From: Rhodothermales bacterium | GTDB taxonomy: Bacteria > Bacteroidota > Rhodothermia > Rhodothermales > JAHQVL01 | Direction of reading: 5' to 3' | Length of the DNA stretch: 64,000 nt | Assembly (NCBI GenBank): GCA_041391505.1 | Contig: JAWKNW010000004.1 | Location: 292,540-356,539, forward strand | Position numbers and translations under genes: made by a program | Shown here: positions 1-64,000 of the stretch, piece by piece | Layout of the letters: each line of letters begins with the position of its first letter | Numbering within the stretch: the stretch's first letter is position 1 | Notes under the pieces: generated by a model | Told to the model about the DNA's origin: nothing | The model's input: the letters and a program-made list of their open reading frames with translations, nothing else | Database searches by the model: none

Positions 1-271
1 CGGCAAGATGGCGCAGTTCGGGCGGGGGCTGATGGAGGATGTGTCGCGCCAGTTGTTCAAGCAGTTCGGCGCGTGCATGCAGGCGACGCTCGCGCAGGCT
101 GTCGTGGAGGATGCGGTGCCGGAGCCGACGCCGGCCGCGGCTGCTCCAACGCCTGCCGCCGCGCCCGTGACCCCCACGCCGCCGGCTCCCGCGCCCCGGC
201 CCGTCGGTGTGGTTTCGCTCGTGCTCCGGGCACTCTGGGGACGGGTAAAACGCGCCTTCGGCGGACGCTAG
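1..271 (+). CDS. CoxG-like SRPBCC-family protein, C-terminal fragment (5' end probably outside the window)
   Basis: ORF 8..271 stays open to the window edge. The FGRGLMEDVSRQLFKQFGACMQ segment followed by a Pro/Ala-rich tail and hydrophobic end resembles C-termini of carbon-monoxide-dehydrogenase subunit G family proteins. Recognition by eye only. Confidence 0.45.
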   Translation, partial: GKMAQFGRGLMEDVSRQLFKQFGACMQATLAQAVVEDAVPEPTPAAAAPTPAAAPVTPTPPAPAPRPVGVVSLVLRALWGRVKRAFGGR

Positions 272-286
272 CCGGAACCGGTCTCC

Positions 287-350
287 CGAAAAATCCACCA
301 ACGACTGCCAAAAATTACCTCTCGTAGCGGAGGGAGACGCCGGGTATACT
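287..350 (+). promoter_or_regulatory. Candidate activator-dependent promoter module (copy A)
   Basis: Block CGAAAAATCCACCAACGACTGCCAAAAATTACCTCTCGT (287-325) holds direct repeats AAAAATCCACC (289-299) and AAAAATTACC (310-319), starts 21 bp apart. After a 19-nt spacer comes the -10-like TATACT (345-350). A near-identical block with identical spacing lies at 14241-14304. Confidence 0.55.
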
Positions 351-385
351 GTGTTCCTGGTCCCGAAGCATCGCCTCTGCCGCAT

Positions 386-461
386 CGGATGCAAGATGCA
401 GGAACGCTTTGTATGAACCCGCACCCTAGGCGGATATCATGCGTCCTGCATCTTGCATCCG
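386..461 (+). promoter_or_regulatory. Leader hairpin with perfect 18-bp inverted repeat
   Basis: CGGATGCAAGATGCAGGA (386-403) is the exact reverse complement of TCCTGCATCTTGCATCCG (444-461), with a 40-nt loop. It lies between the candidate promoter and the SDR start codon at 589. Confidence 0.5.
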
Positions 462-588
462 GTTCCGCTCCACCGTTCGCGCGATGTTTTGAAGCTGCCG
501 CTGGATGCGTACTTTCCGAAAAACCACCCTGTACATGGTTCTCACGCCGGCGCAGTCCAGGCTCCGGCTTCCACTTGCTCTCTGATTC

Positions 589-1371
589 ATGACGATATTC
601 GAAAAACTCTTCCGGCTCGACGGTAAGGCCGCGCTGGTCACCGGCGGATACGGCGGCTTCGGCGCCGCGGTGTGCGAAGGCCTCGCCGAAATGGGCGCCG
701 GCATCGCCGTGGCCGGCCATAACGCCGAAAAAGCCGAACACTTTGCCGGGCAGCTGCGGGCCAAGGGCGTCAATGCAATCGCCGCCCCCTTCGACGCCTG
801 CTCGATGGAGGATACCCACCGCATGACCGACGCCGTGGCGAAGCATTTCGGCCGGCTGGACGTCCTGGTCAACACCGTCGGCGGCAACACGCACGCTGAA
901 CTGGCCGATGAGGTCACCGAGGAAGGCTTCGGCAAGGTGCTCGAGCTCAATCTCACCAGCGCCATGTACCAGGCGCAGGCCGCGGCGAAACACATGAAGG
1001 CCTCCGGGGGCGGCAAGCAGGTGCATTTCGGCTCCGTGCGCGGCCTGCTGGCGCTGCGCGGCAAGGGCTTCGCGGCGTATTGCGCGTCCAAGGCCGGCCT
1101 CACCGTGCTCTGCAAACAGCTCGCCGGCGAGTGGGCGCCGGACAAGATCAATGTCAACGTCCTTTCGCCCACGTTCATCCGCACCGAGCAGTCGGCGCGG
1201 TTCCTGGCGGACAAGGCGTTTTACGACAGCGTCGTCTCGCGCATCCCCGTCGGGCGCGTCGGCGAGACGCTGGACATCGTCGGCGCCACGCTGTTTTTTG
1301 CGTCGCCGGCGGCCGACTTCATCACGGGGCAGACGCTGTATCTCGATGGCGGCCTCACCGCCACCCAATAG
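589..1371 (+). CDS. Short-chain dehydrogenase/reductase (SDR) family oxidoreductase
   Basis: 260 aa. N-terminal TGGYGGFG (TGxxxGxG) nucleotide-binding motif, catalytic YCASK (YxxxK), typical C-terminal GQTLYLDGG. Confidence 0.9.
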
Positions 1372-1387
1372 CGACCAACAGACCATC

Positions 1388-2848
<1,461 letters not shown>

Positions 2849-2851
2849 AGG

Positions 2852-2874
2852 CCTTCATCGTGCAACGATGAAGG
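2852..2874 (+). terminator. Stem-loop right after the mmsA stop (weak terminator candidate)
   Basis: CCTTCATCG (2852-2860), loop TGCAA, CGATGAAGG (2866-2874): perfect 9-bp stem followed by GTTTC. The T-run is short. Confidence 0.4.
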
Positions 2875-2902
2875 GTTTCAGGTTCAAGGTTTCAGGTTCA
2901 AG
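2875..2902. repeat. Tandem 14-mer GTTTCAGGTTCAAG x2 (GGTTCAAGG-type intergenic repeat family)
   Basis: Exact tandem duplication 2875-2888 / 2889-2902. Related GTTCAAGG / CCTTGAAC motifs recur at 43434-43464, 47411-47422, 47879-47910 and 59936-59982. Confidence 0.8.
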
Positions 2903-2967
2903 GTATACTGCGAAGAGGCCTTTCCGGCTCTCGGAAGTTGTTCTCATCATCAACCCGCCCAACGATT

Positions 2968-3933
2968 ATGGATCGCCGAACGTTTTTGCAACGGAGTAGT
3001 CTGGTGGCGCTGACGGCCCCCCTGTGGTCGTGCGCGCCGAAGGAATCTGGCACCGAAGCGGCCGCCACCGGCGCGTCGAATGACGCGGCGAAGCTGGCGC
3101 GTATCGGCATCACGACCGTTTGCATCCGCTCGTATTTCGAGAAGACGCGCACGATGCTGGCGGAGCCCAACTCGGCTCCCACCATCAACCTCGAAGCCGC
3201 GCCGCAGTTTATCTACGACCACTTCGGCCTCCGGAACGTGGAGGTGTGGGATTATCAGTTCGACGACCTGTCGCTCGCCTATTGCGAGCGGGTTCGTGCC
3301 GCGGCGGAGAAGATCGGTTCGCGCATCGCCAACATCCAGGTGGATGTGCTCGCGGACCTGTCGGATCCGAACCCCACCCAGCGCGCGCTGGGCGTGACCC
3401 AGGCGAAGGAGTGGGTCGACCGCGCGGTGGCGATGGGCGTGCCGAACTTCCGCGTCAACACCGGCGGCAAGGAAGGCCAGGAATTCAAGCTCGCCGAGAC
3501 GGTCGAATCGTTCCGGCAGATCGCCGACTACGCCGGCGAAAAGGGCGTGATCGTCCTCGTCGAAAACCATGTCGGGTTCAGCATGGACATCGACAAGGTG
3601 GTGGCCATCGTCTCGACGCTCAACCATCCGAACTGCAAGACGCTCGCGGACTACGGCAACACGCCGGCGGGCACGACGCAGGACCGGATCGACGGGCTCA
3701 AGAAGCTCTTCCCGTGGCTGCAGTTCGTGTCGGCCAAGGGCACGGGCTTCAACGATCAGCTGGAGCATAGCGACTACGACTTCGCCGCGCTCGTGCGCGC
3801 CACGGAGGAGTCGGGGTACCGGGGCATCTATTCGATCGAGATGTGGCCCGACGCCGACAGCCAGCCGCCGGCCGACCCGATCAAGGCCGGCAACTGGATG
3901 AAGGATCAGCTCCTTGCCAACATCAGCGCGTGA
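2968..3933 (+). CDS. TAT-exported xylose-isomerase-like TIM-barrel protein (sugar phosphate isomerase/epimerase family), paralog 1
   Basis: Start chosen at MDRRTFLQRSS (twin-arginine motif), followed by ...LWSCAP (possible lipobox Cys). Body shows family-typical VLVENH and a YRGIYSIEMW C-terminal region. Confidence 0.8.
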   Translation: MDRRTFLQRSSLVALTAPLWSCAPKESGTEAAATGASNDAAKLARIGITTVCIRSYFEKTRTMLAEPNSAPTINLEAAPQFIYDHFGLRNVEVWDYQFDDLSLAYCERVRAAAEKIGSRIANIQVDVLADLSDPNPTQRALGVTQAKEWVDRAVAMGVPNFRVNTGGKEGQEFKLAETVESFRQIADYAGEKGVIVLVENHVGFSMDIDKVVAIVSTLNHPNCKTLADYGNTPAGTTQDRIDGLKKLFPWLQFVSAKGTGFNDQLEHSDYDFAALVRATEESGYRGIYSIEMWPDADSQPPADPIKAGNWMKDQLLANISA

Positions 3934-3943
3934 GGTGCGGCGC

Positions 3944-4894
3944 ATGAACCGTCGCGTCTTTATTCAGCAGAGCGGCCTCGTCGCGGCTTCCGCCGCGTTC
4001 TGGTCGTGTTCGCCGGGCGATGCCCCCTCGGCGGCGGCCTCGGCCGATGCGAAGCTCGCCCGTATCGGGATCACCACGGTGAGCCTGCGGTCGCGCTTCG
4101 CGCAGACCCACGAGATGATGGCGGAGCCCTACGAGGGGCCGATGCTGAATCTGGAAACAGCGCCGGCGTACATCGCCGGCGAGCTGGGGCTGCACAATGT
4201 CGAGGTCTGGGAGCGCCAGTTCGACGATACCTCCATCGCCTACTGCGAGCGGGTGCGGGCCGCCGCCGAGCGGGCCGGCTCCCGGATCACGAACATCCAG
4301 GTGAGCGGGCTGGCGAATCTGTCGTCGATGGACGCCGACGAGCGGGCGCAGGGCGTTACCCAGGCCAGGGAGTGGGTCGACCGCGCCGTGGCGATTGGCG
4401 CGCCCAGCATCCGTGTCGACGCCGGCGGACGCGCGGGCGACCCGTTCGATCTTGCGGTGACGGTCGATTCGTATCGCCGGATCGTCGATTATGCGGGTAG
4501 CAAGGGCGTCGTCATCCTCGTCGAAAACCACAGCGGCTTCACGCGGGACATCGATACGGTCGTCGCCATCATCGAGGCCATCGAAAGCCCGAACTGCCGC
4601 GCCCTGGCCGACTACGGCAACACGCCGGCGGGAAGCATCGAGGACCGGATCGCCGGGTTGCAGAAGATGCTGCCGTACCTGGCCTTCGTCTCGGCGAAGG
4701 GGACGGGGTTCGACGAGCAGATGAGGCATTCCGACTACGACTTTGCCGCGCTCGTCCGCGCCACCGAGGCCTCCGGGTACCGGGGTATTTATTCGATCGA
4801 GATGTGGCCCGACGCCGATAGTCCGCCGCCGGCCGATCCGCTGCGTGCCGCGGGCTGGATGAAGGACCAGCTGATCGCCAACATCGGCGCCTGA
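3944..4894 (+). CDS. TAT-exported xylose-isomerase-like TIM-barrel protein, paralog 2
   Basis: Start at MNRRVFIQQSG (twin-arginine), then ...FWSCSP. Collinear with the upstream paralog along the full length and roughly two-thirds identical by eye. Only 10 bp separate the two genes. Confidence 0.8.
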   Translation: MNRRVFIQQSGLVAASAAFWSCSPGDAPSAAASADAKLARIGITTVSLRSRFAQTHEMMAEPYEGPMLNLETAPAYIAGELGLHNVEVWERQFDDTSIAYCERVRAAAERAGSRITNIQVSGLANLSSMDADERAQGVTQAREWVDRAVAIGAPSIRVDAGGRAGDPFDLAVTVDSYRRIVDYAGSKGVVILVENHSGFTRDIDTVVAIIEAIESPNCRALADYGNTPAGSIEDRIAGLQKMLPYLAFVSAKGTGFDEQMRHSDYDFAALVRATEASGYRGIYSIEMWPDADSPPPADPLRAAGWMKDQLIANIGA

Positions 4895-5005
4895 CGCGCG
4901 CGAAAGATTCGCCAACGACTCCCGAAGATGCGCACTCGTGGCGCCGGGCGTCGGCCAGTACTATTGCCGGGGCGCGTCTGCCGCGCCCATCATTCCGTAC
5001 ATGCC

Positions 5006-6220
5006 ATGGCTAACATTGTCATCATCGGTGCGCTCGATACGAAAGGCACCGAGGTTCTTTTCGTCAAGCAACAGATCGAGGCCCGCGGGCATCGCACCGT
5101 CGTCATCGACTCCGGCGTCCTCGGCGACCCGCTTTTCCGGGCGGACGTGACGCGGCAGGAAGTCGCCTCGGCCGGCGGCGCCGATCTCGAAAAGCTGCGC
5201 GCCGCCAACGACCGCGGCCAGGCCGTGATCGCCATGACGCAAGGCGCGGCCGCCATCGTGCAGCGGCTCCACGAACAGGGCAAGGTCGACGCCATCATCG
5301 GGATGGGCGGCGGCGCCGGCACGACGGTGGGCACCGCGGCGATGCGGGCCCTGCCGCTCGGCATCCCGAAGGTGATGGTCTCCACCCTGGCGAGCGGCGA
5401 TACGCGGCCTTTCGTGGGCGTGAAGGACATCATGATGGTGCCGTCCATCGTCGACATCAGCGGCCTGAACGGCATCGCGCGCGGCGTGTTCACGCGCGCC
5501 GCCGCCGCCGTATGCGGGATGGTCGAAGCCGATATTCCCGAGGGCGACGACAAGCCGACGATCACGGCGTCGATGTTCGGCAACACGACCAAATGCGTCG
5601 AGCGGGCGCGGACGCACTTCGAGGCGGCCGGCTACGAGCTGCTGGTCTTCCACGCCGTCGGGTCGGGGGGGATGACGATGGAGAGTCTGATCGAATCCGG
5701 CCAGATCGCCGGCGTCTTCGATGTGACGCTCACCGAATGGGCGGACGAGCTGCTCGGCGGCGTCATGTCCGCCGGCCCCACGCGGCTCGATGCCGCGGCC
5801 CGCAGCGGGACGCCGGCGGTGTACGCCCCCGGCTGCGTCGACATCGTCAATTTCTGGGAGCCCGACTCGGTGCCGGTGGCGCTCCGCGACCGCCGGATCT
5901 ACCACCATAATGCCAAACAAACGCTGGTCCGCACCGACATCGACGACAACGCGAAGCTCGGGAAGATCTTCGCCGAGAAGTTCAACGCGGCGACCGGGCC
6001 GGTGGCGGTATATCTCCCGCTCAAGGCCGTTTCCGTGATTTCGGAGCCCGGCGGCCCCTACCACTGGCCGGAGGCCGACGCGGCCCTGTTCGACGCCCTG
6101 CGCTCGAACCTCCGCAAGGACATCCCGGTCTACGAATTCGACACCATCATCAACGACCCCATCTTTGCCGACGCCATGGCCGAAGGCCTGCTGGCGATGA
6201 TCGAAGATGGAAGATCGTAA
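5006..6220 (+). CDS. UPF0261 / Tm-1-like ATP-binding domain protein
   Basis: Start at MANIVIIGALDTKGTE... is the characteristic N-terminus of the UPF0261 family. 404 aa. Confidence 0.75.
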   Translation: MANIVIIGALDTKGTEVLFVKQQIEARGHRTVVIDSGVLGDPLFRADVTRQEVASAGGADLEKLRAANDRGQAVIAMTQGAAAIVQRLHEQGKVDAIIGMGGGAGTTVGTAAMRALPLGIPKVMVSTLASGDTRPFVGVKDIMMVPSIVDISGLNGIARGVFTRAAAAVCGMVEADIPEGDDKPTITASMFGNTTKCVERARTHFEAAGYELLVFHAVGSGGMTMESLIESGQIAGVFDVTLTEWADELLGGVMSAGPTRLDAAARSGTPAVYAPGCVDIVNFWEPDSVPVALRDRRIYHHNAKQTLVRTDIDDNAKLGKIFAEKFNAATGPVAVYLPLKAVSVISEPGGPYHWPEADAALFDALRSNLRKDIPVYEFDTIINDPIFADAMAEGLLAMIEDGRS

Positions 6221-6324
6221 ATCGCAAATCGTTAATCGCAAAATGCCCTGGGCAGTATCGGGACGTATGTACCAGTCGCCAGACACTACATGATTTACGA
6301 TTTGCGATTTTACGATTTGCGATG
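6214..6324. repeat. AT-rich heptad (AATCG[CT]A) inverted repeat
   Basis: Left arm ATCGTAAATCGCAAATCGTTAATCGCAAAA (6214-6243); right arm TGATTTACGATTTGCGATTTTACGATTTGCGATG (6291-6324). AAATCGCAAATCGT (6219-6232) is perfectly complementary to 6297-6310. Confidence 0.75.
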
Positions 6325-6359
6325 CCTCAGTCCCTTTTTCCAAGCAAACGATCTGCCCT

Positions 6360-7079
6360 ATGAGCCGTCTCATCGACCTTTCCATGCCTGTCCATCCCGA
6401 CATGATCACGTTTCCGCGGGTACCGCCGCCGGTGATGGTGATCTATGAAACCTGGGAGGAGTTCGCCGAGCGGATCGGCGCCGCGAAACACGGGGCCACG
6501 TGGCTCACCGGCAGCTACTACGTGACGACGAGCGACCACGTGGGCACGCACGTCGACGCCGTCAAGCACCTCCGGGGTCCGAAGTCGCCCGGGCCGGAAG
6601 GCATCCCGCTCGAGTACTGCTACAGCGACGGGGTCGTGCTGGACTTCCGCCACAAGGAAAAAGGCTACGGCATCACGCCCGAGGACATCGACGAGGCGCT
6701 CGCGAAGATCAATTATACCTTGAAGGAGAAGGACATCGTCCTGATCCAGACCGGCGCTTCGGCCTACAACACCGAACAGCGGTACCTCACGGACCATTGC
6801 GGCATGACAGGGGAAGCGACGCGGCACCTCATCAAGCAGGGCGTACGGATGATGGGCACCGATGCGGTCACGTTCGATCCGCCCGTGTGGGCGATGTTCG
6901 AGCGGAAGAAGTTCTGGGAGGCGCACCGGGTGATGCTGGACGAGGATTACTGGCATATGGAGAACCTGATGAACCTCGACCAGCTTCCCCCGCACGGCTT
7001 CAAGCTCTCCGTCTTCCCGGTCAAGTGGGTCGGCACGACCGCCGCGCCGATCCGCGCCGTGGCCATCCTCGAAGGGTGA
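6360..7079 (+). CDS. Cyclase-family protein (kynurenine-formamidase-like metal hydrolase fold)
   Basis: 239 aa. LIDLSMPV...ITFP N-terminus and the HVGTHVDAVKH metal-binding motif typical of the putative cyclase family. Confidence 0.8.
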   Translation: MSRLIDLSMPVHPDMITFPRVPPPVMVIYETWEEFAERIGAAKHGATWLTGSYYVTTSDHVGTHVDAVKHLRGPKSPGPEGIPLEYCYSDGVVLDFRHKEKGYGITPEDIDEALAKINYTLKEKDIVLIQTGASAYNTEQRYLTDHCGMTGEATRHLIKQGVRMMGTDAVTFDPPVWAMFERKKFWEAHRVMLDEDYWHMENLMNLDQLPPHGFKLSVFPVKWVGTTAAPIRAVAILEG

Positions 7080-7100
7080 CGTTCAGCAACCGGTAACGTT

Positions 7101-7937
7101 ATGGAATTCAACGGCCCCGAGTGGCACGCGCCGACCACGCTCGACGCCGCGCTGGCGATGCGCGCCGAGTTGCAGGATGAAGCTACCGTCGTCGCCGGCG
7201 GGACCTTCGTCGGCACGCTGATGAACATCGGGTTCATGGCGCCGGCGGCGCTGCTGAGCCTGCGCGGCGTGCCGGGGCTCGCGTACATCCGCGCGGACGG
7301 CGAGCTGCGCATCGGTCCGATGACCACGCACCGCGCCATCGAGCTGTCGCCCGAGATCCGCCGGCACTGGCCGGCCCTCGCGCAGGCGTTTTCGGTGGTG
7401 GCCAGCCCGCGCGTCCGCAACATGGCGACCGTCGGCGGCGTCCTCGCCGACGCCGACTATGCTTCCGATCCGCCGGCGATGTTTCTCGCGCTCGGCGCCC
7501 GCGCCGTGCTGCGGGGGCCCCGGGGCGAGCGGGAGGTGCCGGTGGAGGACTTCATCCTCGGCTACTACGAAACCGCCCTCGCGCCGGACGAGCTGTTGAC
7601 CGAGGTGCGTGTGCCCGCCGGCGGCGAGGCCGGCGTGTACCGCAAGTTCCGCACGCGTTCGAGCGAAGACCGCCCCTGCGTCTCCGTCGCCGCCGTCAAC
7701 CGGGGCGGCGAGCTTCGGGTGGCCGTCGGCGCCGTGGCGAGCCGTCCCCAGTATTTCCCCGAGGTCTGCGCGCTCGCCCGGGGCCGGCGTGTCGACGCCG
7801 ATCTGGCCCGCGAGATTGGCGAGGCCTACGCGCAGCGCATCGACCCCATTTCCGATTCCAGAGGCTCGTCGGAGTACCGACGCCGCGTCATCGCCGTCGA
7901 GGTGCGCCGCGCCCTGGAGGAGCTGTACCATGGCTGA
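7101..7937 (+). CDS. Molybdenum hydroxylase FAD-binding (medium, CoxM-like) subunit
   Basis: 278 aa. Pattern ...VVAGGTFVGTLMN...RNMATVGG...SEYRRRV is typical of xanthine dehydrogenase family FAD-binding subunits. Confidence 0.85.
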   Translation: MEFNGPEWHAPTTLDAALAMRAELQDEATVVAGGTFVGTLMNIGFMAPAALLSLRGVPGLAYIRADGELRIGPMTTHRAIELSPEIRRHWPALAQAFSVVASPRVRNMATVGGVLADADYASDPPAMFLALGARAVLRGPRGEREVPVEDFILGYYETALAPDELLTEVRVPAGGEAGVYRKFRTRSSEDRPCVSVAAVNRGGELRVAVGAVASRPQYFPEVCALARGRRVDADLAREIGEAYAQRIDPISDSRGSSEYRRRVIAVEVRRALEELYHG

Positions 7938-10050
7938 TCCCCGTTCCGCCGGCGCGCTCCGGTATGCGCAGGACCTCGAGATGGAGGGCATGCTTCACGC
8001 ACGCGTGCTCCGCTCGCCCTACGCGCACGCCCGGATCGTGCGCATCGATACCTCGTCCGTGCCCGACTCGGTCGTGGTGCTCACGCGCGACGACATCCGC
8101 GATCTGAACCGCTACGGGTGCCAGATCCAGGACGAAACCGTCGTGGCCGTCGACGAGGCGCTGTTCGCCGGCGCCCCGGTGGTGGCCGTCGCCGCCGCCA
8201 CGCGGCGCGAGGCCGACGAGGCGCTGCAGTACATCGACGTCGACTACGACGAGCTGCCGGCGGTGTTCAACGAGATGGACGCCATCGCGCCCGGCGCGCC
8301 GCTCGTCCATCCCCGCCATTACATCTCCGAGAACGACGCCGCCTACTTCGGGATGCGGCCGATCGACGGCACCAACATCTGCCACCGGTTCCGCATCCGG
8401 CACGGCGACATCGACGCCGGCTTCGCCGGCAGCGACGTCATCGTCGAAGAAGTGTTCACGACCGACAGCGCGGCGCACGTGCCCATGGAGCCGCACGCCT
8501 CGCTGGCCCGCTGGCACGACGGCCGGCTCGAGGTCTGGACCGGCAACCAGACGCCGTTCAACCTGCGGATGGACCTGGCCGGCATCTTCGGCCTCAAGCC
8601 CGAGCAGGTCCGCATCGTCGTCCCGCCCCTCGGCGGGTCTTTCGGCGCGAAGACGTTCGTGCGGACGGAGGCCATCGCGGCGGCGCTGGCGCGCAAGGCC
8701 GGCCGGCCGGTCAAGATCGTCCTGGAGCGCGCCGAAGAGTGGCAGACCATGAACCGCCACCCCGCCACGCTCTGGATGAAGATCGGCGCGAAGCGCGACG
8801 GCACGCTCGTGGCGAAACACGTCATGTGCTGGGCGAACACCGGCGCGCACGCGGATAGCGGCCCGGGCGTCGCCCAGAAGATGGGCTATGCCTCGCCGGG
8901 GCCGTACCGCATCCCGAACGTGTGGGTCGATTCCCACTGCGTGTACACCAACACCCCTCCCAACGGCGCCTACCGTGGCTACGGGCAGATGCAGTGCATC
9001 TGGGCGTCGGAGCGGCTGATGGACATGCTGGCGCACAAGCTCGGGATGGACCCCCTCGAGCTGCGCCTCAAGAACATCCTCCGCGAGGGCGACACGTATT
9101 GCACCGGCGAGACGATGCACGATGTCGCCTTCGAGGAGTGCCTGCGCCGGAGCGCGGAGGCGATAGGCTGGGATTCTTCCGATGATCACCGCGGCAAGGG
9201 GCTCTGCGTCCTGATGAAAGGGATGCAGACCCCCAGCCGCGCGTCGATTGGCATCGAAAAAGAGGACGACGGGACGTACACCATCCGCTGCGCCACCATC
9301 GAGATGGGCCAGGGCGCCCGGCCGGCGATCCGGCAGATGGCGGCGGAGCTCCTCGGCGTGCCCATGGACCGGGTGACGTTTCCGGACCCCGACACCGACA
9401 TCGTGCCGTACGATACACGCACCACGTCGAGCCGCTCGACCCACGTGATGAGCCGCGCGCTGGTCGAGGCCGTGCGGGCGCTGGAGCTGGACGGCCGAAA
9501 GGGCGTCGGCGAGGTGACGGACAAGGGGGGGCTGAACGTGGATACCGGGCAGGGGATCGCCTCGTCGCACTGGCACCAGGGCGCCGCCGGCGCCGTCGTC
9601 GACGTGGATCGCGAGACGGGCAAGCTGCACGTGCGCCACATTCACGCCTCCATCTATGCCGGCAAGGTGGTGAGTCGGCCGGCGGCCGAACTGCAGAACG
9701 AAGGCTCCATGATCATGGGGCTGGGCACGGCGCTGTTCGAGGCCATCCAGTTCGACGGCGGGCAGGTGACCAACGCCAACCTGTCGGATTACAATGTTCC
9801 GAGTTTCCACGACCTGCCGCGGATCACGCACGACCTCGTCGAGCGCGAGGGCGCGCAGGTGTACGGCCTCGGCGAGACGGCGCTGCCGCCCGTGCCGGCG
9901 GCCATCGGCAACGCGCTGGCGTCGCAGGGCATCCACCAGACGGCGCTGCCCATGACGGCAGAGCGCGTCATCCACGCCCTCGACGGCGGGGACGGCCCCG
10001 CGCGGCTGGCGGCCGTCCGGAAACTCATCGAGACGCACCCGCGATCGTAA
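7930..10050 (+). CDS. Molybdopterin-binding large subunit of a xanthine dehydrogenase/aldehyde oxidase-family hydroxylase
   Basis: In-frame ATG at 7930 overlaps the upstream stop (ATGGCTGA, 7930-7937). 706 aa. RVLRSPYAHARI, GGSFG, GAYRGYG and GLGETALPPV motifs. Confidence 0.9.
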   Translation: MADPRSAGALRYAQDLEMEGMLHARVLRSPYAHARIVRIDTSSVPDSVVVLTRDDIRDLNRYGCQIQDETVVAVDEALFAGAPVVAVAAATRREADEALQYIDVDYDELPAVFNEMDAIAPGAPLVHPRHYISENDAAYFGMRPIDGTNICHRFRIRHGDIDAGFAGSDVIVEEVFTTDSAAHVPMEPHASLARWHDGRLEVWTGNQTPFNLRMDLAGIFGLKPEQVRIVVPPLGGSFGAKTFVRTEAIAAALARKAGRPVKIVLERAEEWQTMNRHPATLWMKIGAKRDGTLVAKHVMCWANTGAHADSGPGVAQKMGYASPGPYRIPNVWVDSHCVYTNTPPNGAYRGYGQMQCIWASERLMDMLAHKLGMDPLELRLKNILREGDTYCTGETMHDVAFEECLRRSAEAIGWDSSDDHRGKGLCVLMKGMQTPSRASIGIEKEDDGTYTIRCATIEMGQGARPAIRQMAAELLGVPMDRVTFPDPDTDIVPYDTRTTSSRSTHVMSRALVEAVRALELDGRKGVGEVTDKGGLNVDTGQGIASSHWHQGAAGAVVDVDRETGKLHVRHIHASIYAGKVVSRPAAELQNEGSMIMGLGTALFEAIQFDGGQVTNANLSDYNVPSFHDLPRITHDLVEREGAQVYGLGETALPPVPAAIGNALASQGIHQTALPMTAERVIHALDGGDGPARLAAVRKLIETHPRS

Positions 10051-10055
10051 CCATC

Positions 10056-10502
10056 ATGAACGTACGATTTACCCTCAACGGCACCCCGACCGAGGTGGAC
10101 GTCCGCGCCGACGAGATGCTGCTCGACGTCCTGCGCGACCGGCTGGGCTTTCCGAGCGTCCGCGAGACGTGCAGCATCGGCGTGTGCGGCTCCTGCACCG
10201 TCCTGATCGACGGCGAGCCGGTGTCCAGCTGCATCTACCTGACGCCGATGGCCGAAGGCCGGGCGATCACGACGATCGAAGGGCTGGGCGGCGATCACCC
10301 CGTCCAGCGCGCGTTCGAGGAGGCGCACGCGTTCCAGTGCGGCTACTGCACGCCGGCGATGATTCTGACCACCAAGCGGCTCCTGGAGGAAACCCCGCAT
10401 CCGACGGACGATGAGATCGACCTCGCGCTGAGCGGCAATCTCTGCCGGTGCGGCTGCTACGTCAAGATCCGCGATGCCGTCAAGCTGGCGGCGGGGAGAT
10501 GA
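10056..10502 (+). CDS. [2Fe-2S]-binding small subunit (CoxS-like) of the molybdenum hydroxylase
   Basis: 148 aa. Two Cys clusters: CSIGVCGSCTV and QCGYCTPAM...CRCGCY. Confidence 0.9.
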   Translation: MNVRFTLNGTPTEVDVRADEMLLDVLRDRLGFPSVRETCSIGVCGSCTVLIDGEPVSSCIYLTPMAEGRAITTIEGLGGDHPVQRAFEEAHAFQCGYCTPAMILTTKRLLEETPHPTDDEIDLALSGNLCRCGCYVKIRDAVKLAAGR

Positions 10503-10583
10503 ACGGTCGTGAGCGCCCTCTGGGCGCGGTCAGGGGTCATCGGTCACTGATCGTCCTGAAACTTCGATGTCTTCTCGACCGAA

Positions 10584-10676
10584 CCCTCGATCACATCGAG
10601 GGGAAGCGGAGAGACCTCCCGAAGAGTGGCGCTACGTTGATTGTGGAATACCGCCATCCTTTGGGAGGTCCCTCTG
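10584..10676. repeat. Structured intergenic element (two adjacent hairpins; GACCTCCC/GGGAGGTC core)
   Basis: CCCTCGAT-CAC-ATCGAGGG (10584-10602). GACCTCCCGAAG (10613-10624) pairs with CTTTGGGAGGTC (10659-10670) with one G-U. The same GACCTCCCGA / TCGGGAGGTCC core occurs in the 32586-32751 element. Confidence 0.6.
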
Positions 10677-10810
10677 CTCCGGTCCTGCTTTGCAGGCCCT
10701 GCGGTCGGGACGACAATCATTTTTTTACTGAGAACCTGCGATCCTTCGACGCCGGCGGCAACCGCCGCCGCCGCTCAGGACAGGCCTCCAACCTGTAACC
10801 TGCAACCCCT

Positions 10811-11104
10811 ATGTCCTACGTCGTCGTAGCGACCTGGCGCGCCAAGCCAGGGAAAGAAGCGTTTATCGAAAACATCGTCCGGACGATGGCTCGGCTGTCC
10901 ACCACGGAGGAGCCGGAGACCATCCAGTTCACGGCGCAGCGGTCGGTGGACGATCCCGCCTCGTTCCTGCTGTACGAGGTCTATACCTCCGAGGCCGGCT
11001 TCGAGGCGCACAAGGAAACCGAGCATTTCAAGGAGTACGTACTCGGGCAGGCGCTGCCGAATCTGGCGCACCGCGAACGCGCGATCTACGAAACGCTCGA
11101 TTGA
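10811..11104 (+). CDS. Antibiotic-biosynthesis-monooxygenase (ABM) domain protein, YgiN-like
   Basis: 97 aa; ...FLLYEVYTSEAGFEAHKETEHFKEY... is the typical ABM/quinol-monooxygenase pattern. Confidence 0.75.
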   Translation: MSYVVVATWRAKPGKEAFIENIVRTMARLSTTEEPETIQFTAQRSVDDPASFLLYEVYTSEAGFEAHKETEHFKEYVLGQALPNLAHRERAIYETLD

Positions 11105-11109
11105 TCGGG

Positions 11110-11817
11110 ATGGCACAGGGAGACAGCTTGCCGGTGGCGGTGCATCTGGTTCGTCACGGCCGGGTCGCTTCGCATCGGGGCGACATACCGATCACGGAGG
11201 AGGGGCGGGTCGAGATCGCGGCGGCGGGCCGCGGGCTGGCCGTCGGGCTGCGGCGCGACGAGGACGTTCATTTTTTGACCACCCCGACCCGGCGGACGAA
11301 AGAGACGGCCGACGTGCTCCGCGCGTCGATGCGCGCGGCGCACGGAGAAGGCGCCGGCTTCCTCGAGCCCCGCGAGGAGTGGGCGATCCGGAACCCCGAC
11401 CTGTTTCTGGCGGGCCGGCGTGTGGAAATGGTCAGCACCCCCGAAGCGATGGCCGGCCAGATCCCCGAGACCGGCATCGACGCCGCCGGCGTGGACGCCG
11501 TCGCGTTTTTCCATGCGTTTTTTCGGAGTCCGGACCGCATCGGCTACTGGATGGCCCAGCCCGATCCGCCCGGCGAGGATGTGACGGCGGTGGCGCGGCG
11601 CATCGTTGCATTCTGTATGAGCCTGTTGTACGTTCCAACGCACCGCCGGAGGCGCTTCGTGTGCGTGACGCATTCGCCGGTGCTCCGTGCCGTACTGCAG
11701 CACTATACCCACCAGGATCCTGGGGAGCCGGAATACGGCGAGTCGATCGACCTCCACCTGGATCCCCGTGAGAGCACGGTCACCTTCCGTGGCCTCACAA
11801 TGCCCCTTCGGGTTTGA
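11110..11817 (+). CDS. Histidine phosphatase (phosphoglycerate-mutase-like) family protein
   Basis: RHG catalytic motif in VHLVRHGRV near the N-terminus and a later THSPVLRA (His) motif. ATG at 11110 preferred over the TTG at 11101. Confidence 0.7.
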   Translation: MAQGDSLPVAVHLVRHGRVASHRGDIPITEEGRVEIAAAGRGLAVGLRRDEDVHFLTTPTRRTKETADVLRASMRAAHGEGAGFLEPREEWAIRNPDLFLAGRRVEMVSTPEAMAGQIPETGIDAAGVDAVAFFHAFFRSPDRIGYWMAQPDPPGEDVTAVARRIVAFCMSLLYVPTHRRRRFVCVTHSPVLRAVLQHYTHQDPGEPEYGESIDLHLDPRESTVTFRGLTMPLRV

Positions 11818-11892
11818 AAAAAGCCCGGTTTCACGTCACGGATGGTAGCGCTTCGCGTGTGCCGTCCTTCACCAAAGTCGGAAGAGCGAATT

Positions 11893-13137
11893 ATGCATTC
11901 GAACCTGACCAGTAGGCTCAGCCTGTTATCATTCCTCCAGTTTTTTGTATGGGGGGCCTGGTATACGAGCATCGCGGTGTACATGTCGACCGTGGGGATG
12001 GGGACGGTGACGTTCTGGGCGTTCACGGCGCAGCCCATCGGCGCGTTGATTTCGCCCTTTTTCCTGGGTCTGATTGCAGACCGGTATTTCAGCACGGAAA
12101 AGGTGCTGGGCGTGATGCACCTGCTGAGCGGCATGTTCCTGCTGCTGGCGCCTCAGTTTGAAGGGCAGCCGGTGCTGTTCATCGCGATGATCATGTTGCA
12201 CCAGCTGGCCTACACGCCGACGCTCGGCCTGTCGAACTCGCTGGCGTTCCATCACATCCCGGATCCCGAGAAGGACTTCCCAAAGATCCGCGCCTGGGGC
12301 ACGTTCAGCTGGATATTCGCCGGCCTGATCATGTTTCCGTTTATCCTGAAGCCGCTGGCCGGCGGCGGCGTCCCCGAACAGACGCCGATGCCGCTCTACG
12401 CGGCCGGCATCGCGGGCATCCTGCTGGGGCTGTACTCCTTCACGCTGCCGCATACGCCGCCTCCGGCCGCCGGCCAGAAGGTGTCGGTCCGCAGCCTGCT
12501 CGGCATCGACGCGTTCCAGCAACTGAAGAGCCCGTCGTTCATCGCGTTCATCGTCAGCTCGATGCTCATCTGCATCCCGCTCGCCGCCTATTACAACTTC
12601 ACGCAGCTGTTCCTCGGCGCGACCGGCGTGGAAAACATCGCGGCCACGCAAACGCTCGGCCAGGTGTCGGAGATGGTCTTCATGTTGTTGATGCCGCTCT
12701 TCTTCCGCCGCCTCGGCGTGAAGTGGATGCTCCTCGTGGGGATGCTGGCGTGGGCCGTGCGGTATGCGCTGTTCGCCCTGGCGGCGCCGGCCTCGGTGTT
12801 CTGGATGATCGCCGCCGGCATCATCCTCCACGGGATCTGCTACGACTTCTTCTTCGTCACCGGCCAGATCTACATCGACAAGCTGGCGAACCCGTCGATC
12901 CGGTCCCAGGCGCAGGGCATGCTCGTCTTCGCCACGTACGGCATCGGCATGCTGATCGGCGCGCAGCTCTCCGGCCGGCTGTTCAACTCGTTCATGGGCG
13001 ACGGGACGACGCTCTCGATGGCGAGCTGGACGCAGTTCTGGACGATCATGGGGGCGATGGCCATCGTGGTCGCGGTCTTCTTCGGTTTCGTGTTCCGCGA
13101 ACCGAAAAAGGACGCGGTGCCGGCTTCCGGTTCGTGA
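11893..13137 (+). CDS. NupG/XapB-like MFS transporter (nucleoside:H+ symporter family)
   Basis: Start at MHSNLTSRLSLLSFLQFFVWGAWYTS..., which closely parallels the NupG N-terminus (LSFLQF..WG.W). About 12 hydrophobic segments. Confidence 0.8.
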   Translation: MHSNLTSRLSLLSFLQFFVWGAWYTSIAVYMSTVGMGTVTFWAFTAQPIGALISPFFLGLIADRYFSTEKVLGVMHLLSGMFLLLAPQFEGQPVLFIAMIMLHQLAYTPTLGLSNSLAFHHIPDPEKDFPKIRAWGTFSWIFAGLIMFPFILKPLAGGGVPEQTPMPLYAAGIAGILLGLYSFTLPHTPPPAAGQKVSVRSLLGIDAFQQLKSPSFIAFIVSSMLICIPLAAYYNFTQLFLGATGVENIAATQTLGQVSEMVFMLLMPLFFRRLGVKWMLLVGMLAWAVRYALFALAAPASVFWMIAAGIILHGICYDFFFVTGQIYIDKLANPSIRSQAQGMLVFATYGIGMLIGAQLSGRLFNSFMGDGTTLSMASWTQFWTIMGAMAIVVAVFFGFVFREPKKDAVPASGS

Positions 13138-13168
13138 TCGACTGACCGACATACCGCACCGATTTCAG

Positions 13169-13200
13169 AGGGGCGACTCCGGCAGGGGTCGCCCCTTTTA
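13169..13200 (+). terminator. Rho-independent terminator candidate after the MFS transporter
   Basis: AGGGGCGAC (13169-13177) pairs with GTCGCCCCT (13188-13196), followed by TTTTA. Confidence 0.55.
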
Positions 13201-13262
13201 GCGTCGGGCTGTGGGGTTCACGCATACGCTTCGTATCTTGCGGACGCATCCACCGGAGCGCA

Positions 13263-14171
13263 ATGCCAGAACTGATCAATTTTCAACCGACACCCAGCGG
13301 GCCGCCGGTACGCGCGTTTCGGCTAGAGCCGCAGCATACGCAGCAATTCCTGACCCCGCACGCCCATCGTTTCTTCGAAGTCGTGTACTTCGAGGAGCCA
13401 GGCGGCGTGCACCGTCTCGGGGACGAGGTCTGGGAAAGCACCGCCGGCGATTTGCTCATCATTCCGCCGGGGCAGGTGCACGAGTGGGCGGAGGACGTGT
13501 TCGAGAAACAGTCCACCATCTGGATCCTGGAATTCACGGCGTCGGCGCTGGACCCGGACGGCGACGCCGGCGAGTCGCTGCTCGGCATCCTGCTGCATCC
13601 GCTGCTGGTGCCGTTTGCCTTCGGCTCGCAGGAGGGGCCGATGCGGCTCAACGTGCCCGCCTCCCAGCGTTCGGGGTGGGAGACCGCGCTGCGATCGCTC
13701 GAGGCCGAACGCCGCAAGCAGCCTCCCTACTGGCAGGAGGCGGTGAACGCGCTCTTCACGCTGCTGCTCGTCCAGGTCTGCCGGTTTGCCGCCATGGCGC
13801 ATCCGGCGCCGCAGGCGCAGACGCAGCCGCTGCTCAAACAGGTATTCGAGGTGATCGACGCCCGGTATGCGGAGTCGCTTTCGCTCGCCGATGTGGCGAA
13901 GGAAGTCTTCTATTCGCCGGCGCATCTCACCACGACGATCCGCCGGCTGACCGGGCGGACCGTCGGCAACTGGATCATCTGGCGGCGCATCGCGGAAGCC
14001 CGGCATCTGCTGGTGCATACCGACCTGACCATCGCCCAGATCGCCGAGCGCGTGGGGTACACCGACCCCTCGCACTTCGTCCGCCTCTTTCGCCGCGAAG
14101 CCGGCATCTCGCCGGGCGCGTGGCGGGATGCGCACCGGGCTCCCGGGGGAAAAAGAGCCGGCGCGGTGTAA
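13263..14171 (+). CDS. AraC-family transcriptional regulator (cupin-type sensor domain + HTH)
   Basis: 302 aa. N-terminal HAHRFFEVVYF...IPPGQVHEW (cupin-like). C-terminal LSLADVAKEVFYSPAHLTTTIRRLTG...IAERVGYTDPSHFVRLFRREAGISPGAWR (AraC HTH). Confidence 0.85.
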   Translation: MPELINFQPTPSGPPVRAFRLEPQHTQQFLTPHAHRFFEVVYFEEPGGVHRLGDEVWESTAGDLLIIPPGQVHEWAEDVFEKQSTIWILEFTASALDPDGDAGESLLGILLHPLLVPFAFGSQEGPMRLNVPASQRSGWETALRSLEAERRKQPPYWQEAVNALFTLLLVQVCRFAAMAHPAPQAQTQPLLKQVFEVIDARYAESLSLADVAKEVFYSPAHLTTTIRRLTGRTVGNWIIWRRIAEARHLLVHTDLTIAQIAERVGYTDPSHFVRLFRREAGISPGAWRDAHRAPGGKRAGAV

Positions 14172-14240
14172 AAAACGCACATTCTTGCCGGCCTGGAATG
14201 GCTTCATTTGGCGATATAGGTTCTTTGCCTCGCGGGCGAG

Positions 14241-14304
14241 CGAAAAATCCGCCATGTACTACCAAAAATTACCTCTCGTGCGTCTTGACGCCTCCGGGTA
14301 TTAT
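14241..14304 (+). promoter_or_regulatory. Candidate activator-dependent promoter module (copy B)
   Basis: CGAAAAATCCGCCATGTACTACCAAAAATTACCTCTCGT (14241-14279) with direct repeats at 14243-14253 and 14264-14273, 21 bp apart. After a 19-nt spacer comes TATTAT (14299-14304). Same architecture as 287-350. Sits between the AraC gene and the first PQQ gene. Confidence 0.55.
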
Positions 14305-14485
14305 TTCACTGGCTAAACAGGTTTTTCGAACAGGGGTGCGAACGCGTCCTGTCGCGTGCCGTCCCGTGCGATACCCGTCCCTGGCCGCGTGAGGTCGCGC
14401 CGGCTCCAGTGTCGCCTCACGGCACGACGAAGCGACGGCGGAAGACGCGCATTTCGAGCCCATCCCACTCATCATTGCGTGAATC

Positions 14486-16654
14486 ATGAGAGACACCCTG
14501 CGCTTGCCCCTTTACGTGGCACTGGCCGCCTCGCTGCTGGCCGGTTGCGCGCCGAAGCAGCAGGCATTGGATGAATCGTTTTACACCTGGAAGCGCTACG
14601 AGGGCCAGCCCGGCGCGACCCATTTCTCCGCGCTCGACCAGATCAACCGGTCGAATGTAAACCAGCTGCAAGAAGCCTGGCGCTACGAGGCGCCGGATAT
14701 CGCGGCCTTCAACCCGATCGTGATCGACTCGGTGATGTACGCGTTCGGGGACGGCGGCGCCATGGTGGCGCTCGATGCCGCGACGGGGGAGGAATTGTGG
14801 TCGTACCAGAGCCCGCTGCCCGGGGGACGCACCGAGCACGGCGTGGCCTACTGGGAGAGCGCGGACCGGTCGGAACGCCGGCTCCTCTTTTTCCGGGGCA
14901 GCTATTACCTCGTGGCCATCGATGCGCGCACCGGCCAGGCGATCCCCTCGTTTGGCGACAACGGCCAGGTCGACCTCCGCCAGGGGCTCGACATCGACCC
15001 GATGCGCGTGGTGCGCGCCACGGCGCCGGCGCCCGGCGTCATCTATGACGACCTCTACATCCTGGGCTCGGCTCCGGGCGAAGGCTACGCCGCCGGGCCG
15101 GGGCACATCCGCGCCTTCAACGTGCGGACGGGCAAGCAGGTCTGGATCTTCCATACCCTCCCCAAACCCGGCGAATTCGGCTACGAAACCTGGCCGCCCG
15201 GACGCTCCGACGCCGCCGGCGGCGCTAACGCCTGGGGCGGGTTGAGCGTCGATATCGAACGCGGGATGGTGTTCGTTCCGCTGGGATCCGCCAACTACGA
15301 CTTTTACGGGGTGGATCGGCACGGCCAGAACCTCTTCGCCAATTCGCTCGTCGCCCTCGACGCGCGCACCGGCGAGCGGAAGTGGCACTTCCAGACGGTC
15401 CATCACGACCTCTGGGACTACGACCTCACGGCGACGCCCGTCCTCCTGACCATCCAGCGCGATGGCAAGCCGCTCGACATCGTCGCCCAGGCCACCAAAA
15501 CGGGGTTTGTGTTTGCGTTCAACCGCGAGACGGGCGAGCCGCTCTGGCCGATCGAGGAGCGGCCCATGCCGGCGTCCGACATGCCCGGCGAGCAGGCCTG
15601 GCCCACGCAGCCCATCCCGACGAAGCCGGCGCCCTTTATCCCCCAGACCCTGTCGGTGGAAGATTTTAACCCGCACATGCTGGACAGCGACCGGGATTCC
15701 CTCGAGGCGCTCGTCCGGTCGATGGTCTACAAGGGGATGTTCACGCCGCCCGACACGCATCCCACGCTCCAGGCGCCCGGCAACCGGGGCGGGGCGAACT
15801 GGGGTTCGACGGCCGGCGATCCACGCGACGGGACGTTTTTCGTGCTCAGCTACAACATGCCTTCGGTGCTGAAGCTCGAACCCATCTTCGCCGGCGCCGT
15901 GGGCACCGGCGGCTCGTCGTTCGACCAGGGCCAGGCCTTTTATCAGGCGAACTGCCAGATCTGCCACGGCGCCAACCGGCAGGGCCAGCCTCGCGGCGGC
16001 ATTCCGTCGCTGGTCGGCGTCGTCGAGCGCCTGAGCCACGACGACATCCGGCAGCAGATCACGGTCGGCCGCGGCCTCATGCCGGGTTTCCCGCAGATCA
16101 CCCCCGCGCAGTACGACGCCCTGGTGGCGTATCTGGCCAACCCGGAGCTGGCGCTGACGACCGGCCAGCAGCAGGCGACCGACGGCGGATTGACCGGCCG
16201 GCCGGAAGGACCGCAGCGGTACCAGAGCGGCTGGAACCATATTCTCGACAGCCGGGGCGAGCCGGCCATCAAGCCGCCCTGGTTCCGTTTGACGGCGTAC
16301 GACATGGAGACGGGCGACATCGCGTGGCAGGTGCCGATCGGCGAGGTGGATCATCTGGTGGCGGAGGGCATCGAAAATACGGGCACCTCCACCTGGGTCC
16401 GCGGCGGCCCGTCCGTCACGGCTGGCGAACTGATCTTTGTCTCCGCCGGCGAGAAGCTGTGGGCGCACGATCGTGAAACAGGCGCCCTGCTCTGGTCCAC
16501 GCCGTTGCCGGGCATCGGCGAGGGCATCCCCACCATTTATGAGGCCGAGGGCCGCCAGTTCGTCGTCGTGGCGGTGTCGCGCGGCGGCCAGGGGTCCCCG
16601 CCGGCCGTCAGGCCGCGAACGCCCGCCTACATCGCCTTCGCACTTCCGGAATAG
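14486..16654 (+). CDS. Lipoprotein PQQ-dependent (Gcd-like) beta-propeller dehydrogenase with embedded cytochrome c domain (paralog 1)
   Basis: 722 aa. Lipobox LLAGC. Gcd-type motifs ALDAATGEELW, NAWGGLSVD, LFANSLVALDARTGERKWHFQTVHHDLWDYDL, AWPTQPIP. Heme c motif CQICH at 15953-15967 followed by GLMPGF. Propeller-type repeats resume after it (AYDMETGDIAWQ, HDRETGALLW). Confidence 0.85.
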   Translation: MRDTLRLPLYVALAASLLAGCAPKQQALDESFYTWKRYEGQPGATHFSALDQINRSNVNQLQEAWRYEAPDIAAFNPIVIDSVMYAFGDGGAMVALDAATGEELWSYQSPLPGGRTEHGVAYWESADRSERRLLFFRGSYYLVAIDARTGQAIPSFGDNGQVDLRQGLDIDPMRVVRATAPAPGVIYDDLYILGSAPGEGYAAGPGHIRAFNVRTGKQVWIFHTLPKPGEFGYETWPPGRSDAAGGANAWGGLSVDIERGMVFVPLGSANYDFYGVDRHGQNLFANSLVALDARTGERKWHFQTVHHDLWDYDLTATPVLLTIQRDGKPLDIVAQATKTGFVFAFNRETGEPLWPIEERPMPASDMPGEQAWPTQPIPTKPAPFIPQTLSVEDFNPHMLDSDRDSLEALVRSMVYKGMFTPPDTHPTLQAPGNRGGANWGSTAGDPRDGTFFVLSYNMPSVLKLEPIFAGAVGTGGSSFDQGQAFYQANCQICHGANRQGQPRGGIPSLVGVVERLSHDDIRQQITVGRGLMPGFPQITPAQYDALVAYLANPELALTTGQQQATDGGLTGRPEGPQRYQSGWNHILDSRGEPAIKPPWFRLTAYDMETGDIAWQVPIGEVDHLVAEGIENTGTSTWVRGGPSVTAGELIFVSAGEKLWAHDRETGALLWSTPLPGIGEGIPTIYEAEGRQFVVVAVSRGGQGSPPAVRPRTPAYIAFALPE

Positions 16655-16721
16655 GTTTGCCGGGCTGTTCATGCCCCTCGCTCCGGATCTGCCTTTTTGT
16701 ACCATCCCTAGGAGATCAGAC

Positions 16722-18662
16722 ATGTCCACTACGTTCATGGTCCGGCTCGCTGGCGCCCTGTGTGTGCTCGCAGCCCTGCCGGCGTCGGCGCAGCAAAGCC
16801 CCGCGCCCGACTTTATCCCCGACTACATCTTTCACGACTCGCAGCTGAACGGCTGGCGTCCGATCGGCGGAGCGGAGTGGAAGGCGGAGTTCGGGGCCAT
16901 CACGGGCACGGCCGGCAGGAATGGCGGATGGCTCATGCTGGATGCGTCGTACCAGAACGCCGCGTTTTTCACCCGTTTCAAATGCAAAGGCGCCTGCGAC
17001 GCCGGCGTGCTCCTGCGCGCCGAAAAGACGCCGACCGGCATGAAAGGCGTTTTTGTGGCGATTGAAAAAGGAACGATCGCGCCCTACCGCGTCACCCTCG
17101 ATGCGAACGGGAAGATCGTTTCGAAGCAGTCCGCGCGCCGGCAGGGCGGCGGCGGGGGTGGAGGGCAACAGCCGCCGATGCCATCGAGCCCCGTGCTCGA
17201 CGCGGCCACCGCCGCGTTGACGGCCCCGGTACCCGTCCAGCCCGACGCCTGGAATACCCTCGAAGTCATCGTCGACGGCAACCTCATCTACAACCACCTC
17301 AACAACGTCCGCAACGCCATTGCCGGCGGCATCGCGCAGGAATTCCCCGATACGCCGGCGCCGGAGTTCGGGGGCGCCGTGATCATCCCGGTGACGCGCG
17401 TCCACGGGTATGGCCCGATCGCGCTGTATGTGGGCTCGGGGACGGTGGAGTTCGAGGATGTGTCGGTGAAGGATCTGCACGTCCTCAACGTCGAGCCGGA
17501 GAAGACCTCCAACCAGTTCCGGGCACAGCAGCTCAACGAATTCTATTTCGGATGGGGGGCGGATATCGCGGACGTCAACCAGGACGGCATCAACGACCTC
17601 ATCTCCGGACCGTTTTATTACCTCGGCCCCGAATTCACCGAGCGGCACGAGTACTACGAGGCCCGCGTATTCAACCCCGGGCTCGAGTACATCAACGACA
17701 TGCTTACGTTCGCGAACGACTGGAACGGCGACGGATGGGTCGATGCCCTCGTCACCGAACGCCGGCCGCTGGTGCTGTACGTCAACCCCAGGGGCGAGCG
17801 GCGCTTTTGGGACCGGATCGAGGCGCTGCCGGATGTCTGTAGCGAAACGGCCGTGCGCGCGGATGTGGACGCCGACGGGAAGCCGGAGATCGTCTATGTG
17901 GCGGATGACGGCCGCGTGGCCTACGGCGAGCCCGATCCGGCCAATCTCAACGGCGCGTGGAAGGTGCACAAGATTTCAGAACCCGTCGTCGCCGGCTGCA
18001 ACACGCACGGCGTGGGCACGGGCGACGTCAACGGCGACGGCCGGATCGATATCCTGCAGGCCCGGGGATGGTGGGAGCAGCCTGCCGCCGGCCCCGACAA
18101 AGGCATGTGGATCTACCACGACGATCAGTTTGGCCGCTACACCCGTTCGCCGCAGCACCCGGGCGGCGCCGAGATCTCGGTGTACGACTTCGACGGCGAC
18201 GGCCTGAACGATGTCGTGACCAGCCTCAGCGCGCACGGCTGGGGCCTGGCGTGGTACAAGCAGAAACGCGACCCGGCCGGCAAGATCTCGTTCGACGAGC
18301 ACCTGATCATGGGCGACTTCTCGACGAAAAACGCCGGCGGCGTCACCTTCTCCCAGGTCCATTCCGGCGCCACGCTGGCGGACATCAACGGGGACGGCAT
18401 CATGGATTTTGTGACCGGAAAACGGCACTGGTCGCACCTGGATGCCTATACCGATCCCGACCCCGATGGGGAGGGCGTCATTTACTGGTACCAGACCGTC
18501 CGAAGCCCGGGAGCCCCGGGAGGCGTCGAATTCGTGCCGCATCTGATCCATAACAAGTCGGGCGTCGGTTCCGAGGTCAAGGTGCTGGACATCGATGGCG
18601 ACGGTGTGCTCGACGTCGTGGCGTCGGGGACGCGCGGCACGTTCATCTTCTGGGGTAAGTAG
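16722..18662 (+). CDS. Secreted DUF1080 (3-keto-disaccharide-hydrolase-like) + FG-GAP beta-propeller fusion protein (paralog 1)
   Basis: Start at MSTTFMVRLAGALCVLAALPASAQQ (signal peptide). N-terminal lectin/glucanase-like pattern (GW...W...G.I.G...FKCKGACDAGVLLR...WNTLEVIVDGNLIYNHLN...GPIALYVG...FEDVSVKDL). Then about six DxNGDG/DxDGDG FG-GAP-type repeats. Confidence 0.8.
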   Translation: MSTTFMVRLAGALCVLAALPASAQQSPAPDFIPDYIFHDSQLNGWRPIGGAEWKAEFGAITGTAGRNGGWLMLDASYQNAAFFTRFKCKGACDAGVLLRAEKTPTGMKGVFVAIEKGTIAPYRVTLDANGKIVSKQSARRQGGGGGGGQQPPMPSSPVLDAATAALTAPVPVQPDAWNTLEVIVDGNLIYNHLNNVRNAIAGGIAQEFPDTPAPEFGGAVIIPVTRVHGYGPIALYVGSGTVEFEDVSVKDLHVLNVEPEKTSNQFRAQQLNEFYFGWGADIADVNQDGINDLISGPFYYLGPEFTERHEYYEARVFNPGLEYINDMLTFANDWNGDGWVDALVTERRPLVLYVNPRGERRFWDRIEALPDVCSETAVRADVDADGKPEIVYVADDGRVAYGEPDPANLNGAWKVHKISEPVVAGCNTHGVGTGDVNGDGRIDILQARGWWEQPAAGPDKGMWIYHDDQFGRYTRSPQHPGGAEISVYDFDGDGLNDVVTSLSAHGWGLAWYKQKRDPAGKISFDEHLIMGDFSTKNAGGVTFSQVHSGATLADINGDGIMDFVTGKRHWSHLDAYTDPDPDGEGVIYWYQTVRSPGAPGGVEFVPHLIHNKSGVGSEVKVLDIDGDGVLDVVASGTRGTFIFWGK

Positions 18663-18717
18663 CCGGCGCGGCGCGCGGTGTGATTATCCCGTATTCAACC
18701 AGTCACAGGCTTTTGCC

Positions 18718-20721
18718 ATGAAATCGATGTTCTTCCGTGGTTTTGTCGTTGCGCTGATCGCGCTCCTGTTCCCGCGGGGGGGCTGGGCGCAGGACAAGGA
18801 GAAAGAGGCGACGATTCCGATCTCGATGCTGTTGTCCCAACAGGCGGCCGAGCCGCCCTCGGCCTCCGCGGCGCTCGCCCCGACCCTCGATGCGACGTAT
18901 GTCCAGACGTTTATGCCGTCCCGGGTGTTCGACGCCACGAGCCTCAACGGCACCCGCCAGCAGAGCGGGCGGTGGCGCGTGCAGGACGGCGAATATATCG
19001 GCCTGGTCGGGCCCGGCGGCAGCGCGCTGCTCCTGCTGGATGGGTCGAGCCAGGATCTCGCCGTGGCGGCATCCTTTCGGTGCGGCCCCGGTTGCGAGCC
19101 GGGCATCGTGATCCATGCGCAAACCGAGGGCGATCGCACCAGCGCGGTGCTCTATTCGTTCGGCGAGGGGAAGGTGGGGGGACATCAGATCGTGCTCGAT
19201 CCGAGCGGAAAGCTCGTCGAGCGGTCGGGCATCGAGCCGAGTCCGAGTCCGTACCCCATGAGCATGCTCGACTTCCGGGCGGAGTATCCGGGCCTGGGCC
19301 TGTTGTACCCGGGCCAGCTCGGAGGCCGGCAGGGGATCGAGCCGCTCAAGCTCGACAATTCCTGGAACCGCGCCGAGATCCATTCGGTGGGCACGTCGCT
19401 GCGGGGCCTGCTCAACGGCGCCGGCACCATGGAAGCCGGCGTGACCGCCGCCGCCCGCACCGCCCACGGGCAGGTGGGCCTCTTCGTTTCCGGCCCTCCC
19501 GGCACCGAGATCCGGTTCCGCGGCGTCGGTGTCAAGCCGATGGACGTCAAGAACGCCCAGCCGGTCGAGGTGACGTCGCCGCGCTTCCGGAAGCAGCAGC
19601 TCGACGCGATGTTCTACAGCGAAGCCATCACCGCGGCCGACGTGAATCTGGACGGCAACATGGACGTCATCGCCGGGCCGAACATCTTCATGGGGCCCGA
19701 ATTCACGACGCGGCACGAACTGTTCGTCCCCAAAACCTATTCGCCCACCTCGTACCCCGATCCGCTCCTCGCCTCCGCCGGCGACTTCACCGGCGACGGG
19801 TATCCGGACATCCTGTACACCGGCGAGCCGGGACGTCCGGGTTTTCTCTATGTGAATCCCGGCAAGGGCGACGTGCACCGCTGGGAAAAATACATGGTGA
19901 TCCCGTCGGTGGACAACGAGGTCGCCTTCGCGGATGACATCGACGGCGACGGCCAGCTGGAGTATGTCTACACCGATGGCGGCTTCATCGGGTACGCCGA
20001 GCCGGGTCCGGACCCGACGAAGATGTGGACCTTCCACCCCGTCACCGAGAAGGGACCGTGGGGCGCGATGTATGCGCACGGACTGGGCACCGGCGACGTG
20101 GATGGCGACGGGCGCAAGGACATCATCCAGGCCTACGGGTGGTGGCAGCAGCCGGCGACGCCGAACGGGCAGCCGTGGACGTACCATCCCGAGACGTTTG
20201 GCCGCTGGGGATCCCAGCAGGGCGGCGGCGGCGGCGCCCGCGCCTACGCCTACGATGTCAACGGCGACGGGCTGAACGATATCGTGACCAGCCTCGAAGG
20301 CCATGGCTTCGGCCTGGCCTGGTTCGAGCAGAAACGCGACGCGGCCGGCACGATCTCGTTCACGCAACACATGATCATGGATGACTTCGCCCATCCGAAC
20401 AACGGCGTCGTCTTCGCCGCGCTCCATGCCCTCGCCGTGGCCGACATCGACGGCGACGGGCTGCAGGATATCGTCACCGGCAAACGCTGGTGGGCGCATT
20501 TCGGCGAAAACCCGACCGACCCGGATGCCTTCGGCGCACCCGTGGTCTACTGGTTCCGCCTCGTGCGCGAGAACGGCCAGGCCCGCTTCGTGCCCGAGCT
20601 GATCAACAACAACTCGGGCGTCGGGACCGACATGGTCACGGCCGACCTCAACAACGACGGGCTGCCGGACGTGCTGACCGCGACGCGCCGGGGAACGAAT
20701 GTCTTTATCAGCAAACGCTAG
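18718..20721 (+). CDS. Secreted DUF1080-like + FG-GAP beta-propeller fusion protein (divergent paralog 2)
   Basis: Start at MKSMFFRGFVVALIALLF... (signal peptide). N-terminal domain keeps FRCGPGCEPGIV and ...GQVGLFVSGPPGTEIRFRGVGVK. The C-terminal part has DVNLDGNMD, DIDGDGQLE, DVDGDGRKD, DVNGDGLND, DIDGDGLQD and DLNNDGLPD repeats. Confidence 0.8.
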   Translation: MKSMFFRGFVVALIALLFPRGGWAQDKEKEATIPISMLLSQQAAEPPSASAALAPTLDATYVQTFMPSRVFDATSLNGTRQQSGRWRVQDGEYIGLVGPGGSALLLLDGSSQDLAVAASFRCGPGCEPGIVIHAQTEGDRTSAVLYSFGEGKVGGHQIVLDPSGKLVERSGIEPSPSPYPMSMLDFRAEYPGLGLLYPGQLGGRQGIEPLKLDNSWNRAEIHSVGTSLRGLLNGAGTMEAGVTAAARTAHGQVGLFVSGPPGTEIRFRGVGVKPMDVKNAQPVEVTSPRFRKQQLDAMFYSEAITAADVNLDGNMDVIAGPNIFMGPEFTTRHELFVPKTYSPTSYPDPLLASAGDFTGDGYPDILYTGEPGRPGFLYVNPGKGDVHRWEKYMVIPSVDNEVAFADDIDGDGQLEYVYTDGGFIGYAEPGPDPTKMWTFHPVTEKGPWGAMYAHGLGTGDVDGDGRKDIIQAYGWWQQPATPNGQPWTYHPETFGRWGSQQGGGGGARAYAYDVNGDGLNDIVTSLEGHGFGLAWFEQKRDAAGTISFTQHMIMDDFAHPNNGVVFAALHALAVADIDGDGLQDIVTGKRWWAHFGENPTDPDAFGAPVVYWFRLVRENGQARFVPELINNNSGVGTDMVTADLNNDGLPDVLTATRRGTNVFISKR

Positions 20722-20898
20722 GTTCTATCTGGAAAAGCCGGCAGACCGCGTGTATCCCGACCCGAATTCAGGGTTCGACGCGGTGTTGAAGGTTCCCTGA
20801 ATGCCCCGGGGCCACCCGAGCGATTTTCAAGAAAGGCCTGATTCCGGGGGCGGCCCATGTCGGTTGCCGGCCCTCGTTTTATACCCCGCTCATCCTGT

Positions 20899-23082
20899 AT
20901 GATGTCCACGACCAAACTACCCCTGGCCGGACTGGCCGCGCTGGCGATGCTGGCCGCGGCCTGTTCGCCGTCTACCACCGAACTCGACCCGCGTTTTTAC
21001 GAGTGGCGTCGCTACGAGTCGGAGCCCGGCGCCACGCATTTCTCCGCGCTCGACCAGATCGATCGCACCAATGTCAACCGGCTGACCGTCGCCTGGACGT
21101 ACGAGACCCCCGGGGCGGCTTCGATCAACCCGATCGTCGTCGATTCGATGATGTACGTCTTCGGGGACTCGAACGCGGTGGAGGCCCTCGATGCCGCTAC
21201 CGGCCGGCGCATCTGGTCGCACCGAAGCCCGAATACCGTGACGCTGCTCGGCCTGCCGAGGGGCTACTTCGAGCATGGCATCACGTACTGGGAAAGCGAG
21301 GACCGCAGCGACCGCCGGCTGCTGATGTATGCCAACACGAACACGCTGACGGCCATCGACGCGCTGACCGGAGAGCTGATCGTTTCGTTTGGCGACAGCG
21401 GCATGGTCGACCTCCGGCAGGGGCTCGACATCGACCCGTTGCGCGTCCAGCGCGGATCGTCGCCGAGCCCGGGCGCCATCTTTGAAGACCTCATCATCCT
21501 CGGCTCGTCGCCCGGCGAAGGGTATGCCGCCGGCCCCGGGCACATCCGCGCGTTCAACGTCCGCACCGGGCGTCAGGAATGGATCTTCCATACGCTGCCC
21601 AAACCCGGCGAATTCGGGTACGAAACCTGGCCGGAAGGGCGGTCGGACGAGGGCGGGGGCGCCAACGCGTGGGGCGGCATCAGCGTGGATGTCGAACGCG
21701 GCATCGCCTACGTGCCGCTCGGCTCCGCGACGTACGACTTCTACGGCGTCGATCGCCACGGGCAAAACCTCTTCGCCAATTCGCTGGTGGCGCTCAACGC
21801 GCGGACCGGCGAGCGCCTCTGGCACTTCCAGACGGTGCATCACGACCTCTGGGACTACGACCTGACCGCCACGCCCGTCCTGTTGACGGTGCAGCGCGAC
21901 GGCCGGCCGCTGGACATCGTCGTCCAGGCCACCAAGACCGGGATGGTGTTCGCCTTCGATCGCGTGACGGGCGAGCCGCTCTGGCCGATCGAGGAGACGC
22001 CGGTGCCGGGATCGGACATGCCGGGAGAGCAGGCCTGGCCGACCCAGCCCATCCCCACGAAACCCGAACCGTTCATCCCCCTGACCCTGTCGGTCGAGGA
22101 CTTCAACCCGCACATGGACGCCCGCGACCGGGATTCGCTGGAGGCGTTCGTGCGCTCGATGGTCTACAAGGGCATGTACACGCCGCCCGACACCCGGCCG
22201 ACGCTGCAGGTGCCGGGAAATCGCGGGGGCGCCAATTTCGCCTCGACGTCCGGCGACCCGCGCGACGGCACCTTTTACGTGCTGAGCTACAACATGCCGT
22301 CGGTGCTGATGCTGGAGCCCATCACCGCCGGCGCCGTCGGCACGGGCGAGTCCATCTTCGACCAGGGGCAGGCCATCTACCAGGCGAACTGCCAGATCTG
22401 CCACCGCCCGAACCTGCAGGGGCAGCCCCTGAGCGGGATCCCGTCGCTGGTCGGCGTGACCGACCGCCTCAGCCACGACATCCTGAAGCAGCAGATCAAG
22501 GGCGGCCGCGGGCTGATGCCGGGCTTTCCGAATCTGAGCGACGGCGAATTCGATGCGCTCCAGTCCTTCCTCGCCAACCCCGACCTGGCGTTGACCGCCG
22601 GCGAGGCGCTGACGACGGGCCGGCCCGAGGGGCCCGTCCGCTACCAGAGCGGCTGGAACCACATCCTCGACAGCAAGGGGGTGCCGGTCATCAAGCCGCC
22701 GTGGTTCCGGATGACGGCCTACGACATGAACACCGGCGCCATCAAATGGCAGGCGCCGATCGGCGAGGTGCCGCACCTGGCGGAGAAAGGCATCACGAAC
22801 ACCGGCGCGGCCAACTGGCTGCGCGGCGGGCCGGCGATCACCGCCGGCGGGCTCATCTTCCAGATGGCCGGCGAGACCTTCTGGGCCTACGACAGCGCGA
22901 CCGGCGAGGTGCTCTGGCGCTCCGAGCTGCCGGGCATCGGCGAAGGGATCCCGACGGTCTACGAAGTCAACGGCCGGCAGTATGTCGTGGCCATCGCCAC
23001 GGCGGGCGGATTCGGCCAGCCGGAGCCCACACGCCCGCGCAAACCCGCCTACATCGTGTATTCGCTTCCGGAAACTGACTGA
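20899..23082 (+). CDS. Lipoprotein PQQ-dependent dehydrogenase with embedded cytochrome c domain (paralog 2)
   Basis: Start at MMSTTKLPLAGLAALAMLAAAC (lipobox). Collinear with paralog 1. CQICH at 22390-22404. Confidence 0.85.
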   Translation: MMSTTKLPLAGLAALAMLAAACSPSTTELDPRFYEWRRYESEPGATHFSALDQIDRTNVNRLTVAWTYETPGAASINPIVVDSMMYVFGDSNAVEALDAATGRRIWSHRSPNTVTLLGLPRGYFEHGITYWESEDRSDRRLLMYANTNTLTAIDALTGELIVSFGDSGMVDLRQGLDIDPLRVQRGSSPSPGAIFEDLIILGSSPGEGYAAGPGHIRAFNVRTGRQEWIFHTLPKPGEFGYETWPEGRSDEGGGANAWGGISVDVERGIAYVPLGSATYDFYGVDRHGQNLFANSLVALNARTGERLWHFQTVHHDLWDYDLTATPVLLTVQRDGRPLDIVVQATKTGMVFAFDRVTGEPLWPIEETPVPGSDMPGEQAWPTQPIPTKPEPFIPLTLSVEDFNPHMDARDRDSLEAFVRSMVYKGMYTPPDTRPTLQVPGNRGGANFASTSGDPRDGTFYVLSYNMPSVLMLEPITAGAVGTGESIFDQGQAIYQANCQICHRPNLQGQPLSGIPSLVGVTDRLSHDILKQQIKGGRGLMPGFPNLSDGEFDALQSFLANPDLALTAGEALTTGRPEGPVRYQSGWNHILDSKGVPVIKPPWFRMTAYDMNTGAIKWQAPIGEVPHLAEKGITNTGAANWLRGGPAITAGGLIFQMAGETFWAYDSATGEVLWRSELPGIGEGIPTVYEVNGRQYVVAIATAGGFGQPEPTRPRKPAYIVYSLPETD

Positions 23083-23130
23083 GTGGAACGTTTCGTGACA
23101 TCCATATCCTTTGCGGCACATTGCCGGCAC

Positions 23131-25284
23131 ATGACCGACCTTCGATGGATTGTATGCGGCTTGCTGTTGATCTCGCCCCTGGTGCTGGCGTCCTGCGCGT
23201 CGGAGGATCAGGGGCTCGATCGGCGGTTCTATAGCTGGTCCCGCTTCGAGGCGGAGCCGGGCGCGACCAGCTTCTCGGCGCTCGACCAGATCGACCGATC
23301 GAACGTGGATCGGTTGCAGGTGGCCTGGATGCATCCGACGCCCGGCGCGGTGATCCACAATCCGATCGTCGTCGACTCGTTGTTGTACGCCGTGGGAGAC
23401 AGCGGGTCGGTCATGGCGCTGCACGCCGGCACCGGTCGCCGCGTGTGGTTCCACCCGAGCACGCCGGCCGGCCGCATGACCGGGCGCGCCTTCATGTACT
23501 GGGAAAACGAGGACCGCTCGGATCGCCGCCTCCTCCATTTTCGGGGCAGCTACAACCTGGTGGCGCTCGACGCCCTCACGGGCGAGCCCATCGAGTCGTT
23601 CGGCGAGCATGGGGTGGTCGATCTTCGGTACGGCCTGGGCATCCCCCCGGAAACGATGGCCCGCGCCACCTCGTCGTCGCCCGGCGTCGTGTTCGAGGAC
23701 CTCGTCATTCTCGGGTCGTCGCCCGGCGAGGGCTACCGCGCCGGCCCGGGGCATATCCGCGCGTTCGACGTGCGGACCGGCAAACAGCAGTGGATCTTCC
23801 ATACCCTGCCGCAACCCGGCGAATTCGGGTACGACACCTGGCCCGCCGGCCGGCCCGAAAAGGGGGGTGGCGCCAACGCCTGGGGCGGCATGAGCGTGGA
23901 TGTGGAGCGGGGGATCGTGTACGTGCCGCTGGGCTCCGCCAACTACGACTTTTACGGCGTCGACCGCCCCGGGCAGAACCTCTTCGCCAACTCCCTCGTC
24001 GCGCTGGATGCGCGCACCGGCGAGCGTATCTGGCACTTTCAGACCACCCATCACGACCTGTGGGACTACGACCTGGCCGCTTCGCCGGTCTTGCTGACCA
24101 TCCAGCGCGACGGAAAGCCGCTCGACATCGTGGCGCAGGCGACCAAAACGGGGATGGTGTTCGCCTTCAACCGCGAGACGGGCGAACCGCTCTGGCCGAT
24201 CGAGGAGCGCCCTGTGCCGGCCTCGCCGATGCCGGGCGAGCAGGCCTGGCCGACGCAGCCGTTTCCCGCGAAGCCGGCGCCCTTCGTGCCGCTCGAATGG
24301 AACACCGAGGAGGATCTTAATCCGTACCTGTCCCTCGCCGACCGCGACTCCATTCAGCACCTGCTGCGGTCGATGGTGGTGACCGGCATGTATACGCCGC
24401 CCGGCACCCGGCCCACGCTCCAGATCCCGGGAAACCGGGGCGGGGCGAACTGGGGCTCGACCGCCGGCGACCCCCGGGACGGGACCTTCTACGTCCTCGG
24501 CGACAACCTGCCTTCCGTCCTCGAGCTGGAGGCCGTCACCGCCGCCGCGATCGGCACCGGCGGCACCATCGTGGACCGCGGCCAGGCCGTCTATCAGGCG
24601 TACTGCCAGATCTGCCATCGCCCCGATCTGGAGGGCCAGCCCGCCGGCGGCATCCCGTCGCTGCGCGGCGTCACCGAGCGGCTGTCGCATGTGGACCTCA
24701 ACGCGGTGATTCGGGGCGGCCGAAACCAGATGCCGGCCTGGCCCCAGCTTACCGAGGCCGAGATGACCGCGCTGTTTTCGTACCTCTCCAACCCCGACCT
24801 CGCCCTGACCCCCGGCGCGAATGCCCGGGCGGAAGACGACCTGCCCGAACGCTACCAGAGCGGATGGATCCACATCGTGGATTCGCAAGGCGTGCAGGCG
24901 ATCAAGCCGCCCTGGCTACGGCTCACCGCCTACGACATGAACGAAGGCGTCATCAAATGGCAGGTGCCCGTCGGTGAGGTATGGTGGCTGGCCGAGCAAG
25001 GCATCACGGGCACCGGCGCCGGCATGCGCGTGCGCGGAGGCCCCGCCGTCACGGCCGGCGGCTTGATCTTCCAGTCCGCCGCCGAAAAGATCTACGCATT
25101 CGATAAGGATACCGGGGCCCTACGCTGGTCCCATTCCCTGCCGGGCATCGGCCAGGGCATCCCTTCCGTTTACCAGGTGGATGGCAAGCAGTATGTCGTG
25201 GTGGCGGTGAACGCGGTGCCTGCCGCCCGAATGCCCCCCGGCGCCGTGATCGAGCCGGGGTACATGGCCTTCGCACTGCCCTGA
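23131..25284 (+). CDS. Lipoprotein PQQ-dependent dehydrogenase with embedded cytochrome c domain (paralog 3)
   Basis: ATG at 23131 (MTDLRWIVCGLLLISPLVLASC, lipobox) preferred over the GTG at 23083 that abuts the upstream stop. CQICH at 24604-24618. Confidence 0.85.
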   Translation: MTDLRWIVCGLLLISPLVLASCASEDQGLDRRFYSWSRFEAEPGATSFSALDQIDRSNVDRLQVAWMHPTPGAVIHNPIVVDSLLYAVGDSGSVMALHAGTGRRVWFHPSTPAGRMTGRAFMYWENEDRSDRRLLHFRGSYNLVALDALTGEPIESFGEHGVVDLRYGLGIPPETMARATSSSPGVVFEDLVILGSSPGEGYRAGPGHIRAFDVRTGKQQWIFHTLPQPGEFGYDTWPAGRPEKGGGANAWGGMSVDVERGIVYVPLGSANYDFYGVDRPGQNLFANSLVALDARTGERIWHFQTTHHDLWDYDLAASPVLLTIQRDGKPLDIVAQATKTGMVFAFNRETGEPLWPIEERPVPASPMPGEQAWPTQPFPAKPAPFVPLEWNTEEDLNPYLSLADRDSIQHLLRSMVVTGMYTPPGTRPTLQIPGNRGGANWGSTAGDPRDGTFYVLGDNLPSVLELEAVTAAAIGTGGTIVDRGQAVYQAYCQICHRPDLEGQPAGGIPSLRGVTERLSHVDLNAVIRGGRNQMPAWPQLTEAEMTALFSYLSNPDLALTPGANARAEDDLPERYQSGWIHIVDSQGVQAIKPPWLRLTAYDMNEGVIKWQVPVGEVWWLAEQGITGTGAGMRVRGGPAVTAGGLIFQSAAEKIYAFDKDTGALRWSHSLPGIGQGIPSVYQVDGKQYVVVAVNAVPAARMPPGAVIEPGYMAFALP

Positions 25285-25331
25285 CCCTCCATCCCTTTCA
25301 ACCACACGATCAACCCTCTGCGAGGCATCTT

Positions 25332-27221
25332 ATGCGCTACCGTTTGAACTGGATACTTGTTATCGCTTCGTTAATCGGGTTGCCGGCGCGCGCGCAGCAG
25401 AGCCCCGCCCCCGATTTTGTGCCGGACTATCTCTTCGACGGTTCGCAACTCTCCGCGTGGCGTCCACTCGGTGGGGCGGAATGGAAAGCGGAGAAAGGCA
25501 CCATCACCGGGACGGCCCGCTCGGGCGGCGGCGCGCTGGTGTTCGACCGGTCCTATGAGGATGTCGCGGTGTTCACTCGCTTTCGATGCACCGGCGCCTG
25601 CGACGCCGGCGTGCTGCTCCGCCTCGAAAAATCCGGCGACGGCATGAAAGGCATCCTGATCTCGCTGAAGGACGACGACGTAGGGCCCTATCGCGTGATG
25701 CTCGACCGGAACGGCAAGATCACGTCGCGCGAACTGGCGCGCGAGGCCAACGACGGCGATAACGGTGTCCGCACCGCGCCGAGCCCGCTGCAGCGGGATG
25801 CGTGGAACACCATCGAGATCTTTATCCGGGCCAACGAGATCCAGAATCACCTGAACGGCGTCCGCCGTTCGATCCCCGGCGGCACTGCGGTGCCACAGAC
25901 GCCCGAATCCGCCGCCGCCGGCATCTTCGCGCCCCGCGAAACGATGCCGCAGGCGTATGGTCCGATCGCGCTGTATGTCGGTTCGGGCAGCGTCGCGTTT
26001 ACCGATGTGGCGGTGAAGGACTGGATCCAGTACACCGTCGAGTCCGAGCACCTGTCGGACCGCTTCGCCATGCAGCATGTGGCCGACTTCCACTATTCCT
26101 GGGGCGTCGACGCGGCGGACATCGACCGCGACGGCGTCAACGACCTCGTCGCCGGCCCCTATTATTACCTCGGCCCGGACTTCCGCCGTCGCCGCGAGTA
26201 TTTCCCGTCCCGCACCTACAACCCCGGCGTCGAATACACGCCGCACATGCTCGCTTTCGCGAAGGACTGGACCGGTGACGGCTGGCCGGATATCATCGTG
26301 TCCGAGATGCGGCCGCTCGCGCTCTTCATCAACCCGAAAGGCGAAAGCCGGCGCTGGGAGCGGGTGCTCGTCATCCCCGACGTCTGCAGCGAGATCGCCA
26401 TCCAGGCGGATGTGGACAGCGACGGCGAGGAAGAACTCGTGTACGTCGACCGGGAAAGCCGCGTCTCTTATGGCAAGGTGGATCCCGCAAATCCCACCGG
26501 ACCCTGGAAGCTGACGAAGGTGTCTGCGCCCGTGTTCGAGTTCAACGGGTGCAGCATCCACGGCGTGGGCGCCGGCGACATCAACGGTGACGGGCGCGTG
26601 GATATCCTCCAGGCCACCGGGTGGTGGGAACAGCCGGCGAAGGACGCGGCCAAAGGCAACTGGGTGTACCACCAGCAGCTGTTCGGTGAATCCGCCACGT
26701 TCATCGGCGGCGGCGGCGCCATCTCGGTGTACGACTTCAACGGGGACGGGCTGAACGACGTCGTCTCCAGCCTCAGCGCGCACGCCTGGGGCCTCGCCTG
26801 GTACGAACAGCAACGCGACGCCAGCGGAAAGATCTCCTTCGAGAAGCACCATATCATGGGCGACTTCTCGACGGAAAACGCCGGCGGCGTCACGTTCTCC
26901 GAACCCCATGCCGGCGCCATCCTGGCGGACGTCGACCGCGACGGCATCATGGATTTCATCATCGGCAAACGGCACTGGGCGCACCTCGACACGATGGTCG
27001 ACCCCGATCCCGACGGCGAAGCGGTGATCTACTGGTACCAGACCGTCCGCCGGCCCGACGCGCCCGGCGGCGTCGCCTTCATCCCGCACCTCGTCCACAA
27101 TAAATCGGGCGTCGGATCCGAGGCCAAGGCGAAGGACATCAATGGCGACGGCGCCATCGACATCCTGACCTCCGGCACCCGCGGGACGTTCGTATTCTGG
27201 GGCAAGCCGACAGGGCAATAA
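25332..27221 (+). CDS. Secreted DUF1080 + FG-GAP beta-propeller fusion protein (paralog 3, close to paralog 1)
   Basis: 629 aa. Signal peptide ...LIGLPARAQQSPAPDF. FRCTGACDAGVLLR motif. Same FG-GAP repeat series as 16722..18662 (e.g. YDFNGDGLNDVVSSLSAHAWGLAWYEQ). Confidence 0.85.
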   Translation: MRYRLNWILVIASLIGLPARAQQSPAPDFVPDYLFDGSQLSAWRPLGGAEWKAEKGTITGTARSGGGALVFDRSYEDVAVFTRFRCTGACDAGVLLRLEKSGDGMKGILISLKDDDVGPYRVMLDRNGKITSRELAREANDGDNGVRTAPSPLQRDAWNTIEIFIRANEIQNHLNGVRRSIPGGTAVPQTPESAAAGIFAPRETMPQAYGPIALYVGSGSVAFTDVAVKDWIQYTVESEHLSDRFAMQHVADFHYSWGVDAADIDRDGVNDLVAGPYYYLGPDFRRRREYFPSRTYNPGVEYTPHMLAFAKDWTGDGWPDIIVSEMRPLALFINPKGESRRWERVLVIPDVCSEIAIQADVDSDGEEELVYVDRESRVSYGKVDPANPTGPWKLTKVSAPVFEFNGCSIHGVGAGDINGDGRVDILQATGWWEQPAKDAAKGNWVYHQQLFGESATFIGGGGAISVYDFNGDGLNDVVSSLSAHAWGLAWYEQQRDASGKISFEKHHIMGDFSTENAGGVTFSEPHAGAILADVDRDGIMDFIIGKRHWAHLDTMVDPDPDGEAVIYWYQTVRRPDAPGGVAFIPHLVHNKSGVGSEAKAKDINGDGAIDILTSGTRGTFVFWGKPTGQ

Positions 27222-27232
27222 GAGCCGCTCCG

Positions 27233-27297
27233 TCAGATGCGGGATGCTCGATGCTGGATGTGCTCATTCCGCTGCATATCGCGTATCCCGCATCTGA
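27233..27297. terminator. Long-loop hairpin between convergent genes (possible bidirectional terminator)
   Basis: TCAGATGCGGGAT (27233-27245) is perfectly complementary to ATCCCGCATCTGA (27285-27297). It lies between the FG-GAP stop (27221) and the nhaC stop (27332). No clear T-run. Confidence 0.35.
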
Positions 27298-27331
27298 TCA
27301 CCGGAGCGCCGGCGTGTGCCAAAGCAGTTAT

Positions 27332-28759
27332 TTATTCATCCTCGTAAAAACACCCGATACCCAGGATCGCGAGGGCCGGCGCCACGACGAGGTTGATAAG
27401 GGTGAGGAGCTGCCAGTGCCAGTAGTCGGCATAGGGTACGCCGAGCGCGCCGACCATGAAGACGGCCGTGGTCGTCCAGGGGATGATGCTTTCGATCATG
27501 GTGCCGGCGTCTTCCAGTGAGCGGGAGAGGACCTGCCGGGGAATCCGTAGCGCATCGTACTTCGATTTGAACGCATCGCCCACGACGAAGCTGGTTGCGT
27601 ACTGATTGGACGTCATCGCGTTGGTGACGGCGGTGGCGGCCAGGGAGGCGAGGATGACGCTCGGGCGCGACCGCGCGAACCGGAACAGCCGGCCGACGAC
27701 GATGGGCATGGCCTGGATGTTGTCGATCACGCCGATGTAGATGAAGACCATGAAGGCGACCGTGATCGATTCGTTGAGCGCGTAAAGGCCCCCCCGGTTC
27801 ATCAGAATCTGCACCCGCTCGGAAACCGCCGGCGCCCACACGGCCATGTCGGTGTGGAACCCCTTGTACAGCGTCTGGATGACGTCGGTCGCCGTGTAGC
27901 GCTGGAAGAGCAGTGCGAGGAGGGCGGCGGTCAGGACGGACGAGAGGATCGTGGGGATGGTCGGCTTCTTTTTGAGCGAACCGTAGAGCACGATGGCCGG
28001 CGGGAGCAGCAGCAGCGGATTGAACGCGAAGAGGGACCGGATTTCGGCGAGGAAGGGTTCGATGGCGCTCAGGTCCGCCGCCGACGCGTGCGGGGGATAG
28101 ACAAACCCCATCGCGGTAAAAATGAGGGCGGCGAGCACGGCCGAGGGGACCGTCGTGTACAGCATCGAGCGGACGTGCATGAACAGGTCGACGTCCGCCG
28201 CCAGCGCCGCGAGGTTGGTGGTGTCCGAGAGGGGCGAGAGCTTGTCGCCGAAATACGACCCCCCGATGACGGCGCCGGCCGTGATGCCCATGTGCCCACC
28301 CACCGCACCCGATATCCCGATGAGCACGACGCCGATCGTGCCGGCCGAGCCCCACGACGTGCCGGTGAGGGTCGAGAAGATCGCCGGCACCACGAAGGCG
28401 AGCACGTAGAGGTAGGTGGGGTTGATGATCCGGATGCCGTAGTAGACCAGCATCGGGATCGTGCCGCTGACGATCCAGCTCCCGATGATGAGGCCGATGG
28501 CGAACAGGATGAAAAACGCCGGCAGCGCGCTGGCGAGCTTGTTGACGATGGACGTCTGGATGGCCTCCCAGGTGTGGCCCTGCACGAATTGCGCGACCGT
28601 GGCCAGGCTGGCGGCGAGGATGAAGAGGACTTCGAGCGGCATCGGCGGCTGGCCGAACAGGGCGGGCCGGAGCATCAGTCCGTACACGATCAGGCCCAGC
28701 AGGCCGAGGATGGGTAGCAACGCTTCGGAGAACGAAGCCGGTGCGGGGTGGTCGGTCAT
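27332..28759 (-). CDS. nhaC: NhaC-family Na+/H+ antiporter
   Basis: Start at MTDHPAPASFSEALLPILGLLGLIVYG. Polytopic membrane protein with the length and glycine-rich TM pattern typical of the NhaC family. Confidence 0.75.
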   Translation of the reverse strand: MTDHPAPASFSEALLPILGLLGLIVYGLMLRPALFGQPPMPLEVLFILAASLATVAQFVQGHTWEAIQTSIVNKLASALPAFFILFAIGLIIGSWIVSGTIPMLVYYGIRIINPTYLYVLAFVVPAIFSTLTGTSWGSAGTIGVVLIGISGAVGGHMGITAGAVIGGSYFGDKLSPLSDTTNLAALAADVDLFMHVRSMLYTTVPSAVLAALIFTAMGFVYPPHASAADLSAIEPFLAEIRSLFAFNPLLLLPPAIVLYGSLKKKPTIPTILSSVLTAALLALLFQRYTATDVIQTLYKGFHTDMAVWAPAVSERVQILMNRGGLYALNESITVAFMVFIYIGVIDNIQAMPIVVGRLFRFARSRPSVILASLAATAVTNAMTSNQYATSFVVGDAFKSKYDALRIPRQVLSRSLEDAGTMIESIIPWTTTAVFMVGALGVPYADYWHWQLLTLINLVVAPALAILGIGCFYEDE

Positions 28760-28914
28760 GCAATTCGCTGGCTGGAGAAACACCGCACGATACGACACCC
28801 GGCCATGAGTCGCACCTGTACGCCGGCCTCCATAGCCCTACAGCCGATCTCGTCGATGCGGGTCCGCGATCGGCATCGTTATTTTCGTACGGAGGTATCT
28901 ATCGCTCAGGACGC

Positions 28915-28953
28915 AAACCCGAAGGGTCTTCGAGACCCTTCGGGTTTCTTTTT
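28915..28953 (+). terminator. Textbook intrinsic-terminator structure with no annotated upstream gene
   Basis: AAACCCGAAGGGTCT (28915-28929), loop TCG, AGACCCTTCGGGTTT (28933-28947): perfect 15-bp stem followed by CTTTTTC. Located in the divergent intergenic region between nhaC (-) and the pRiA4b-like gene (+). Confidence 0.6.
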
Positions 28954-29028
28954 CGCCCGGCGACGGTTGCACCAGCCGGTTGCATGCTGTATGCTTCCAC
29001 AGATCCGTCCACAGCTCCGCGACCGTCC

Positions 29029-29637
29029 ATGCCCGACTCGATTTCGCTCGATCGCGTCTTTCAATTCAAGATCACCCTGCAAGGGGTCAAGCCAGCCATC
29101 TGGCGGCGTATCCTCGTTCCCCCCACCTATACGTTCTGGGACCTCCACGTCGCCATACAGGACGCGATGGGGTGGGAGGACTATCACCTCCACGCCTTCC
29201 GCGTACCGCATCCCTCCACCGGCGTCGTCACCGAGATCGGAATCCCCGTCGAGGACGACATGGGGGGCGAAAACGTCACGCCCGGATGGGAAACCCGCGT
29301 GTCCGACTGGATGAAACCGGGCGCCATCGTGGCCTACGAATACGACTTCGGCGACGGCTGGGTGCACGAACTCAAGTTCGAACTCGTCAAGGACCGCGAG
29401 GAAGGCCTCGACTATCCCGCCTGTGTCGCCGGCGAACGCGCCTGCCCCATCGAGGACAGCGGCGGCGTCTGGGGCTATCAGGACATGCTCTCCGTCCTCG
29501 CCGACCCGAAACACGAAGACCACGCCTCGACGCGCGAATGGCTCGGTGAGGATTTCGATCCGGCGCATTTCGACCCGACCGAAGTCCAGTTCGACGACCC
29601 GAAGGAACGCTGGGATTTTGCCTTCGGCGACGAGTGA
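29029..29637 (+). CDS. Plasmid pRiA4b ORF-3-like family protein
   Basis: MPDSISLDRVFQFKITLQGVKPAIWRRILVPPTYTFWDLHVAIQDAMGWEDYHLHAF is the hallmark N-terminus of the pRiA4b ORF-3-like family. The longer ORF from 28741 would read through the terminator hairpin, so the downstream ATG is chosen (28984 is an alternative). Confidence 0.75.
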   Translation: MPDSISLDRVFQFKITLQGVKPAIWRRILVPPTYTFWDLHVAIQDAMGWEDYHLHAFRVPHPSTGVVTEIGIPVEDDMGGENVTPGWETRVSDWMKPGAIVAYEYDFGDGWVHELKFELVKDREEGLDYPACVAGERACPIEDSGGVWGYQDMLSVLADPKHEDHASTREWLGEDFDPAHFDPTEVQFDDPKERWDFAFGDE

Positions 29638-29699
29638 AACCTGCCCGATAGGGTGGCGTAGTGCTAGTTTTCTAGCATGAAAAAATTCGGGCACCTGTT

Positions 29700-30887
29700 A
29701 TGACCTCCTATCGCATCGCGGCGCTCCTGCTGCTCGTCGGCCTCACCGGTTGCCGGGACGCGACCACGCCTGCCCATTCCGAGTCGGACCATCGCGGGGA
29801 AGGCCCCATTAAAACCGTTGATCGGCTGGTCCAGGACCTGGTCCTGAACGGCCATACGGCCGGCGTGGCCGTGGCGGTTCAGATCGGCGACGACGTCCCG
29901 TTCGTGAAAACCTACGGCGTGGCCGATGTGGAAGCTGAAGCGCCCGTCCGCCCCGAAACGCGTTTCGGCATCGCCTCCGTAACCAAACCCTTTACCGCGA
30001 TGGCGATCGCGCGGCTCGTGGAAGCCGACCTGCTCCGGTTCGACGACCCCATCGAACGCTTCTTCCCTGACTTCCCTCGCGCCGGCGAGGTGACGGTCCG
30101 CGACCTGCTCGCGCACACCTCCGGCATCGCCGACTGGTGGATGGGCGGCCTGCCCGAAGGGACCCCCGACACCTGGGCGCGTGAACCCGAGCCCCACCGC
30201 TATCTGGCGCGGATGAACACCGTGTATCTGGTCGAACCGGGGACGCAGTTCGCGTATGCCAGCAGCAACTACGTGTTGCTGGGCGAGATCGTCGAGGCCG
30301 TGACCGGGAAACCGGTCTTCATGTATCTGGATGAGCAGGTGTTCGAGCCGCTCGGGATGCGAGAAACCGGCCTATGGGGCGAGGAGGCTGCGGTGCCCCG
30401 GGCCCGGGGGCATGCACGCGTCGATGCCGGCGATTCGCTGGCCACATCCTCTTTCCAGGCCGTCGATTTCCCGGCGGCGCAGCTCGGGGCTGCAGGTGGG
30501 CTGGAATCCTCCGTACGCGACATGCTCGTCTGGTCGCGCGCCCTGTTCGATGGCGAACTGGTGGCCGATTCGCTGCTGGACGAGATGACAGCCTATGCGC
30601 ACGTGCGAGACGGCCGGCCCGTCTACGACGCGATGTACACCCCGCCCGGATCGCCGCCGGCCTCGATGCCGGGATACATGCAGCGAAGCGGGTACGGACT
30701 CGGGTTTAACCTGACGGATATGTTCGGTGAGCCGGTCGTGTGGCACAGCGGTGGCATGCCGGGTTTCAACGCGATCTGGGTGTACATACCGGCCTCGCGG
30801 ACTTCGCTGATCTTGGTGGCGAACACCGACAACGGCGCCGTACCGGCGTTTGAGGAGATCGTGCGGGCACTGGTCGCGCCGGCATAA
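29700..30887 (+). CDS. Serine hydrolase, beta-lactamase (class C/PBP4-like) family lipoprotein
   Basis: Lipobox LLLVGLTGC. SxxK active-site motif in IASVTKPFTAMAI. 395 aa. Confidence 0.8.
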   Translation: MTSYRIAALLLLVGLTGCRDATTPAHSESDHRGEGPIKTVDRLVQDLVLNGHTAGVAVAVQIGDDVPFVKTYGVADVEAEAPVRPETRFGIASVTKPFTAMAIARLVEADLLRFDDPIERFFPDFPRAGEVTVRDLLAHTSGIADWWMGGLPEGTPDTWAREPEPHRYLARMNTVYLVEPGTQFAYASSNYVLLGEIVEAVTGKPVFMYLDEQVFEPLGMRETGLWGEEAAVPRARGHARVDAGDSLATSSFQAVDFPAAQLGAAGGLESSVRDMLVWSRALFDGELVADSLLDEMTAYAHVRDGRPVYDAMYTPPGSPPASMPGYMQRSGYGLGFNLTDMFGEPVVWHSGGMPGFNAIWVYIPASRTSLILVANTDNGAVPAFEEIVRALVAPA

Positions 30888-31015
30888 CCGGGCCGTGTTC
30901 TCGCTGTGGGCGGGCGTGGCATCTGATGCGCATCCGAAGTACTTTGGGGGTGCCGGCGTACCCCATTTCGCCGGCAGGATATCGTATCCGATCGTTTCAA
31001 CCTGCCCCGAAATCC

Positions 31016-32548
31016 ATGCACACCGACGCGCGCACCCTCGAAAACGGCAGCCTGATCGAAGGCGATCTCTGCATCATCGGCGCCGGCGCCGCCGGCATCA
31101 GCATGGCCCTGGAATGGGAAGGCGCGCCGCAGCGCGTCATCCTGCTCGAAGGCGGCGGATTCGATGTCGAGTACGCCATGCAAGACCTCTACACCGGCGA
31201 GAGCGTCGGGCAGCCGTATTTCCCGCTCCAATCGTCCCGGCTGCATTATTTCGGCGGGACGACGGGGCACTGGGGCGGCTGGTCGTCGGTCTATGATCCG
31301 CAGGATTTCGAGCCGCGCGACTGGGTGCCGAACAGCGGGTGGCCCATCAAGCGCGCCGAACTCGACCCCTACTACGCCCGCGCCTGCGCCTACGTCGAGG
31401 TTGGCAAGCGGACCTTCGACACGCCGGCGTACCTGGCGGAAGACCCCGGGCTGGTCGAGTTGCCGCTCGACCGCTCCGTCGTCTGGGCCAAGATGTGGCA
31501 ACTGAGCCCGCCCACGCGCTTCGGCACCGTGTACCGCGACGCCGTCGTGGGGTCGAAGAACATCCATCTGCTCACGTACGCGAATGTGTCCGACATCCGG
31601 GCGAATGAGAACGTGTCGCAGGTGCAGGAGGTGGAAATCCGCTCCCACGAGGGTAAGACGCACCGCGTGCGCGCCCGGCATTTCGTGCTCGCCGGCGGGG
31701 CGATCCAGAACGCGCGGCTGCTGCTCGCCTCGAACCGGCAGGCGCCGCGCGGCCTCGGGAACGACGCGGATCGGGTCGGGCGCTACTTCATGGAGCACCT
31801 GGAGGTGATCTCGGCACGGATGGTCCTGACGCAGCCGCTGCCGATGAAACTGTATCTCACGCAGTTCGGCGTATCGAAGCACTTCGCCGAGATGGCCATC
31901 ACGGCCGAAAAACAACGCGAACTCCGGATCCTCAACGGGACCTCGGCGGTCCGGGCGCAGGCCGCCCCGAACGCCGCCGGCGGCGTCACCGGGTTTTCGG
32001 CGGATGCCGTCCAGAACGTCCGCGACCGTCAGTCGCGCCTGTCGCGTGTACAGAACCAGGCCAACGCGCCGGCGGTGGAGGAAGCGCCGCGGACGGAGTA
32101 TGTAATGCAGGTCCGCATGGAGCAGGCGCCCAACCCGGACTCGCGGATCATGCTCGGCGACCAGCGGGATGCCCTCGGGATGCCCCGGGTGAAGCTGGAC
32201 TGGCGAATCGGCGACCTGGAAAAACGCTCGATCCGCCAGCTGCACGAGACGTTCGCCGCCGAAATCGGCAAGGCCGGCATCGGCCGCATGCAGCTCAGCG
32301 ACTGGCTGCTGACCGACGAACCGATGTGGCCGGCCAATCTCGGCGCCGGCTGGCACCATATGGGCACCACCCGCATGGATCCCGATCCGAAACAGGGGGT
32401 GGTCGACCTACACTGCGCCGTGCACGGAATCGATAACCTGCACGTCGCCGGCTCCGCCGTCTTCCCCACCGCCGGCGCCGCCAACCCGACGCTGACCCTC
32501 CTCGCGATGACACTCCGGCTGTCGGATCATCTCAAGGGGATGTTTTGA
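31016..32548 (+). CDS. GMC-family FAD oxidoreductase
   Basis: Start at MHTDARTL.... FAD motif DLCIIGAGAAG. C-terminal GMC pattern HHMGTTRM...VVD...VHGIDNLHVAGSAVFPTAGAANPTLT. Confidence 0.8.
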   Translation: MHTDARTLENGSLIEGDLCIIGAGAAGISMALEWEGAPQRVILLEGGGFDVEYAMQDLYTGESVGQPYFPLQSSRLHYFGGTTGHWGGWSSVYDPQDFEPRDWVPNSGWPIKRAELDPYYARACAYVEVGKRTFDTPAYLAEDPGLVELPLDRSVVWAKMWQLSPPTRFGTVYRDAVVGSKNIHLLTYANVSDIRANENVSQVQEVEIRSHEGKTHRVRARHFVLAGGAIQNARLLLASNRQAPRGLGNDADRVGRYFMEHLEVISARMVLTQPLPMKLYLTQFGVSKHFAEMAITAEKQRELRILNGTSAVRAQAAPNAAGGVTGFSADAVQNVRDRQSRLSRVQNQANAPAVEEAPRTEYVMQVRMEQAPNPDSRIMLGDQRDALGMPRVKLDWRIGDLEKRSIRQLHETFAAEIGKAGIGRMQLSDWLLTDEPMWPANLGAGWHHMGTTRMDPDPKQGVVDLHCAVHGIDNLHVAGSAVFPTAGAANPTLTLLAMTLRLSDHLKGMF

Positions 32549-32585
32549 GGCGTCTGTTGAGCGTTTGCGTTCACCCGCGCACCCA

Positions 32586-32751
32586 GTCATCCTGAGCCGC
32601 CGGTCGCTCGCGACTGGCGTGTCGAAAGCCCGCTCTCGCGAACGCGGGGGGACCTCCCGAATCACACGCGCCAACGACGATACAGGGCGTCGCGAATGGG
32701 TCGGGAGGTCCTTCGACACGGCCCGATTCCATCGTGCCGGCTCAGGATGAC
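32586..32751. repeat. 166-bp nested-hairpin intergenic element (MITE/REP-like)
   Basis: Three nested perfect inverted repeats: GTCATCCTGAGCCG (32586-32599) with CGGCTCAGGATGAC (32738-32751); GTGTCGAA (32619-32626) with TTCGACAC (32712-32719); GGACCTCCCGA (32650-32660) with TCGGGAGGTCC (32701-32711). Confidence 0.8.
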
Positions 32752-32868
32752 AGAGCTATCCCCCATTGCCCCATACTTCGGCATAGGCTATGGCGCGCGT
32801 CTCGCAATTGTCGTTGGAAAGTCGTAAATCAACTAACCTGTCAACCACACGCGCACCAGGAGACCATC

Positions 32869-34545
32869 ATGCAATCCAGTAGACGCAATTTCCTGCAGGT
32901 GTTGGGCGCCGGTACCACAGGCCTCGGCCTGGGTCCGGTGACCCTCGGCGCCCGCGAACGGGACGCCCGCGTCCCCGAAGAAGACGACGAGCAGATCCTC
33001 TACATCGGCGACGACATCGCCATCACCGACACGGTATACGGCAAAGTGCAGGGTTTCATCCTGCGCGACACCTACCACTTCCGGGGCATCCCCTACGGCG
33101 CGGACACCGGCGGGGCCAACCGCTTCATGCCGCCGCAAAAACCGGCGTCGTGGGATGGCGTCCTGCCGGCGGTGTGGTGGGGCGATACGGCTCCTCAAAT
33201 CATGGACGGCCGGTACGATAACGTCTGGGCCTCGTATGCCGACCACTGGAACTACGACGATGTCAGCGAGGACTGCCTCCGCCTCAACGTCTGGACGCCG
33301 GCCCTCAACGACGGCGGCAAACGCCCGGTCATGGTGTGGCTCCACGGCGGCGGCTACACGAACGGCAACGCCGTCGAACAGGACGGCTACGACGGGGCGA
33401 ACCTGAGCCGCACGGGCAACATCGTCTTCGTCTCGATCAACCACCGCCTCGGCCCGATCGGGTTCTCCGATCTCTCGGGCGTCGGCGGCAGCAAATACGC
33501 GCACTCGGGCAACGTGGGGGCGCTGGATATGGTCGCCGCGCTGGAATGGGTGCGCGACAACATCGCGAACTTCGGCGGCGACCCCGGGAACGTCACCATC
33601 ATGGGGCAATCCGGCGGCGGCGCGAAGGTGTGCACGCTGATGGGCATGCCGGCGGCGAAAGGGTTGCTCCACAAAGGCGTCCCGCTCAGTGGCTCCACGC
33701 TCCAGGGCATGGATCAGGAGACGTCGCGCGGCATCGGCGCCTACATCCTGAAAGAAGCCGGCCTGCAGGCCTCCGAGATCGACAAGCTCCAGGAGATGCC
33801 GTGGAAGGACTACCTCCTGCTGGCCTCCCGCGCCGCGCGGAAATACGGCGAGGAGAAAGGCGTGACCGGCTTCCGCGCCGGCTTCGGCCCCGTAGCCGAC
33901 GGGATCAACATCCCGAAATCGAACTTCTTCGGCGACGCGAACGGCCTGTCGGCGGATGTGCCCATGCTGATTTGCAGCACCTTCCACGAATGGGCGGCAA
34001 GCCGCGTCAACCCTGCTATGGAGAAGATGTCGAAGGATGAGGCGATCGCCATGCTCCGAGAACGCGCCGGCTTCCGCGGCGGACTCGGGGATAAGGCGGG
34101 TTCCGTGTACGACGGATACGCCCGGGCCTTCCCGCAAGCCACGCCGTTCGAGATCGTCACCCTCGTTTCCAGCAATCGCCAGGGCGTCGTCGACACAGCT
34201 ACGGCCAAGTCCGGCCAGAACGCGCCGGTCTACGTCGCCTGGTTCGGGTGGCAGCCGCCGATGTTCAACGGCCGCATGCGCTCGTTCCACTGCCTCGACA
34301 TCTGCTTCTGGTACGCCAACACCGACGTGATGCTCACGCACACCGGCGGCGGCAAACGGCCGCGCATGCTGTCGAACAAGATGTCGGCGTCGTTGCTGAA
34401 TTTCATGCGCACCGGCGACCCCAACGGCGGCGGGTTGCCGGCGTGGCCGGCCTTCACACCGGAGCAGGGCGAGGTGATGGTGCTCGACGACGAGAGCGCG
34501 GTGATGAACGATCCCGACCGTGAAGGGCGGAGGCTACTGTCCTAA
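32869..34545 (+). CDS. TAT-exported carboxylesterase (type B carboxylesterase/lipase family)
   Basis: Start at MQSSRRNFLQVLGAG (twin-arginine). EDCLRLNVWTP, WLHGGGY and nucleophile elbow GQSGGG. Confidence 0.85.
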   Translation: MQSSRRNFLQVLGAGTTGLGLGPVTLGARERDARVPEEDDEQILYIGDDIAITDTVYGKVQGFILRDTYHFRGIPYGADTGGANRFMPPQKPASWDGVLPAVWWGDTAPQIMDGRYDNVWASYADHWNYDDVSEDCLRLNVWTPALNDGGKRPVMVWLHGGGYTNGNAVEQDGYDGANLSRTGNIVFVSINHRLGPIGFSDLSGVGGSKYAHSGNVGALDMVAALEWVRDNIANFGGDPGNVTIMGQSGGGAKVCTLMGMPAAKGLLHKGVPLSGSTLQGMDQETSRGIGAYILKEAGLQASEIDKLQEMPWKDYLLLASRAARKYGEEKGVTGFRAGFGPVADGINIPKSNFFGDANGLSADVPMLICSTFHEWAASRVNPAMEKMSKDEAIAMLRERAGFRGGLGDKAGSVYDGYARAFPQATPFEIVTLVSSNRQGVVDTATAKSGQNAPVYVAWFGWQPPMFNGRMRSFHCLDICFWYANTDVMLTHTGGGKRPRMLSNKMSASLLNFMRTGDPNGGGLPAWPAFTPEQGEVMVLDDESAVMNDPDREGRRLLS

Positions 34546-34560
34546 TCCTCATCATGTCGT

Positions 34561-34600
34561 AAAAAAGCTCCCGGGCCGCTCAGGTTCGGGAGCTTTTTTA
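34561..34600. terminator. Rho-independent terminator (A-run/stem/T-run, potentially bidirectional)
   Basis: AAAAGCTCCCG (34563-34573) pairs with CGGGAGCTTTT (34587-34597), followed by TTTA. It starts 16 bp after the esterase stop. Confidence 0.8.
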
Positions 34601-34853
34601 TTCAGGCTATCCCTTCGGATAACATCCGGCTGTAATGTAACGATGTTGCTGCCTGTATCGTGTGCCGTTGACTATCCAAGACGGGTTGCCGAATCTCTCA
34701 CACTTTTTTGGCTGTTCTAATGTGTTTTTCCAGCGCGTTTTTTTGAAATCGATGAATGCGACATCGCTGGATGAGCTCTGTATTGCTGCAATGTTGTGAT
34801 AGAAGTGTTTGTGCGAACTTTCTTACTGTTTCATAAACCTGTCGCTCAACACC

Positions 34854-35612
34854 ATGAAACGATTGATTGCTTGCTGCACCCTCCTCGTCGCGCTCTCGTC
34901 CGTCAGCCTCGCTCAGGATGCTGCCGCGCCGCAGGGATTCTTGATGTTCCATCAGAACAAGGTCGCGGGGCTGGACGTGCCCCGGTTAAATCAACTGGCC
35001 GACTCCATCATGCGTCCCGTGCTCGATGCCATGGTGGAGGAACAGATCATCATGAGTTGGGGCATTCTCACGCATGAATGGGGGGACGAGTGGAACTGGA
35101 ACTGGTACCTCACGACCGCGGATCACGCATCGTTCGTGAGCGCCTGGGCTGAATTCTCCAAACGTATCATGGAGCGGTTTCCTGACGGCGTGCCTGAAAT
35201 GATGCAGTACCTCCAGGCCCACAAGGATAACCAGTTCCTGGTCAGAAAGGCGTTCGGTCGTCCGCTCGCAGCTGGGGAAGCACCACCCCGTTTCATGATG
35301 TCCAATCTGGCGATGGTCAAAGAGGTCGACGTGCCGGCTATCGACAAGCTGTTCGACACGGCGATGGCGCCGGCGTTAAATGCCATGCTGGCTGAAGGCC
35401 TCATCTACGGATGGGGTGATCTTCGGCACGCCTGGGGAGATGAGTGGAATATAGGCTGGTACATCAGCACGAAAGATCATGCGGCGTTTGTCACCGCCTG
35501 GGAGTCGCTGCTCGCCCGGGTGATGAAGGATCATCCTGAAGCGCTGATGGAAGCCCAGAAATACGCGCTGGCGCACAAAGACAACCTCTATCACATCCAG
35601 TATGCCCGATAA
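34854..35612 (+). CDS. Secreted hypothetical protein made of two tandem copies of an unrecognised ~105-aa domain
   Basis: Signal peptide MKRLIACCTLLVALSSVSLAQD. The two halves align without gaps on WG.L.H.WGDEWN..WY..T.DHA.FV.AW......M...P......Y..AHKDN. Visibly lower GC than its neighbours. Confidence 0.65.
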   Translation: MKRLIACCTLLVALSSVSLAQDAAAPQGFLMFHQNKVAGLDVPRLNQLADSIMRPVLDAMVEEQIIMSWGILTHEWGDEWNWNWYLTTADHASFVSAWAEFSKRIMERFPDGVPEMMQYLQAHKDNQFLVRKAFGRPLAAGEAPPRFMMSNLAMVKEVDVPAIDKLFDTAMAPALNAMLAEGLIYGWGDLRHAWGDEWNIGWYISTKDHAAFVTAWESLLARVMKDHPEALMEAQKYALAHKDNLYHIQYAR

Positions 35613-35732
35613 ACGGGTTGCATTTGTGCGCATATGGATGCGCATCCGTTCAGACTGTCCGTACAAAACAACGCTCCTGCATCGTATCGATGCAGGAGCG
35701 TTGTGGTATGTTCTCATGACAGGTGTGGGGCT

Positions 35733-37901
35733 TCACTCCGTCAGCGCGAACGCGTAGTAATTCCGGGGCAGGGGGTTCGCCGGCGCGCCGGTGAGCGCCG
35801 ACAGCATGCTGCCCCCCGCCGGCCCGGCGCCGATCACGACAAACTGCCTGCCGTCGACTTCGTAGATCGCCGGGATGCCCTGCACGGGGCCGGGCAGCCG
35901 GTGGGTCCAGATCTCCTCGCCCGTATCCTTGTCGAGGGCCCGGAAGGTCTTGTCCGTCGCCACGAACAGGAGCCCGCCGGCGGTAACGGACGGCCCGCCC
36001 CGCATCCCGACGGAGCCGGTATTTGTGATGCCGCGCTCGACGAGCGCCTCCACATCCCCGACCGGCCGCTCCCATATCTTGTTGCCCGTATGCATGTCGT
36101 AGGCCGTCAGGGTCTCCCACGGGGGCTTGATCGCATACCCGATGCTGGCGAGGAAATAGCCGTAGCCCGTTTTATAACGCACCGGGCCTTCTTCGGGCCC
36201 CGTAGACGTCGCCGGCGGCGGAGGTGGCGGCGCGAATTCCGGGAACGAGAGGTAGGAGATCAGACTGCTCACCTCCTGATCGGTGAGGTCGCGGAACGCC
36301 GGCATCGTCCCCTTGCCCTCACGCACCTGCTGGCGCACCTCCTCGGGCTTGAGCCGATCCATCACATTCACCAGCGACGGGATGAGCGGAGGCTGGCCTT
36401 CCAGGTTTGCCATATGGCACAGCTGGCAGTTCTGGCGGTATACAAAGGCGCCGCGCTCGGGCGGGAAGGCGTCCGGCCCGGGGACGCCGGGGATCTCACG
36501 CTCCAGCGTCAGGACGGTCGGGAAGTTTTTGTTGAGGATGTAGAAGATGCCGTTCTCGGGGTCCGCCGCGGTCGTGCCCCAGTTGGCGCCGCCGCTGTTG
36601 CCCGGCATCTGCATCGTGGGGGTCGTGCTCGGGGGCGTGAAGAGCCCCAGGTTGTTCATGCTGGCCACGTAGCGCCGGAGGCTGTCCTGTTCTTCCTGGG
36701 GGATGTACGGGTTGACGTCGTCTTCGGTAAACGAGAGGACGCCGAACGGCTCGGGCCAGGTCGGGTAGGGCTGGGTGGGCCAGGCTTCCTCGCCGGGCAT
36801 GTCGGATGGAGGGACGGGCCGCTCCTCGATCGGCCACAGCGGCTCGCCCGTTACCCGGTCGAAGACGTACACGTACCCCGTCTTGCCGGCTTCCACGACG
36901 ATGTCTGTCTCCTTCCCCTCGTGGGTCACCGTCAACAGCACCGGCGCGGCCGTCAGGTCGAGGTCCCACAGGTCGTGATGGACCGTCTGGTAATGCCAGA
37001 TGCGTTCGCCCGTGCGGGCGTTGAGCGCCACGAGCGAGTTGGCGAACAAGTTGGCGCCGAGGCGGTCTGCGCCGTAAAAGTCGTACGTGGCCGAGCCGAG
37101 CGGCAGGTACAGGATGCCGCGTTCCACGTCGACGCTCATGCCGCCCCAGACGTTGGCGCCGCCGGCGGTTTTCCAGGACTCGGGGTTCTCCCAGGTGTCG
37201 TACCCGTATTCGCCGGGATGGGGGATGGTGTGGAAGACCCAGGCGAGCTTGCCCGTCCGCGTGTCCCACGCCCGGATGTCGCCCGGGCCCGAACCGTAGC
37301 CTTCGCCGGGGCCGGAGCCGAGAATGACGAGGTTTTCGAACACGATGCCGGGGGAGGAGGGCGTCGCGCGGATTTTTTCGGGGTCGCGCGAGATGCCTTC
37401 CCGGACGTCGATCGCGCCGTCCGGGCCAAATGAGGGGATGCCCTCGCCATTTTCGGCGTTGATGGCGTAGAGCAGGTTGCCGCGGGGGACAAACAGCCGG
37501 CGGTCCGAGCGGTTGGCGCTCTCCCAGTACAGGAGGCCGCGGTCGCGCACGCCGCGCCCGGCCCGCGGGAAGGAATGGACCCATAGCTCTTTGCCGGTGC
37601 CGGCGTCCAGCGCCACGAGCGCGCCGCTATCGGCGACGACGTACATCATGCGGTCGACCACGAGCGGACTGAATCCCGACGGACCGTTGTCTCCGGCGGG
37701 GTAGGTCCACGCGACGTCCAGATCCTTGACGTTCGATCGGTCGATCTGCGTGAGCGAAGAAAAGTGCGCCGCGCCGGCGTCGCCTTCGTACATGCTCCAC
37801 GATGCATAGGGCGACGAGTTGTCGGCGCAGCCGGCGAGGAAGATCAGGGCGGCGACCGTCCACAGGGGTAAGGTGGATCGGTAGGGGTTCACGCGCATCA
37901 T
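35733..37901 (-). CDS. Lipoprotein PQQ-dependent dehydrogenase with embedded cytochrome c domain (divergent paralog 4)
   Basis: Start at MMRVNPYRSTLPLWTVAALIFLAGC (lipobox). Same Gcd-like motifs (LFANSLVALNARTGERIWHYQTVHHDLWDLDL, AWPTQPYP). CQLCH encoded at 36414-36428 (minus strand). Confidence 0.85.
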   Translation of the reverse strand: MMRVNPYRSTLPLWTVAALIFLAGCADNSSPYASWSMYEGDAGAAHFSSLTQIDRSNVKDLDVAWTYPAGDNGPSGFSPLVVDRMMYVVADSGALVALDAGTGKELWVHSFPRAGRGVRDRGLLYWESANRSDRRLFVPRGNLLYAINAENGEGIPSFGPDGAIDVREGISRDPEKIRATPSSPGIVFENLVILGSGPGEGYGSGPGDIRAWDTRTGKLAWVFHTIPHPGEYGYDTWENPESWKTAGGANVWGGMSVDVERGILYLPLGSATYDFYGADRLGANLFANSLVALNARTGERIWHYQTVHHDLWDLDLTAAPVLLTVTHEGKETDIVVEAGKTGYVYVFDRVTGEPLWPIEERPVPPSDMPGEEAWPTQPYPTWPEPFGVLSFTEDDVNPYIPQEEQDSLRRYVASMNNLGLFTPPSTTPTMQMPGNSGGANWGTTAADPENGIFYILNKNFPTVLTLEREIPGVPGPDAFPPERGAFVYRQNCQLCHMANLEGQPPLIPSLVNVMDRLKPEEVRQQVREGKGTMPAFRDLTDQEVSSLISYLSFPEFAPPPPPPATSTGPEEGPVRYKTGYGYFLASIGYAIKPPWETLTAYDMHTGNKIWERPVGDVEALVERGITNTGSVGMRGGPSVTAGGLLFVATDKTFRALDKDTGEEIWTHRLPGPVQGIPAIYEVDGRQFVVIGAGPAGGSMLSALTGAPANPLPRNYYAFALTE

Positions 37902-38438
37902 ACGGATGGGGTTCGTGGGGTGAGGCTCAGGCAGCAAGACGCCCGGGCAGAAAGAAGGGAAGCGCTACCGAAAATAGACGCCAGCCGCTACAATGGCGAT
38001 CTTTTACATGCGCTTGACGGCGCGATGACGAAGATTTGACATTCTTAACGTTTGCCGGTCCGGGTGGTCTTGCGCACCCGGGTGATATCCTTGAAGGGAG
38101 GATGGCCAGAAAGCCGTTGGTATGCTCTGTTGAAGTGCCAGGTGCCTCCCGTCGCACGTTACCCGGAAAACGCCCAGCGCAGGGTCGATCCTTGAAGGCA
38201 GTCTGCTTTCCCAGTGCTCGCCCGGCTCCCCGGGCCGATAACAAGCTTTGTGGAATATCACAGCAGCCTCTTGCCGGTACCTCCCGCCCCGCGCGATTTT
38301 GCGTCAGGCAAGGCAGCCGACTCGGCTGGTTGCCCGGATCGCGTGTCCAGTCCGGACGATGCGTCCATCCACAGACTACCCCTACGGGCAACGCGGTATG
38401 TCCAACGCGCGGGAGCGGAGCGCCGGCCGCACAATCAC

Positions 38439-39203
38439 ATGAACAAAAAAGGGTTTGCCGCGAACGGCGTCCTGTTCGCCGTGCTGTTTGCGTTCGCCGC
38501 GAATGCCGGCGCCCAGGTGACGGACAGCTCCCGATCGGTCAGGTCCTACACCGGCCTGCTGACGGTGACCAACAAGGGCATCTCAACCATCCCGTCCTTC
38601 ACGCTCGGGAGGCCGGCGGCGACGGTCGACCTGATCGTCAGCGGAAAACGGCTGAGCTTCGAACCACAGTTCCGCGTCGCACTGGAGGATGGGAAACCGT
38701 GGTCGTTCATCTTCCGCTGGCGCTACCGCGCCATCCAGAAAAAGAAGGTCAACCTGCGCTTCGGCGCCCAGCCGGTCCTGTCGTTCCGGACGCGGACCTT
38801 CGATTCGGACGGGACCCCCGAGGATGTGATCGAGGCGCGGCGTTATCTGGCCAGCGAGATGACCTTCAACTATACCCCGGCGCCGCGCGTCACCCTCGGC
38901 ACGTATTATCTGTATTCGCACGGCATCGATCCCTCGTCGAACCGCAATACCCACTACGTGGGCCTCAACCTCGGACTGGTCAATGTCCCGGTCGCTCCCC
39001 GGCTCACCTTCAGCCTCGTTCCTCAGATCTATTATCTGCGTATCGTGGGCGACCAGGGATTCTACGTGATGTCCCGCTTCTCGCTGGACATGGCGGACTT
39101 CCCGCTGTCGCTCCAGGCCATCGTCAACAAGACGATCGACAGCGAGATCGCCGGCGACGACTTTTTGTGGAACGTGAGCCTGCTTTATGCCTTCCGGTTT
39201 TAG
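38439..39203 (+). CDS. Hypothetical small outer-membrane beta-barrel protein
   Basis: Start at MNKKGFAANGVLFAVLFAFAANAGAQ (signal peptide). Alternating-hydrophobic strand pattern and C-terminal ...LLYAFRF (aromatic terminus typical of OMPs). No family recognised. Confidence 0.6.
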   Translation: MNKKGFAANGVLFAVLFAFAANAGAQVTDSSRSVRSYTGLLTVTNKGISTIPSFTLGRPAATVDLIVSGKRLSFEPQFRVALEDGKPWSFIFRWRYRAIQKKKVNLRFGAQPVLSFRTRTFDSDGTPEDVIEARRYLASEMTFNYTPAPRVTLGTYYLYSHGIDPSSNRNTHYVGLNLGLVNVPVAPRLTFSLVPQIYYLRIVGDQGFYVMSRFSLDMADFPLSLQAIVNKTIDSEIAGDDFLWNVSLLYAFRF

Positions 39204-39307
39204 GCGCTAAGGGATGCCCGGCGAGGACGCGCCGACCCGGGGCCCGCGGTTGCATCCGCTGGACCGCATGGCTAGATTGCGAAGCGCATAGCCATCCCGC
39301 CTCCGTC

Positions 39308-41689
39308 ATGCTCTCCGTCCGTCTGCTTCTCGTTTTTCTGTCGATTGCGCTGGTGCAACCCGCCCGGGCTCAGCAACGCCGCGCTACCCAGTTCGAGGGC
39401 GCACCCGCTGCGGCCTGGATCGCGCCGCCAGATGCCGACCTCCAGGCCTTCGGTGTCTATCACTTCCGCCGCACCTTCGAACTGGCCGCGGCGCCCGCCG
39501 CGTTCATCGTCCACGTCTCGGCGGACAACCGCTACCGGCTGTTCGTGAACGGGGAGCCTGTATCTTCCGGCCCTCAGCGCTCGGATCTGATGCACTGGCG
39601 GTACGAAACGGTGGACCTCGCGCCCTATCTGCACGCCGGCTCCAACGTCATCGCCGCGCTCGTGTGGAACTGGGGTTCGCAGCGCCCGGTGGCCCAGCAC
39701 TCGTATCGGACGGGCTTCCTGCTTCAAGGGAATAGCCCCGCCGAAGCGGTGATCAATACGGACGCGACCTGGAAGGTTTTCGCCGATGCGGCCTATGCGC
39801 CGATCGCCATCGGATTTCGCGATGTGGGGGGATATTATGCGTCCCCGCCCGGCGAGGAGGTGGATGGCGCCCGGTATCCCTGGGGATGGGAAACCGCTGG
39901 ATTCGACGACACGGCCTGGCCGCAGGCGCAGGGCGGTCAGGGCTTCGGCTCCCGATTTACACAGCTACGCGGGCAGCACCCGAACGGGGAAGCAGGCGCC
40001 TGGCAGCTGACGCCGCGCACGATCCCGCCGATGGAGGAGGCGCCCGTCCGCTTCGCCCGCGTCCGCCGCGCGGAAGGCGTCGCCGCCGGCGAGGGATTTC
40101 TCACGGGCGCCGGCGATCTCGTCATTCCGCCGAATACGGAGGCCTCGCTCGTGCTCGATCAGGGGCATCTGACCAATGCCTACGCGATCCTCGAAACGAG
40201 CGCCGGCGCCGGCAGCACCATCACACTGACCTACGCCGAGTCGGGCAAGGACGAGCAGGGACGCAAGGGCAATCGCAACGAGCTCGAGGGCAAGCGCATC
40301 GCGGGAGTGCGTGACGTTTTTCATCCGGATGGGGGCGATCATCGGCGCTTCCAGACGCTCTGGTTCCGGACCTACCGCTACGTGCAACTCGACGTGAAGA
40401 CGGCCGATCAGCCGCTGCGCATCCACGACCTTCATGGCCTCTTTACCGGGTATCCGTTTGAATTGAAAGCCCGGTTCGATAGCGACCTGCCCTGGCTGGC
40501 GGACGTGTGGACCATGAACTGGCGCGGCGCCCGACTCTGTGCCTGGGAGACGTTTTTTGACACGCCCTATTACGAGCAGCTCCAGTACATCGGCGACACG
40601 CGCATCCAGGCGCTCATGACGCTCTACATGAGCGGCGACGACCGCCTCATGCGGCAGGCCATCACGCATTTTAACCTGTCGCGCATCCCCGAGGGCATCA
40701 CGAACAGCCGGTATCCCTCCGAGCTGGGTCAGTACATCCCGCCGTTCTCGCTGCTCTACGTGGCGATGGTGCACGACTACTGGATGTACCGGAGCGACGC
40801 CGACTTCGTCCGTAACCTCGTACCCGGCATCGAGAGTGTACTCGCCTGGTTCGAAGCCTATATCGACGATACCGGGATGATGGAGCCGCTGCCCTGGTGG
40901 CCTTACGTCGACTGGGCCTGGCCGGGCGGCCGGCCCCCGGGAGCCAACGACGGGCACTCGGCGATGATCACACTCCAGTACGTCTACGCCCTGCAGCGCG
41001 CCGCCGATCTGGAAGACGCGCTCGGCCTGCCGGCCGCCGCAGCACGGTACCGCACCCTCGCCGCCGACCGCATCGCCGACGTCCGCGCCCGCGCCTGGGT
41101 GGCCGAGCGCGGCCTCTTCCGCGACGCGCCGGAGTCGGACGCCTTCAGCCAACAGACCAACGTGATGGCCGTCCTGACCGACGCCGTGCCGGCCGCCGAA
41201 CAGCACGCCGTCATGGAACGCGTCCTGGCCGACACGTCGCTGACGCAATCGACCTACTATTACAGCTTCTACGTCTTTGAGGCGCTGCGCAAAGCCGGCA
41301 TGGCCGACCGCTACATCGAGCAGCTCGCCCCCTGGCAGGAGATGCTCGCGATGGGGCTCACCACCACCCCCGAAACCCCCGAGCCGACGCGGTCCGATTC
41401 GCATGCCTGGGCGGCTCACCCGAATTACGGCCTCCTGGCGACCGTGCTCGGCATCCGGCCGGCGTCGCCCGGGTTCGCGACGGTCGAGATCGCGCCGGCG
41501 CTCGGTCCCCTGAAACGGGCGGAAGGCGTCTTGCCGGTCGAGCAGGGCGACATCCGGGTGAAGCTGGAGCGCCGGGGAACGGCCGGCGTGCAGGCCGAAA
41601 TCGTCCTGCCCGACGGGCTGAGCGGCTCGTTCGTGTGGGCCGGCCAGCGAACGATGCTGCGCCCGGGCCGGCAGACGCTGTCGCTGTAA
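39308..41689 (+). CDS. GH78-like glycoside hydrolase (alpha-L-rhamnosidase N-terminal domain + six-hairpin catalytic-type domain)
   Basis: Start at MLSVRLLLVFLSIALVQPARAQ. AAWIAPPD...FRRTFELAAAPAAFIVHVSADNRYRLFVNGEPV...TVDLAPYLHAGSNVIAALVWNWG matches the rhamnosidase N-terminal domain pattern. Later comes FDTPYYEQLQYIGDTRI. The track ORF 38036..41689 is an upstream read-through artefact. Confidence 0.7.
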   Translation: MLSVRLLLVFLSIALVQPARAQQRRATQFEGAPAAAWIAPPDADLQAFGVYHFRRTFELAAAPAAFIVHVSADNRYRLFVNGEPVSSGPQRSDLMHWRYETVDLAPYLHAGSNVIAALVWNWGSQRPVAQHSYRTGFLLQGNSPAEAVINTDATWKVFADAAYAPIAIGFRDVGGYYASPPGEEVDGARYPWGWETAGFDDTAWPQAQGGQGFGSRFTQLRGQHPNGEAGAWQLTPRTIPPMEEAPVRFARVRRAEGVAAGEGFLTGAGDLVIPPNTEASLVLDQGHLTNAYAILETSAGAGSTITLTYAESGKDEQGRKGNRNELEGKRIAGVRDVFHPDGGDHRRFQTLWFRTYRYVQLDVKTADQPLRIHDLHGLFTGYPFELKARFDSDLPWLADVWTMNWRGARLCAWETFFDTPYYEQLQYIGDTRIQALMTLYMSGDDRLMRQAITHFNLSRIPEGITNSRYPSELGQYIPPFSLLYVAMVHDYWMYRSDADFVRNLVPGIESVLAWFEAYIDDTGMMEPLPWWPYVDWAWPGGRPPGANDGHSAMITLQYVYALQRAADLEDALGLPAAAARYRTLAADRIADVRARAWVAERGLFRDAPESDAFSQQTNVMAVLTDAVPAAEQHAVMERVLADTSLTQSTYYYSFYVFEALRKAGMADRYIEQLAPWQEMLAMGLTTTPETPEPTRSDSHAWAAHPNYGLLATVLGIRPASPGFATVEIAPALGPLKRAEGVLPVEQGDIRVKLERRGTAGVQAEIVLPDGLSGSFVWAGQRTMLRPGRQTLSL

Positions 41690-41741
41690 AAGCCCACCTG
41701 TTCCATCACCCGGGGCCGGCGAGACGTGCTTGTTTGTTATA

Positions 41742-41774
41742 CCGATGCGTTGTTTTTTTAATGGAACGCATCGG
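41742..41774 (+). terminator. Hairpin after the GH78-like gene (weak terminator candidate)
   Basis: CCGATGCGTT (41742-41751) is perfectly complementary to AACGCATCGG (41765-41774), with a T-rich loop, followed by ATTTAC. Confidence 0.4.
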
Positions 41775-41813
41775 ATTTACCGCTTATGTCGCCTTCACAC
41801 AATCTGAAGTCCT

Positions 41814-43103
41814 GTGAAAAAGCTCACATTGCTCCTGTATATCGCGGCGTGCTGGATGTCGATGAACAGTGCGCTCGCCACCCAACCTCCGACCGATGGC
41901 GCGTACGGGGTAGTCATTGAGGGGTATGACTGGGGGCCGGCTGTAAACAAGGTGATCTTGGCCCTTGAGGAGCCGGTTGCGTCCGTCGATTGGAGCGTCT
42001 ACAGCGTGATGGTGCGGCGTTCGTCCGACTGCGCGACCATCCCCGCGAGTCAGGTGCTCGGCAGCCGGACCGTCATCGGGGGCTATGTGTCCGATGCCCG
42101 GGGGACGCGCGTGGAAGAGGGTGACCACATCACGCTCGTGCTCGCCGTGGCGCCGAATCTGCCCATCGGTTCGCCGATCCAGTATTCCCGCGGGGAAGGC
42201 TGCAACGGCAACAGCTGGATCGACTACGCGATGACCATCCGCGATGAGACGAAGGGCATGGTCTGGAGTCGGGAAGTCAATAGGTACATGCCGCTCATCG
42301 ATCGGTTCGATCTTTCCGGTAGGTACTCGGATGGGCACGGCATCACCATGTCCTACGCCTCGTACAGTCCCCAAAACGTTCAGGGCAAGGCCCCGCTGAT
42401 CATCTGGCTGCACGGCGGCGGCGAAGGGGGCGTCGATCCCTCCATCCCCCTGATCGCCAACCGGGCGGCCAACTACGCCTCGGACGACCTCCAGGCCATC
42501 TTTGGCGGCGCTTTTGTGCTCGTGCCGCAGAGCCCGACCCGCTGGATGGACAGCGGCCAGGGCTCGACCAGCGGTCAGGTGGACGACATCTACTTCAAGG
42601 CCGTAAAGGGGCTTATCGACGACTTCATCGCGAAGCATCCGGAGGTGGACCGCAATCGCATCTATGTAGGGGGATGTTCGAACGGCGCCTACATGACCCT
42701 CAAGCTGCTCATTGAATACCCGACGTTTTTTGCCGCCGCCTTTCCCAGTGCCCTCGCGTTTCGGGACGCCTACCTCACCGATGCCCAGATAGCCCGGATA
42801 AAGAAGATCCCCATCTGGTTCATCCAGTCAAAAGACGACGGAACAACGGTTCCGGACGAAACGGTGGTGCCCGTGTATACCCGGTTGAAGAAGGCGGGGG
42901 CTCCGAACGTCCACTTCACGTTCTACGATCACGTCGTGGATATCACCGGTTTTTTTGGAGGTGAGGGCTACCGGTACCCGGGTCACTGGAGCTGGATCTA
43001 TTCCCACGCCAACCTGGCGCGGCAGGACTATGATGGGAGCCCCGTGATGGTGGATGGTCGGCCGGCGACGATCATGGAATGGCTGGCGGCTCAATCCCGA
43101 TAA
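41814..43103 (+). CDS. Secreted alpha/beta-hydrolase esterase (prolyl-oligopeptidase / PHB-depolymerase-like esterase fold)
   Basis: GTG start, signal peptide MKKLTLLLYIAACWMSMNSALA. PLIIWLHGGGEGG oxyanion-type motif and nucleophile elbow GGCSNGAY. Confidence 0.7.
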   Translation: MKKLTLLLYIAACWMSMNSALATQPPTDGAYGVVIEGYDWGPAVNKVILALEEPVASVDWSVYSVMVRRSSDCATIPASQVLGSRTVIGGYVSDARGTRVEEGDHITLVLAVAPNLPIGSPIQYSRGEGCNGNSWIDYAMTIRDETKGMVWSREVNRYMPLIDRFDLSGRYSDGHGITMSYASYSPQNVQGKAPLIIWLHGGGEGGVDPSIPLIANRAANYASDDLQAIFGGAFVLVPQSPTRWMDSGQGSTSGQVDDIYFKAVKGLIDDFIAKHPEVDRNRIYVGGCSNGAYMTLKLLIEYPTFFAAAFPSALAFRDAYLTDAQIARIKKIPIWFIQSKDDGTTVPDETVVPVYTRLKKAGAPNVHFTFYDHVVDITGFFGGEGYRYPGHWSWIYSHANLARQDYDGSPVMVDGRPATIMEWLAAQSR

Positions 43104-43211
43104 GCCGCATGCCGTGCTCGGGAGGCAGCCCTGGAGTACCGCGGTGCGCGCGGGCGGCTGTCACCATCCAGGCCGGGTGCCAGCAGAGACGGAGTTACGC
43201 CACAGCATAAC

Positions 43212-43246
43212 AAAAGCCCCTGAACCGAGATGGTCCAGGGGCTTTT
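43212..43246. terminator. Bidirectional terminator hairpin (serves tRNA-Leu on the minus strand; may also serve the esterase gene)
   Basis: AGCCCCTG (43215-43222) pairs with CAGGGGCT (43236-43243), flanked by AAAA on one side and TTTT on the other. It begins about 10 nt past the tRNA 3' end. Confidence 0.65.
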
Positions 43247-43255
43247 ACGTCTCGG

Positions 43256-43339
43256 TGCCCAGGGCGGGACTCGAACCCGCACGCCCTTGCGAGCACAAGA
43301 TTTTGAGTCTAGCGCGTCTACCAATTCCGCCACCCGGGC
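43256..43339 (-). tRNA. tRNA-Leu (anticodon CAA), type II with long variable arm
   Basis: Minus-strand sequence GCCCGGGTGGCGGAATTGGTAGACGCGCTAGACTCAAAATCTTGTGCTCGCAAGGGCGTGCGGGTTCGAGTCCCGCCCTGGGCA. It has a 7-bp acceptor stem, the conserved Leu-type D-arm GGCGGAATTGGTAGACGC, anticodon loop CTCAAAA and T-arm GGTTCGAGTCC. The 3' flank reads CCG, so CCA is not fully encoded. One U-U mismatch in the anticodon stem. Confidence 0.85.
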
Positions 43340-43474
43340 AGGGAGGATGGCGCTAACCCGATCTCCAGCACAACGGTTCCGTTGTGCTGGTTCAGGGGTA
43401 GCAGGTTTAATGTGCAAGGCGTGATCGAACCAGCCTTGAACATTGAACATGCTATCCTTGAACCAATCCTGCGA

Positions 43475-44605
43475 TCAGAGCACCAGCTCCAGCAGTAGCG
43501 GAAGCAGGAAGAACAGCCCCACGAGATAGAGAAAGGCGTAGACGCGGTTGGTATACGCCAGTTTGCCCATGAAATCGGCCATGCGGATCGGAATCTCGCG
43601 GATCGGCTTGATGCCGTAGATGATCCCGATCCCGAACACGTTGAACAGTACGTGGGTGAACGCCACCGTCAGGCCGGCCAGCGCGGCCACCTCGCCCGAC
43701 GCCGCCAGGGCGAGCGCCGCGAGCAGCGCCGTCACCGTCGTGCCGACGTTCGCGCCGAGGGTGTACGGGAAGATCTGACGCACCGTCAGGATGCCGGCGC
43801 CCACCAGCGGGACCACGACGGACGTCGTCACCGACGAACTCTGAACCAGCACCGTCAGCACCAGGCCGCACGCCATCGAGGCCATCGGCGAGCCGAAGAT
43901 GTACTTGTGCAGGATCTGCTCGGAACGCCCCATCATCATTTGCTTGAGCAGCACGACGAGGTAGCGCAGCGCCAGAAACAGCAACACGAGACCGACGACC
44001 AGCACGAGCCAGCCGACTTCGTTCATTAACCCGATGAGAAACCCGGTGATCGGCTTAATGACGGCCTTCAGCGGGCTCAGCAAACTGGCGCCGCCCACGC
44101 CGGCCAGACCGCTCGTCAGCATGGCCGCCGGCCGCGAGATCGCGCCGAACAGGAGTTCGAGCGGGAACAGGATGAGCACGGCCAGCAAATTGAAGAAGTC
44201 ATGCACCGTCGCGCCGGCCATGGCGCGGCGGAACTCGTCCTTGCGGGTGATGTGCCCCATCGACACGATCGTGTTCGTCACCGTCGTTCCGATGTTCGCG
44301 CCCATGATGATGGGCACGGCTCCTTCGATCGACAGCGTGCCGCTGGCCACGAGCGCAACCGTGAGGGACGTTACCGTGGAGGAACTCTGCACGAGCGACG
44401 TCGCGAGGATGCCGGTCAGCAGCGCCATGATCGGACTGGACGTCGTGCTCAGCAGCGTCTCGGCGAAGCCCTTGCCCATCAGCTTGAAGGCGTCGCTCAT
44501 CATCTCGAGGCTGACGAAGAAGAGCATCAGGATGCCGAGCAGCGCCAGGATACGGAGCGCGGTGAGCGCGCCTTGAGGCAGGGAGGAAGAGGAATCGTCC
44601 GTCAT
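43475..44605 (-). CDS. Na+/phosphate cotransporter family (Na_Pi_cotrans) membrane protein
   Basis: Start at MTDDSSSS... (upstream alternative at 44725). Duplicated GANIGTTVT / GANVGTTVTALLAAL motifs are characteristic of the NptA/YjbB-type family. Confidence 0.75.
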   Translation of the reverse strand: MTDDSSSSLPQGALTALRILALLGILMLFFVSLEMMSDAFKLMGKGFAETLLSTTSSPIMALLTGILATSLVQSSSTVTSLTVALVASGTLSIEGAVPIIMGANIGTTVTNTIVSMGHITRKDEFRRAMAGATVHDFFNLLAVLILFPLELLFGAISRPAAMLTSGLAGVGGASLLSPLKAVIKPITGFLIGLMNEVGWLVLVVGLVLLFLALRYLVVLLKQMMMGRSEQILHKYIFGSPMASMACGLVLTVLVQSSSVTTSVVVPLVGAGILTVRQIFPYTLGANVGTTVTALLAALALAASGEVAALAGLTVAFTHVLFNVFGIGIIYGIKPIREIPIRMADFMGKLAYTNRVYAFLYLVGLFFLLPLLLELVL

Positions 44606-44774
44606 ACGATTGCGTGTTTTGCCGTCTGCTGCGGGTGTCGCGGCGGTGCCGGCATCACGGGTGCTTGGTTGGGTTGCGTCAGGTCGGAAGGAGAGCCCCG
44701 AAGTTTTTCGGTCCAGGAGTTCCATCGTGGTTGTGTTGGCGTAATGGCTTCACACCGGAGTGCGAGGCCCGTGT

Positions 44775-45836
44775 TCAGGTGCCGAAATCGACGTGCACGG
44801 TCAATCGCCCGTTGACCAGCATGTCCGCGTTTGCGGCGCTGCGGGTGAACTCGAAATTGGGCATGATGTGCACGTTGGGGTTGGGGTGAAATTCAAGACC
44901 GATAATCGCGTAATCCGCATGGCTCCGGTTCGATCCGATCTCGGTCGAGAACCGGTCGTACCGCGCGACGCCGTTCCAGCGCGTAGTCAGCCGGACCAGG
45001 CCGAATACACTGAGGCCGGCGAAGACTTCGTCGCCACCGGCGTCGAACGTGATGCGGTTGTAGAATGCCTCGGCCCCGAGACGGAACCGCTCGAGGTCGA
45101 CCCCGAGAAAAACGGGGAAATTCACGCCCCGATCGAGTTCGCCCGTGTAGCCGGCGTAATCGATGCCGGCGGTCGCCACGGCGCGCCCGTCGGGCTGATG
45201 CCACTCAAGCTGGCCGTACAGGCGTTTGTCCTTGTCGCGCTCCTGGTTTACGCCTTCGTTGTCTGCAAACATCACCGCATACCGGAAGCGGCGGCTGGCT
45301 TCGAGCGGACCGCTGGCGACGATCCCGAAGTCACGGGACGACACGATGCGGTTGCGGTCCATGATCGTCGCTTCGAGGCTCCGGAAACCCCAGAAACGCT
45401 CCGATACCGTAAAGCTGGGCGGCGCGGTGACGCCGAGGGTGAGATGGTGGCCGTGCCCGAGGGCGTTGCTCCACGTGACATACAGGTCTTTGATAAACGG
45501 ACTCGGCCGTCCCTGGGCCGTCGTGGAGCTGTTCGACACCTCGACGCGCGCACGACCTGAAAAGGAATCGTCGAGCCGGTAGTCGGCGGTGAGGTAGAGG
45601 CGTCGATAGGTGAAGCCGTTGCTGCCGGCTTCTCCGGAGTCGGGCGAGGCAAGCACGTAGTTGTAGTCGATATAAGCGAGGCCGCTCAAATCGACAGGAG
45701 ACTGGGCGAACGCCGGGAAAAAGGGTGTGCGAGTCAAAAAAATGCAGGCGATCACGATCGCGAGGCGGGTCCGGTGGTGCGATCGGCGTGGCGCATGGGT
45801 GTTTCCATCTGCATGGAAACGCAGTAAGCGAAACAT
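44775..45836 (-). CDS. Outer-membrane porin (phosphate-selective OprO/P-like, tentative)
   Basis: 353 aa with a signal-like N-terminus ending ...FFPAFAQ. Beta-strand-rich Y/F/D/G composition. It lies directly upstream of, and co-oriented with, the Na/Pi cotransporter. The family call rests on context and general resemblance only. Confidence 0.55.
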   Translation of the reverse strand: MFRLLRFHADGNTHAPRRSHHRTRLAIVIACIFLTRTPFFPAFAQSPVDLSGLAYIDYNYVLASPDSGEAGSNGFTYRRLYLTADYRLDDSFSGRARVEVSNSSTTAQGRPSPFIKDLYVTWSNALGHGHHLTLGVTAPPSFTVSERFWGFRSLEATIMDRNRIVSSRDFGIVASGPLEASRRFRYAVMFADNEGVNQERDKDKRLYGQLEWHQPDGRAVATAGIDYAGYTGELDRGVNFPVFLGVDLERFRLGAEAFYNRITFDAGGDEVFAGLSVFGLVRLTTRWNGVARYDRFSTEIGSNRSHADYAIIGLEFHPNPNVHIMPNFEFTRSAANADMLVNGRLTVHVDFGT

Positions 45837-45874
45837 ACAGTTCGGTCAGATTAAGGGAGTCATATTACCAAGGT

Positions 45875-45922
45875 ATTATCTTTGTGTTACCTTAGTGTTA
45901 ACACCCTTTGTTGACCTGTTAA
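45875..45922 (-). promoter_or_regulatory. Candidate promoter with Pho-box-like direct repeats upstream of the porin-Na/Pi operon
   Basis: Plus-strand TGTTAC (45885-45890), TGTTAA (45896-45901), TGTTGA (45909-45914), TGTTAA (45917-45922); offsets 11, 13 and 8 bp (21 bp between the two TGTTAA copies). Minus-strand GATAAT (-10-like) lies at 45875-45880, about 40 bp upstream of the start codon at 45836. Confidence 0.4.
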
Positions 45923-46037
45923 TGCGCGGTGAAGACGCAAAAAGCCGTATAAATGCGGCGAGGACCCCCCGATGGAAGCGCAACGGGCTTCGTGGAGGGC
46001 CCTCGCTGGGAGCCGAACGTGGATGGGGAGCGGCGGT

Positions 46038-47402
46038 TTATTCGCTGAAATAGTGCGCGAAGCGTACGGCCGAGAGGATGCCCTGGCGATACCGGTCGAG
46101 GCCGAAATGCTCGTTGGGAGAATGGATGGAATCGTCGTCGAGCCCGAAGCCCATGAGCACCGTGTCGATGCCGAGCAATTCCTTGAAATCGGCGACGACG
46201 GGGATCGAGCCGCCCTCGCGGGTAAAGAAGGGCTCCTTGCCATAGGTGTCGGTGAGCGCCTTTGCCGCGGCCAGCATGGCCGGATGCGTGGTGTCGACGA
46301 TGACCGGCTTGCCGCCGTGCAGGTCCTTGAACGTCAGCTTCATGGTGGTAGGGACGTTCGCTTCGAAGTAGGCGCGGATTTTCTCGACGATGGCGTCCGG
46401 CTGCTGATCCGGCACCAGGCGCATCGAGATTTTCGCGCCGGCTTTCGCCGGAAGCACCGTTTTTGCGCCCTCGCCCTGGTAGCCGCCCCAGATGCCATTC
46501 ACGTCGAGCGTCGGGCGGGCCGAGATGCCTTCGAGCACCGAGTAGCCGGCCTCCGTGCGCGTGGCGGTGACGGATACGGCGTGCTTCCAGCCGGCTTCGT
46601 CGAACGGCAGCGCCGCAAACGTGGCCCGCTCCTCTGCCGTGAGGGGGCGGACGCTGTCGTAGAATCCCGGGATCGTCACCCGGTGATCGGCATCGTGGAG
46701 GCCGGCGATGAGTGACGCGAGCACGTTGATCGGGTTCTCAATGGCGCCGCCGTACATGCCCGAATGCAGGTCGCGGCTCGGGCCCGTGAGTTCGACCTGC
46801 ACATAGGCCAGGCCGCGCAATCCGTAGGTAATCGACGGGATGGCCGGCGCGAACATCGACGTGTCGGAGATCATGACGACGTCGGCTTTCAGCAAGTCCC
46901 GGTGCCGTTCGATAAACGGCCGGAGGTGCTTCGAGCCGCTTTCCTCCTCGCCCTCGATGATGAACTTGAGGTTCAGCGGCAGCCGGCCTTCGCCCTGCAG
47001 GTACGCTTCCGCCATCTTGATGTGCATAAACATCTGCCCCTTGTCGTCGCTCGACCCACGGGCATAGAGGCGACCGTCTCTGACGACGGGTTCGAACGGG
47101 GGGGAGGTCCACAGGTCCAGCGGATCGGGCGGCTGGACGTCGTAATGGCCGTACACCAGCACCGTCGGCAGCGAGGGGTCCTCGATCCGCTCGGCGAAGA
47201 CGATGGGATGGCCGCCGGTGTTCATCACCTCGACCGTGTCGAAGCCGGCCATGCGGAGGTGGTCCGCCACCGCCATCGCACACCGCCGCACCTCGCCGGT
47301 GTACGCCGGATCCGTGCTGATCGAAGGGATCCGCAGCAACGCGATCAACTCATCCACAAATCGATCAAAATGATGGGCGGCGTACTGTAGGGCGGTCTGC
47401 AT
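46038..47402 (-). CDS. M20-family metallo-dipeptidase
   Basis: 454 aa. LLRIPSIS, VLVYGHYDVQPPDP, ARGSSDDKG and FIIEGEEESGS motifs typical of M20/DapE/ArgE-type dipeptidases. Confidence 0.85.
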   Translation of the reverse strand: MQTALQYAAHHFDRFVDELIALLRIPSISTDPAYTGEVRRCAMAVADHLRMAGFDTVEVMNTGGHPIVFAERIEDPSLPTVLVYGHYDVQPPDPLDLWTSPPFEPVVRDGRLYARGSSDDKGQMFMHIKMAEAYLQGEGRLPLNLKFIIEGEEESGSKHLRPFIERHRDLLKADVVMISDTSMFAPAIPSITYGLRGLAYVQVELTGPSRDLHSGMYGGAIENPINVLASLIAGLHDADHRVTIPGFYDSVRPLTAEERATFAALPFDEAGWKHAVSVTATRTEAGYSVLEGISARPTLDVNGIWGGYQGEGAKTVLPAKAGAKISMRLVPDQQPDAIVEKIRAYFEANVPTTMKLTFKDLHGGKPVIVDTTHPAMLAAAKALTDTYGKEPFFTREGGSIPVVADFKELLGIDTVLMGFGLDDDSIHSPNEHFGLDRYRQGILSAVRFAHYFSE

Positions 47403-47479
47403 GAAAGTTTAAGGTTCGAGGTACGAAGTTCAATGAAGAGACGTCTAGGTAGTGAAAGACGCACTATCAGGGGGAAGCC

Positions 47480-47884
47480 ATGAAATCCATCAACGGCTTT
47501 GAGGATCTCGTCGTGTGGCAAGAGGGAATAAAGTTAGCCGATGCGATCTATGAAATCACGTGTCAGGAAAGCTTTGCTCGCGATCGCTCACTACGCGACC
47601 AGCTGCGCAGGGCGGCTGTGTCGGTGTCATCCAATATCGCCGAAGGATACGAGCGCAACGCCAACGCGGAGTTTCTGTACTTTCTTTCTGTGGCAAAAGG
47701 TTCTGCCGGCGAGTTGCGGAGTTTGCTGTACGTTGCGAGAAATGCGGCCTATATCGAGGACGCTGCGTTCGCCACGCTGAGTGAACGTGCCGCGTTGCTG
47801 TCCAGACGCCTCTTCGCGTTGATGGCGGCGATCAAAAAAAGTGGTTGGAAAGGGATTCGGCACAAACCGGCTGCACAACCTTGA
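47480..47884 (+). CDS. Four-helix-bundle protein (23S rRNA intervening-sequence protein family)
   Basis: 134 aa. FEDLVVWQEGIKLADAIYEIT...SNIAEGYER...EFLYFLSVAKGSAGELRSLLYVA is the family hallmark. Lower GC than its neighbours. Confidence 0.85.
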   Translation: MKSINGFEDLVVWQEGIKLADAIYEITCQESFARDRSLRDQLRRAAVSVSSNIAEGYERNANAEFLYFLSVAKGSAGELRSLLYVARNAAYIEDAAFATLSERAALLSRRLFALMAAIKKSGWKGIRHKPAAQP

Positions 47885-47912
47885 ACCTCAATCCTCAAAC
47901 CTTGAACCTTTC

Positions 47913-48446
47913 CTAAAACTCGCTCTCGTCGCGCCAGTTGATCAGGCGCCAGGGGGCGCCTTCGGCGGGGCGGAGGAGGAGGAAGTTGACGTTGCCGTCG
48001 CCGCGGAAGACGTCGCCGGATTCGAGGTTGATGGTGAGGTTGAAAGAGCGGATGATGCTGGCGCGGCGATTCTCGTCGAACAGGTTCTGGGAGATGATCT
48101 GGTTCCACTCGAGGCTGATGAAGCTGGCGTTGGCGAACAGCCGGCGGGTCGACTCGATCTCCTGGGCGAAGGCCCACTGGCGTTCTACCTGGACGTCAAA
48201 GTCGTAGTAGGTGAAGATGAAGGCCGAGTCGAGCAGCGGTTCGTAGAGGGAGAGGTCTCGCAACTCGTACGCCGCCTGGAAATTGGTGAAGAAGCCGTCG
48301 AGGGTCGCAGGGTCTCCGAGGAGGGCGCCGAACGGGTCGCCTTCCTCCAGCGCCGGCGCGAACGGGTTGCATCCCGTCAGGATCAGGGCCGTGAGAAAGC
48401 CGGGGAGAAGAAGGGTCAGAAGCGGCGTTCGCGGGATATTCGGCAT
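47913..48446 (-). CDS. Hypothetical lipoprotein
   Basis: Lipobox LILTGC. 177 aa. No family recognised. 33 bp downstream of, and co-oriented with, the response regulator. Confidence 0.6.
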   Translation of the reverse strand: MPNIPRTPLLTLLLPGFLTALILTGCNPFAPALEEGDPFGALLGDPATLDGFFTNFQAAYELRDLSLYEPLLDSAFIFTYYDFDVQVERQWAFAQEIESTRRLFANASFISLEWNQIISQNLFDENRRASIIRSFNLTINLESGDVFRGDGNVNFLLLRPAEGAPWRLINWRDESEF

Positions 48447-48479
48447 GAGCGGGATGGATGCGGCGGCGCGCAGGTCCGC

Positions 48480-49172
48480 TCATCCGGTGAATTTGTACCC
48501 GATGCCGTAAACCGTCTGGATGTACTTCGGTTCGGTGGGGTCTGTCTCGATTTTCTTGCGGAGGGACGCCACATGCCGGTCGATCGTGCGGGTGGTGATG
48601 TCGCCCTTGATGCCCCACACATCGATCAGCAGCTGTTTCCGGCTCACGGTGCGGCCTCGATGCCGGATGAAGTAGTGGAGGATGCTGAACTCCAGCGCGG
48701 TGAATTGCAGCTTGCTACCATTTCGCTGGGCGGTGTGGTTGCTGAAGTTGATGCTCATGTCGTCGAACGTGTATTGCTCGACCGACTCCTCGCCGGCGGT
48801 GTGGACGCGCCGGAGGATCACGCGCACCCGCGCGGCGATCTCCTTGGTGCTGAAGGGCTTGGTTACGTAGTCGTCGGCGCCGAGGTTGAAGCCCTTGAGC
48901 TTGTCTTCCTCCGAGGACGAGACGCTGAGGATGATGACGGGGGTGTCGATGCCGGCCTGCCGCGCCTCGCGCAAAACTTCGAAGCCGCTCTTCCGGGGCA
49001 GCATCAAATCGAGCAACACGATATCGAACGGTGTGGCGCCGATCAGCAATCGGGACGCCTTTTCTCCGTCGGTAGCGCGGACCACCTCGTAGTTGTGTTC
49101 CGAGAAATACGTACCCAGCTGCTCTCCGGTAGCCGGGTCATCCTCTACGATGAGCATGCGCGCAGCGTGCAT
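48480..49172 (-). CDS. OmpR/PhoB-family response regulator
   Basis: Receiver domain (MLIVEDD...DIVLLDLMLP...ADDYVTKPF) plus winged-helix output (TRTIDRHVASLRKKIE...IQTVYGIGYKF). Start ambiguous (49172 or 49157). No histidine kinase adjacent. Confidence 0.85.
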   Translation of the reverse strand: MHAARMLIVEDDPATGEQLGTYFSEHNYEVVRATDGEKASRLLIGATPFDIVLLDLMLPRKSGFEVLREARQAGIDTPVIILSVSSSEEDKLKGFNLGADDYVTKPFSTKEIAARVRVILRRVHTAGEESVEQYTFDDMSINFSNHTAQRNGSKLQFTALEFSILHYFIRHRGRTVSRKQLLIDVWGIKGDITTRTIDRHVASLRKKIETDPTEPKYIQTVYGIGYKFTG

Positions 49173-49326
49173 TTCCCGTGGGCTTTTGGTGGTGTGGACT
49201 GCGGAGCCGGGCACAAAGTAGGGCCGTTACAGGTATGCTCAACAGTAGACCTCTCGATCTGGCTAAGTTTACAGCTTTACAACCAAAGATCGCAACCGAA
49301 TCACCGAAAACGAAAGGATTTGGTTC

Positions 49327-49545
49327 ATGGTGCCTCTGGATTTTGTGAACTACGGACCGCTCATCCTGATGACCCTGCTCGGGTTCTTCGGGCTGGCCGC
49401 ACTCCTCCTCGTGCCGGTTTACCGGTTTCTGAAACGGGAAGAGCGGATCAGCGCGAACTGGACCGTCGATCAGTTGCGGGAAGAGGCGAAGGCCGCGGAG
49501 GCGCGGGCGGAGGAGGAAAACGTGGGCGACGAACGGCCGGCCTGA
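49327..49545 (+). CDS. Small hypothetical membrane protein
   Basis: 72 aa. One clear TM segment (GPLILMTLLGFFGLAALLLVPVY) followed by a charged tail. Coding status not certain. Confidence 0.4.
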   Translation: MVPLDFVNYGPLILMTLLGFFGLAALLLVPVYRFLKREERISANWTVDQLREEAKAAEARAEEENVGDERPA

Positions 49546-49558
49546 CCCCGTGGCGCGC

Positions 49559-50002
49559 TCATTCCACGATGAGATGCGGTCGCAGCGCTTCGAGGGTTTT
49601 TTCCCCGATTCCTTTGATCTGGAGCAGATCCTCGGGCCGGCGAAAGGGGCCTCGCGCTTCCCGGAACGCCACGATCCGCTCGGCCGTACGCGGGCCGATG
49701 CGGGGTAGCGCCTCCAGTTCGGCGGCCGTGGCGGTGTTGAGCCGGATCGGGCCATCCGACGCCGGGGCGTCGGCCGGGAGGTCCGCCGGTGGCGCTGCAT
49801 CCGGATCGAGTGCGGGCGCCGGCGCGGCGAGGCTGTCGATCTCGACATAATATGCAGGATCGTACGGCACCAGCTCGTACCGGATGTGCCGCAGCCCGAG
49901 GCCGGCCGCGAGCAGAAGCAGCAACACGGCGAGTGTATGGGTTTCGCGTCGCGTGAGGGCCAGCCGCTGCTGAAGCCGGTAAAAAGGGTGTCGCCAGTCC
50001 AT
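49559..50002 (-). CDS. comEA: ComEA-family helix-hairpin-helix DNA-binding protein
   Basis: Start at MDWRHPFY.... TM anchor, then LNTATAAELEALPRIGPRTAERIVAFREARGPFRRPEDLLQIKGIGEKTLE (tandem HhH). Confidence 0.8.
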   Translation of the reverse strand: MDWRHPFYRLQQRLALTRRETHTLAVLLLLLAAGLGLRHIRYELVPYDPAYYVEIDSLAAPAPALDPDAAPPADLPADAPASDGPIRLNTATAAELEALPRIGPRTAERIVAFREARGPFRRPEDLLQIKGIGEKTLEALRPHLIVE

Positions 50003-50111
50003 GTGATCGAGTGGGGATGGTGCACGTTTCGGGGAGCGCCCCTTGATGCTCATTCTAGACACGGATCGACGCGATAACGTACCTTCCCCCCAGAAGCAGG
50101 CCGGCACCCGC

Positions 50112-50873
50112 ATGATTCTCCGCACCGAAGCGATCGTATTGCGTCATCTCGACTACCGCGAAACGAGCCAGATCGTGACGCTGTTCTCGCGCGAACTCGG
50201 CAAGGTGACGGTCATCGCCAAGGGGGCCCGCTCGGCGAAAAGCCCGTTCGGAAGCGCGCTCCAGCCCATGGCGTATGTCGACGTCGTCCTGTACCACCGT
50301 CCGGGGCGCGACCTGCAGACGCTCAAGGAGATCTCGCATGTCCGCCCGCTGCTCGGGCTGAGCAAGGCGCTCGACCGGCTGGCGATCGGCCTCCGCATCG
50401 TCGAATTCATCAACGCGCTGCTGCAGCCCGACGAGCAAAACGCGCCGCTTTTCCATCTGGCCGTCGAGACGCTCACCCTGCTCGACGCCCTCGACGCCGA
50501 GGACCCCGACAATCTGCTGCCCTATTTTCAGCTGCGCCTCGCCGGCATTCTGGGTTTTCAGCCCGCCGTCACGCGGGAGCAGGTCGAGGCGCTGCCCGAG
50601 GCGGGTGGGGCTCTGGCGCTCGAGAGCGGCGACGTGCTGGTCGGGCGGGGCGAAGGGGCGTCGTCGCGTCGCGCCTCGCGCAAGGCGCTCCGGGCGTTCG
50701 CCATCCTGGCGCATGCCCGGCCGGAGGTCGTCCTTCGTATGGCCATGCCCGACGCCGTGCGGCGGGAAGTGACCGCCCTCGTCGATGCCTATCTGCAGTA
50801 CCATGTCGAGGACGCCTATCCGACCCGGGGCGAAAAGGTGCTGGGCGCCCTGCTGGATCGCCGGGTCGAGTGA
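50112..50873 (+). CDS. recO: DNA repair protein RecO
   Basis: Start at MILRTEAIVLRHLDYRETSQIVTLFSRELGKVTVIAKGARS..., the canonical RecO OB-fold N-terminus. Confidence 0.85.
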   Translation: MILRTEAIVLRHLDYRETSQIVTLFSRELGKVTVIAKGARSAKSPFGSALQPMAYVDVVLYHRPGRDLQTLKEISHVRPLLGLSKALDRLAIGLRIVEFINALLQPDEQNAPLFHLAVETLTLLDALDAEDPDNLLPYFQLRLAGILGFQPAVTREQVEALPEAGGALALESGDVLVGRGEGASSRRASRKALRAFAILAHARPEVVLRMAMPDAVRREVTALVDAYLQYHVEDAYPTRGEKVLGALLDRRVE

Positions 50874-50925
50874 CCCTCCGCGCAAACGCCGGATTCGCTC
50901 TTTCACCTCCTGGAACATTTTCTAC

Positions 50926-50959
50926 TTGCTTTTTTATCAGGAAGTGTGTATACATATGT
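50926..50959 (+). promoter_or_regulatory. Candidate sigma-70-like promoter with overlapping palindromes upstream of lexA
   Basis: TTGCTT (50926-50931), 17-nt spacer, TATACA (50949-50954). Overlapping 8-bp palindromes TGTATACA (50947-50954) and ACATATGT (50952-50959) sit in a locally AT-rich patch. Confidence 0.4.
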
Positions 50960-51085
50960 GACATGCAGCGCGCTATGGGCTAAGTCGGGTCATACCAGCG
51001 GGTTGAAGCGATTTCCCTGCTCCGATCGAACGAAACGCCGGCTGCGCATGCACCTACCGCCAGGGTGAACTACCATCACACAACC

Positions 51086-51745
51086 ATGAGTCGCAAACAC
51101 CTTACAGCCAAACAGCACTCGTTCCTGAAGTTCTTGAAAAACTATGTGCGCGAGCACGGCGTTTGGCCGACGTATCGGGAGATGGTCGATCAGTTCGACT
51201 ATCGCTCGCCGAACAGTGTCACCCAGAATCTCCAGGCGCTGTATAAAAAGGGCTTCCTGATGAAGGAGGATGAGGGCTATCAGTTCGTCAGCGAAACGGC
51301 GAACCTGCTTTCGGGTCCGCTCCTCGGGATTCCCATTCTGGGCACGATCACGGCCGGCGTGCTCCAGGAGGCGATCGAGGACAATCAGGGCACCATCACC
51401 CTCGAAACTCTTTTCCCGAATCTGGATCGAATCTTTGCGATTCGGGTATCAGGCCAATCGATGATCGGCGTGGATATCCAGGATGGCGATTACGTGCTGC
51501 TCATCGACGATGATATCCCGAACGGCGGCATAGGCGCCGTATTGTACGACGGTGAAACGTCGCTCAAGAGGATCTATCAGGAGCAGGACGGGCTTCGCCT
51601 GGTCGCGGCGAATGACGCCTATAAGGACATCCGGATTTCTCCCGATATCTTCGAAGAAGTGAAAATCCTCGGACGCTACGTCGGCCACGTCAACAAAAAC
51701 GGGATCTACAAACGCTCATTTACCGGACGCAGCCAAGCGGCCTGA
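51086..51745 (+). CDS. lexA: LexA repressor (S24 peptidase)
   Basis: wHTH N-terminus (TYREMVDQF...SPNSVTQNLQALYKKGFL), Ala-Gly cleavage-type site (ITAGVL), Ser in VSGQSM and Lys in SLKRIY. Confidence 0.85.
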   Translation: MSRKHLTAKQHSFLKFLKNYVREHGVWPTYREMVDQFDYRSPNSVTQNLQALYKKGFLMKEDEGYQFVSETANLLSGPLLGIPILGTITAGVLQEAIEDNQGTITLETLFPNLDRIFAIRVSGQSMIGVDIQDGDYVLLIDDDIPNGGIGAVLYDGETSLKRIYQEQDGLRLVAANDAYKDIRISPDIFEEVKILGRYVGHVNKNGIYKRSFTGRSQAA

Positions 51746-51746
51746 T

Positions 51747-52373
51747 ATGACCACACCGAACTGGAATCGGAATCTGCGCCAGAAAGGCGGATTCTGGAAG
51801 CATGGACGGTGGTACGACGTAAACATCGCACGTCGCCTGCCGCTTTCCATTCCGCTCATGGAAGAGCTTGTCGCCGCCCTTCCGCCGCTCGATTCCAATA
51901 CCTCGGTGTGCGACCTCGGATGCGGGACCGGCAACGCCGGCATGTCGGTCCTCCTGGCCTATCCCACCGTCCATCTCACGGTGCTCGACAAAGACCCGGA
52001 AATGCTCGAGCTGGCTCGCGAGAAGATCAGCGAGATCCGCGAGGGCGTCACCCAGATCGAGGCCACGGTCTCCCCGGAAGGCGAACCCCTTCCCGGCAGC
52101 CCCTACGATGTCATCATCGCCTCGATGGTCCTGCCCGATCTCATCGGCGGCAGCGAGCCGGAAGGCGCCGAAGCGGAAACGCGCTACGAACTGCTCTTTC
52201 AGGGGCTCGGCGCGTCCCTCGCACCCGGCGGCCACCTGTTCGTGGCCGACCAGATCGGAACGCTCGGTCTGTACCGGCTCATGAAGACCATGGAGCGCGC
52301 CGGCTTCAGCGATGTCGATTGCGCCTGGCGGCAGGACGACTTCTACGTCTGCGGCGGCCGCCTCGCCTCCTGA
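51747..52373 (+). CDS. Class I SAM-dependent methyltransferase
   Basis: Motif I VCDLGCGTGNAG. 208 aa. The start lies 1 nt after the lexA stop. Confidence 0.75.
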   Translation: MTTPNWNRNLRQKGGFWKHGRWYDVNIARRLPLSIPLMEELVAALPPLDSNTSVCDLGCGTGNAGMSVLLAYPTVHLTVLDKDPEMLELAREKISEIREGVTQIEATVSPEGEPLPGSPYDVIIASMVLPDLIGGSEPEGAEAETRYELLFQGLGASLAPGGHLFVADQIGTLGLYRLMKTMERAGFSDVDCAWRQDDFYVCGGRLAS

Positions 52374-52401
52374 TCGCGTGACCCGGTCGACGCGTCAGGT
52401 C

Positions 52402-52437
52402 GGATGGCCGTGTCATGCCGGATTGCCGTGTCATGCC
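52402..52437. repeat. Tandem 18-bp duplication GGAT(G/T)GCCGTGTCATGCC x2
   Basis: 52402-52419 and 52420-52437 differ at one position. Located about 165 bp upstream of the GAF/PAS sensor gene. Confidence 0.7.
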
Positions 52438-52601
52438 AGAGTGAAGTTTTGTCCGCGCCGCCGGCGTTCCTGACCGTCTCCTGTCGCATCTCCGGGGCTT
52501 TCCCGCCCCGTATCCGCCCAAACGGCGCCTCCTTTCCGCATGGCACATCCTTGGCGTGTCCACCTGCCACAGGCATTTCGGACTAACGCGCCACATCGGC
52601 C

Positions 52602-54380
52602 ATGTCATCTCCCTCTCTTTCTCCTTCGAGCGCAGCCCCCGGCGCCGAAGCCCTTGATTCGACCCCCCGCCCCGATCCGCTCCAGCGCGTCGTCGCGCTG
52701 GTCAAAAAGCTCTTCGATGTCCCCGTCGTACTCGTTTCGCGGATCGTGAACGACAGGCTGCATTTCCTGGCCACGACCGGCTTCAGCGTGCGCGACGCGG
52801 ATATCGACTATCTCCCTTGCAGTCGCGTCGTTCAGGAAGCCAAGCCGCTTCTCGTCGAGGACGCGGCCGCGATGCCCGACTGGACCGACCGGTATGCGCG
52901 GGGCATCGGTTTTTACGCCGGCGTCCCGATTCTGGATCGTGCCGGCCAGGCCATTGGCGCGCTGAGTCTGATCGACGTACGCGGCCGCCACGTCGAGGAG
53001 CCGGCGATCGGTGTCCTCGAGGAGTGCGCCGCGCTGATCTACGACCTGATCCACACCGAGATGCCGCCGCCCCCGCCGGAGCCGGCGCCGTCCGCCGCGC
53101 TCCTGATCGACCTGTTCCATGACGCGCCGACGCCCGTGTTTGTCACGGATGCGGACAACGCGATGCTGGCTGTGAACGAAGCCGCCGCGCGGTTGCTGTC
53201 GATACCGCGGAGCCAGCTCGCCGGACGCCCCTTTGACGCGGCGCTGCCGGAGGACCTCCGCGCCGGCGAAGCCGCCCTCTACGCCGATCTTTTTGCCGGC
53301 GTGCGCGAGCATTATCAGATGGATAGCCGGCTGGTGGATGGGTCGGGGGCCATCCATCGCGCCCGCATGACCGTTTCGCTCGTCCGCAACGACGAGGGCG
53401 AGCCGGCCTATGCGATCCGCATCCTGGAGGAAACGGGCCGCCGGCACGAGGCGGTCGAGGAGCTCCGGCTGCGGGATAGCGCCATCGCCGGCATGCCGCT
53501 CGGCCTCGCGATCGTCGACGCGACGACGCCCGCGATGCCGATCATCTTCTGCAATAAGGCCTTCGAGACCCTGACCGGCTATCGGCAGGTGGAAATCCTG
53601 GGCTCCAACATGCTGCTTCTGCGCGGGACGCTCACGGAGCGCGAAGCGGTCGAGGCCATCGAAGCACTCGTGGCGCGGGAGGAACAGGGCCAGGTGGAAG
53701 CCACGTTCTGCCGGCGCGATGGCCGGCCGCTCCGGAGCGGGGTGACGCTCATTCCCGTCTGGGGAGAAGCGGATACGCTGACGCACTACGTCTGGCTGCT
53801 CGACGATCGGACCGAGATGCACCAGGTGCGGGAGCAACATGCGGCCCTGCGGACAGAGCTGGTGCGCTCGACGACGCGGCTGCGGCAGGCCGCCGAGCTG
53901 ATCACCGTGGCCTACGGATTGCAGCCCATCGAGGAAGAAGCGCAGACATTGCTGAAATCCCTGTATGACGAGGTGAAATACCTCGAGGCCAAAGTGACCC
54001 TGTTCGATCAGGCGTCAGGCGTCGGGCTGCCGGTGGTGGCCAACGTGGCCGGCAATCCGATACAGATCGACCGGGTGGATCCCGATTTCGGGCACACCCG
54101 GGGGGACGTCTGCCGCATCCGCATGCAGATGGAACAGACGGGAGAGCAGGGGACGTGGTGTCTCGACGTTCCGATCATGACGGAAGAGGGCATGCGCGGC
54201 CTGTTGACGCTGTACGCGCATCCAGGGCGGCTTTTCGACGATGCGGCGGCTACGGCGGCGCGTCAGGCGGCCGGCCGGCTGGCGGGCGCGCTGTCCGCCA
54301 CCCTGTCCGCCAACCCGGCACGCACCGCGCCCGTAACAACCCCGGCGCCGGAGCGGGTCGCGCTGCTGCCGGAGGCCTGA
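52602..54380 (+). CDS. GAF-PAS-PAS(LOV-like) sensor protein without a recognisable output domain
   Basis: 592 aa. N-terminal GAF-like region, one PAS, then a LOV-like PAS (IIFCNKAFETLTGYRQVEILGSNMLLLRG...RRDGRPLRSGVTLIPV). The C-terminal region is GAF-like. No HisKA/HATPase, GGDEF or HTH seen. Confidence 0.7.
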   Translation: MSSPSLSPSSAAPGAEALDSTPRPDPLQRVVALVKKLFDVPVVLVSRIVNDRLHFLATTGFSVRDADIDYLPCSRVVQEAKPLLVEDAAAMPDWTDRYARGIGFYAGVPILDRAGQAIGALSLIDVRGRHVEEPAIGVLEECAALIYDLIHTEMPPPPPEPAPSAALLIDLFHDAPTPVFVTDADNAMLAVNEAAARLLSIPRSQLAGRPFDAALPEDLRAGEAALYADLFAGVREHYQMDSRLVDGSGAIHRARMTVSLVRNDEGEPAYAIRILEETGRRHEAVEELRLRDSAIAGMPLGLAIVDATTPAMPIIFCNKAFETLTGYRQVEILGSNMLLLRGTLTEREAVEAIEALVAREEQGQVEATFCRRDGRPLRSGVTLIPVWGEADTLTHYVWLLDDRTEMHQVREQHAALRTELVRSTTRLRQAAELITVAYGLQPIEEEAQTLLKSLYDEVKYLEAKVTLFDQASGVGLPVVANVAGNPIQIDRVDPDFGHTRGDVCRIRMQMEQTGEQGTWCLDVPIMTEEGMRGLLTLYAHPGRLFDDAAATAARQAAGRLAGALSATLSANPARTAPVTTPAPERVALLPEA

Positions 54381-54757
54381 GCGACGGGTGGATGCGGCCG
54401 GCGCAACGCAAAGGTCCATTTTGCGGTGGAACCGGATGGATCTTATTTCTATCTTCTGCTTCTGCTTTACAGATGCGTCCGTTTCCTGCCGCTAGCTCGC
54501 GCTGGATGCGACGGCTTGCGTAAGGATTTCCTGGCATCGGGTCCGGCATGGCGCTGCGTGCGCGTGCTCCGACCCGGAGCCAGGAGATTTCGCGTGCCGG
54601 TCTTCGCTCCAGCGGGGCGGACCACGGTGGGGAGCGAGTGCGTCGATACCCGACCACGCCATGCCGGCGCGCCGTGCGCCGTGCGGCACCGTGTTGAAGG
54701 GTCATGTGAGGTGTAGAGGACTAATGGACGTCGTTCGCCGCGCGTCCGTACAGGTAT

Positions 54758-55369
54758 ATGTCGAAAACAGCTGGTTCGCTTTCTCCTTCCGATTCGAGTG
54801 AGCAGGATCGCGCCCTTGTGAAACTGGCGCTGGAAGGGGATGAAGCGGCATACAAGGCGCTCGTCCAGAAATACAGCAAGGCGCTGACCATGCACATCCA
54901 GCGGCTCGTGAGAAAGCCTGAGGAAGTGGATGATCTGGTGCAGGAGAGCTTCATCAAGGCGTTCTCGGCGCTCGAGTCGTATTCCATCGAATACGCATTT
55001 TCGACCTGGCTCTACAAGATCGCCACCAATCACGCGATCGACTATCTCCGGAAGCGTAAGCTCAAGACGTATTCGATCGACAAGCCGCGCGACACCAAAG
55101 AAGGGGCGGTCGAATACGAACTGCCGGACGCCACCTACCGTCCGGATCGCCACATCGTCGCGGATCAGCGGCGCCAGTTGATCCAGGAAGCCATCGACGC
55201 ACTGCCCGAAAAATACCATCGGGTCATCGTCATGCGTCACCAGCAGGAGAAATCCTACGAGGAGATCGCGCGGGAGCTTGATCTGCCCCTGGGCACGGTA
55301 AAGGCGCACATCTTCCGCGCGCGCGAGTTGCTCAACAAGTTTTTGCGCGACAAGCGAAGTTCGTTGTGA
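54758..55369 (+). CDS. ECF-type RNA polymerase sigma-70 factor
   Basis: Region 2 ([12 protein letters not shown]...[21 protein letters not shown]) and region 4 ([24 protein letters not shown]). Confidence 0.85.
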
Positions 55370-55418
55370 GCTTCGCGTCGGCGACCCATCCCGAAACGAG
55401 TTCCCATCCATCCATCTC

Positions 55419-56714
55419 ATGATCGATCGCTACACCCGGCCCGAAATGGCCGCACTCTGGGGAGAAGAACAGCAATTCCAGGCCTGGCTCGACGTCGAAC
55501 TCGCGGCGTGCGCGGCCTGGTCGGAACTGGGCGTGATTCCCCGGGAGGATGTCGATCTCCTGTACGAAAACGCCCGTTTTTCCGTACGGCGCATTCACGA
55601 GATCGAGGAGGTGACCCGCCACGACGTCGTCGCGTTCACGCGCGCCGTGAGCGAGACGCTTGGGGAGGAAAAGAAGTGGGTGCATTACGGCCTTACCTCG
55701 TCGGATGTGGTCGACACGGCGTTGTCCTATCGGCTCATCAAGGCCAACGCGCTCATCCTCGAACAGCTGGATCGCATGCTGCAGGTGCTCGCCGCGAAGG
55801 CGAAGCAGCACCGGCACACCCTGATGATGGGTCGCACGCACGGCGTCCATGCGGAGCCGACGACGTTCGGGCTGAAGATGGCGCTGTATTACGCCGAGAT
55901 GCAGCGCAACCGGGCGCGCTTCGAGGCGGCGGCGGAAGACATCCGGGTGGGGAAGGTGTCGGGGGCCGTTGGGACCTTTGCGCACATCTCGCCGGACGTG
56001 GAGCGGTTTACGTGCGAGCGGCTGGGGCTCAAGCCGGCGCCGATATCCACCCAGGTGCTGCAGCGGGACCGCCACGCGCACTACCTCGGCGTGCTCGCCC
56101 TCATCGGGGCGACGCTCGAGAAGATGGCCGTAGAGATCCGCGGGTTGCAGAAAAGCGAAGTCCGCGAAGTGGAGGAAGCGTTCGGGAAGGGGCAGAAGGG
56201 TTCGTCGGCGATGCCGCACAAGCGGAATCCCGTCGGATCGGAAAACGTCACCGGATGCGCGCGGCTTCTCCGCGGCTACATGGTGTCGGCTTACGAAAAT
56301 GTGGCGCTCTGGCATGAGCGGGACATTTCCCATTCGTCCGTCGAGCGTGTGATCATCCCCGATGCGACGACCATCCTGCACTATGCGCTGCATCGGATGG
56401 CGACCATCATCGAACATCTGGTCGTTTACGAGAAAAACATGCTCCGGAACATGGATCGCACGTTCGGGCTGTACAACAGCCAGCGAGTCCTGCTGAAGCT
56501 CATCGATACGGGGCTCGACCGCGAAACGGCCTACGACATGGTGCAGCCGCTGGCGATGCGGGCCTGGGAAGAAGAGCGGTCTTTCAAGGACATCATCCTG
56601 TCCGAGTCGGCCATCCTGCAACATCTCACCCGCGACGCGATCGAGGAGGCCTTTGACGCCCGGTACCATCTGCGGCGCGTAGATGAGATTCTCGCGCGCG
56701 TCGGACTGGCCTGA
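55419..56714 (+). CDS. purB: Adenylosuccinate lyase
   Basis: [10 protein letters not shown]...W N-terminus and fumarate-lyase signature [11 protein letters not shown]. 431 aa. Confidence 0.9.
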
Positions 56715-57053
56715 TCGGGCAAATCGGCCGGATGTGCACGATTTCTTCTTGTTCCGTTGTTAAGGAGTGTCGACGGGATGAGTGCGTGCTTTTAAGGTTT
56801 TCGTGTGGGGATGGGGTTTTTATTGCATGAGATTGGCGTAATTCCTTTCCTGTGCCGTGTGCAGTCCGAGAAACCGGAAGCGCTTCTTGCCTGCCTCCTG
56901 CAAGTTTTTGCGGGACGTTTACTATTTTTGTCTGTATTCAACCAGACGATGCGGCGACCGCCGTTGACACCAACCGGTCCCCCCTCCGTGTTCGGACGGA
57001 TCGCGATCCGCTGAATACCAGGCCGCAAGGTCGAACATTCACCCAGAGGCTGT

Positions 57054-59891
57054 ATGAAATCTCTCTCTAGAATGGCCGGGATTTTCCTGGTCCTTTTCGG
57101 GCTGACCCTGCCCAGCAGTTATGCCCAGCAGACGGGTTCGGTAACGGGCGTGGTCACGGATGCCACGGATGGTCAGGCGCTGGGCGGCGCCAACGTCATT
57201 CTCACGCGGGCCGGCCAGGCAGGCCTTGCCGGCGGCGCCGCGGCCAATATCGACGGCATGTACCTCATTTCGAACGTCCAGCCCGGCACTTATACGGTGA
57301 CGGTCCGCTTCGTGGGTTATAACGAAGCCCAGTTTTCCGTGACGGTAGCGGCAGGCCAGACCGTGACGCTGAATGCGACGCTGTCGCAGGGCGGGCTCGA
57401 TCTGAACACCATCGTGATCACGGCATCGCGCCAGGCGGAAAAGGTGCTGGACGCGCCGGCTTCCATCTCGGTGCTCGATGCGCGCGAGATCGAGCAGGAG
57501 GTGGTGCCCTCCACCGTGTCCGTGCTCCGCAACGTGACGGGCGTCGACGTCGCCCAGACCGGCGTCGACCGCAACGAGGTTGTGCTGCGCGGCTTCAACA
57601 ACGCCTTTTCGGGATCGGCCTACGTGTTGACCGACTACCGGCAGGCGGCTGTTGCGTCGCTCGGGGTAAACCTGCACTCGATCATGCCGAACATGGGCAT
57701 CGACGTGGAGCGTATCGAGGTCGTGCGCGGGCCGGGCTCGGCCCTTTATGGCGCCGGCGTGGACGAAGGGGTAGTGCACTACATCACCAAAGATCCCTTC
57801 AGCTATCCGGGTACGACGATCTCGCTCTCGGGCGGCGAGCGCTCCATGCTGGGCGCGCAGTTCCGCCATGCCGGCGTGCTCGGCGGCAACCTGGGGTATA
57901 AGGTGACCGGCTATTACTCGCAGGCGAAAGATTGGGAATACGACCCCAACAATGCGCAGGACGCCTTCCAGCTCGGGCTGGATGCGGACGGGCTGGAACG
58001 CAACTACGATTTCAGCAAGCTGAATGTGAACGGCATGCTGCAGTACCGCGTGCAGGACAACCTCTCGCTGACGGTCAATGGCGGCTACTCGTCGCTTGAC
58101 GCCATCGTGCTTTCGGGCATCGGCACGCTCCAGTCGAAAGGGTTCGGATACACCTACGGCCAGTTCCGGCTACAGGCGGATCGGTTCTTCGCGCAGTTTT
58201 ATGTGAACAAGAACGACGCCGGCGACAGCTTCGTCTACGGAAACGGCGTGCCGGTCGTAGATAAAGGCGTGCAGTACAGCGCGCAGGCGCAGTACGACCT
58301 GAGCTTCGCCGACGACCGGTTCCGGCTCATCCTCGGCGGCGACCTCGAAATGACGCGCCCCGACACGGAGGGCACGATCCTCGGCCGCAACGACGCCAAC
58401 GACGATATCAACGAAGTGGGCGGCTATGCGCAGTCCACCATCGAGATGACGCCGAAGCTCGACCTCACCCTGGCGGTACGCGGCGACTGGAGCAACGTGT
58501 TCGATGAATTCCAGGTGTCGCCCCGCGCGGCCCTCGTCTACAAGGTGAACACGTCAAACACCGTGCGCGCGTCGTACAACAAATCGTTCTCCTCGCCGGG
58601 CGTCAACTCGCTGTTCCTCGACATCGTCGGCCAGGTGCAGCAGCTGGATGCCGACCGCCGGCTCATCGTGATGGGTCGCGGTTCAGGGCAAGGCTATACG
58701 TTCGACACGTTCCGCGCGACGAACTCGGCGCAGATGTTTCTGCCCGTGACCGGTTTCTTCGGCCAGAACTTCAATCTGCAGGGCATGCCGCTCATCCCGA
58801 TCTATGGTGCGGCGGCCGGCGGCGGCCTCGTGGCGGCGCTCCGTTCGGCGGCCCCGATTCCGGGCCTCGAAAGCCTCAACTCGGTGCAGCGCGGCCTCCT
58901 GGCCGACCTGCTGGGCTACACCGCGCTGAACGGCTTGCTCGGTCTCGGCGCCATCACGGATGCCACCCAGCTCGGCATTCCGGATGACAGCGAGCAGGGG
59001 TTCCGGGAAGTCAACGGACCGGTTGACATCGCCCCGTTGAAACAGACCACCACGCAGACCATCGAGGTCGGCTACAAGGGGCTCATCAACGGCAACATCC
59101 TGTTCGCCGTGGATGGCTACTGGGCGAACAAGAAGAACTTCACGGGTCCGCTGCTCGTCGAGTCGCCCTTCGTTTATCTGGATCGCGCGGGGCTCACCGG
59201 CGACGTAGGCGCCGCGCTCGGCGCGCTCTTCGCGACATCGACCGATGCGACGGTCCAGGCCCTGCTCGCCGGCCTGCAGCAGGCGCAGCTGCCGGCGGCC
59301 AACGTGGCCGGCATCCTCGGCGCGCTGGTGGGCGGCGCCCTGGAAGGCACGCCCATCGCCGCGATCCAGTCCGATCAGCAGGTGCTGCCCGATGCGCTCT
59401 CGCAGAACGCCGTGGGCGGCTTCGCCGCGTACCGCAACTTCGGCAACCTCGATTACTGGGGCGTTGACGCATCCCTCCAGATCCTGGCGACGGACGCGCT
59501 CACCCTCTTCGGCAACATCTCCATCGTCAGCGACGACTTCTTCGACAATACGGAGCTGGATGAGGAGAATGTCGATCTCGAACTGGCGCTCAACGCGCCG
59601 ACGTTCAAGGGCAAGTTCGGGGGCAGCTACCGGATGCCGTCCGGCCTCTCGCTCAATGCGTCCGGCCGCTATACGAAGGGCTTCCCGGTACGCTCCGGCA
59701 GCGACTATATCGGCAACGTGGAAGACTACTTCCTGCTCGACCTGGGCGCCGGCTTCGATTTCGGTCGCACCGTCCAGGGGCTGCGGGTGGATTTCACCAT
59801 CCAGAACCTGCTCGATAATGCGCACCGTGAATTCGTGGGCGCTCCCCTTATCGGCCGGATGGGCATCGCACGCCTGACGTACACCTTCTGA
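57054..59891 (+). CDS. TonB-dependent receptor with CarboxypepD_reg N-terminal domain (paralog 1)
   Basis: Signal peptide, then GSVTGVVTDATDGQALGGANV (carboxypeptidase-regulatory-like), plug (IVITASRQAEKVLDAPASISVL), and a beta-barrel ending ...RLTYTF. Confidence 0.85.
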   Translation: MKSLSRMAGIFLVLFGLTLPSSYAQQTGSVTGVVTDATDGQALGGANVILTRAGQAGLAGGAAANIDGMYLISNVQPGTYTVTVRFVGYNEAQFSVTVAAGQTVTLNATLSQGGLDLNTIVITASRQAEKVLDAPASISVLDAREIEQEVVPSTVSVLRNVTGVDVAQTGVDRNEVVLRGFNNAFSGSAYVLTDYRQAAVASLGVNLHSIMPNMGIDVERIEVVRGPGSALYGAGVDEGVVHYITKDPFSYPGTTISLSGGERSMLGAQFRHAGVLGGNLGYKVTGYYSQAKDWEYDPNNAQDAFQLGLDADGLERNYDFSKLNVNGMLQYRVQDNLSLTVNGGYSSLDAIVLSGIGTLQSKGFGYTYGQFRLQADRFFAQFYVNKNDAGDSFVYGNGVPVVDKGVQYSAQAQYDLSFADDRFRLILGGDLEMTRPDTEGTILGRNDANDDINEVGGYAQSTIEMTPKLDLTLAVRGDWSNVFDEFQVSPRAALVYKVNTSNTVRASYNKSFSSPGVNSLFLDIVGQVQQLDADRRLIVMGRGSGQGYTFDTFRATNSAQMFLPVTGFFGQNFNLQGMPLIPIYGAAAGGGLVAALRSAAPIPGLESLNSVQRGLLADLLGYTALNGLLGLGAITDATQLGIPDDSEQGFREVNGPVDIAPLKQTTTQTIEVGYKGLINGNILFAVDGYWANKKNFTGPLLVESPFVYLDRAGLTGDVGAALGALFATSTDATVQALLAGLQQAQLPAANVAGILGALVGGALEGTPIAAIQSDQQVLPDALSQNAVGGFAAYRNFGNLDYWGVDASLQILATDALTLFGNISIVSDDFFDNTELDEENVDLELALNAPTFKGKFGGSYRMPSGLSLNASGRYTKGFPVRSGSDYIGNVEDYFLLDLGAGFDFGRTVQGLRVDFTIQNLLDNAHREFVGAPLIGRMGIARLTYTF

Positions 59892-59992
59892 GACACGGTG
59901 CGTCACGGAAGATGGTTCACGGTTCGACGTTCCATGTTCAAGGAATAACCGGACATTGAACCTTCAACCATAAACCTTGAACCCAAAACAAG

Positions 59993-60029
59993 AGTCATCC
60001 CGGGCAATCCGGGATGACTTTTTGTTTTT
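59993..60029 (+). terminator. Rho-independent terminator of the first TonB-dependent receptor gene
   Basis: AGTCATCCCGG (59993-60003), loop GCAAT, CCGGGATGACT (60009-60019): perfect 11-bp stem followed by TTTTGTTTTT. Confidence 0.8.
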
Positions 60030-60114
60030 GTCGCCAATTCTCCGCGCGCGGCTTTATTCGAACAGACTTAATAAATACATTCGCCCAGGCTACTGGTCGA
60101 ATACCTGTTCCACT

Positions 60115-60240
60115 CGCCATTCTGAGGAGAGCTTGCGACGAAGCGTGCGCGCAGCATGGGCCGCAACCCGGATTTTGGTCCGATCGTTGCCGCTTGTGCT
60201 GATAGCGTCTCGTTTTTTTCCGGCGCTCCTCAGGATGGCG
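60115..60240. repeat. Long-range inverted repeat (CATYCTGAG-type termini) in the leader of the second TonB receptor
   Basis: CGCCATTCTGAGGAGAGC (60115-60132) pairs with GCGCTCCTCAGGATGGCG (60223-60240): 18 positions with one mismatch and one G-U. The termini resemble those of the 32586-32751 element (GTCATCCTGAGCCG). Confidence 0.55.
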
Positions 60241-60301
60241 CGGTGGCGACCGGTGCCGCTCTCGCTCTGAGCTCTCGTTGACCCCCAAAAAAGGGCCCCC
60301 C

Positions 60302-63238
60302 ATGGTTCTCCAACAGCGTCGGCCCGCGTCGGACGCCGGGCTGCCTGCCGTATCGTTTGCGCGATACGCGCTGCTCGCCGCTCTCTTTCTGCTTTTCGTC
60401 GGCACCGCTCGCGCCCAGGAGCTTAGCGCCGAACTGCGTGGTTTTGTCACCGACTCGTACGACGGCCTTCCGCTCGAAGGCGCCACCGTTGCCCTGACCG
60501 TCCGCTCGGCAACGACGCTGGTCGCCGGCGCCGTCACCGACCGTTCGGGCAACTACCGCATCACCGGGTTGCACCCGGGCCGCTACACGATCGTCATCCG
60601 CTACGTTGGCTACGAGGAACTGCGCCGGTCGATCGTACTGGAGCCCGGCCAGGCGCGGACGATGGATGTGCCGTTGCAGCAGACCAGCATCGATCTGAAT
60701 ACGGTAGTCGTTTCGGCATCGCGGCAGCAAGAACTTGCCCTCGAAACCGCCTCGTCGATCTCGGTGGTGGCCGATCGTGAAGTCCAGGCGGATGTCACCC
60801 CGTCCGCCGCCTCGCTGCTGCGGGATGTGGCCGGCGTCGATTACGCGCAGACCGGTCTGGATCGCCGCGAGGTGGCCCTGCGCGGTTTCAACAATTCCAT
60901 CATCGGCGAGACGTACGTCCTCACGGATCATCGCGCGTCTGCGGTGCCGGGGCTCGCGCTCAACGCGTACGGCTTGATGCCCATCGCCTCGCTGGACGTG
61001 GATCGCATCGAGGTCGTGCGGGGATCGGGGTCGACGCTATATGGCGCCGGCGTCGATCAGGGGCTCATCCACTTCGTCACCAAGGATCCGTTTGCCTATC
61101 AGGGAACGAGCTTCTCCACGGGCGGCGGCGGGCGCGGATTGATGGATCTCGAGTTTCGCCATGCCGACGCCGTGAGCCGGCGCTTTGCGTACAAAGTGGT
61201 CGGCGAATATGCGCGTGGAGAGGACTGGGAGCTGGATCCGGACGATGCGCTCGATCGGTCGCTGATCCTGGCGGAAGGCGGCGCCCTGCGCGATGCCGGC
61301 TACTGGAAGTACAACCTGAATGCCCAGGGCGAATACCGCTTTGCCGAGCGCGCTCGCCTGAGCGTCAATACCGGCTATCTCTCGCAGAAGATGGCCATGC
61401 TGACGGGCATCGGGGCGGCGCAGACGGATAATTTTGCCTACGGGTTTGCGCAGGTCCGGCTGAACGCCGGCCCGCTTTTCGCCCAGGTGTACCTCAACCA
61501 GAACAACAGCGGCGATTCGTACTACTACCGTCAGAACCTGCTCGAGGCGCCCGACAGCGCGCTGGCGATCGTCGATAAAACCCGGCTGGTCGGGGCGCAG
61601 ATCAACTACGATCTGAACTACTTCAACGGCCGCGGCCGGATGGTGGTCGGCAGCGACCTGCGGTGGACGCAGCCGCGGACGGAAGGCACCGTCTACGGCC
61701 GGTTCGAGAACGCCGACGACATCGGGGAGGCCGGCGTGTTCGCGCAATCGACGACGCGCGTATCGCCGGCGCTCGACCTGTTGCTCGCGGTCCGCGCCGA
61801 CTACAATACCATCGCCGAGCACGTCCAGTATTCCCCGCGCGCCGGCTTTGTCTACAAGATCTCACCGCAACAGACCTTCCGCCTGACGCTCAATCAGGCC
61901 TACAGCGCGCCCGGGCTGAATCCCTATTTTCTGGATCTCCAGATTCGCCAGTTCCCGACGGCGGCGCCTTTTAACCTGGCCTACCAGGCGCAGGGCGCCG
62001 TGCACGGCTTTACGTTCGACGACTACCGCGCCCACAACAGCGCGGCGTTTTTATTGCCCGACGAGGGCGATCTCGCGGGAGCTCCCGGCGTGTTCGGTCA
62101 GATGGTACCCGTCGATCGCGTGCCGCTGGTGCCGGTATACCAGGCGTTTTCGACCGGCCTCGCCGCCGCGCTGGCCGACGGGACGTCGCTGCCGGCGCCG
62201 TTGAATGCGATGACGGCGGACCAGCGCGCCCAGTTCGCCGCCCTGCTGGGTCAGCTCGCGCCGTTTGTGGATGGGTACACCGCCGGCCGGCTCGGGCTGC
62301 CGGACAACTCGACGGACGGCTTCCGGGCCGTCAGCGGCCCGGTGGATGTGGCGCCGCTCAAACAGTCGCTCACGCGTTCGGTGGAAGCCGGCTACAAAGG
62401 CGTCATTACCCCCCGCTTCATCCTTTCGGTGGACGCGTACCTGACACGGAAAGAGAATTTTGTCGGGCCGCTGCTGATCGAGTCGCCGATGGTCTATCTG
62501 ACCGAAGTCGACGCCGACCTCGCGCGAGCCCTGGAGGCGACGATCGCCGACATCGCCGAGGCGAATCCGGGCACGGCGTCGTTCCTGGACGGCCTGGGGC
62601 TGGATGCGGCGGAGGCGGCCGGCCTGCTGGGCCAGCTGGCGCGGGACGGATACGGCGATGTCGCCGGCTTCGGGGCCTCGCCGGTGGCGGTCGTTCAGCC
62701 GGACCAGGCCACGCTGCCGGACGGGAGCCCCGCGACCTCGGTCGGCGGCCTGCTCACCTACCGCAATTTCGGGCGCGTGGATCTCTGGGGGACGGATATC
62801 GACATCGACTGGCGGGCCACCGACCGGCTGCGGACCTTCGCCCACGCCTCCTTCCTGAGCGACAACTTTTTCGACTACCGGGAGCTCGGCGAGGACGACC
62901 CTGCCCTGGAAGTGCCGCTCAATGCGCCAAAGTTCAAGTTCGGCGCCGGCGCATCCTATGCCTTCCCCTTCGGCTTCTCGGCGCGCGCGGCCGTACGGCA
63001 TGTCGGCGGTTTCCCCGTGCGTACCGGGCCGTTCATCGGCGATATCGAGGCCTATACCGTTGTCGATCTCACGGCCGGCTTCGATTTCGGCCGTACCCTG
63101 CAGGGGCTGCGCCTCGACGCCACCATCCAGAATGCCCTGACCATCGTGGACGGGCAGCTCGTGGAAAGGCACCGCGAATTTGCCGGTGCGCCGCGCATCG
63201 GCCGGCTGGCGATGGCGCGGTTGGTCTATACCTTCTAG
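60302..63238 (+). CDS. TonB-dependent receptor with CarboxypepD_reg N-terminal domain (paralog 2)
   Basis: ATG at 60302 (MVLQQRRPAS..., signal ...FVGTARAQ). Same domain order as paralog 1. Ends ...RLVYTF. Confidence 0.85.
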   Translation: MVLQQRRPASDAGLPAVSFARYALLAALFLLFVGTARAQELSAELRGFVTDSYDGLPLEGATVALTVRSATTLVAGAVTDRSGNYRITGLHPGRYTIVIRYVGYEELRRSIVLEPGQARTMDVPLQQTSIDLNTVVVSASRQQELALETASSISVVADREVQADVTPSAASLLRDVAGVDYAQTGLDRREVALRGFNNSIIGETYVLTDHRASAVPGLALNAYGLMPIASLDVDRIEVVRGSGSTLYGAGVDQGLIHFVTKDPFAYQGTSFSTGGGGRGLMDLEFRHADAVSRRFAYKVVGEYARGEDWELDPDDALDRSLILAEGGALRDAGYWKYNLNAQGEYRFAERARLSVNTGYLSQKMAMLTGIGAAQTDNFAYGFAQVRLNAGPLFAQVYLNQNNSGDSYYYRQNLLEAPDSALAIVDKTRLVGAQINYDLNYFNGRGRMVVGSDLRWTQPRTEGTVYGRFENADDIGEAGVFAQSTTRVSPALDLLLAVRADYNTIAEHVQYSPRAGFVYKISPQQTFRLTLNQAYSAPGLNPYFLDLQIRQFPTAAPFNLAYQAQGAVHGFTFDDYRAHNSAAFLLPDEGDLAGAPGVFGQMVPVDRVPLVPVYQAFSTGLAAALADGTSLPAPLNAMTADQRAQFAALLGQLAPFVDGYTAGRLGLPDNSTDGFRAVSGPVDVAPLKQSLTRSVEAGYKGVITPRFILSVDAYLTRKENFVGPLLIESPMVYLTEVDADLARALEATIADIAEANPGTASFLDGLGLDAAEAAGLLGQLARDGYGDVAGFGASPVAVVQPDQATLPDGSPATSVGGLLTYRNFGRVDLWGTDIDIDWRATDRLRTFAHASFLSDNFFDYRELGEDDPALEVPLNAPKFKFGAGASYAFPFGFSARAAVRHVGGFPVRTGPFIGDIEAYTVVDLTAGFDFGRTLQGLRLDATIQNALTIVDGQLVERHREFAGAPRIGRLAMARLVYTF

Positions 63239-63263
63239 CCGGCGACAGGGTCGCCGGCTGTTT
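63237..63263 (+). terminator. Hairpin overlapping the receptor stop codon (terminator candidate)
   Basis: AGCCGGCGAC (63237-63246), loop AGG, GTCGCCGGCT (63250-63259), followed by GTTTC. Confidence 0.45.
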
Positions 63264-63289
63264 CAGGCATCAGGTTGCATGTCCCGTAG

Positions 63290-63460
63290 GTCGGGTTAGG
63301 TCCCTAACAGGGACCGTAACCCGACATGCACATCGATGGACCGTAACCCGACATGCACATCGATGGACCGTAACCCGACATGCACATCGATGGGCCGTAA
63401 CCCGACATGCACATCGATGGGCCGTAACCCGACATGCACATCGATGGACCGTAACCCGAC
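63290..63460. repeat. 27-bp tandem repeat array (5 full copies plus a partial) preceded by an inverted partial copy
   Basis: Unit GG(A/G)CCGTAACCCGACATGCACATCGAT at 63311, 63338, 63365, 63392 and 63419, plus a partial copy at 63446-63460. There are no spacers. GTCGGGTTAGGTCCCT (63290-63305) pairs with AGGGACCGTAACCCGAC (63309-63325), forming a hairpin with the first unit. Confidence 0.9.
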
Positions 63461-63478
63461 CTGCCGACGGTACCCCGC

Positions 63479-64000
63479 CTATCTCGTTACGAAAAATCCA
63501 ACCACCCCCGCCGGACCCGCGGGCAGGTTTTTTCCCGCGACCGGGATCCTCACCCCCAGTTCGATGACCCCGGCCCCTACGTCCCATCCCACACTCGGCA
63601 TCGTCTGAAGCATCTCCCGGCGAGCCGACGGGATCGTGAAACCCTGGATCCGCGGCGCATCGCCCTTCCATCCCTCCAGGATGACCTTCCAGACGAACCG
63701 GTCCCGGCGACCGCCGGCGGACAAAAAAGCAAACCATTCATCGCCCGGCTTCCGCGCGGCAGCCCGATTCAGCGCCCGCCACCGGCGGCCGGCCCAGCCG
63801 GCGAGGTAGAGCGATTTCGGGTACAGCGAATGGCCGATTTCCAGCATCAGCTCCCAGTCCCGCTGCCCCTCGCCGAGCGGGATGATTTCGGCGTCCACCG
63901 GGAAATGTCCTCCCGGCAGCTTCACGCCGCCGCGGAGCGCGATCGGCACGTTGCGGCCGGCAAGCTGGGGCGAGATGCGCAGGTAAAATCGCGGGTCGCC
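63479..64000 (-). CDS. Hypothetical protein, possibly an outer-membrane beta-barrel (5' end outside the window)
   Basis: The reading frame stays open from 63479 to the window edge (the track reports only the internal Met at 63949). Composition is beta-strand-like. The family call is very tentative. Confidence 0.35.
   Translation of the reverse strand, partial: GDPRFYLRISPQLAGRNVPIALRGGVKLPGGHFPVDAEIIPLGEGQRDWELMLEIGHSLYPKSLYLAGWAGRRWRALNRAAARKPGDEWFAFLSAGGRRDRFVWKVILEGWKGDAPRIQGFTIPSARREMLQTMPSVGWDVGAGVIELGVRIPVAGKNLPAGPAGVVGFFVTR

Follow-up and report, generated by a model that had tools for sequence, protein, structure and literature searches.

A conserved promoter module as the putative docking site of an adjacent AraC-family activator in a Rhodothermales gene cluster

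We asked what a short block of DNA, repeated ahead of separate operons in a Rhodothermales MAG, might do there, and which protein might read it. The DNA analysed, called the window below, is a stretch of 64,000 nucleotides with 65% G+C. An earlier note on it had described a promoter/operator module in two copies 14 kb apart (A and B), each with two direct repeats, a spacer and a -10-like hexamer, and had proposed that an AraC-type activator binds it and so ties the two downstream operons into one regulon.

Read directly, module A (287-350) is CGAAAAATCCACCAACGACTGCCAAAAATTACCTCTCGT-AGCGGAGGGAGACGCCGGG-TATACT and module B (14241-14304) is CGAAAAATCCGCCATGTACTACCAAAAATTACCTCTCGT-GCGTCTTGACGCCTCCGGG-TATTAT. 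The description of their anatomy stands in full: positions 287-325 and 14241-14279 are identical at 34 of 39 positions, with 5 mismatches; the A5T tracts begin at 289 and 310 in A and at 14243 and 14264 in B, 21 bp apart in both; and a 19-nt spacer ending in CCGGG leads to the hexamer in each copy. Pairwise comparison of the two regions confined the likeness to the module itself, the flanking intergenic DNA showing no alignment. A degenerate 39-mer allowing up to three mismatches matched only A and B within the 64 kb and was matched in none of 100 dinucleotide shuffles, which excludes a chance origin of the likeness.

The count of two did not hold, as the window contains a third copy, C, at 4901-4964 (CGAAAGATTCGCCAACGACTCCCGAAGATGCGCACTCGTGGCGCCGGGCGTCGGCCAGTACTAT), adjoining the UPF0261/cyclase/Mo-hydroxylase genes on their upstream side. 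An nhmmer profile built from ten copies found outside the window (described below) and run on the window matched B with 42.7 bits (E=2e-12), A with 37.6 bits (E=8e-11) and positions 4899-4965, module C, with 30.5 bits (E=1.4e-8). Exactly these three copies were recovered, the next match reaching only 7.3 bits. The longest open reading frame for UPF0261 begins at 4928, inside module C, which leaves the stretch 4928-5005 in question. The start of this gene is most likely the ATG at 5006 (MANIVIIGALDTKG) rather than 4928; from there the NCBIfam UPF0261 model aligns starting at residue 1, and automatic annotation may over-extend the gene. With the gene starting at 5006, module C stays intergenic.

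Table 1. Features of the window and module copies in related loci. HS1 and HS2 are the distal and proximal half-sites; predicted starts, and positions relative to them, assume a start about 7 nt past the hexamer. Percentages give the identity to the window protein by which a locus was fetched.
Feature	Position	Strand	Remarks
Module A HS1, CGAAAAATCCACCA	287..300	+	about -70..-57 from predicted start
Module A HS2, CAAAAATTACCTCTCG	309..324	+	about -48..-33, over the would-be -35 place
Module A -10-like hexamer, TATACT	345..350	+	predicted start near 357
Operon A	589..4894	+	downstream of module A
SDR	589-1371	+	operon A
MMSDH-like aldehyde dehydrogenase	about 1380-2848	+	operon A
Two xylose-isomerase-like TIM-barrel genes	2938-3933, 3914-4894	+	operon A
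Module C HS1, CGAAAGATTCGCCA	4901..4914	+	begins 7 nt past the stop of the second TIM-barrel gene (TGA 4892-4894)
Module C HS2, CGAAGATGCGCACTCG	4923..4938	+	
Module C -10-like hexamer, TACTAT	4959..4964	+	predicted start near 4971
Operon C	5006..13137	+	UPF0261, cyclase, CoxM/L/S-like Mo-hydroxylase, ABM, His-phosphatase, nucleoside:H+ symporter
AraC-family regulator	13263..14171	+	N-terminal cupin (AraC_binding) and C-terminal double HTH
Module B HS1, CGAAAAATCCGCCA	14241..14254	+	
Module B HS2, CAAAAATTACCTCTCG	14263..14278	+	
Module B -10-like hexamer, TATTAT	14299..14304	+	predicted start near 14311
Operon B	14486..27221	+	three PQQ quinohaemoprotein dehydrogenases, three DUF1080 (3-keto-disaccharide hydrolase)/FG-GAP proteins
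Copy in L002/L001/L132			fetched by AraC, 73%; gene order as in the window; 13 nt past araC stop, before PQQ dehydrogenase
Copy in L139, first			fetched by AraC, 74%; past araC, before PQQ dehydrogenase
Copy in L139, second			on the contig of the first copy; before DUF1080/FG-GAP gene
Copy in L140/L141			fetched by AraC, 69%; past araC, before PQQ dehydrogenase
Copy in L005			fetched by AraC, 69%; past araC
Copy in L142			fetched by AraC, 67%; past araC, before DUF3500 gene
Copy in L137			fetched by SDR, 73%; 5 nt past araC stop, before SDR
Copy in L135/L136			fetched by SDR, 78%; before SDR
Copies in L138, two			fetched by SDR, 73%; before CoxG, and before DUF1080-SDR

The three modules divide a long run of co-oriented genes (Table 1). 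Ahead of module A lies the tail of a CoxG-like gene, ending at 270; hexamer A is separated from the SDR ATG at 589 by 238 nt; between hexamer B and the PQQ dehydrogenase ATG at 14486 lie 181 nt. The Mo-hydroxylase genes had previously been placed, as a possibility, in the SDR operon; they have a module copy of their own, at 4901-4964 upstream of UPF0261. The gene order of operon C is the same in L001/L002, and araC, after a 125-bp gap, may be its last gene. No module occurs in that gap (13138-13262, between symporter and araC), and transcription from module C may run on into araC, which would amount to positive autoregulation, or araC may have an unrecognised promoter of its own.

Operon B contains a tandem triplication, with PQQ quinohaemoprotein dehydrogenase genes at 14486, 20857 and 23083 and DUF1080/FG-GAP paralogues at about 16437, 18595 and 25107. 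Together with the TIM barrels, its content suggests a periplasmic oxidative (3-keto) glycoside pathway in which PQQ enzymes replace the usual flavin/NAD oxidoreductases. General context on 3-keto-glycoside pathways is available (PMC8121099, PMC10628242); a literature search on this particular gene combination returned nothing directly relevant. The sole Rfam match in the window is a tRNA gene at 43256-43339 on the minus strand.

Protein searches with the AraC and SDR sequences, followed by contig look-ups, yielded related loci from at least seven other lineages. These metagenomic contigs held 10 further copies, giving 13 with the window and about eight lineages: three in the window, one each in L002/L132, L005, L135/L136, L137, L140/L141 and L142, and two each in L138 and L139. 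The 13 copies align without gaps apart from one 1-nt deletion, with the consensus CGAAAAATCCGCCA-N9-(c)AAARAT-N3-CTCTCG-N~20-gGTAnnnT. HS1 and HS2 are conserved over 14 and 16 bp, respectively; the half-site spacing, taken between the two A-rich cores, is 21 bp in 13/13 copies, and the distance from HS2 to the hexamer is constant in 12 of the 13. Mean information per column is 1.5 bits in HS1, 1.2 in HS2 and 1.7 in the -10 element; the spacers reach 0.35-0.44 bits and the flanks about 0.2. Mean pairwise identity falls in the same order (boxes 72%, spacers 35%, flanks 27%). Such a profile is that of a protein footprint combined with a core promoter element, and not that of a recently copied repeat.

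All copies are intergenic and co-oriented with the next gene, 40-320 nt ahead of its start, the exception being L005 (about 1.1 kb). The genes downstream form one set: SDR, PQQ dehydrogenase, DUF1080, CoxG, UPF0261 and DUF3500. Across lineages the junction that bears the module varies (SDR, PQQ dehydrogenase, CoxG, DUF1080, DUF1080/FG-GAP or DUF3500) and always lies within this set, so that the element belongs to a regulon and not to a single gene. The proposal that both operons form one regulon thereby gains comparative support, as orthologues of both are preceded by the module elsewhere: SDR in L135/L136 and L137 and, in truncated form, L134, and the PQQ dehydrogenase in L002, L139 and L140.

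Three of the related loci have peculiarities of their own. In L134 (GCA_012974905.1; SDR ortholog 83%), the truncated module at 1815-1863 (CGAAAGATCCANNACGG...CCACCCGGTATTATTTC) precedes SDR in a record with two N, and the truncation probably arose when the assembly collapsed the two half-sites into one. In L005, the module and the next TIM-barrel gene are separated by about 1.1 kb (3720-4795) of lower G+C with no convincing gene, which may represent the remains of an insertion or a gene that escaped recognition; a called 247-aa open reading frame (3569-4312) with no Pfam match overlaps the module. A weak module-like match in L135 (3222-3287; 8.6 bits, E=0.3), just upstream of Mo-hydroxylase genes, may be a degenerate copy.

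The profile separates these copies from background. With all 13 copies included, true copies score 28-58 bits, and nothing else in the window or the related loci exceeds the 14 bits of the truncated L134 copy, the remaining noise in those loci staying at or below 8.6 bits; the best score in 889 kb of unrelated DNA is 15.9 bits. This negative control consisted of 120 loci with chance pattern matches (L007-L126), none of them Rhodothermales and none with a -10 at the right distance. A metagenome scan with the exact pattern returned seven stretches, of which L132 alone is real, from the same organism as L001; the six others were rejected as low-G+C chance matches. The exact pattern is too strict for diverged copies, and those came from the protein-guided look-ups. 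Across the window and about 130 kb of related loci, no module lay within a gene or on the minus strand, and the profile scan found no further module inside operon B (14486..27221).

These distributions bear on the possibility that the block is a dispersed repeat (REP/MITE-like) or a transcribed leader RNA element that sits between genes by happenstance. Three copies within 15 kb, all intergenic, are what such an element could produce. Dispersed repeats of this kind come in many copies of either orientation, unconnected with gene starts and frequently palindromic. This does not fit the window, where all three copies in 64 kb are on the plus strand, intergenic and just upstream of genes. Furthermore, every copy faces the downstream gene, orthologous copies have diverged in their spacers while boxes and geometry are kept, and the module holds no terminal inverted repeats or internal hairpin and has no Rfam match. 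A shared riboswitch or leader RNA was likewise rejected, the leaders ranging from about 35 to 320 nt with no common sequence and no Rfam match. We regard a repeat or leader element as a most improbable explanation.

What kind of promoter does the module resemble? A -10 hexamer of the form TAnnnT occurs in 13/13 copies (TATACT, TATTAT, TACTAT, TATTCT, TATTGT, TATCAT or TAACAT). A sigma-70 consensus scan, which assumes sigma-70 rules for Rhodothermales, called no -35/-10 pair in A, B or C. Between the end of HS2 and the hexamer lie 20 nt, and the bases at the -35 position (TCGTAG, TCGTGC, TCGTGG) are unlike TTGACA. The absence of a called -35 is expected if the promoter is activator-dependent. 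Primary promoters of the Bacteroidota type carry TTTG near -33 and TAnnTTTG at -7. We rejected this type for the module, given TAnnnT in all 13 copies and no TTTG at -33; TTTC follows the hexamer only in B and L002, with unrelated bases in the other eleven copies. This is indirect evidence, read from sequence, that the lineage may use an ordinary TAnnnT -10 and not the Bacteroidota -7 motif. A literature search for Rhodothermus or Rhodothermales promoter rules found no source.

A reading without any dedicated activator would make the A-tracts UP-element-like or bending parts, read by the alpha subunits of polymerase, of a strong constitutive promoter shared by these operons. A UP element is an A/T-rich tract between -38 and -59 for which specific G+C flanks are unnecessary, and the proximal UP subsite of Escherichia coli covers the region of the proximal A-tract (about -47..-42), which thus falls within UP range. 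A5T tracts are rare in DNA of 65% G+C, and a phasing of 21 bp would sum their bends. Against this, the conserved boxes include G+C-rich flanks (CG...CCGCCA and CTCTCG), which are dispensable for a UP element, and the distal tract, at about -68, is farther upstream than UP elements usually reach. The module also has no -35, occurs with one gene set only and is linked to araC. A constitutive promoter of this kind is very unlikely.

The geometry instead points to an activator site of the AraC type abutting the -35 position, an architecture that the earlier note had recognised in two copies and that is kept in 13 copies from about eight lineages. The araC gene (13263-14171) does lie upstream of copy B, with a gap of 69 nt. 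Its product is 100% identical to MEZ4699958.1, from a Rhodothermales MAG, and combines an N-terminal AraC_binding cupin domain (PF02311, E=1.4e-9, residues 22-75) with a DNA-binding domain at residues 212-289 (PF12833, E=3e-24; PF00165, E=1.7e-19). An N-terminal domain for ligand binding and dimerisation is typical of the sugar- or aromatic-sensing subgroup. The RhaS model aligns over residues 20-290, and PDB matches are to the DNA-binding domains of AraC, SoxS, MarA and Rob. Among named families the protein comes closest to AraC, RhaR, HpaA and RhaS, with scores far under each cut-off. Both HTH regions contain residues invariant among 17 orthologs, in line with what a conserved DNA target would predict.

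In the window and six other lineages, the module begins 5-184 nt past the stop codon of an AraC ortholog (67-100% identity). Five of these lineages were fetched via AraC (L002, L005, L139, L140 and L142, at 67-74%) and L137 via SDR. As araC is present by construction in the AraC-fetched loci, only the presence of the module counts as a test there: it adjoins araC in 5/6 such lineages. The exception is L006, whose AraC ortholog (61%) is followed by no detectable module in the 456-bp intergenic region at 3596-4051. The specificity of this regulator may have diverged; it is the most distant ortholog and precedes a SusC/SusD-like pair (TonB-dependent receptor and SusD). The SDR-guided loci are independent of AraC, and L137, among them, has araC directly upstream of the module.

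Might a different, non-adjacent transcription factor, for example of the OmpR/PhoB type, bind the module, with araC regulating something else or co-regulating? Helix-phased direct repeats and a missing -35 are typical of PhoB-type sites too, the modules of L135/L136 and L138 come without araC in the available DNA, and L006 has an AraC ortholog yet no module. The contigs without araC are, however, short or cut, and in the window and six other lineages araC is the immediate upstream neighbour of a module. The period of 21 bp with units of about 15 bp is that of AraC/XylS dimers, whereas pho boxes repeat every 10-11 bp, and the conserved cluster contains no response-regulator gene. We consider it unlikely that another factor is the binder. 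The conserved module of about 65 bp is, on its sequence and context, most likely the putative docking site of the adjacent AraC-family activator.

Characterised members of the family show how such a site is used. At the AraC araI1-araI2 site of E. coli pBAD, the direct-repeat half-sites have a centre-to-centre distance of 21 bp and the proximal one overlaps the -35 region; AraC itself is a cupin sensor with a double HTH. Our module and regulator share all of this: 21-bp direct-repeat half-sites, the proximal one at the predicted -35 region, and a cupin plus double HTH protein. They differ in that the window offers only one imperfect HS1-like sequence (516-530) as a looping candidate and no evident CRP site, and in that the regulator scores under the AraC equivalog cut-off (84 against 208 bits).

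XylS, which acts at Pm of the Pseudomonas putida TOL plasmid, binds two 15-bp direct repeats, each composed of a box A and a box B (PMC5481539). The likeness extends to a two-domain AraC-family activator, two homologous same-face direct repeats of about 15 bp, a proximal repeat overlapping the polymerase site and a promoter that depends on the activator (PMC5481539), the last two of which are predictions from sequence in our case. The Pm sequence, TGCA-N6-GGTA, is unrelated to the C-AAARAT-... found here, and protein similarity to XylS is limited to family domains. In addition, Pm uses sigma-32/sigma-38 and the host here belongs to the Rhodothermales, where one regulator would serve three promoters in one cluster. 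MtlR is an AraC/XylS-type sugar-responsive activator of the Pseudomonas fluorescens mannitol promoter PmtlE. Its two blocks of 15 bp span -72..-58 and -50..-36, and an A-tract adjoins the first repeat (PMC4514859); these positions are nearly equal to those predicted for our half-sites. Unlike our module, PmtlE shows a recognisable -35 on the downstream side of its site. The two also differ in motif sequence and in phylum, and MtlR binding was demonstrated by EMSA and footprinting, the module here being known from sequence.

We therefore think it probable, from sequence comparison, that the module belongs to the AraC/XylS class of activator-dependent promoters, that the adjacent AraC protein binds it as a ligand-activated dimer and that the three promoters form one regulon. 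Two monomers of the 13263-14171 protein would bind the two direct-repeat sites, which lie two helical turns apart: distal CGAAAAATCCGCCA (about -70..-57) and proximal cAAARAT-N3-CTCTCG (about -48..-33), if transcription starts about 7 nt past the hexamer. The proximal site would take the place of the absent -35 hexamer, from where the activator would bring RNA polymerase to the TAnnnT -10 at its fixed distance. Promoter A would drive the SDR, aldehyde dehydrogenase and TIM-barrel genes, promoter C the UPF0261, cyclase, Mo-hydroxylase and symporter genes and possibly araC too, and promoter B the PQQ-dehydrogenase and DUF1080-FG-GAP genes, joining the whole cluster of about 27 kb into one regulon. 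We infer AraC as the binder, and likewise activation, the transcription starts and the inducer.

The half-sites are not equivalent. They share mainly C-AAARAT-N3-C, and their 3' parts differ (CCGCCA against CTCTCG), which makes the direct repeat imperfect; possibly the proximal site must also suit polymerase. Sites of the AraC/XylS class measure about 15-17 bp and are bipartite, with a box A and a box B in successive major grooves. Within HS2, AAARAT and CTCTCG are about 9-10 bp apart centre to centre, and HS1 is one contiguous block, CGAAAAATCCGCCA; conservation alone assigns no contacts to either.

Isolated HS1-like sequences occur at 516-530 in leader A (CCGAAAAACCACCC, one base missing), at 25625-25640 inside an FG-GAP gene (CGAAAAATCCGGCGAC) and at 63490-63505 near the window end (CGAAAAATCCAACCAC). 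The last two were rejected as O2-like looping partners, their 15-16 bits being about chance level in 128 kb. The first needs an indel to match and lies about 228 bp downstream of module A HS1; it could be an AraC O2-like looping partner. The 244-nt SDR leader also folds better than its shuffles (z = -3.46) and contains a hairpin at 379-468, with 25-nt arms (379-403 and 444-468) that are 88% complementary, 17 bp of them in a perfect run, around a 40-nt loop. No repeat of the arm occurs elsewhere in the window. A classical terminator was rejected, as no T-run follows; the hairpin could serve RNA stability or attenuation, or it could be a site for a protein.

The module is a known regulatory design, newly seen in this uncultured lineage. 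Its mechanism is textbook and would not surprise a specialist in bacterial transcription, and the gain is a practical one: the module brings together, in one regulon under a named candidate regulator, about 27 kb of oxidative sugar-metabolism genes, most of them uncharacterised, gives a short list of candidate promoters, binding sites and start sites for testing, and provides a motif usable for regulon prediction in Rhodothermales MAGs. More tentatively, and with rather less than even confidence, the module and its AraC may constitute an undescribed lineage-wide Rhodothermales regulon for periplasmic PQQ-dependent oxidative breakdown of glycosides or nucleosides, with promoter copies gained and lost at different junctions by lineage and araC possibly ending its own target operon in a positive feedback. 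Such a route would combine quinohaemoprotein dehydrogenases, DUF1080/FG-GAP proteins, xylose-isomerase-like TIM barrels, Mo-hydroxylase and UPF0261/cyclase. If so, the motif would be a handle for the full regulon and for the inducer of a pathway with mostly uncharacterised enzymes.

Follow-up and report, generated by a model that had tools for sequence, protein, structure and literature searches.

Genes for PQQ-cytochrome c dehydrogenases, paired with genes for secreted proteins that join a DUF1080-like β-sandwich to an FG-GAP/VCBS propeller (FG proteins hereafter), probably specify an uncharacterised sugar-oxidising pathway tied to respiration. The reading we favour, to which we would give roughly even chances, is that of a periplasmic module in which a sugar would be oxidised, the resulting keto-sugar would be processed further and the electrons would enter the respiratory chain. 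The original prediction, made from the DNA alone, had called the pairing a system that it could not name, and our literature search likewise found no prior description of it.

In the window, i.e. the whole stretch of 64,000 nucleotides of Rhodothermales DNA that was analysed, the array starts with an AraC-family regulator (13263-14171) combining a cupin-type sensor domain with HTH_18 (Pfam HTH_18 85 bits, AraC_binding 38 bits). There follow PQQ_A (14486-16654), a predicted lipoprotein PQQ quinohaemoprotein dehydrogenase; FG_A (16722-18662), a secreted DUF1080-like β-sandwich with a seven-bladed FG-GAP/VCBS propeller; its divergent paralogue FG_B (18718-20721); two further PQQ-cytochrome c dehydrogenases recognised by Pfam, PQQ_B (20899-23082, with an alternative upstream ATG at 20857) and PQQ_C (23131-25284); and FG_C (25332-27221), again a DUF1080-like plus propeller partner. 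This is the gene order first proposed, and it matches both the ORF list and Pfam. All genes lie on one strand, as had been claimed, namely the + strand, and the intergenic gaps from AraC to FG_C in the ORF list are 314, 67, 55, 177, 48 and 47 bp, the gap between PQQ_A and FG_A having been given previously as 68 bp. PQQ_B is 73% identical to PQQ_A, PQQ_C is 65% identical to both, FG_C is 60% identical to FG_A and FG_B about 40% identical to FG_A and FG_C. The three pairs would thus be diverged tandem duplicates (40-73% identity), presumably differing in substrate range and placed here under an AraC-type sensor. The order of the six genes is kept in a relative at about 80% amino acid identity, and in a relative AraC has the same position with a gap of just 53 bp to the first PQQ gene. 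Control by AraC, part of the original prediction, is not supported as a general feature, the regulator being conserved in close Rhodothermales relatives only; in other phyla IclR, GntR or no regulator lies nearby.

The profile-HMM check of the six array proteins upheld every domain assignment, all Pfam scores being above threshold. The three dehydrogenases combine PF01011 PQQ repeats (569-583 bits, 583 in PQQ_A) with Cytochrome_CBB3 (44-52 bits, 52 in PQQ_A). The cytochrome c domain of PQQ_A (approximately residues 479-551) sits between propeller segments 35-466 and 600-690, and therefore constitutes an insertion within the PQQ propeller, not the appended, terminally fused domain that had been supposed. 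Its haem motif is C490-x-x-C493-H494; CxxCH and M532 are invariant across 52 homologues. The report of CxxCH in all three proteins stands, and of the lipoboxes reported with it, LAGC in PQQ_A and LASC in PQQ_C are clear but AAAC in PQQ_B is looser. Residues D311, K338 and W250 of PQQ_A align with D466, K493 and W404 of Escherichia coli Gcd, so that the Asp, Lys and Trp which serve catalysis in Gcd-type quinoproteins are kept; the metal-site D354 of Gcd is replaced by Glu, and T424 corresponds to Asn or Thr. The AF2 model of PQQ_A (pLDDT 87.8) finds 8-bladed quinoproteins in Foldseek.

With the type II quinohaemoprotein dehydrogenases ADH IIB, ADH IIG and qhEDH (1kv9, 1yiq and 1kb0), their best PDB matches in sequence and fold at just about 20% identity, the array enzymes have in common that one polypeptide carries both a PQQ propeller of eight blades and a single c-type haem. 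However, the cytochrome is C-terminal in those proteins and inserted in a propeller loop here, the vicinal Cys-Cys of ADH/MDH is missing ("eacc" of 1yiq aligns to "vayw"), and the sequence clade is that of Gcd and quinate dehydrogenases, not of alcohol dehydrogenases. The closest sequence family comprises the membrane-bound PQQ glucose, quinate, shikimate and inositol dehydrogenases: TIGR03074 (glucose/quinate/shikimate) is the best NCBIfam match with 377 bits, which does not reach the family cutoff of 832, and identity to E. coli Gcd is 31%, with the HHDLWDxD motif common to both. In contrast to Gcd, the N-terminal 5-TM ubiquinone-reducing domain is missing, its place being taken by a lipoprotein anchor and haem c.

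All three FG proteins carry PF06439 (54, 35 and 66 bits in FG_A, FG_B and FG_C; cutoff 26.8) and FG-GAP_3 (85-94 bits; 85 in FG_A, 94 in FG_B). They have Sec-type signal peptides, that of FG_A being MSTTFMVRLAGALCVLAALPASAQQ, and six or seven EF-hand-like Ca loops of the DxDxDG type each (seven in FG_A). Signal peptides, which we judged by eye, predict a periplasmic location for all products, in line with the earlier view. In the AF2 model of FG_C (pLDDT 89.2), Foldseek relates the propeller to CRTAC1, ITFG2, integrin alpha and the dehydratase AUDH (TMq 0.41), and the N-domain to DUF1080 structures including AL2, as well as to CBM66 and lectin folds. The original prediction assigned a cleavage step to DUF1080. 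This assignment is not supported: the active-site and metal residues E103, N134, E164, Q166, Q273 and H275 of BT2157, a characterised 3-keto-glycoside lyase/hydratase, are all replaced in the FG domains, which makes these unlikely as cleavers. Polar conservation in the FG family resides in the propeller, not in the N-domain. Among 58 sequences of about 50% identity, none of the polar positions in the N-domain is invariant, while those that are invariant in the propeller comprise E239, Q248, E289, N334, E354, H410, H447, H484, Q493, H526, K546, R547, H551, N590 and S592.

Co-localisation of the two families outside the source genome had been anticipated, and it is found in several phyla: of 80 FG loci outside the source genome, 45 have a full-length PQQ dehydrogenase within 10 kb of FG, these 45 belonging to Acidobacteriota, Bacteroidota, Verrucomicrobiota and Rhodothermales. 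The distance is at most 1.5 kb in 38 of the 80 loci and at most 300 bp in 24, of which 19 are on the same strand; with 38 of 45 nearby PQQ genes within 1.5 kb, proximity has p = 7e-25 against uniform placement. Since haem-less subfamilies account for 13 of these 38 neighbours, the linkage concerns the PQQ catalytic unit. Within the PQQ-cytochrome c enzymes it is specific to one of two major clades: 34 enzymes of that clade are FG-adjacent and 9 are not, as against none and 7 in the other (Fisher p = 1e-4), so that the FG-linked enzymes all fall in one clade. Conversely, FG is found in just 7 of 80 metagenome loci anchored on PQQ-cytochrome c, from which it follows that the majority of dehydrogenases built in this way do without FG. 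The propeller also occurs fused to redox domains in some members of the PVC-type haem-binding CxxCH or "putative membrane-bound dehydrogenase" family (TIGR02604 + HEAT + TIGR02603), of which P0305, P0323 and P0291 carry propeller plus DUF1080. In P0305 it is joined to DUF1080, TIGR02604, HEAT and a TIGR02603 CxxCH domain, and in P0291 to a CxxCH domain and DUF1080; the propeller of the fusion proteins is about 40% identical to that of FG over its full length. Judged on sequence, these fusions represent the same functional association as the array pair, even if their redox domain belongs to a different, uncharacterised fold family, not the 8-bladed PQQ propeller, and their DUF1080 retains the NSG and QxH motifs.

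How might such a module work? The lipoprotein PQQ dehydrogenase, a member of the Gcd/quinate clade devoid of the membrane anchor, would oxidise one hydroxyl group of its substrate, be it a sugar, a glycoside or a cyclic polyol. The electrons would leave by way of the His/Met haem c inserted in the same protein and reach either a soluble cytochrome or a terminal oxidase. The secreted FG partner would handle the same substrate stream: its β-sandwich, with catalytic residues lost, may act as a carbohydrate-binding or docking module, and the seven-bladed VCBS propeller, with its invariant set of His, Glu, Gln, Lys and Arg, as the working part. Most likely the latter would convert the keto-sugar by elimination, dehydration or ring-opening, much as AUDH does after pyranose oxidase. 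Substrate class, the position oxidised, propeller catalysis and any physical complex of the partners are what we infer here. The catalytic domain of fungal aldos-2-ulose dehydratase, AUDH (PDB 4a7y), is a seven-bladed VCBS/FG-GAP_3 propeller (PMC8023676), and pyranose 2-oxidase plus AUDH follow the same oxidise-then-dehydrate logic; yet the sequence relationship to FG is undetectable beyond the repeat family, and in AUDH the propeller is accompanied by cupin and lectin domains where FG has DUF1080.

The keto-sugar would also be taken by Tat-exported metalloenzymes of the TIM_b family, a third recurrent partner. TIM1 (2968-3933, + strand), a Tat-exported, xylose-isomerase-like TIM barrel with a lipobox-like N-terminus (MDRRTFLQ...LWSC), matches AP_endonuc_2 and the TIM_b HMM with 290 bits; its Tat-exported paralogue TIM2 (3944-4894, + strand) is recognised by Pfam and scores 262 bits. 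The subfamily is found within PQQ/FG operons of other phyla: in Mucilaginibacter, Chitinophaga and Verrucomicrobia the genes are tightly packed as PQQ-TIM-FG operons, a Tat-signal TIM lying inside or beside the pair. Its profile is closest to ketose 3-epimerases, metalloenzymes of keto-sugars; among PDB entries it matches the uncharacterised 4ovx best, C-glycoside deglycosidase 7bvs reaching just E = 0.12. The predicted sequence of periplasmic oxidation and keto-sugar processing gains support from these barrels, a partner formerly missed.

Two known systems are comparable. The 3-keto-glycoside pathway of Bacteroides and Alistipes (BT2156-BT2159, AL1-AL3) consists of a periplasmic oxidoreductase, a TIM lyase and a DUF1080 lyase/hydratase (bioRxiv 10.1101/2024.03.25.586180). 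Both it and the present system unite an oxidoreductase, a xylose-isomerase-like TIM barrel and a DUF1080 fold, all exported (Tat, Sec or lipoprotein). But its oxidoreductase is an NAD-bound Gfo/Idh/MocA protein, whereas a PQQ quinohaemoprotein wired to respiration is present here; the array DUF1080, besides lacking the BT2157 residues, is fused to a VCBS propeller; and TIM_b has no detectable relationship to the 3-keto-glucoside lyases BT1 and AL1. Caulobacter LacABC, a GMC flavoprotein-cytochrome c lactose 3-dehydrogenase, is accompanied by the DUF1080 protein CCNA_01705 (PMC9007349), similarly placing a respiratory-chain-linked periplasmic sugar dehydrogenase beside a DUF1080 gene. The conserved Rhodothermales cluster likewise includes a GMC dehydrogenase, one of the FAD-GDH/fructose-dehydrogenase class; unlike FAD-dependent LacABC, though, the main dehydrogenase is a PQQ enzyme and the partner a two-domain protein with degenerate DUF1080 site.

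This GMC gene (30926-32548, start possibly 31016, + strand; Pfam GMC_oxred_C), whose product resembles FAD sugar dehydrogenases, has FAD-glucose dehydrogenase 6a2u and fructose dehydrogenase 7w2j as best PDB matches, followed by glycoside 3-oxidases 7qf8 and 7dve, and in relatives it comes directly after FG_C. A fourth PQQ-cytochrome c paralogue, PQQ_D (35733-37901, - strand; about 54% identity), is likewise kept in relatives, where it follows the GMC gene. Divergent from PQQ_D runs a GH78-like α-L-rhamnosidase ORF (38036-41689, ORF bounds, + strand; Bac_rhamnosid6H 73 bits plus N and C domains), which is absent from one relative (L162); the statement that canonical GH genes are missing is thus true of the array but not of its surroundings. 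The absence of pqq biosynthesis genes, noted for the array, extends to the entire window and counts against the main reading. The window also contains esterases; together with the GMC and GH78-like genes, and with GH32 and GH43-like genes on the flanks of the Mucilaginibacter operon, they provide a carbohydrate setting that favours the main reading. Catabolism would be completed by two cytoplasmic enzymes, an SDR oxidoreductase (589-1371, + strand), with homologues in 19 of 80 FG loci by one count and 20 by another, and an aldehyde dehydrogenase of the methylmalonate/malonate-semialdehyde (IolA/MMSDH) type (1388-2848, + strand; TIGR01722 519 bits, cutoff 448.5), for which 9 of 80 FG loci have homologues scoring about 800 bits. 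Elsewhere, lactonase-like proteins and transketolase may contribute: SMP-30/gluconolactonase-like genes are found in 17 of 80 loci and transketolase in 14. With these cytoplasmic SMP-30/lactonase-like genes the keto-sugar reading fits less well than a C1 lactone route. Also against the main reading are the lost DUF1080 site, the missing kinship of TIM_b with BT1 and AL1, and the scarcity of FG in loci anchored on PQQ-cytochrome c.

The C1 lactone route is our tentative second choice, clearly less probable than keto-sugar processing. The PQQ-cytochrome c enzymes would be Gcd-like aldose dehydrogenases turning free sugars into C1 lactones in the periplasm, the lactones or aldonates being imported and catabolised; FG would act upstream, binding glycans or depolymerising them as a lyase or hydrolase and so freeing sugars for the dehydrogenase. 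Proximity to TIGR03074 and Gcd agrees with this, as do the label "quinoprotein glucose dehydrogenase" given to homologues by JGI, the likeness of the FG N-domain to CBM66 and lectins, the GH78-like neighbour and the GH32 and GH43-like genes around the Mucilaginibacter operon. SDR and transketolase genes fit as well, and the lactonase-like genes that recur nearby in other genomes point to C1 oxidation at some loci at least. However, the substrate-specificity residues H262, H775 and D730 of Gcd are not retained, the lactonase-like proteins lack signal peptides and none of them is encoded in this window, and a periplasmic, ketose-epimerase-related TIM barrel is hard to accommodate in a lactone route. 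Moreover, the fusions suggest that the propeller acts with the redox step, not before it, and no polysaccharide-lyase or GH propeller is among the best 50 Foldseek matches of FG_C.

Rather unlikely, in our judgement, is a non-catalytic role of FG as a periplasmic scaffold or substrate-capture protein on the dehydrogenase, or as a factor handling Ca2+, lanthanide or cofactor for its maturation or function, with the six or seven DxDxDG loops as metal sites. These loops would suit such a role, and so would the loss of the DUF1080 site, the dependence of FG on PQQ dehydrogenases (the converse is not true), its pairing with several of their subfamilies and its resemblance to CRTAC1, ITFG2 and integrin alpha, which are binding proteins, not enzymes. 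The DxD motif of the dehydrogenases has been taken as lanthanide-binding in a recent preprint, but it is also present in Ca/Mg-dependent E. coli Gcd and hence is not diagnostic. Against this role, too, fifteen invariant polar residues outside the loops, five of them His, exceed the conservation usual in scaffolds, 1:1 tandem duplication and divergence suggest substrate-specific pairs, and FG cannot be a general maturation factor because most PQQ-cytochrome c homologues have none nearby.

That two expanded families merely lie interleaved here, devoid of functional link, is highly improbable even if both are large (>3,700 and >8,000 clusters at 90% identity among scored candidates) and multi-copy within genomes, for the co-localisation statistics effectively refute it, and tight same-strand FG/PQQ operons in four phyla, the propeller fusions and the clade-specific linkage all speak against it.

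Another propeller, TIGR03866, is associated with PQQ-dependent catabolism and encoded beside PQQ dehydrogenases; FG proteins have no NCBIfam match to it, and the two propeller families differ. The carriers of the PQQ/FG pair include soil Acidobacteria.

The seven genes of the array, read from the ORF list and its translations in a window of 65% G+C, all lie on the plus strand: a gene for an AraC regulator (13263-14171) is followed by the PQQ-cytochrome c dehydrogenase PQQ_A (14486-16654), the secreted proteins FG_A (16722-18662) and FG_B (18718-20721), which join a DUF1080-like domain to an FG-GAP/VCBS propeller, the dehydrogenases PQQ_B (20899-23082) and PQQ_C (23131-25284) and, finally, FG_C (25332-27221), with intervening gaps of 314, 67, 55, 177, 48 and 47 bp in this order. 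The arrangement of the original prediction is thus borne out, since Pfam recovers every domain it had named (PF01011, Cytochrome_CBB3, PF06439, FG-GAP_3, HTH_18 and AraC_binding) and the translations display CxxCH motifs together with lipobox-like and Sec signal sequences. The regulator, matched by HTH_18, HTH_AraC and AraC_binding, has the C-terminal double HTH and N-terminal cupin-like sensor of the AraC/XylS type; because AraC genes recur at such loci in close relatives only, the AraC control attributed to these modules does not hold as a general feature. The array was said to lack pqq biosynthesis genes, and none is found anywhere in the 64-kb window. Scanning for sigma-70 promoters and terminators did no better than on shuffled sequences and yielded no operon boundaries, while Rfam and tRNA scans of the window returned a single RNA gene, tRNA-Leu(CAA) at 43254-43339 on the minus strand, far from the array.

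The co-localisation of the two families extends beyond the source genome. Taking a single genome from each species, we used FG genes as anchors (80 loci) and searched 10 kb to either side with an HMM of the four PQQ paralogues of the window, namely PQQ_A to PQQ_C and PQQ_D, which lies outside the array: a PQQ match is present in 51 of the 80 loci and is full-length in 45, at no more than 1.5 kb from the FG gene in 38 of these 45 and within 300 bp in 24, 19 of them on the same strand. Loci of this kind belong mostly to Acidobacteriota, the others to Bacteroidota (Chitinophagaceae, Mucilaginibacter, Foetidibacter), Verrucomicrobiota and Rhodothermales. Thirteen of the 38 FG-adjacent enzymes have no CxxCH and are members of other PQQ-dehydrogenase subfamilies. 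Conversely, when PQQ-cytochrome c homologues in metagenomes serve as anchors, an FG gene is present in only 7 of 80 loci; compared with the 45 of 80 in the first scan, this indicates that FG depends on a PQQ dehydrogenase and not the reverse, the dehydrogenase family being the broader one. Distance clustering of 89 PQQ-cytochrome c sequences places all 34 FG-adjacent members and the four window paralogues in one of two top clades (34 adjacent and 9 non-adjacent vs. 0 and 7 in the other; Fisher p = 1e-4, from locus sets that may have been sampled with bias). Independent neighbourhoods labelled by Pfam contain arrays of the same kind, with the order PQQ-FG-FG(split)-PQQ in a genome of 8.1 Mb and DUF1080, PQQ, FG in another of 4.5 Mb. 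The split copy of the former (12045-14059 of locus L165) is called as a DUF1080 protein of 278 aa plus an FG-GAP protein of 393 aa; either the gene is frameshifted or a pseudogene, or its two domains are naturally encoded apart.

The dehydrogenases match PF01011 with 569-583 bits in PQQ_A, PQQ_B and PQQ_C and 577 bits in PQQ_D (gathering cutoff 26.7), and those of the array match PF13442 (Cytochrome_CBB3) with 44-52 bits. The AF2 model of PQQ_A (pLDDT 87.8) is an eight-bladed propeller that Foldseek matches to quinoprotein ADH, MDH and sorbose dehydrogenase (E 1e-25 to 1e-34, TMt 0.58-0.75). The fused cytochrome c that had been predicted is indeed present, but it is positioned inside the PQQ propeller: in all four window paralogues the domain (aa ~479-551) separates two parts of the propeller; when aligned with E. 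coli Gcd it takes the place of a short loop, and in the AF2 model it forms a helical segment inserted between strands 460-466 and 579-585. All the solved quinohaemoproteins among the PDB matches have a C-terminal cytochrome, and none has the inserted topology, which is common to thousands of homologues. The residues C490, C493 and H494 of the CxxCH motif and the distal M532 are invariant in 52 homologues, as in class I c-type cytochromes. PQQ_A is 31% identical to E. coli Gcd, in which we take D466 to be the catalytic Asp base, W404 the PQQ-stacking Trp and K493 a conserved Lys, on the basis of the Gcd mutagenesis literature; these residues are kept as D311, W250 and K338 and are also invariant in the 52 homologues. 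Among the presumed metal-site residues of Gcd, D354 is changed to Glu and T424 to Asn or Thr in the window enzymes, and the presumed specificity residues H262, H775 and D730 are not retained. Given the invariance of catalytic residues, CxxCH and M532, PQQ_A to PQQ_C look catalytically competent, and their electrons would pass to the built-in His/Met haem c.

Proteins of this architecture abound (of 8,000 scored candidates, all except 2 reach E <= 1e-10) and carry generic annotation only. The closest curated family is TIGR03074, the membrane-bound Gcd/quinate/shikimate subfamily, to which these proteins do not belong: their scores of 346-377 bits lie under the cutoff of 832.65 because the N-terminal multi-TM domain is missing, the match starting around profile position 155 with a lipoprotein signal in its place. 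Nor are they type II quinohaemoprotein ADHs, for the cytochrome is internal and the vicinal Cys-Cys of 1yiq aligns to Tyr-Trp; the acido-empty-quinoprotein family TIGR04528 (~200 bits vs. cutoff 650) and BamB are likewise rejected on score. Residues 306-313 of PQQ_A (HHDLWDYD) include a DxD motif, which a 2026 preprint takes as the lanthanide-binding signature of soil 'PQQ-GDH' enzymes. Since E. coli Gcd (L081) shares it as D-M-D, we regard the motif as non-diagnostic of lanthanide dependence; in the PQQ-cytochrome c/Gcd clade it may not separate Ln from Ca or Mg.

The FG proteins present a different situation, in that the domain which the original prediction had taken as the cleaving enzyme has lost its catalytic site. 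PF06439 is matched with 54, 35 and 66 bits in FG_A, FG_B and FG_C, respectively (cutoff 26.8), and FG-GAP_3 with 85-94 bits, each protein having six to seven DxDxDG loops. The AF2 model of FG_C (pLDDT 89.2) combines an N-terminal beta-sandwich with a seven-bladed propeller of VCBS type (PF13517 or PF01839 repeats), the latter matched by Foldseek to CRTAC1, ITFG2, integrin alpha and the fungal aldos-2-ulose dehydratase (AUDH), the former to the DUF1080 structures 4jqt, 3u1x, 8v31 (AL2) and 3hbk, as well as to CBM66. The N-domain therefore has the DUF1080/PF06439 jelly-roll fold, and its profile matches AL2, a characterised 3-keto-glycoside lyase/hydratase, at E 6e-5. Conserved active-site and metal residues of BT2157/AL2-type enzymes are E103, N134, E164, Q166, Y190, K245, Q273 and H275 (bioRxiv 10.1101/2024.03.25.586180). 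We mapped them both by profile-to-PDB alignment and by MAFFT alignment with canonical DUF1080 proteins of the fetched loci; Y190 and K245 fall in unalignable regions, and the six residues that could be mapped are all lost: E103 is replaced by T or A, N134 variably by D, K or Q, E164 by P, S or A, Q166 by R and Q273 by Y, and H275 corresponds to a gap or G. In terms of motifs, NSG is changed to C(D/K/Q)(A/T)G, E-Y-Q to (P/S/A)-Y-R and L-Q-x-H-G to L-Y-V-G. FG is accordingly unlikely to be a 3-keto-glycoside 1,2-lyase or 3-keto-2-hydroxyglucal hydratase of BT2157/AL2 type. Across 58 FG members (~50% identity) not one polar residue of the N-domain is invariant, and the propeller has 15 such residues outside the Ca loops, five of which are His. 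This lack of conservation and the loss of site residues suggest that the DUF1080-like domain most likely serves in binding or docking, and any FG chemistry would sit in the propeller. In place of the NSG region, FG_C has C86 and C90, which are spaced as C-x3-C and almost invariant in the family; the pair is probably a disulfide, a metal site being the other possibility.

The propeller has a wider distribution of its own. A HMMER search of the full library with FG_C gave 455 representatives at E <= 1e-30, and propellers of its type (~40% identity, residues 245-625) occur alone and within much larger proteins, which we annotated by Pfam and NCBIfam. P0305 combines the propeller with DUF1080, TIGR02604 ('PVC-type haem-binding CxxCH protein', DUF7133), HEAT repeats and the TIGR02603 haem domain, P0323 with TIGR02604, and P0291 with the TIGR02603 haem domain and DUF1080; further fusions carry HEAT repeats. 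The DUF1080 domains of these fused proteins retain the NSG and QxH motifs. Hence, the propeller module is joined to periplasmic redox and haem apparatus both by fusion and by gene adjacency. In P0293 it is fused to an Sde182 nucleoside-hydrolase-like 'cellulose-binding' domain, another carbohydrate-related context.

Clustering all ORFs of the 80 FG loci revealed recurrent neighbours: outer-membrane barrels of TonB-dependent type (TBDT) in 30 loci, SDR proteins in 20, two clusters of xylose-isomerase-like TIM barrels, TIM_a in 18 and TIM_b in 10, SMP-30/lactonase-like proteins and TPR plus multihaem proteins in 17 each, transketolase in 14 and an IolA/MMSDH-type aldehyde dehydrogenase (ALDH) in 9, besides IclR or GntR regulators. 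Six loci (L030, L038, L080, L076, L029 and L018) share an acidobacterial block SDR-FG-TIM(Tat)-PQQ-lactonase-FG-TPR/haem-TBDT, whose uncharacterised TPR protein bears paired CxxCH/cytochrome c7 motifs. The contig of L029 is labelled 'uncultured Bifidobacteriaceae' yet has this typical block with its TonB-type barrels, and so is probably mis-binned. In Bacteroidota and Verrucomicrobia the genes form tight TIM-PQQ-FG or PQQ-TIM-FG operons, that of the cultured Mucilaginibacter limnophilus YBJ-36 (PQQ-TIM-FG, L063) having gaps of 0-3 bp and GH43-like and GH32 genes on its flanks; Foetidibacter luteolus YG09 (L045) and Terriglobus albidus DSM 26559 (L040) are further carriers in culture. Twin-arginine signals are found on the TIM barrels and on none of the lactonase, ALDH and SDR proteins. 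The window itself has two TIM barrels, at 2968-3933 and 3944-4894 (290 and 262 bits with the TIM_b HMM), both with a Tat signal and a lipobox-like Cys. The TIM_b profile is closest to the uncharacterised structure 4ovx and to ketose 3-epimerases, reaches the C-glycoside deglycosidase 7bvs at E 0.12 and does not match the TIM-barrel 3-keto-glucoside lyases BT1 and AL1; no Gfo/Idh/MocA gene is found among the predicted ORFs of the window. At 1388-2848 lies an IolA/MMSDH-type ALDH (TIGR01722, above cutoff) with homologues of ~800 bits in 9 of the 80 FG loci (L010, L034, L053, L068 and others). The presence of such ALDHs near FG genes and the weak IolE likeness of TIM_a hint that the substrates could include cyclitols or inositol-like compounds; we weighed an inositol-type route but did not adopt it (ALDH above cutoff, TIM_a at 84 bits vs. 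a cutoff of 290).

How might these proteins work together? The evidence supports a functional unit consisting of a periplasmic PQQ(-cytochrome c) dehydrogenase and FG, often with a Tat-exported TIM-barrel enzyme. The reading that we favour, giving it an even chance, is that the dehydrogenase would oxidise the substrate and the resulting keto-sugar would then be processed, with the propeller and the TIM barrel, rather than the DUF1080 domain, as candidate catalysts of the second step. We favour it because the unit mirrors known systems: the 3-keto-glycoside systems, whose three periplasmic parts (oxidoreductase, TIM lyase and DUF1080 lyase/hydratase) would correspond to PQQ, TIM and FG; LacABC plus DUF1080; and, in fungi, pyranose oxidase with AUDH, a dehydratase built on a VCBS propeller that acts after it (PMC8023676). 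The main rival explanation, which we consider unlikely, is that the PQQ enzymes oxidise C1 to lactones and FG acts upstream as a glycan-binding or depolymerising protein; the lactonase-like neighbours of FG loci and the placement of the PQQ enzymes in the Gcd clade speak for it. Less likely again would be a role for FG as a non-catalytic accessory. Chance pairing of the two genes is practically excluded, uniform placement in the flanks predicting ~15% of distances within 1.5 kb where 38 of 45 are observed (p = 7e-25).

The oxidise-then-process reading may be extended, rather doubtfully as a whole, to an undescribed and widespread way for aerobic bacteria of soil and sediment to break down glycans, non-Koshland in type and energy-conserving. 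The PQQ clade with inserted cytochrome c would oxidise periplasmic glycosides or cyclitols, the VCBS propellers, as a new catalytic family (with a degenerate DUF1080 binding module), and the Tat-exported TIM barrel would cleave or dehydrate the keto-intermediate, and electrons would flow to the respiratory chain and not to bound NAD; the propeller, which in PVC bacteria is fused to other dehydrogenase and haem modules, would then be the 'second-step' enzyme shared by several systems of periplasmic sugar oxidation. Our literature searches retrieved no paper on the PQQ/FG pairing, the inserted-cytochrome topology or a characterised member of the FG family, even if the logic of the pair is akin to that of periplasmic sugar-oxidation pathways already described. 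Major degraders of carbohydrates in soil and sediment, the Acidobacteriota, Bacteroidota, Verrucomicrobiota and Rhodothermota hold many uncharacterised copies of both families. Should the two proteins act as a functional unit, they would define a role for the large family of 'FG-GAP/VCBS repeat proteins', add a route driven by PQQ and cytochrome to the recently found oxidise-then-eliminate cleavage of glycans, explain the expansion of PQQ 'glucose dehydrogenase' genes in soil bacteria and provide quinohaemoproteins of new domain topology, maybe useful in biosensors based on direct electron transfer. The hypothesis lends itself to a direct test, since cultured carriers of the tight three-gene operon exist.

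Within the Rhodothermales lineage, the cluster is larger than the array. A relative (~80% identity) has the order cyclase, Mo-hydroxylase, ABM, MFS, AraC, PQQ, FG, FG, PQQ, PQQ, FG, GMC and PQQ on the minus strand, with only 53 bp between AraC and the first PQQ gene. This shared order assigns two further window genes to the conserved cluster: a GMC dehydrogenase (30926-32548), with FAD-GDH and fructose dehydrogenase as best PDB relatives, followed by glycoside 3-oxidases, and PQQ_D (35733-37901, minus strand). Between FG_C and the GMC gene the window has, at 27332-30887, a Na+/H+ antiporter (minus strand), a PRiA4_ORF3-like gene (28741-29637) and a beta-lactamase-fold gene; as the GMC gene comes directly after FG_C in the related genome, at 23 bp, this segment looks like a lineage-specific insertion. 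Beyond PQQ_D lie two esterases and, divergent from it, a GH78-like alpha-L-rhamnosidase ORF of 1217 codons (38036-41689, plus strand), whose gene model is provisional because the GC3-based gene filter chose a shorter ORF in another frame (38196-39203). Upstream of the array, a block on the same strand (4895-11104) encodes a UPF0261 protein, a putative cyclase, a three-subunit Mo-hydroxylase (FAD, MoCo and 2Fe-2S) and an ABM monooxygenase, and is followed by a nucleoside:H+ symporter-like MFS gene at 11842-13137. Among the 80 FG loci this block does not recur in other phyla; in the relative it is syntenic with the array from the cyclase onward, the gene at which the fetched locus begins.

Follow-up and report, generated by a model that had tools for sequence, protein, structure and literature searches.

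Four Gcd-like PQQ propeller proteins of a Rhodothermales bacterium in which a class I cytochrome c domain is predicted to interrupt blade 6

Quinohaemoproteins are the textbook case of intramolecular electron transfer and are wanted for mediator-free biosensors and biofuel cells. Natural fusions of a PQQ domain with haem c comprise, in the searched literature (most subscription journals lie outside it), only alcohol dehydrogenases with terminal cytochrome domains, and no description of a cytochrome c domain located inside a PQQ propeller was found there. The other close relative of the proteins considered here is the membrane-bound glucose dehydrogenase (Gcd, or mGDH) of Escherichia coli, in which a five-helix membrane domain transfers electrons to ubiquinone.

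The analysed stretch of Rhodothermales DNA (64,000 nucleotides, hereafter the window) encodes four paralogous proteins of 722-741 amino acids that are 53-73% identical. Paralog A (14486..16654, plus strand; 722 aa) has a lipoprotein signal with the lipobox LAGC (Cys21), followed by a PQQ propeller with an internal cytochrome c domain, and is 100% identical to a protein from a Rhodothermales MAG annotated as 'PQQ-binding-like beta-propeller repeat protein'. Paralogs B (73% identity to A; 20857..23082, plus strand; 741-aa ORF, with the probable start at Met15, nt 20899) and C (65%; 23083..25284, plus strand; 733-aa ORF, probable start at Met17, nt 23131) are encoded further downstream, and paralog D (53%; 35733..37937; 734-aa ORF) is encoded on the minus strand, with a probable start near nt 37898. 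An AraC-family regulator (13263..14171, plus strand) is encoded directly 5' of paralog A; in a second Rhodothermales MAG, too, such a regulator is found inside the corresponding cluster.

A scan of the window for CxxCH-coding DNA with TGYNNNNNNTGYCAY yields 5 matches compared to 2.7 expected by chance, a count that is unremarkable in itself. Four of these, at 15953-15967, 22390-22404 and 24604-24618 on the plus strand and 36414-36428 on the minus strand, fall within the paralogs, one per protein, and encode CQICH in three of them and CQLCH in the remaining one. The fifth match, at 35480, is due to chance: the ORF at 34809-35612 contains no in-frame Cys-x-x-Cys-His. The translations contain Met motifs downstream of CxxCH, namely GLMPGF in two paralogs and NQMPAW and GTMPAF in one each. 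The positions and spellings of the haem motifs are exactly those given by the sequence-only reading, which had also listed the Met motifs. In paralog A, the haem attachment motif (15953..15967, plus strand) comprises C490, C493 and H494, and Met532-Pro533 (16079..16084, plus strand) is the putative motif for the sixth (distal) ligand; by analogy with class I cytochromes c, Met532 likely fills this role. The cytochrome domain that had been placed at 15917-16150 corresponds to aa 478-555 (plus strand), and Cytochrome_CBB3 (PF13442) matches aa 479-550 with 52.2 bits. The matches occupy equivalent positions in paralogs B (domain at 22360-22572, plus strand), C (24571-24786, plus strand) and D (36249-36458, minus strand), with scores of 43.7-52.2 bits across the four proteins compared to a cut-off of 27. 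All four thus combine a score above the gathering threshold, a single CxxCH and a downstream Met, as is typical of class I cytochrome c domains (PF13442/PF00034). The presence of such domains, matched at curated thresholds, at four homologous positions in four paralogs is far beyond chance. In the AlphaFold2 (AF2) model of paralog A, the insert contains helices at 478-489, 491-494, 512-515, 518-527 and 540-551, with a pLDDT of about 85.

The Pfam matches follow the order propeller-cytochrome-propeller in all four paralogs, with PF01011 scoring 568-583 bits (cut-off 26.7). The N-terminal propeller part of paralog A (14588..15883, plus strand; aa 35-466) comprises blades 1-5 and the first two strands (A and B) of blade 6, and ends in the strand that leads out into an extra hairpin (aa 460-466). 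The cytochrome domain is followed by a flexible return linker (16151..16219, plus strand; aa 556-578) that is rich in Gly, Pro, Gln and Thr and has an AF2 pLDDT of 48-61. The C-terminal propeller part (16220..16642, plus strand; aa 579-719) supplies the return strand of the extra hairpin, completes blade 6 with strands C and D, and adds blade 7 as well as strands A-C of blade 8. Propeller models match again in this part, at aa 601-688. In the BLASTP alignment with E. coli Gcd, residues 13-466 of paralog A correspond to Gcd 146-619 and residues 561-722 to Gcd 626-793, so that 94 residues stand in place of 6. The AF2 model of paralog A (pLDDT 85.6, pTM 0.85) proceeds from strands through five helices back to strands, and an independent model of paralog D has the same topology (pLDDT 87.5, pTM 0.85). 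With Foldseek, the whole model of paralog A (735-783 columns) aligns to every solved eight-bladed PQQ dehydrogenase, with a probability of 1.00 for 30 solved structures. The claim that the cytochrome lies within a Gcd-like propeller and is not a C-terminal appendage is therefore borne out by Pfam, the Gcd alignment and AF2 alike. An assembly or fusion artefact is ruled out by the four paralogs and by thousands of homologs with the same domain order.

The point of insertion, for which the sequence-only reading had proposed an alignment with Gcd, maps to the loop at Gcd 619-626. Strands 436-445 and 450-456 of paralog A follow the A/B pattern seen in blade 4 (DSSP), and the seven Trp-docking motifs are located at aa 95, 144, 210, 290 and 344 before the haem domain and at 604 and 660 after it. 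Together, the strand pattern and the motif positions place the insert between strands B and C of blade 6, where, as judged from sequence and models, the tip of a hairpin accommodates about 90 extra residues, of which the cytochrome domain takes up about 75-90; across homologs, the total length of the insert is 105-128 aa. Strand order assigns W250, D311 and K338, the counterparts of Gcd W404, D466 and K493, to D-A or B-C loops of blades 4-5, and in the models the B-C insertion loop of blade 6 is on the same face as these conserved PQQ-site residues. From the models, and by analogy with type II alcohol dehydrogenases and their C-terminal cytochrome, the haem domain probably covers the face that holds the active site. 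The different electron-transfer geometry that the sequence-only reading deduced from the internal position may be wrong.

The best PDB matches of the insert itself are QcrC, CcoP and c552 (E about 1e-6), whereas the cytochrome domain of the alcohol dehydrogenase 1kb0 is matched only with E = 0.31. Judging from these sequence similarities, the inserted cytochrome was acquired independently of the cytochrome of type II alcohol dehydrogenases; a relocated or permuted version of the latter is ruled out since that domain is not among the significant relatives of the insert.

The haem ligands are among the most conserved features of this family. In alignments of 43 homologs and of 59, the latter extending down to 36% identity, the CxxCH motif (C490, C493, H494) and M532 are invariant, and P533 is invariant in the smaller set and nearly so in the larger one. 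Among 94 homolog ORFs from 87 loci in other genomes, mostly of Acidobacteriota and Bacteroidota, 91 contain exactly one CxxCH and one contains two; both ORFs that lack the motif are truncated. The motif is thus kept in 92 of the 94, and the claim of an inserted haem domain holds in orthologs as well. A search of GTDB species genomes with the full-length alignment gave at least 600 matches. The best 80 of these, a ranking skewed toward relatives of the Rhodothermales query, come from Bacteroidota (40), Acidobacteriota (33), Proteobacteria (4), Rhodothermota (2) and Nitrospirales (1). The family spans hundreds of 50%-identity clusters and is widely distributed among soil and marine bacteria; no biochemical characterisation of any member was found in the searched literature.

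The most likely interpretation, to which we assign a probability of roughly 0.7, is that the four genes encode periplasmic, lipid-anchored, single-chain quinohaemoprotein dehydrogenases in which electrons pass from PQQ to haem c and on to an acceptor. The support for this assignment consists of the domain order, the insertion point, the conservation of the haem and PQQ sites, the export signals, the phyletic distribution and the carbohydrate-type gene neighbourhood. The catalytic unit would be an eight-bladed PQQ propeller of the glucose/quinate/shikimate (Gcd) lineage, with a sugar or glycoside hydroxyl oxidised at PQQ and Asp311 acting as the catalytic base. PQQH2 would then give up its electrons singly to the built-in haem c (Cys490, Cys493, His494, Met532), which in turn would reduce a terminal oxidase or a cytochrome c, either soluble or in the membrane. 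That PQQ and haem occupy their sites and that electrons pass between them within the chain are predictions, as are the class of substrate and the acceptor further along.

With respect to the substrate, the best-scoring curated family is TIGR03074 (glucose/quinate/shikimate, Gcd), at 346-377 bits, far under its cut-off of 833, which makes the substrate inference from Gcd weak. The methanol/ethanol family TIGR03075 scores 193-222 bits compared to a cut-off of 480. The genes around the paralogs point to carbohydrates. Partner gene 1 (16722..18662, plus strand) encodes a secreted protein in which DUF1080 ('3-keto-disaccharide hydrolase', PF06439) is followed by FG-GAP/VCBS repeats, and DUF1080 and FG-GAP are likewise combined in partner genes 2 (18595..20721, plus strand) and 3 (25332..27221, plus strand), the latter downstream of paralogs B and C. 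A sequence search found no PDB relative of this partner. The window further encodes xylose-isomerase-like TIM barrels, a GMC oxidoreductase and a GH78-like protein, and acidobacterial members of the family adjoin genes for TonB receptors, CBM9 and an SGL lactonase. BT2157, which belongs to the DUF1080 proteins, acts in the periplasm as a 3-keto-disaccharide hydrolase (PMC8121099). In the LacABC/ThuAB systems, as in the window, a gene for a DUF1080-type hydrolase lies beside that for a dehydrogenase, and the periplasmic glycoside 3-dehydrogenases of these systems are coupled to cytochrome c (PMC8121099), the same coupling that is proposed here; however, they are not related to PQQ propellers, and the partner in the window has an additional FG-GAP propeller. 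The occurrence of four paralogs with three copies of the partner suggests a substantial, unexplored pathway of periplasmic carbohydrate oxidation.

The same architecture could nevertheless act on alcohols, aldehydes, polyols or other periplasmic compounds, the neighbourhood being coincidental. This possibility, which we consider unlikely but far from negligible, is in line with the best solved relatives by sequence being the alcohol dehydrogenases 1yiq and 1kb0, with the presence in the window of genes for an SDR, an aldehyde dehydrogenase, a carboxylesterase and a beta-lactamase-fold protein, and with the pairing of dehydrogenase and DUF1080/FG-GAP partner in only 15 of the 87 loci from other genomes, the partner being missing at 72. 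It is countered by the higher score against the glucose/quinate/shikimate family (377 bits, compared to 208 for methanol/ethanol) and by the carbohydrate-related partner and neighbour genes found in several phyla. Furthermore, the vicinal Cys-Cys disulphide above PQQ that is a feature of MDH and ADH was not found in the homolog alignment, where positions 116-118 are T/R, N/G/A and R/H.

In Gcd, mutagenesis has assigned roles to W404 (the stacking Trp), D466 (the catalytic Asp) and K493. Their equivalents W250, D311 and K338 align and, together with H306, H307, D308, D313 and N438, are invariant in the 43-59 homologs. This pattern speaks against a cofactor-less scaffold of the kind that NCBIfam suggests for TIGR04528 ('acido-empty-quinoprotein group A'), in which haem would be the sole redox centre and the protein would amount to a cytochrome with a binding propeller. 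The latter view draws on a partial match to TIGR04528 (195-215 bits), the many members in Acidobacteriota, the lack of pqq biosynthesis genes among those found in the window, and the replacement of E199, a putative metal ligand, by Ala or Gln in 10 of the 43 homologs. Given that the score is far under the cut-off of 650, that E199 is kept in all four window paralogs and that PQQ scavenging without biosynthesis is reported to be common in Rhodothermia, Bacteroidota and Gemmatimonadetes (PMC12124388), we regard an empty propeller as improbable.

The route by which electrons leave the predicted enzyme appears to differ from that in Gcd. The multi-helix N-terminal membrane domain of Gcd is absent, the alignment beginning at Gcd residue 146, and is replaced by a lipobox or signal peptide of about 20-37 residues; in addition, paralogs A-C do not keep the residues D730 and H775 of Gcd. 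With neither the membrane domain nor His775 retained, these sequence comparisons speak against ubiquinone as the direct acceptor. Acidobacteriota, Bacteroidota and Rhodothermota use menaquinone and are not known to use ubiquinone, and the potential of menaquinone is too low for it to accept electrons from PQQH2, so that an exit through cytochrome c would take the place of one through quinone. This is a plausible rationale for the concentration of the family in these phyla but not an exclusive one, as a few members are found in ubiquinone-using Proteobacteria (Sphingomonas, Steroidobacteraceae). No genes for a cytochrome c partner or an oxidase were found within the window. It is very improbable that the cytochrome domain instead serves as an entry point for the reverse reaction, as a docking or regulatory module or as a haem sensor: the flexibility of the return linker would fit such a role, but the quinone-reducing membrane domain is lost and no other exit is left, the Cys, His and Met ligands are invariant, and His/Met class I cytochrome c domains are the electron exits of type II and III alcohol dehydrogenases (PMC8348568).

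Finally, the notion that the propeller ends before the haem domain and that the subsequent sequence is a separate, extra C-terminal domain, in line with the termination of the PF01011 match of paralog A (aa 35-466, profile positions 1-446 of 595) ahead of the cytochrome, is hardly credible: the 160 post-haem residues align not only to Gcd but also, in HMMER comparisons with 1kb0 (431-544) and 1yiq, to the last alcohol dehydrogenase blades, contain two Trp-docking motifs, match propeller models such as PQQ_2, are needed to complete eight blades, and are all-beta with a pLDDT of 92-98 in both AF2 models.

The propellers of the window proteins are collinear with residues 146-793 of E. coli Gcd, with 29-31% identity and the DxD motif kept; in contrast, Gcd possesses the five-helix membrane domain, has a 6-residue loop where the window proteins carry the cytochrome, and employs ubiquinone as its acceptor, for which a cytochrome or an oxidase is predicted here. 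More tentatively, and with odds that we consider to be against it, the family (at least 600 GTDB matches) might represent a large third natural class of quinohaemoproteins, in which a Gcd-type propeller lost its membrane anchor and gained a cytochrome in blade 6, an adaptation through which menaquinone-only phyla could pass electrons from the oxidation of sugars or glycosides in the periplasm to the high-potential end of respiration, with one major branch joining the DUF1080/FG-GAP partner in PQQ-based cleavage of keto-glycosides. Should the predicted enzyme function hold, the family would explain how abundant soil and marine phyla that are not known to use ubiquinone link periplasmic PQQ-dependent oxidation to respiration, and would offer for study a new, probably rigid arrangement of PQQ and haem.

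Fusions of PQQ glucose dehydrogenase with cytochrome c were constructed for direct-electron-transfer biosensors by Okuda and Sode in 2004 (cited in PMC8348568). The design, a PQQ sugar dehydrogenase with a built-in haem c electron outlet, is the same; however, the artificial fusions reportedly attach the cytochrome domain of an alcohol dehydrogenase to the C-terminus of an unrelated, six-bladed soluble glucose dehydrogenase, whereas the window proteins are natural, carry the cytochrome as a loop insertion and are built on an eight-bladed scaffold. The need for an artificial fusion in the case of PQQ glucose dehydrogenase contrasts with a natural, widespread Gcd-like single chain with a predicted built-in haem; if the prediction is correct, cultivable bacteria that harbour homologs (Dyadobacter, Spirosoma, Mucilaginibacter, Edaphobacter, Terriglobus) would be a source of candidate direct-electron-transfer sugar dehydrogenases.

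The closest parallel is provided by the type II alcohol dehydrogenases (ADH IIB, ADH IIG and QH-ADH; 1kv9, 1yiq and 1kb0), which likewise consist of a single periplasmic chain with an eight-bladed PQQ propeller and one class I cytochrome c, are the best PDB matches of the window proteins by both sequence and fold, and presumably share the orientation of the haem domain toward the PQQ side of the propeller. They differ in belonging to the methanol/ethanol and not the Gcd propeller lineage and in being soluble, whereas the window proteins have lipoprotein signals. Most conspicuously, their cytochrome is C-terminal and attached by a linker to a complete propeller, whereas that of the window proteins interrupts blade 6, at aa 478-555 of 722 in paralog A, with about 140 propeller residues beyond it. 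Thus, going by the models and the analogy between the two groups, the connectivity is different and the geometry is possibly convergent.

A degenerate DNA search of the whole window for Cys-x-x-Cys-His returned five CxxCH-coding sites. Four of these occupy homologous positions in four ORFs, namely paralogs A (14486-16654, plus strand; CxxCH at 15953-15967), B (20857-23082, plus strand, 73% identical to A; CxxCH at 22390-22404), C (23083-25284, plus strand, 65% identical to A; CxxCH at 24604-24618) and D (35733-37937, minus strand, 53% identical to A; CxxCH at 36414-36428). These are exactly the positions that the sequence-only reading had given for its CQICH and CQLCH motifs, and the methionine-containing motifs GLMPGF, NQMPAW and GTMPAF are present as it read them. 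No CxxCH-containing ORF is in frame with the fifth match, at 35480, which was rejected as a chance occurrence. This match falls within a 267-aa ORF convergent with D (34809-35612, plus strand), which carries a signal peptide, matches no Pfam family and is internally duplicated in tandem over ~110 residues, with W-G-x-L-x-H-x-W-G-D-E-W-N…D-H-A-x-F-V-x-A-W occurring twice. In the Pfam comparison, the cytochrome c domain (PF13442) matches aa 479-550 of A and equivalent positions in B-D with 43.7-52.2 bits (cut-off 27 bits), the PQQ propeller model PF01011 matches ahead of it over positions 1-446 of the 595-position profile, and further matches to propeller models follow it at ~aa 600-710.

The cytochrome c domain is, as judged from alignments with E. 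coli Gcd (membrane-bound quinoprotein glucose dehydrogenase) and a solved quinohaemoprotein alcohol dehydrogenase (type II ADH, 1kb0) and from AlphaFold2 models, a true insertion in the propeller and not a C-terminal appendage, as the sequence-only reading had claimed. BLASTP of A against Gcd defines the insertion point by two collinear segments, 13-466 to 146-619 and 561-722 to 626-793, so that 94 residues of A stand in place of a 6-residue Gcd stretch. In the HMMER comparison with solved structures, A 576-702 aligns to 1kb0 residues 431-544, which comprise the last propeller blades, ahead of the C-terminal cytochrome domain of 1kb0 itself. In the AlphaFold2 model of A, built from 43 aligned sequences (pLDDT 85.6, pTM 0.85), beta strands up to residue 466 are followed by five helices at 478-551 (pLDDT ~85), a low-confidence linker (556-578) and strands at 579-719 (pLDDT 92-98); the span 15917-16150 originally assigned to the insert encodes aa 478-555, i.e., the helical block. 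An independent model of D, the most divergent paralog (59 sequences; pLDDT 87.5, pTM 0.85), has the identical order of elements, with the post-haem residues again modelled as beta strands. Foldseek matches the A model in its entirety (735-783 aligned columns) to every solved eight-bladed PQQ dehydrogenase, with E values of 1e-25 to 1e-31 and target TM-scores of 0.58-0.75.

The insertion can be assigned to blade 6. Strands C and D of blades 1-7 are marked in A by seven Trp-docking motifs (A-x-D/N-x-x-T-G-x-x-x-W) starting at aa 95, 144, 210, 290, 344, 604 and 660, and blade 8 is made of strands 677-719 and the N-terminal strand 62-68. These positions place blade 6 strands C and D at 600-606 and 611-617; strands A and B are 436-445 and 450-456 ("GGANWGSTAGDPRDGTFFVLSY"), repeating the blade-4 pattern "GGANAWGGLSVDIERGMVFVPL". 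Strands B and C are separated by an extra hairpin (460-466 and 579-585), also present in Gcd and ADH according to the alignments, and the cytochrome domain sits at its tip. At the return end of the insertion, P597-P598-W599 is nearly invariant, W599 corresponding to Gcd W669. The B-C and D-A connections of an antiparallel blade with four strands share one face, and by model strand order and Gcd alignment, the equivalents of the Gcd active-site residues, E199 (Gcd D354), W250 (W404), D311 (D466) and K338 (K493), occupy such connections in blades 3-5. Given that the insert lies in a B-C connection, the haem domain is expected, on topological grounds, to emerge on the PQQ face. This topology suggests that the haem is still over the PQQ face; the different electron-transfer geometry proposed from sequence alone is unproven.

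The predicted haem ligands are strictly conserved. In 43 homologs (47-73% identical), C490, C493, H494, M532 and P533 are invariant, as are W250, H306, H307, D308, D311, D313, K338 and N438; the haem Cys, Cys, His and Met are still invariant in 59 sequences down to 36% identity, so that the CxxCH motif holds across orthologs. Across all aligned homologs, the insert region spans 105-128 residues. Among homolog ORFs in the fetched loci, 91 of 94 contain exactly one CxxCH and one contains two; the two without it are truncated fragments. The stretch D311-Y312-D313 of A (nt 15416-15424), with its equivalents in B-D, puts an Asp at +2 from the predicted catalytic Asp ('WDYD'), invariant in 59/59 homologs. 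In the lanthanide-dependent XoxF and PedH, the same spacing supplies an extra metal ligand, and the Ca-dependent ADH IIG has Thr at the aligned position, but E. coli Gcd has Asp there as well, so the preference could be for either metal.

The family is widespread. A protein search yielded at least 8000 candidates, with both PF01011 and PF13442 in 120 of the 120 listed, and HMMER, run as a full scan with aa 425-625 as query (the cytochrome and both flanks), returned 469 clusters at 50% identity (E <= 1e-10), most of the top 150 covering the whole query. In a scan of one genome per GTDB species, the best 80 of at least 600 matches comprise 40 Bacteroidota, 33 Acidobacteriota, 4 Proteobacteria, 2 Rhodothermota and 1 Nitrospirales, including the cultured genera Dyadobacter, Spirosoma, Mucilaginibacter, Adhaeribacter, Pricia, Edaphobacter and Terriglobus. 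Some homologs are longer: P0073 and P0111 (~980-995 aa), P0081 and P0089 (1144-1151 aa), and P0153 and P0181 (~1255 aa). P0089, from Bryobacteraceae, has an additional PMT_2 glycosyltransferase-39-like membrane domain, and a PMT_2/TPR gene lies near the dehydrogenase in two acidobacterial loci (L003 and L004).

The best curated family for A-D is TIGR03074, the membrane-bound glucose/quinate/shikimate PQQ dehydrogenases, but the scores (346-377 bits) are far under the cut-off of 833, so the paralogs are not members at the curated level; the methanol/ethanol (193-222 bits) and 'empty quinoprotein' (195-215 bits, cut-off 650) families score lower. The membrane domain of Gcd (residues 1-145) is missing. 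Covalent haem attachment requires periplasmic export. Lipoboxes (LAGC, AAAC, LASC, LAGC) occur in the window paralogs and in related proteins of Rhodothermales and Gemmatimonadetes, in contrast to the ordinary signal peptides of acidobacterial members; the anchoring of the enzyme thus seems to differ between phyla, some having a membrane-tethered and others a soluble form. Among solved structures, the insert is closest to the class I domains found in QcrC, CcoP and c552 (E 1e-6 to 1e-5). Its match to the cytochrome domain of type II ADH reaches only E = 0.31, which rules out relocation of an ADH-type C-terminal cytochrome; by these similarities, the haem domain is an independent acquisition.

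Electrons released by substrate oxidation at PQQ would move one at a time onto the internal haem c, with its His/Met ligation, which would in turn reduce a terminal oxidase or a cytochrome c, either soluble or membrane-bound; haem c would thereby take the place of the ubiquinone route of Gcd. Bacteroidota, Acidobacteriota and Rhodothermota use menaquinones, the potential of which (~ -70 mV) is well below that of PQQ/PQQH2 (~ +90 mV), so that passing electrons to quinone would be uphill, whereas a cytochrome offers a workable exit. The taxonomic spread among the best 80 of at least 600 matches, with a few proteobacterial exceptions, fits this rationale. There are no pqq genes within the 64-kb window; PQQ could be supplied by scavenging, and taking up PQQ without making it is reportedly common among Rhodothermia, Bacteroidota and Gemmatimonadetes (PMC12124388).

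An AraC regulator gene precedes A, and two genes for secreted proteins with N-terminal DUF1080 ('3-keto-disaccharide hydrolase', PF06439) and C-terminal FG-GAP/VCBS domains follow it (16722-18662 and 18595-20721, plus strand), with a third after the B-C tandem (25332-27221, plus strand). These three partner proteins are paralogs of one another and have no PDB relative by sequence. Another Rhodothermales MAG (L007) encodes four paralogs, three partner genes (e.g., 7943-9880 and 18762-20624) and an AraC regulator, and the pairing recurs in two large metagenome-assembled genomes (L002, partner at 10216-12084; L008, 5880-7739). Altogether, 15 of 87 loci have it; they come from several phyla, and among them are loci of Acidobacteriaceae, Vicinamibacterales, Chitinophagaceae and a flavobacterium; in the neighbour-joining tree, A, B and C fall within an almost entirely partnered clade, with D as sister. 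Most other neighbours are related to carbohydrates: the window contains two xylose-isomerase-like TIM barrels together with a GMC oxidoreductase and a GH78-like protein, and TonB-dependent receptors, CBM9 and discoidin domains, a cytochrome c and an SGL-type lactonase are encoded beside acidobacterial members. The DUF1080 protein BT2157 hydrolyses 3-keto-trehalose in the periplasm, and in other bacteria cytochrome c-dependent glycoside 3-dehydrogenases act upstream of such enzymes (PMC8121099). By this analogy, sugar or glycoside oxidation is the most likely substrate class.

Several other genes of the region deserve mention. Three genes at 7101-10502 (plus strand) form a molybdenum hydroxylase cluster (xanthine/CO dehydrogenase family; FAD-binding, MoCo-binding large and 2Fe-2S subunits), upstream of which lie two genes for xylose-isomerase-like TIM barrels and genes for a UPF0261 protein, a cyclase, an SDR and an aldehyde dehydrogenase. 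The GMC-family FAD oxidoreductase (30926-32548, plus strand) lies between the PQQ paralog groups; since the GMC family includes glycoside 3-oxidases, it may provide a second, flavin-based route of periplasmic sugar oxidation. The 1217-aa ORF with GH78-like alpha-L-rhamnosidase domains (38036-41689, plus strand) has a GC3 of 0.72 vs ~0.86 in neighbouring genes and is overlapped in another frame by an ORF (38214-39203, plus strand) with better coding statistics and no Pfam match, features that could stem from a frameshift, from wrong joining at the gene start or from a foreign source. At 57054-59891 and 60278-63238 (plus strand) lie the genes for two large TonB-dependent receptors, each with an N-terminal carboxypeptidase-regulatory-like domain; receptors of this type adjoin acidobacterial PQQ-cytochrome homologs (loci L003 and L005).

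Thousands of such sequences are already deposited with both domains annotated under generic names. No description of an internal cytochrome c in a PQQ propeller was found in searchable full texts, a scope outside which most subscription journals fall, so an earlier mention is possible. PQQ glucose dehydrogenase has been joined to a cytochrome by engineering only (PMC8348568), and a 2026 preprint on PQQ enzymes that describes haem-binding domains, both in some six-bladed proteins and in eight-bladed ones of the ADH type, does not mention internal insertion. The family is large and ecologically prominent, with no characterisation found in the searchable literature, and should be of use in bioelectrochemistry and in explaining how menaquinone-reliant bacteria carry out periplasmic oxidation. 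The original observation is real and its reading as an insertion is correct; a loop-inserted haem is no new principle. In type II ADH the cytochrome is C-terminal, whereas here it is a loop insertion, and the paralogs are classified as quinohaemoprotein PQQ dehydrogenases that differ in the lineage of their scaffold, in the independent acquisition of their haem domain and in its connection by loop insertion.
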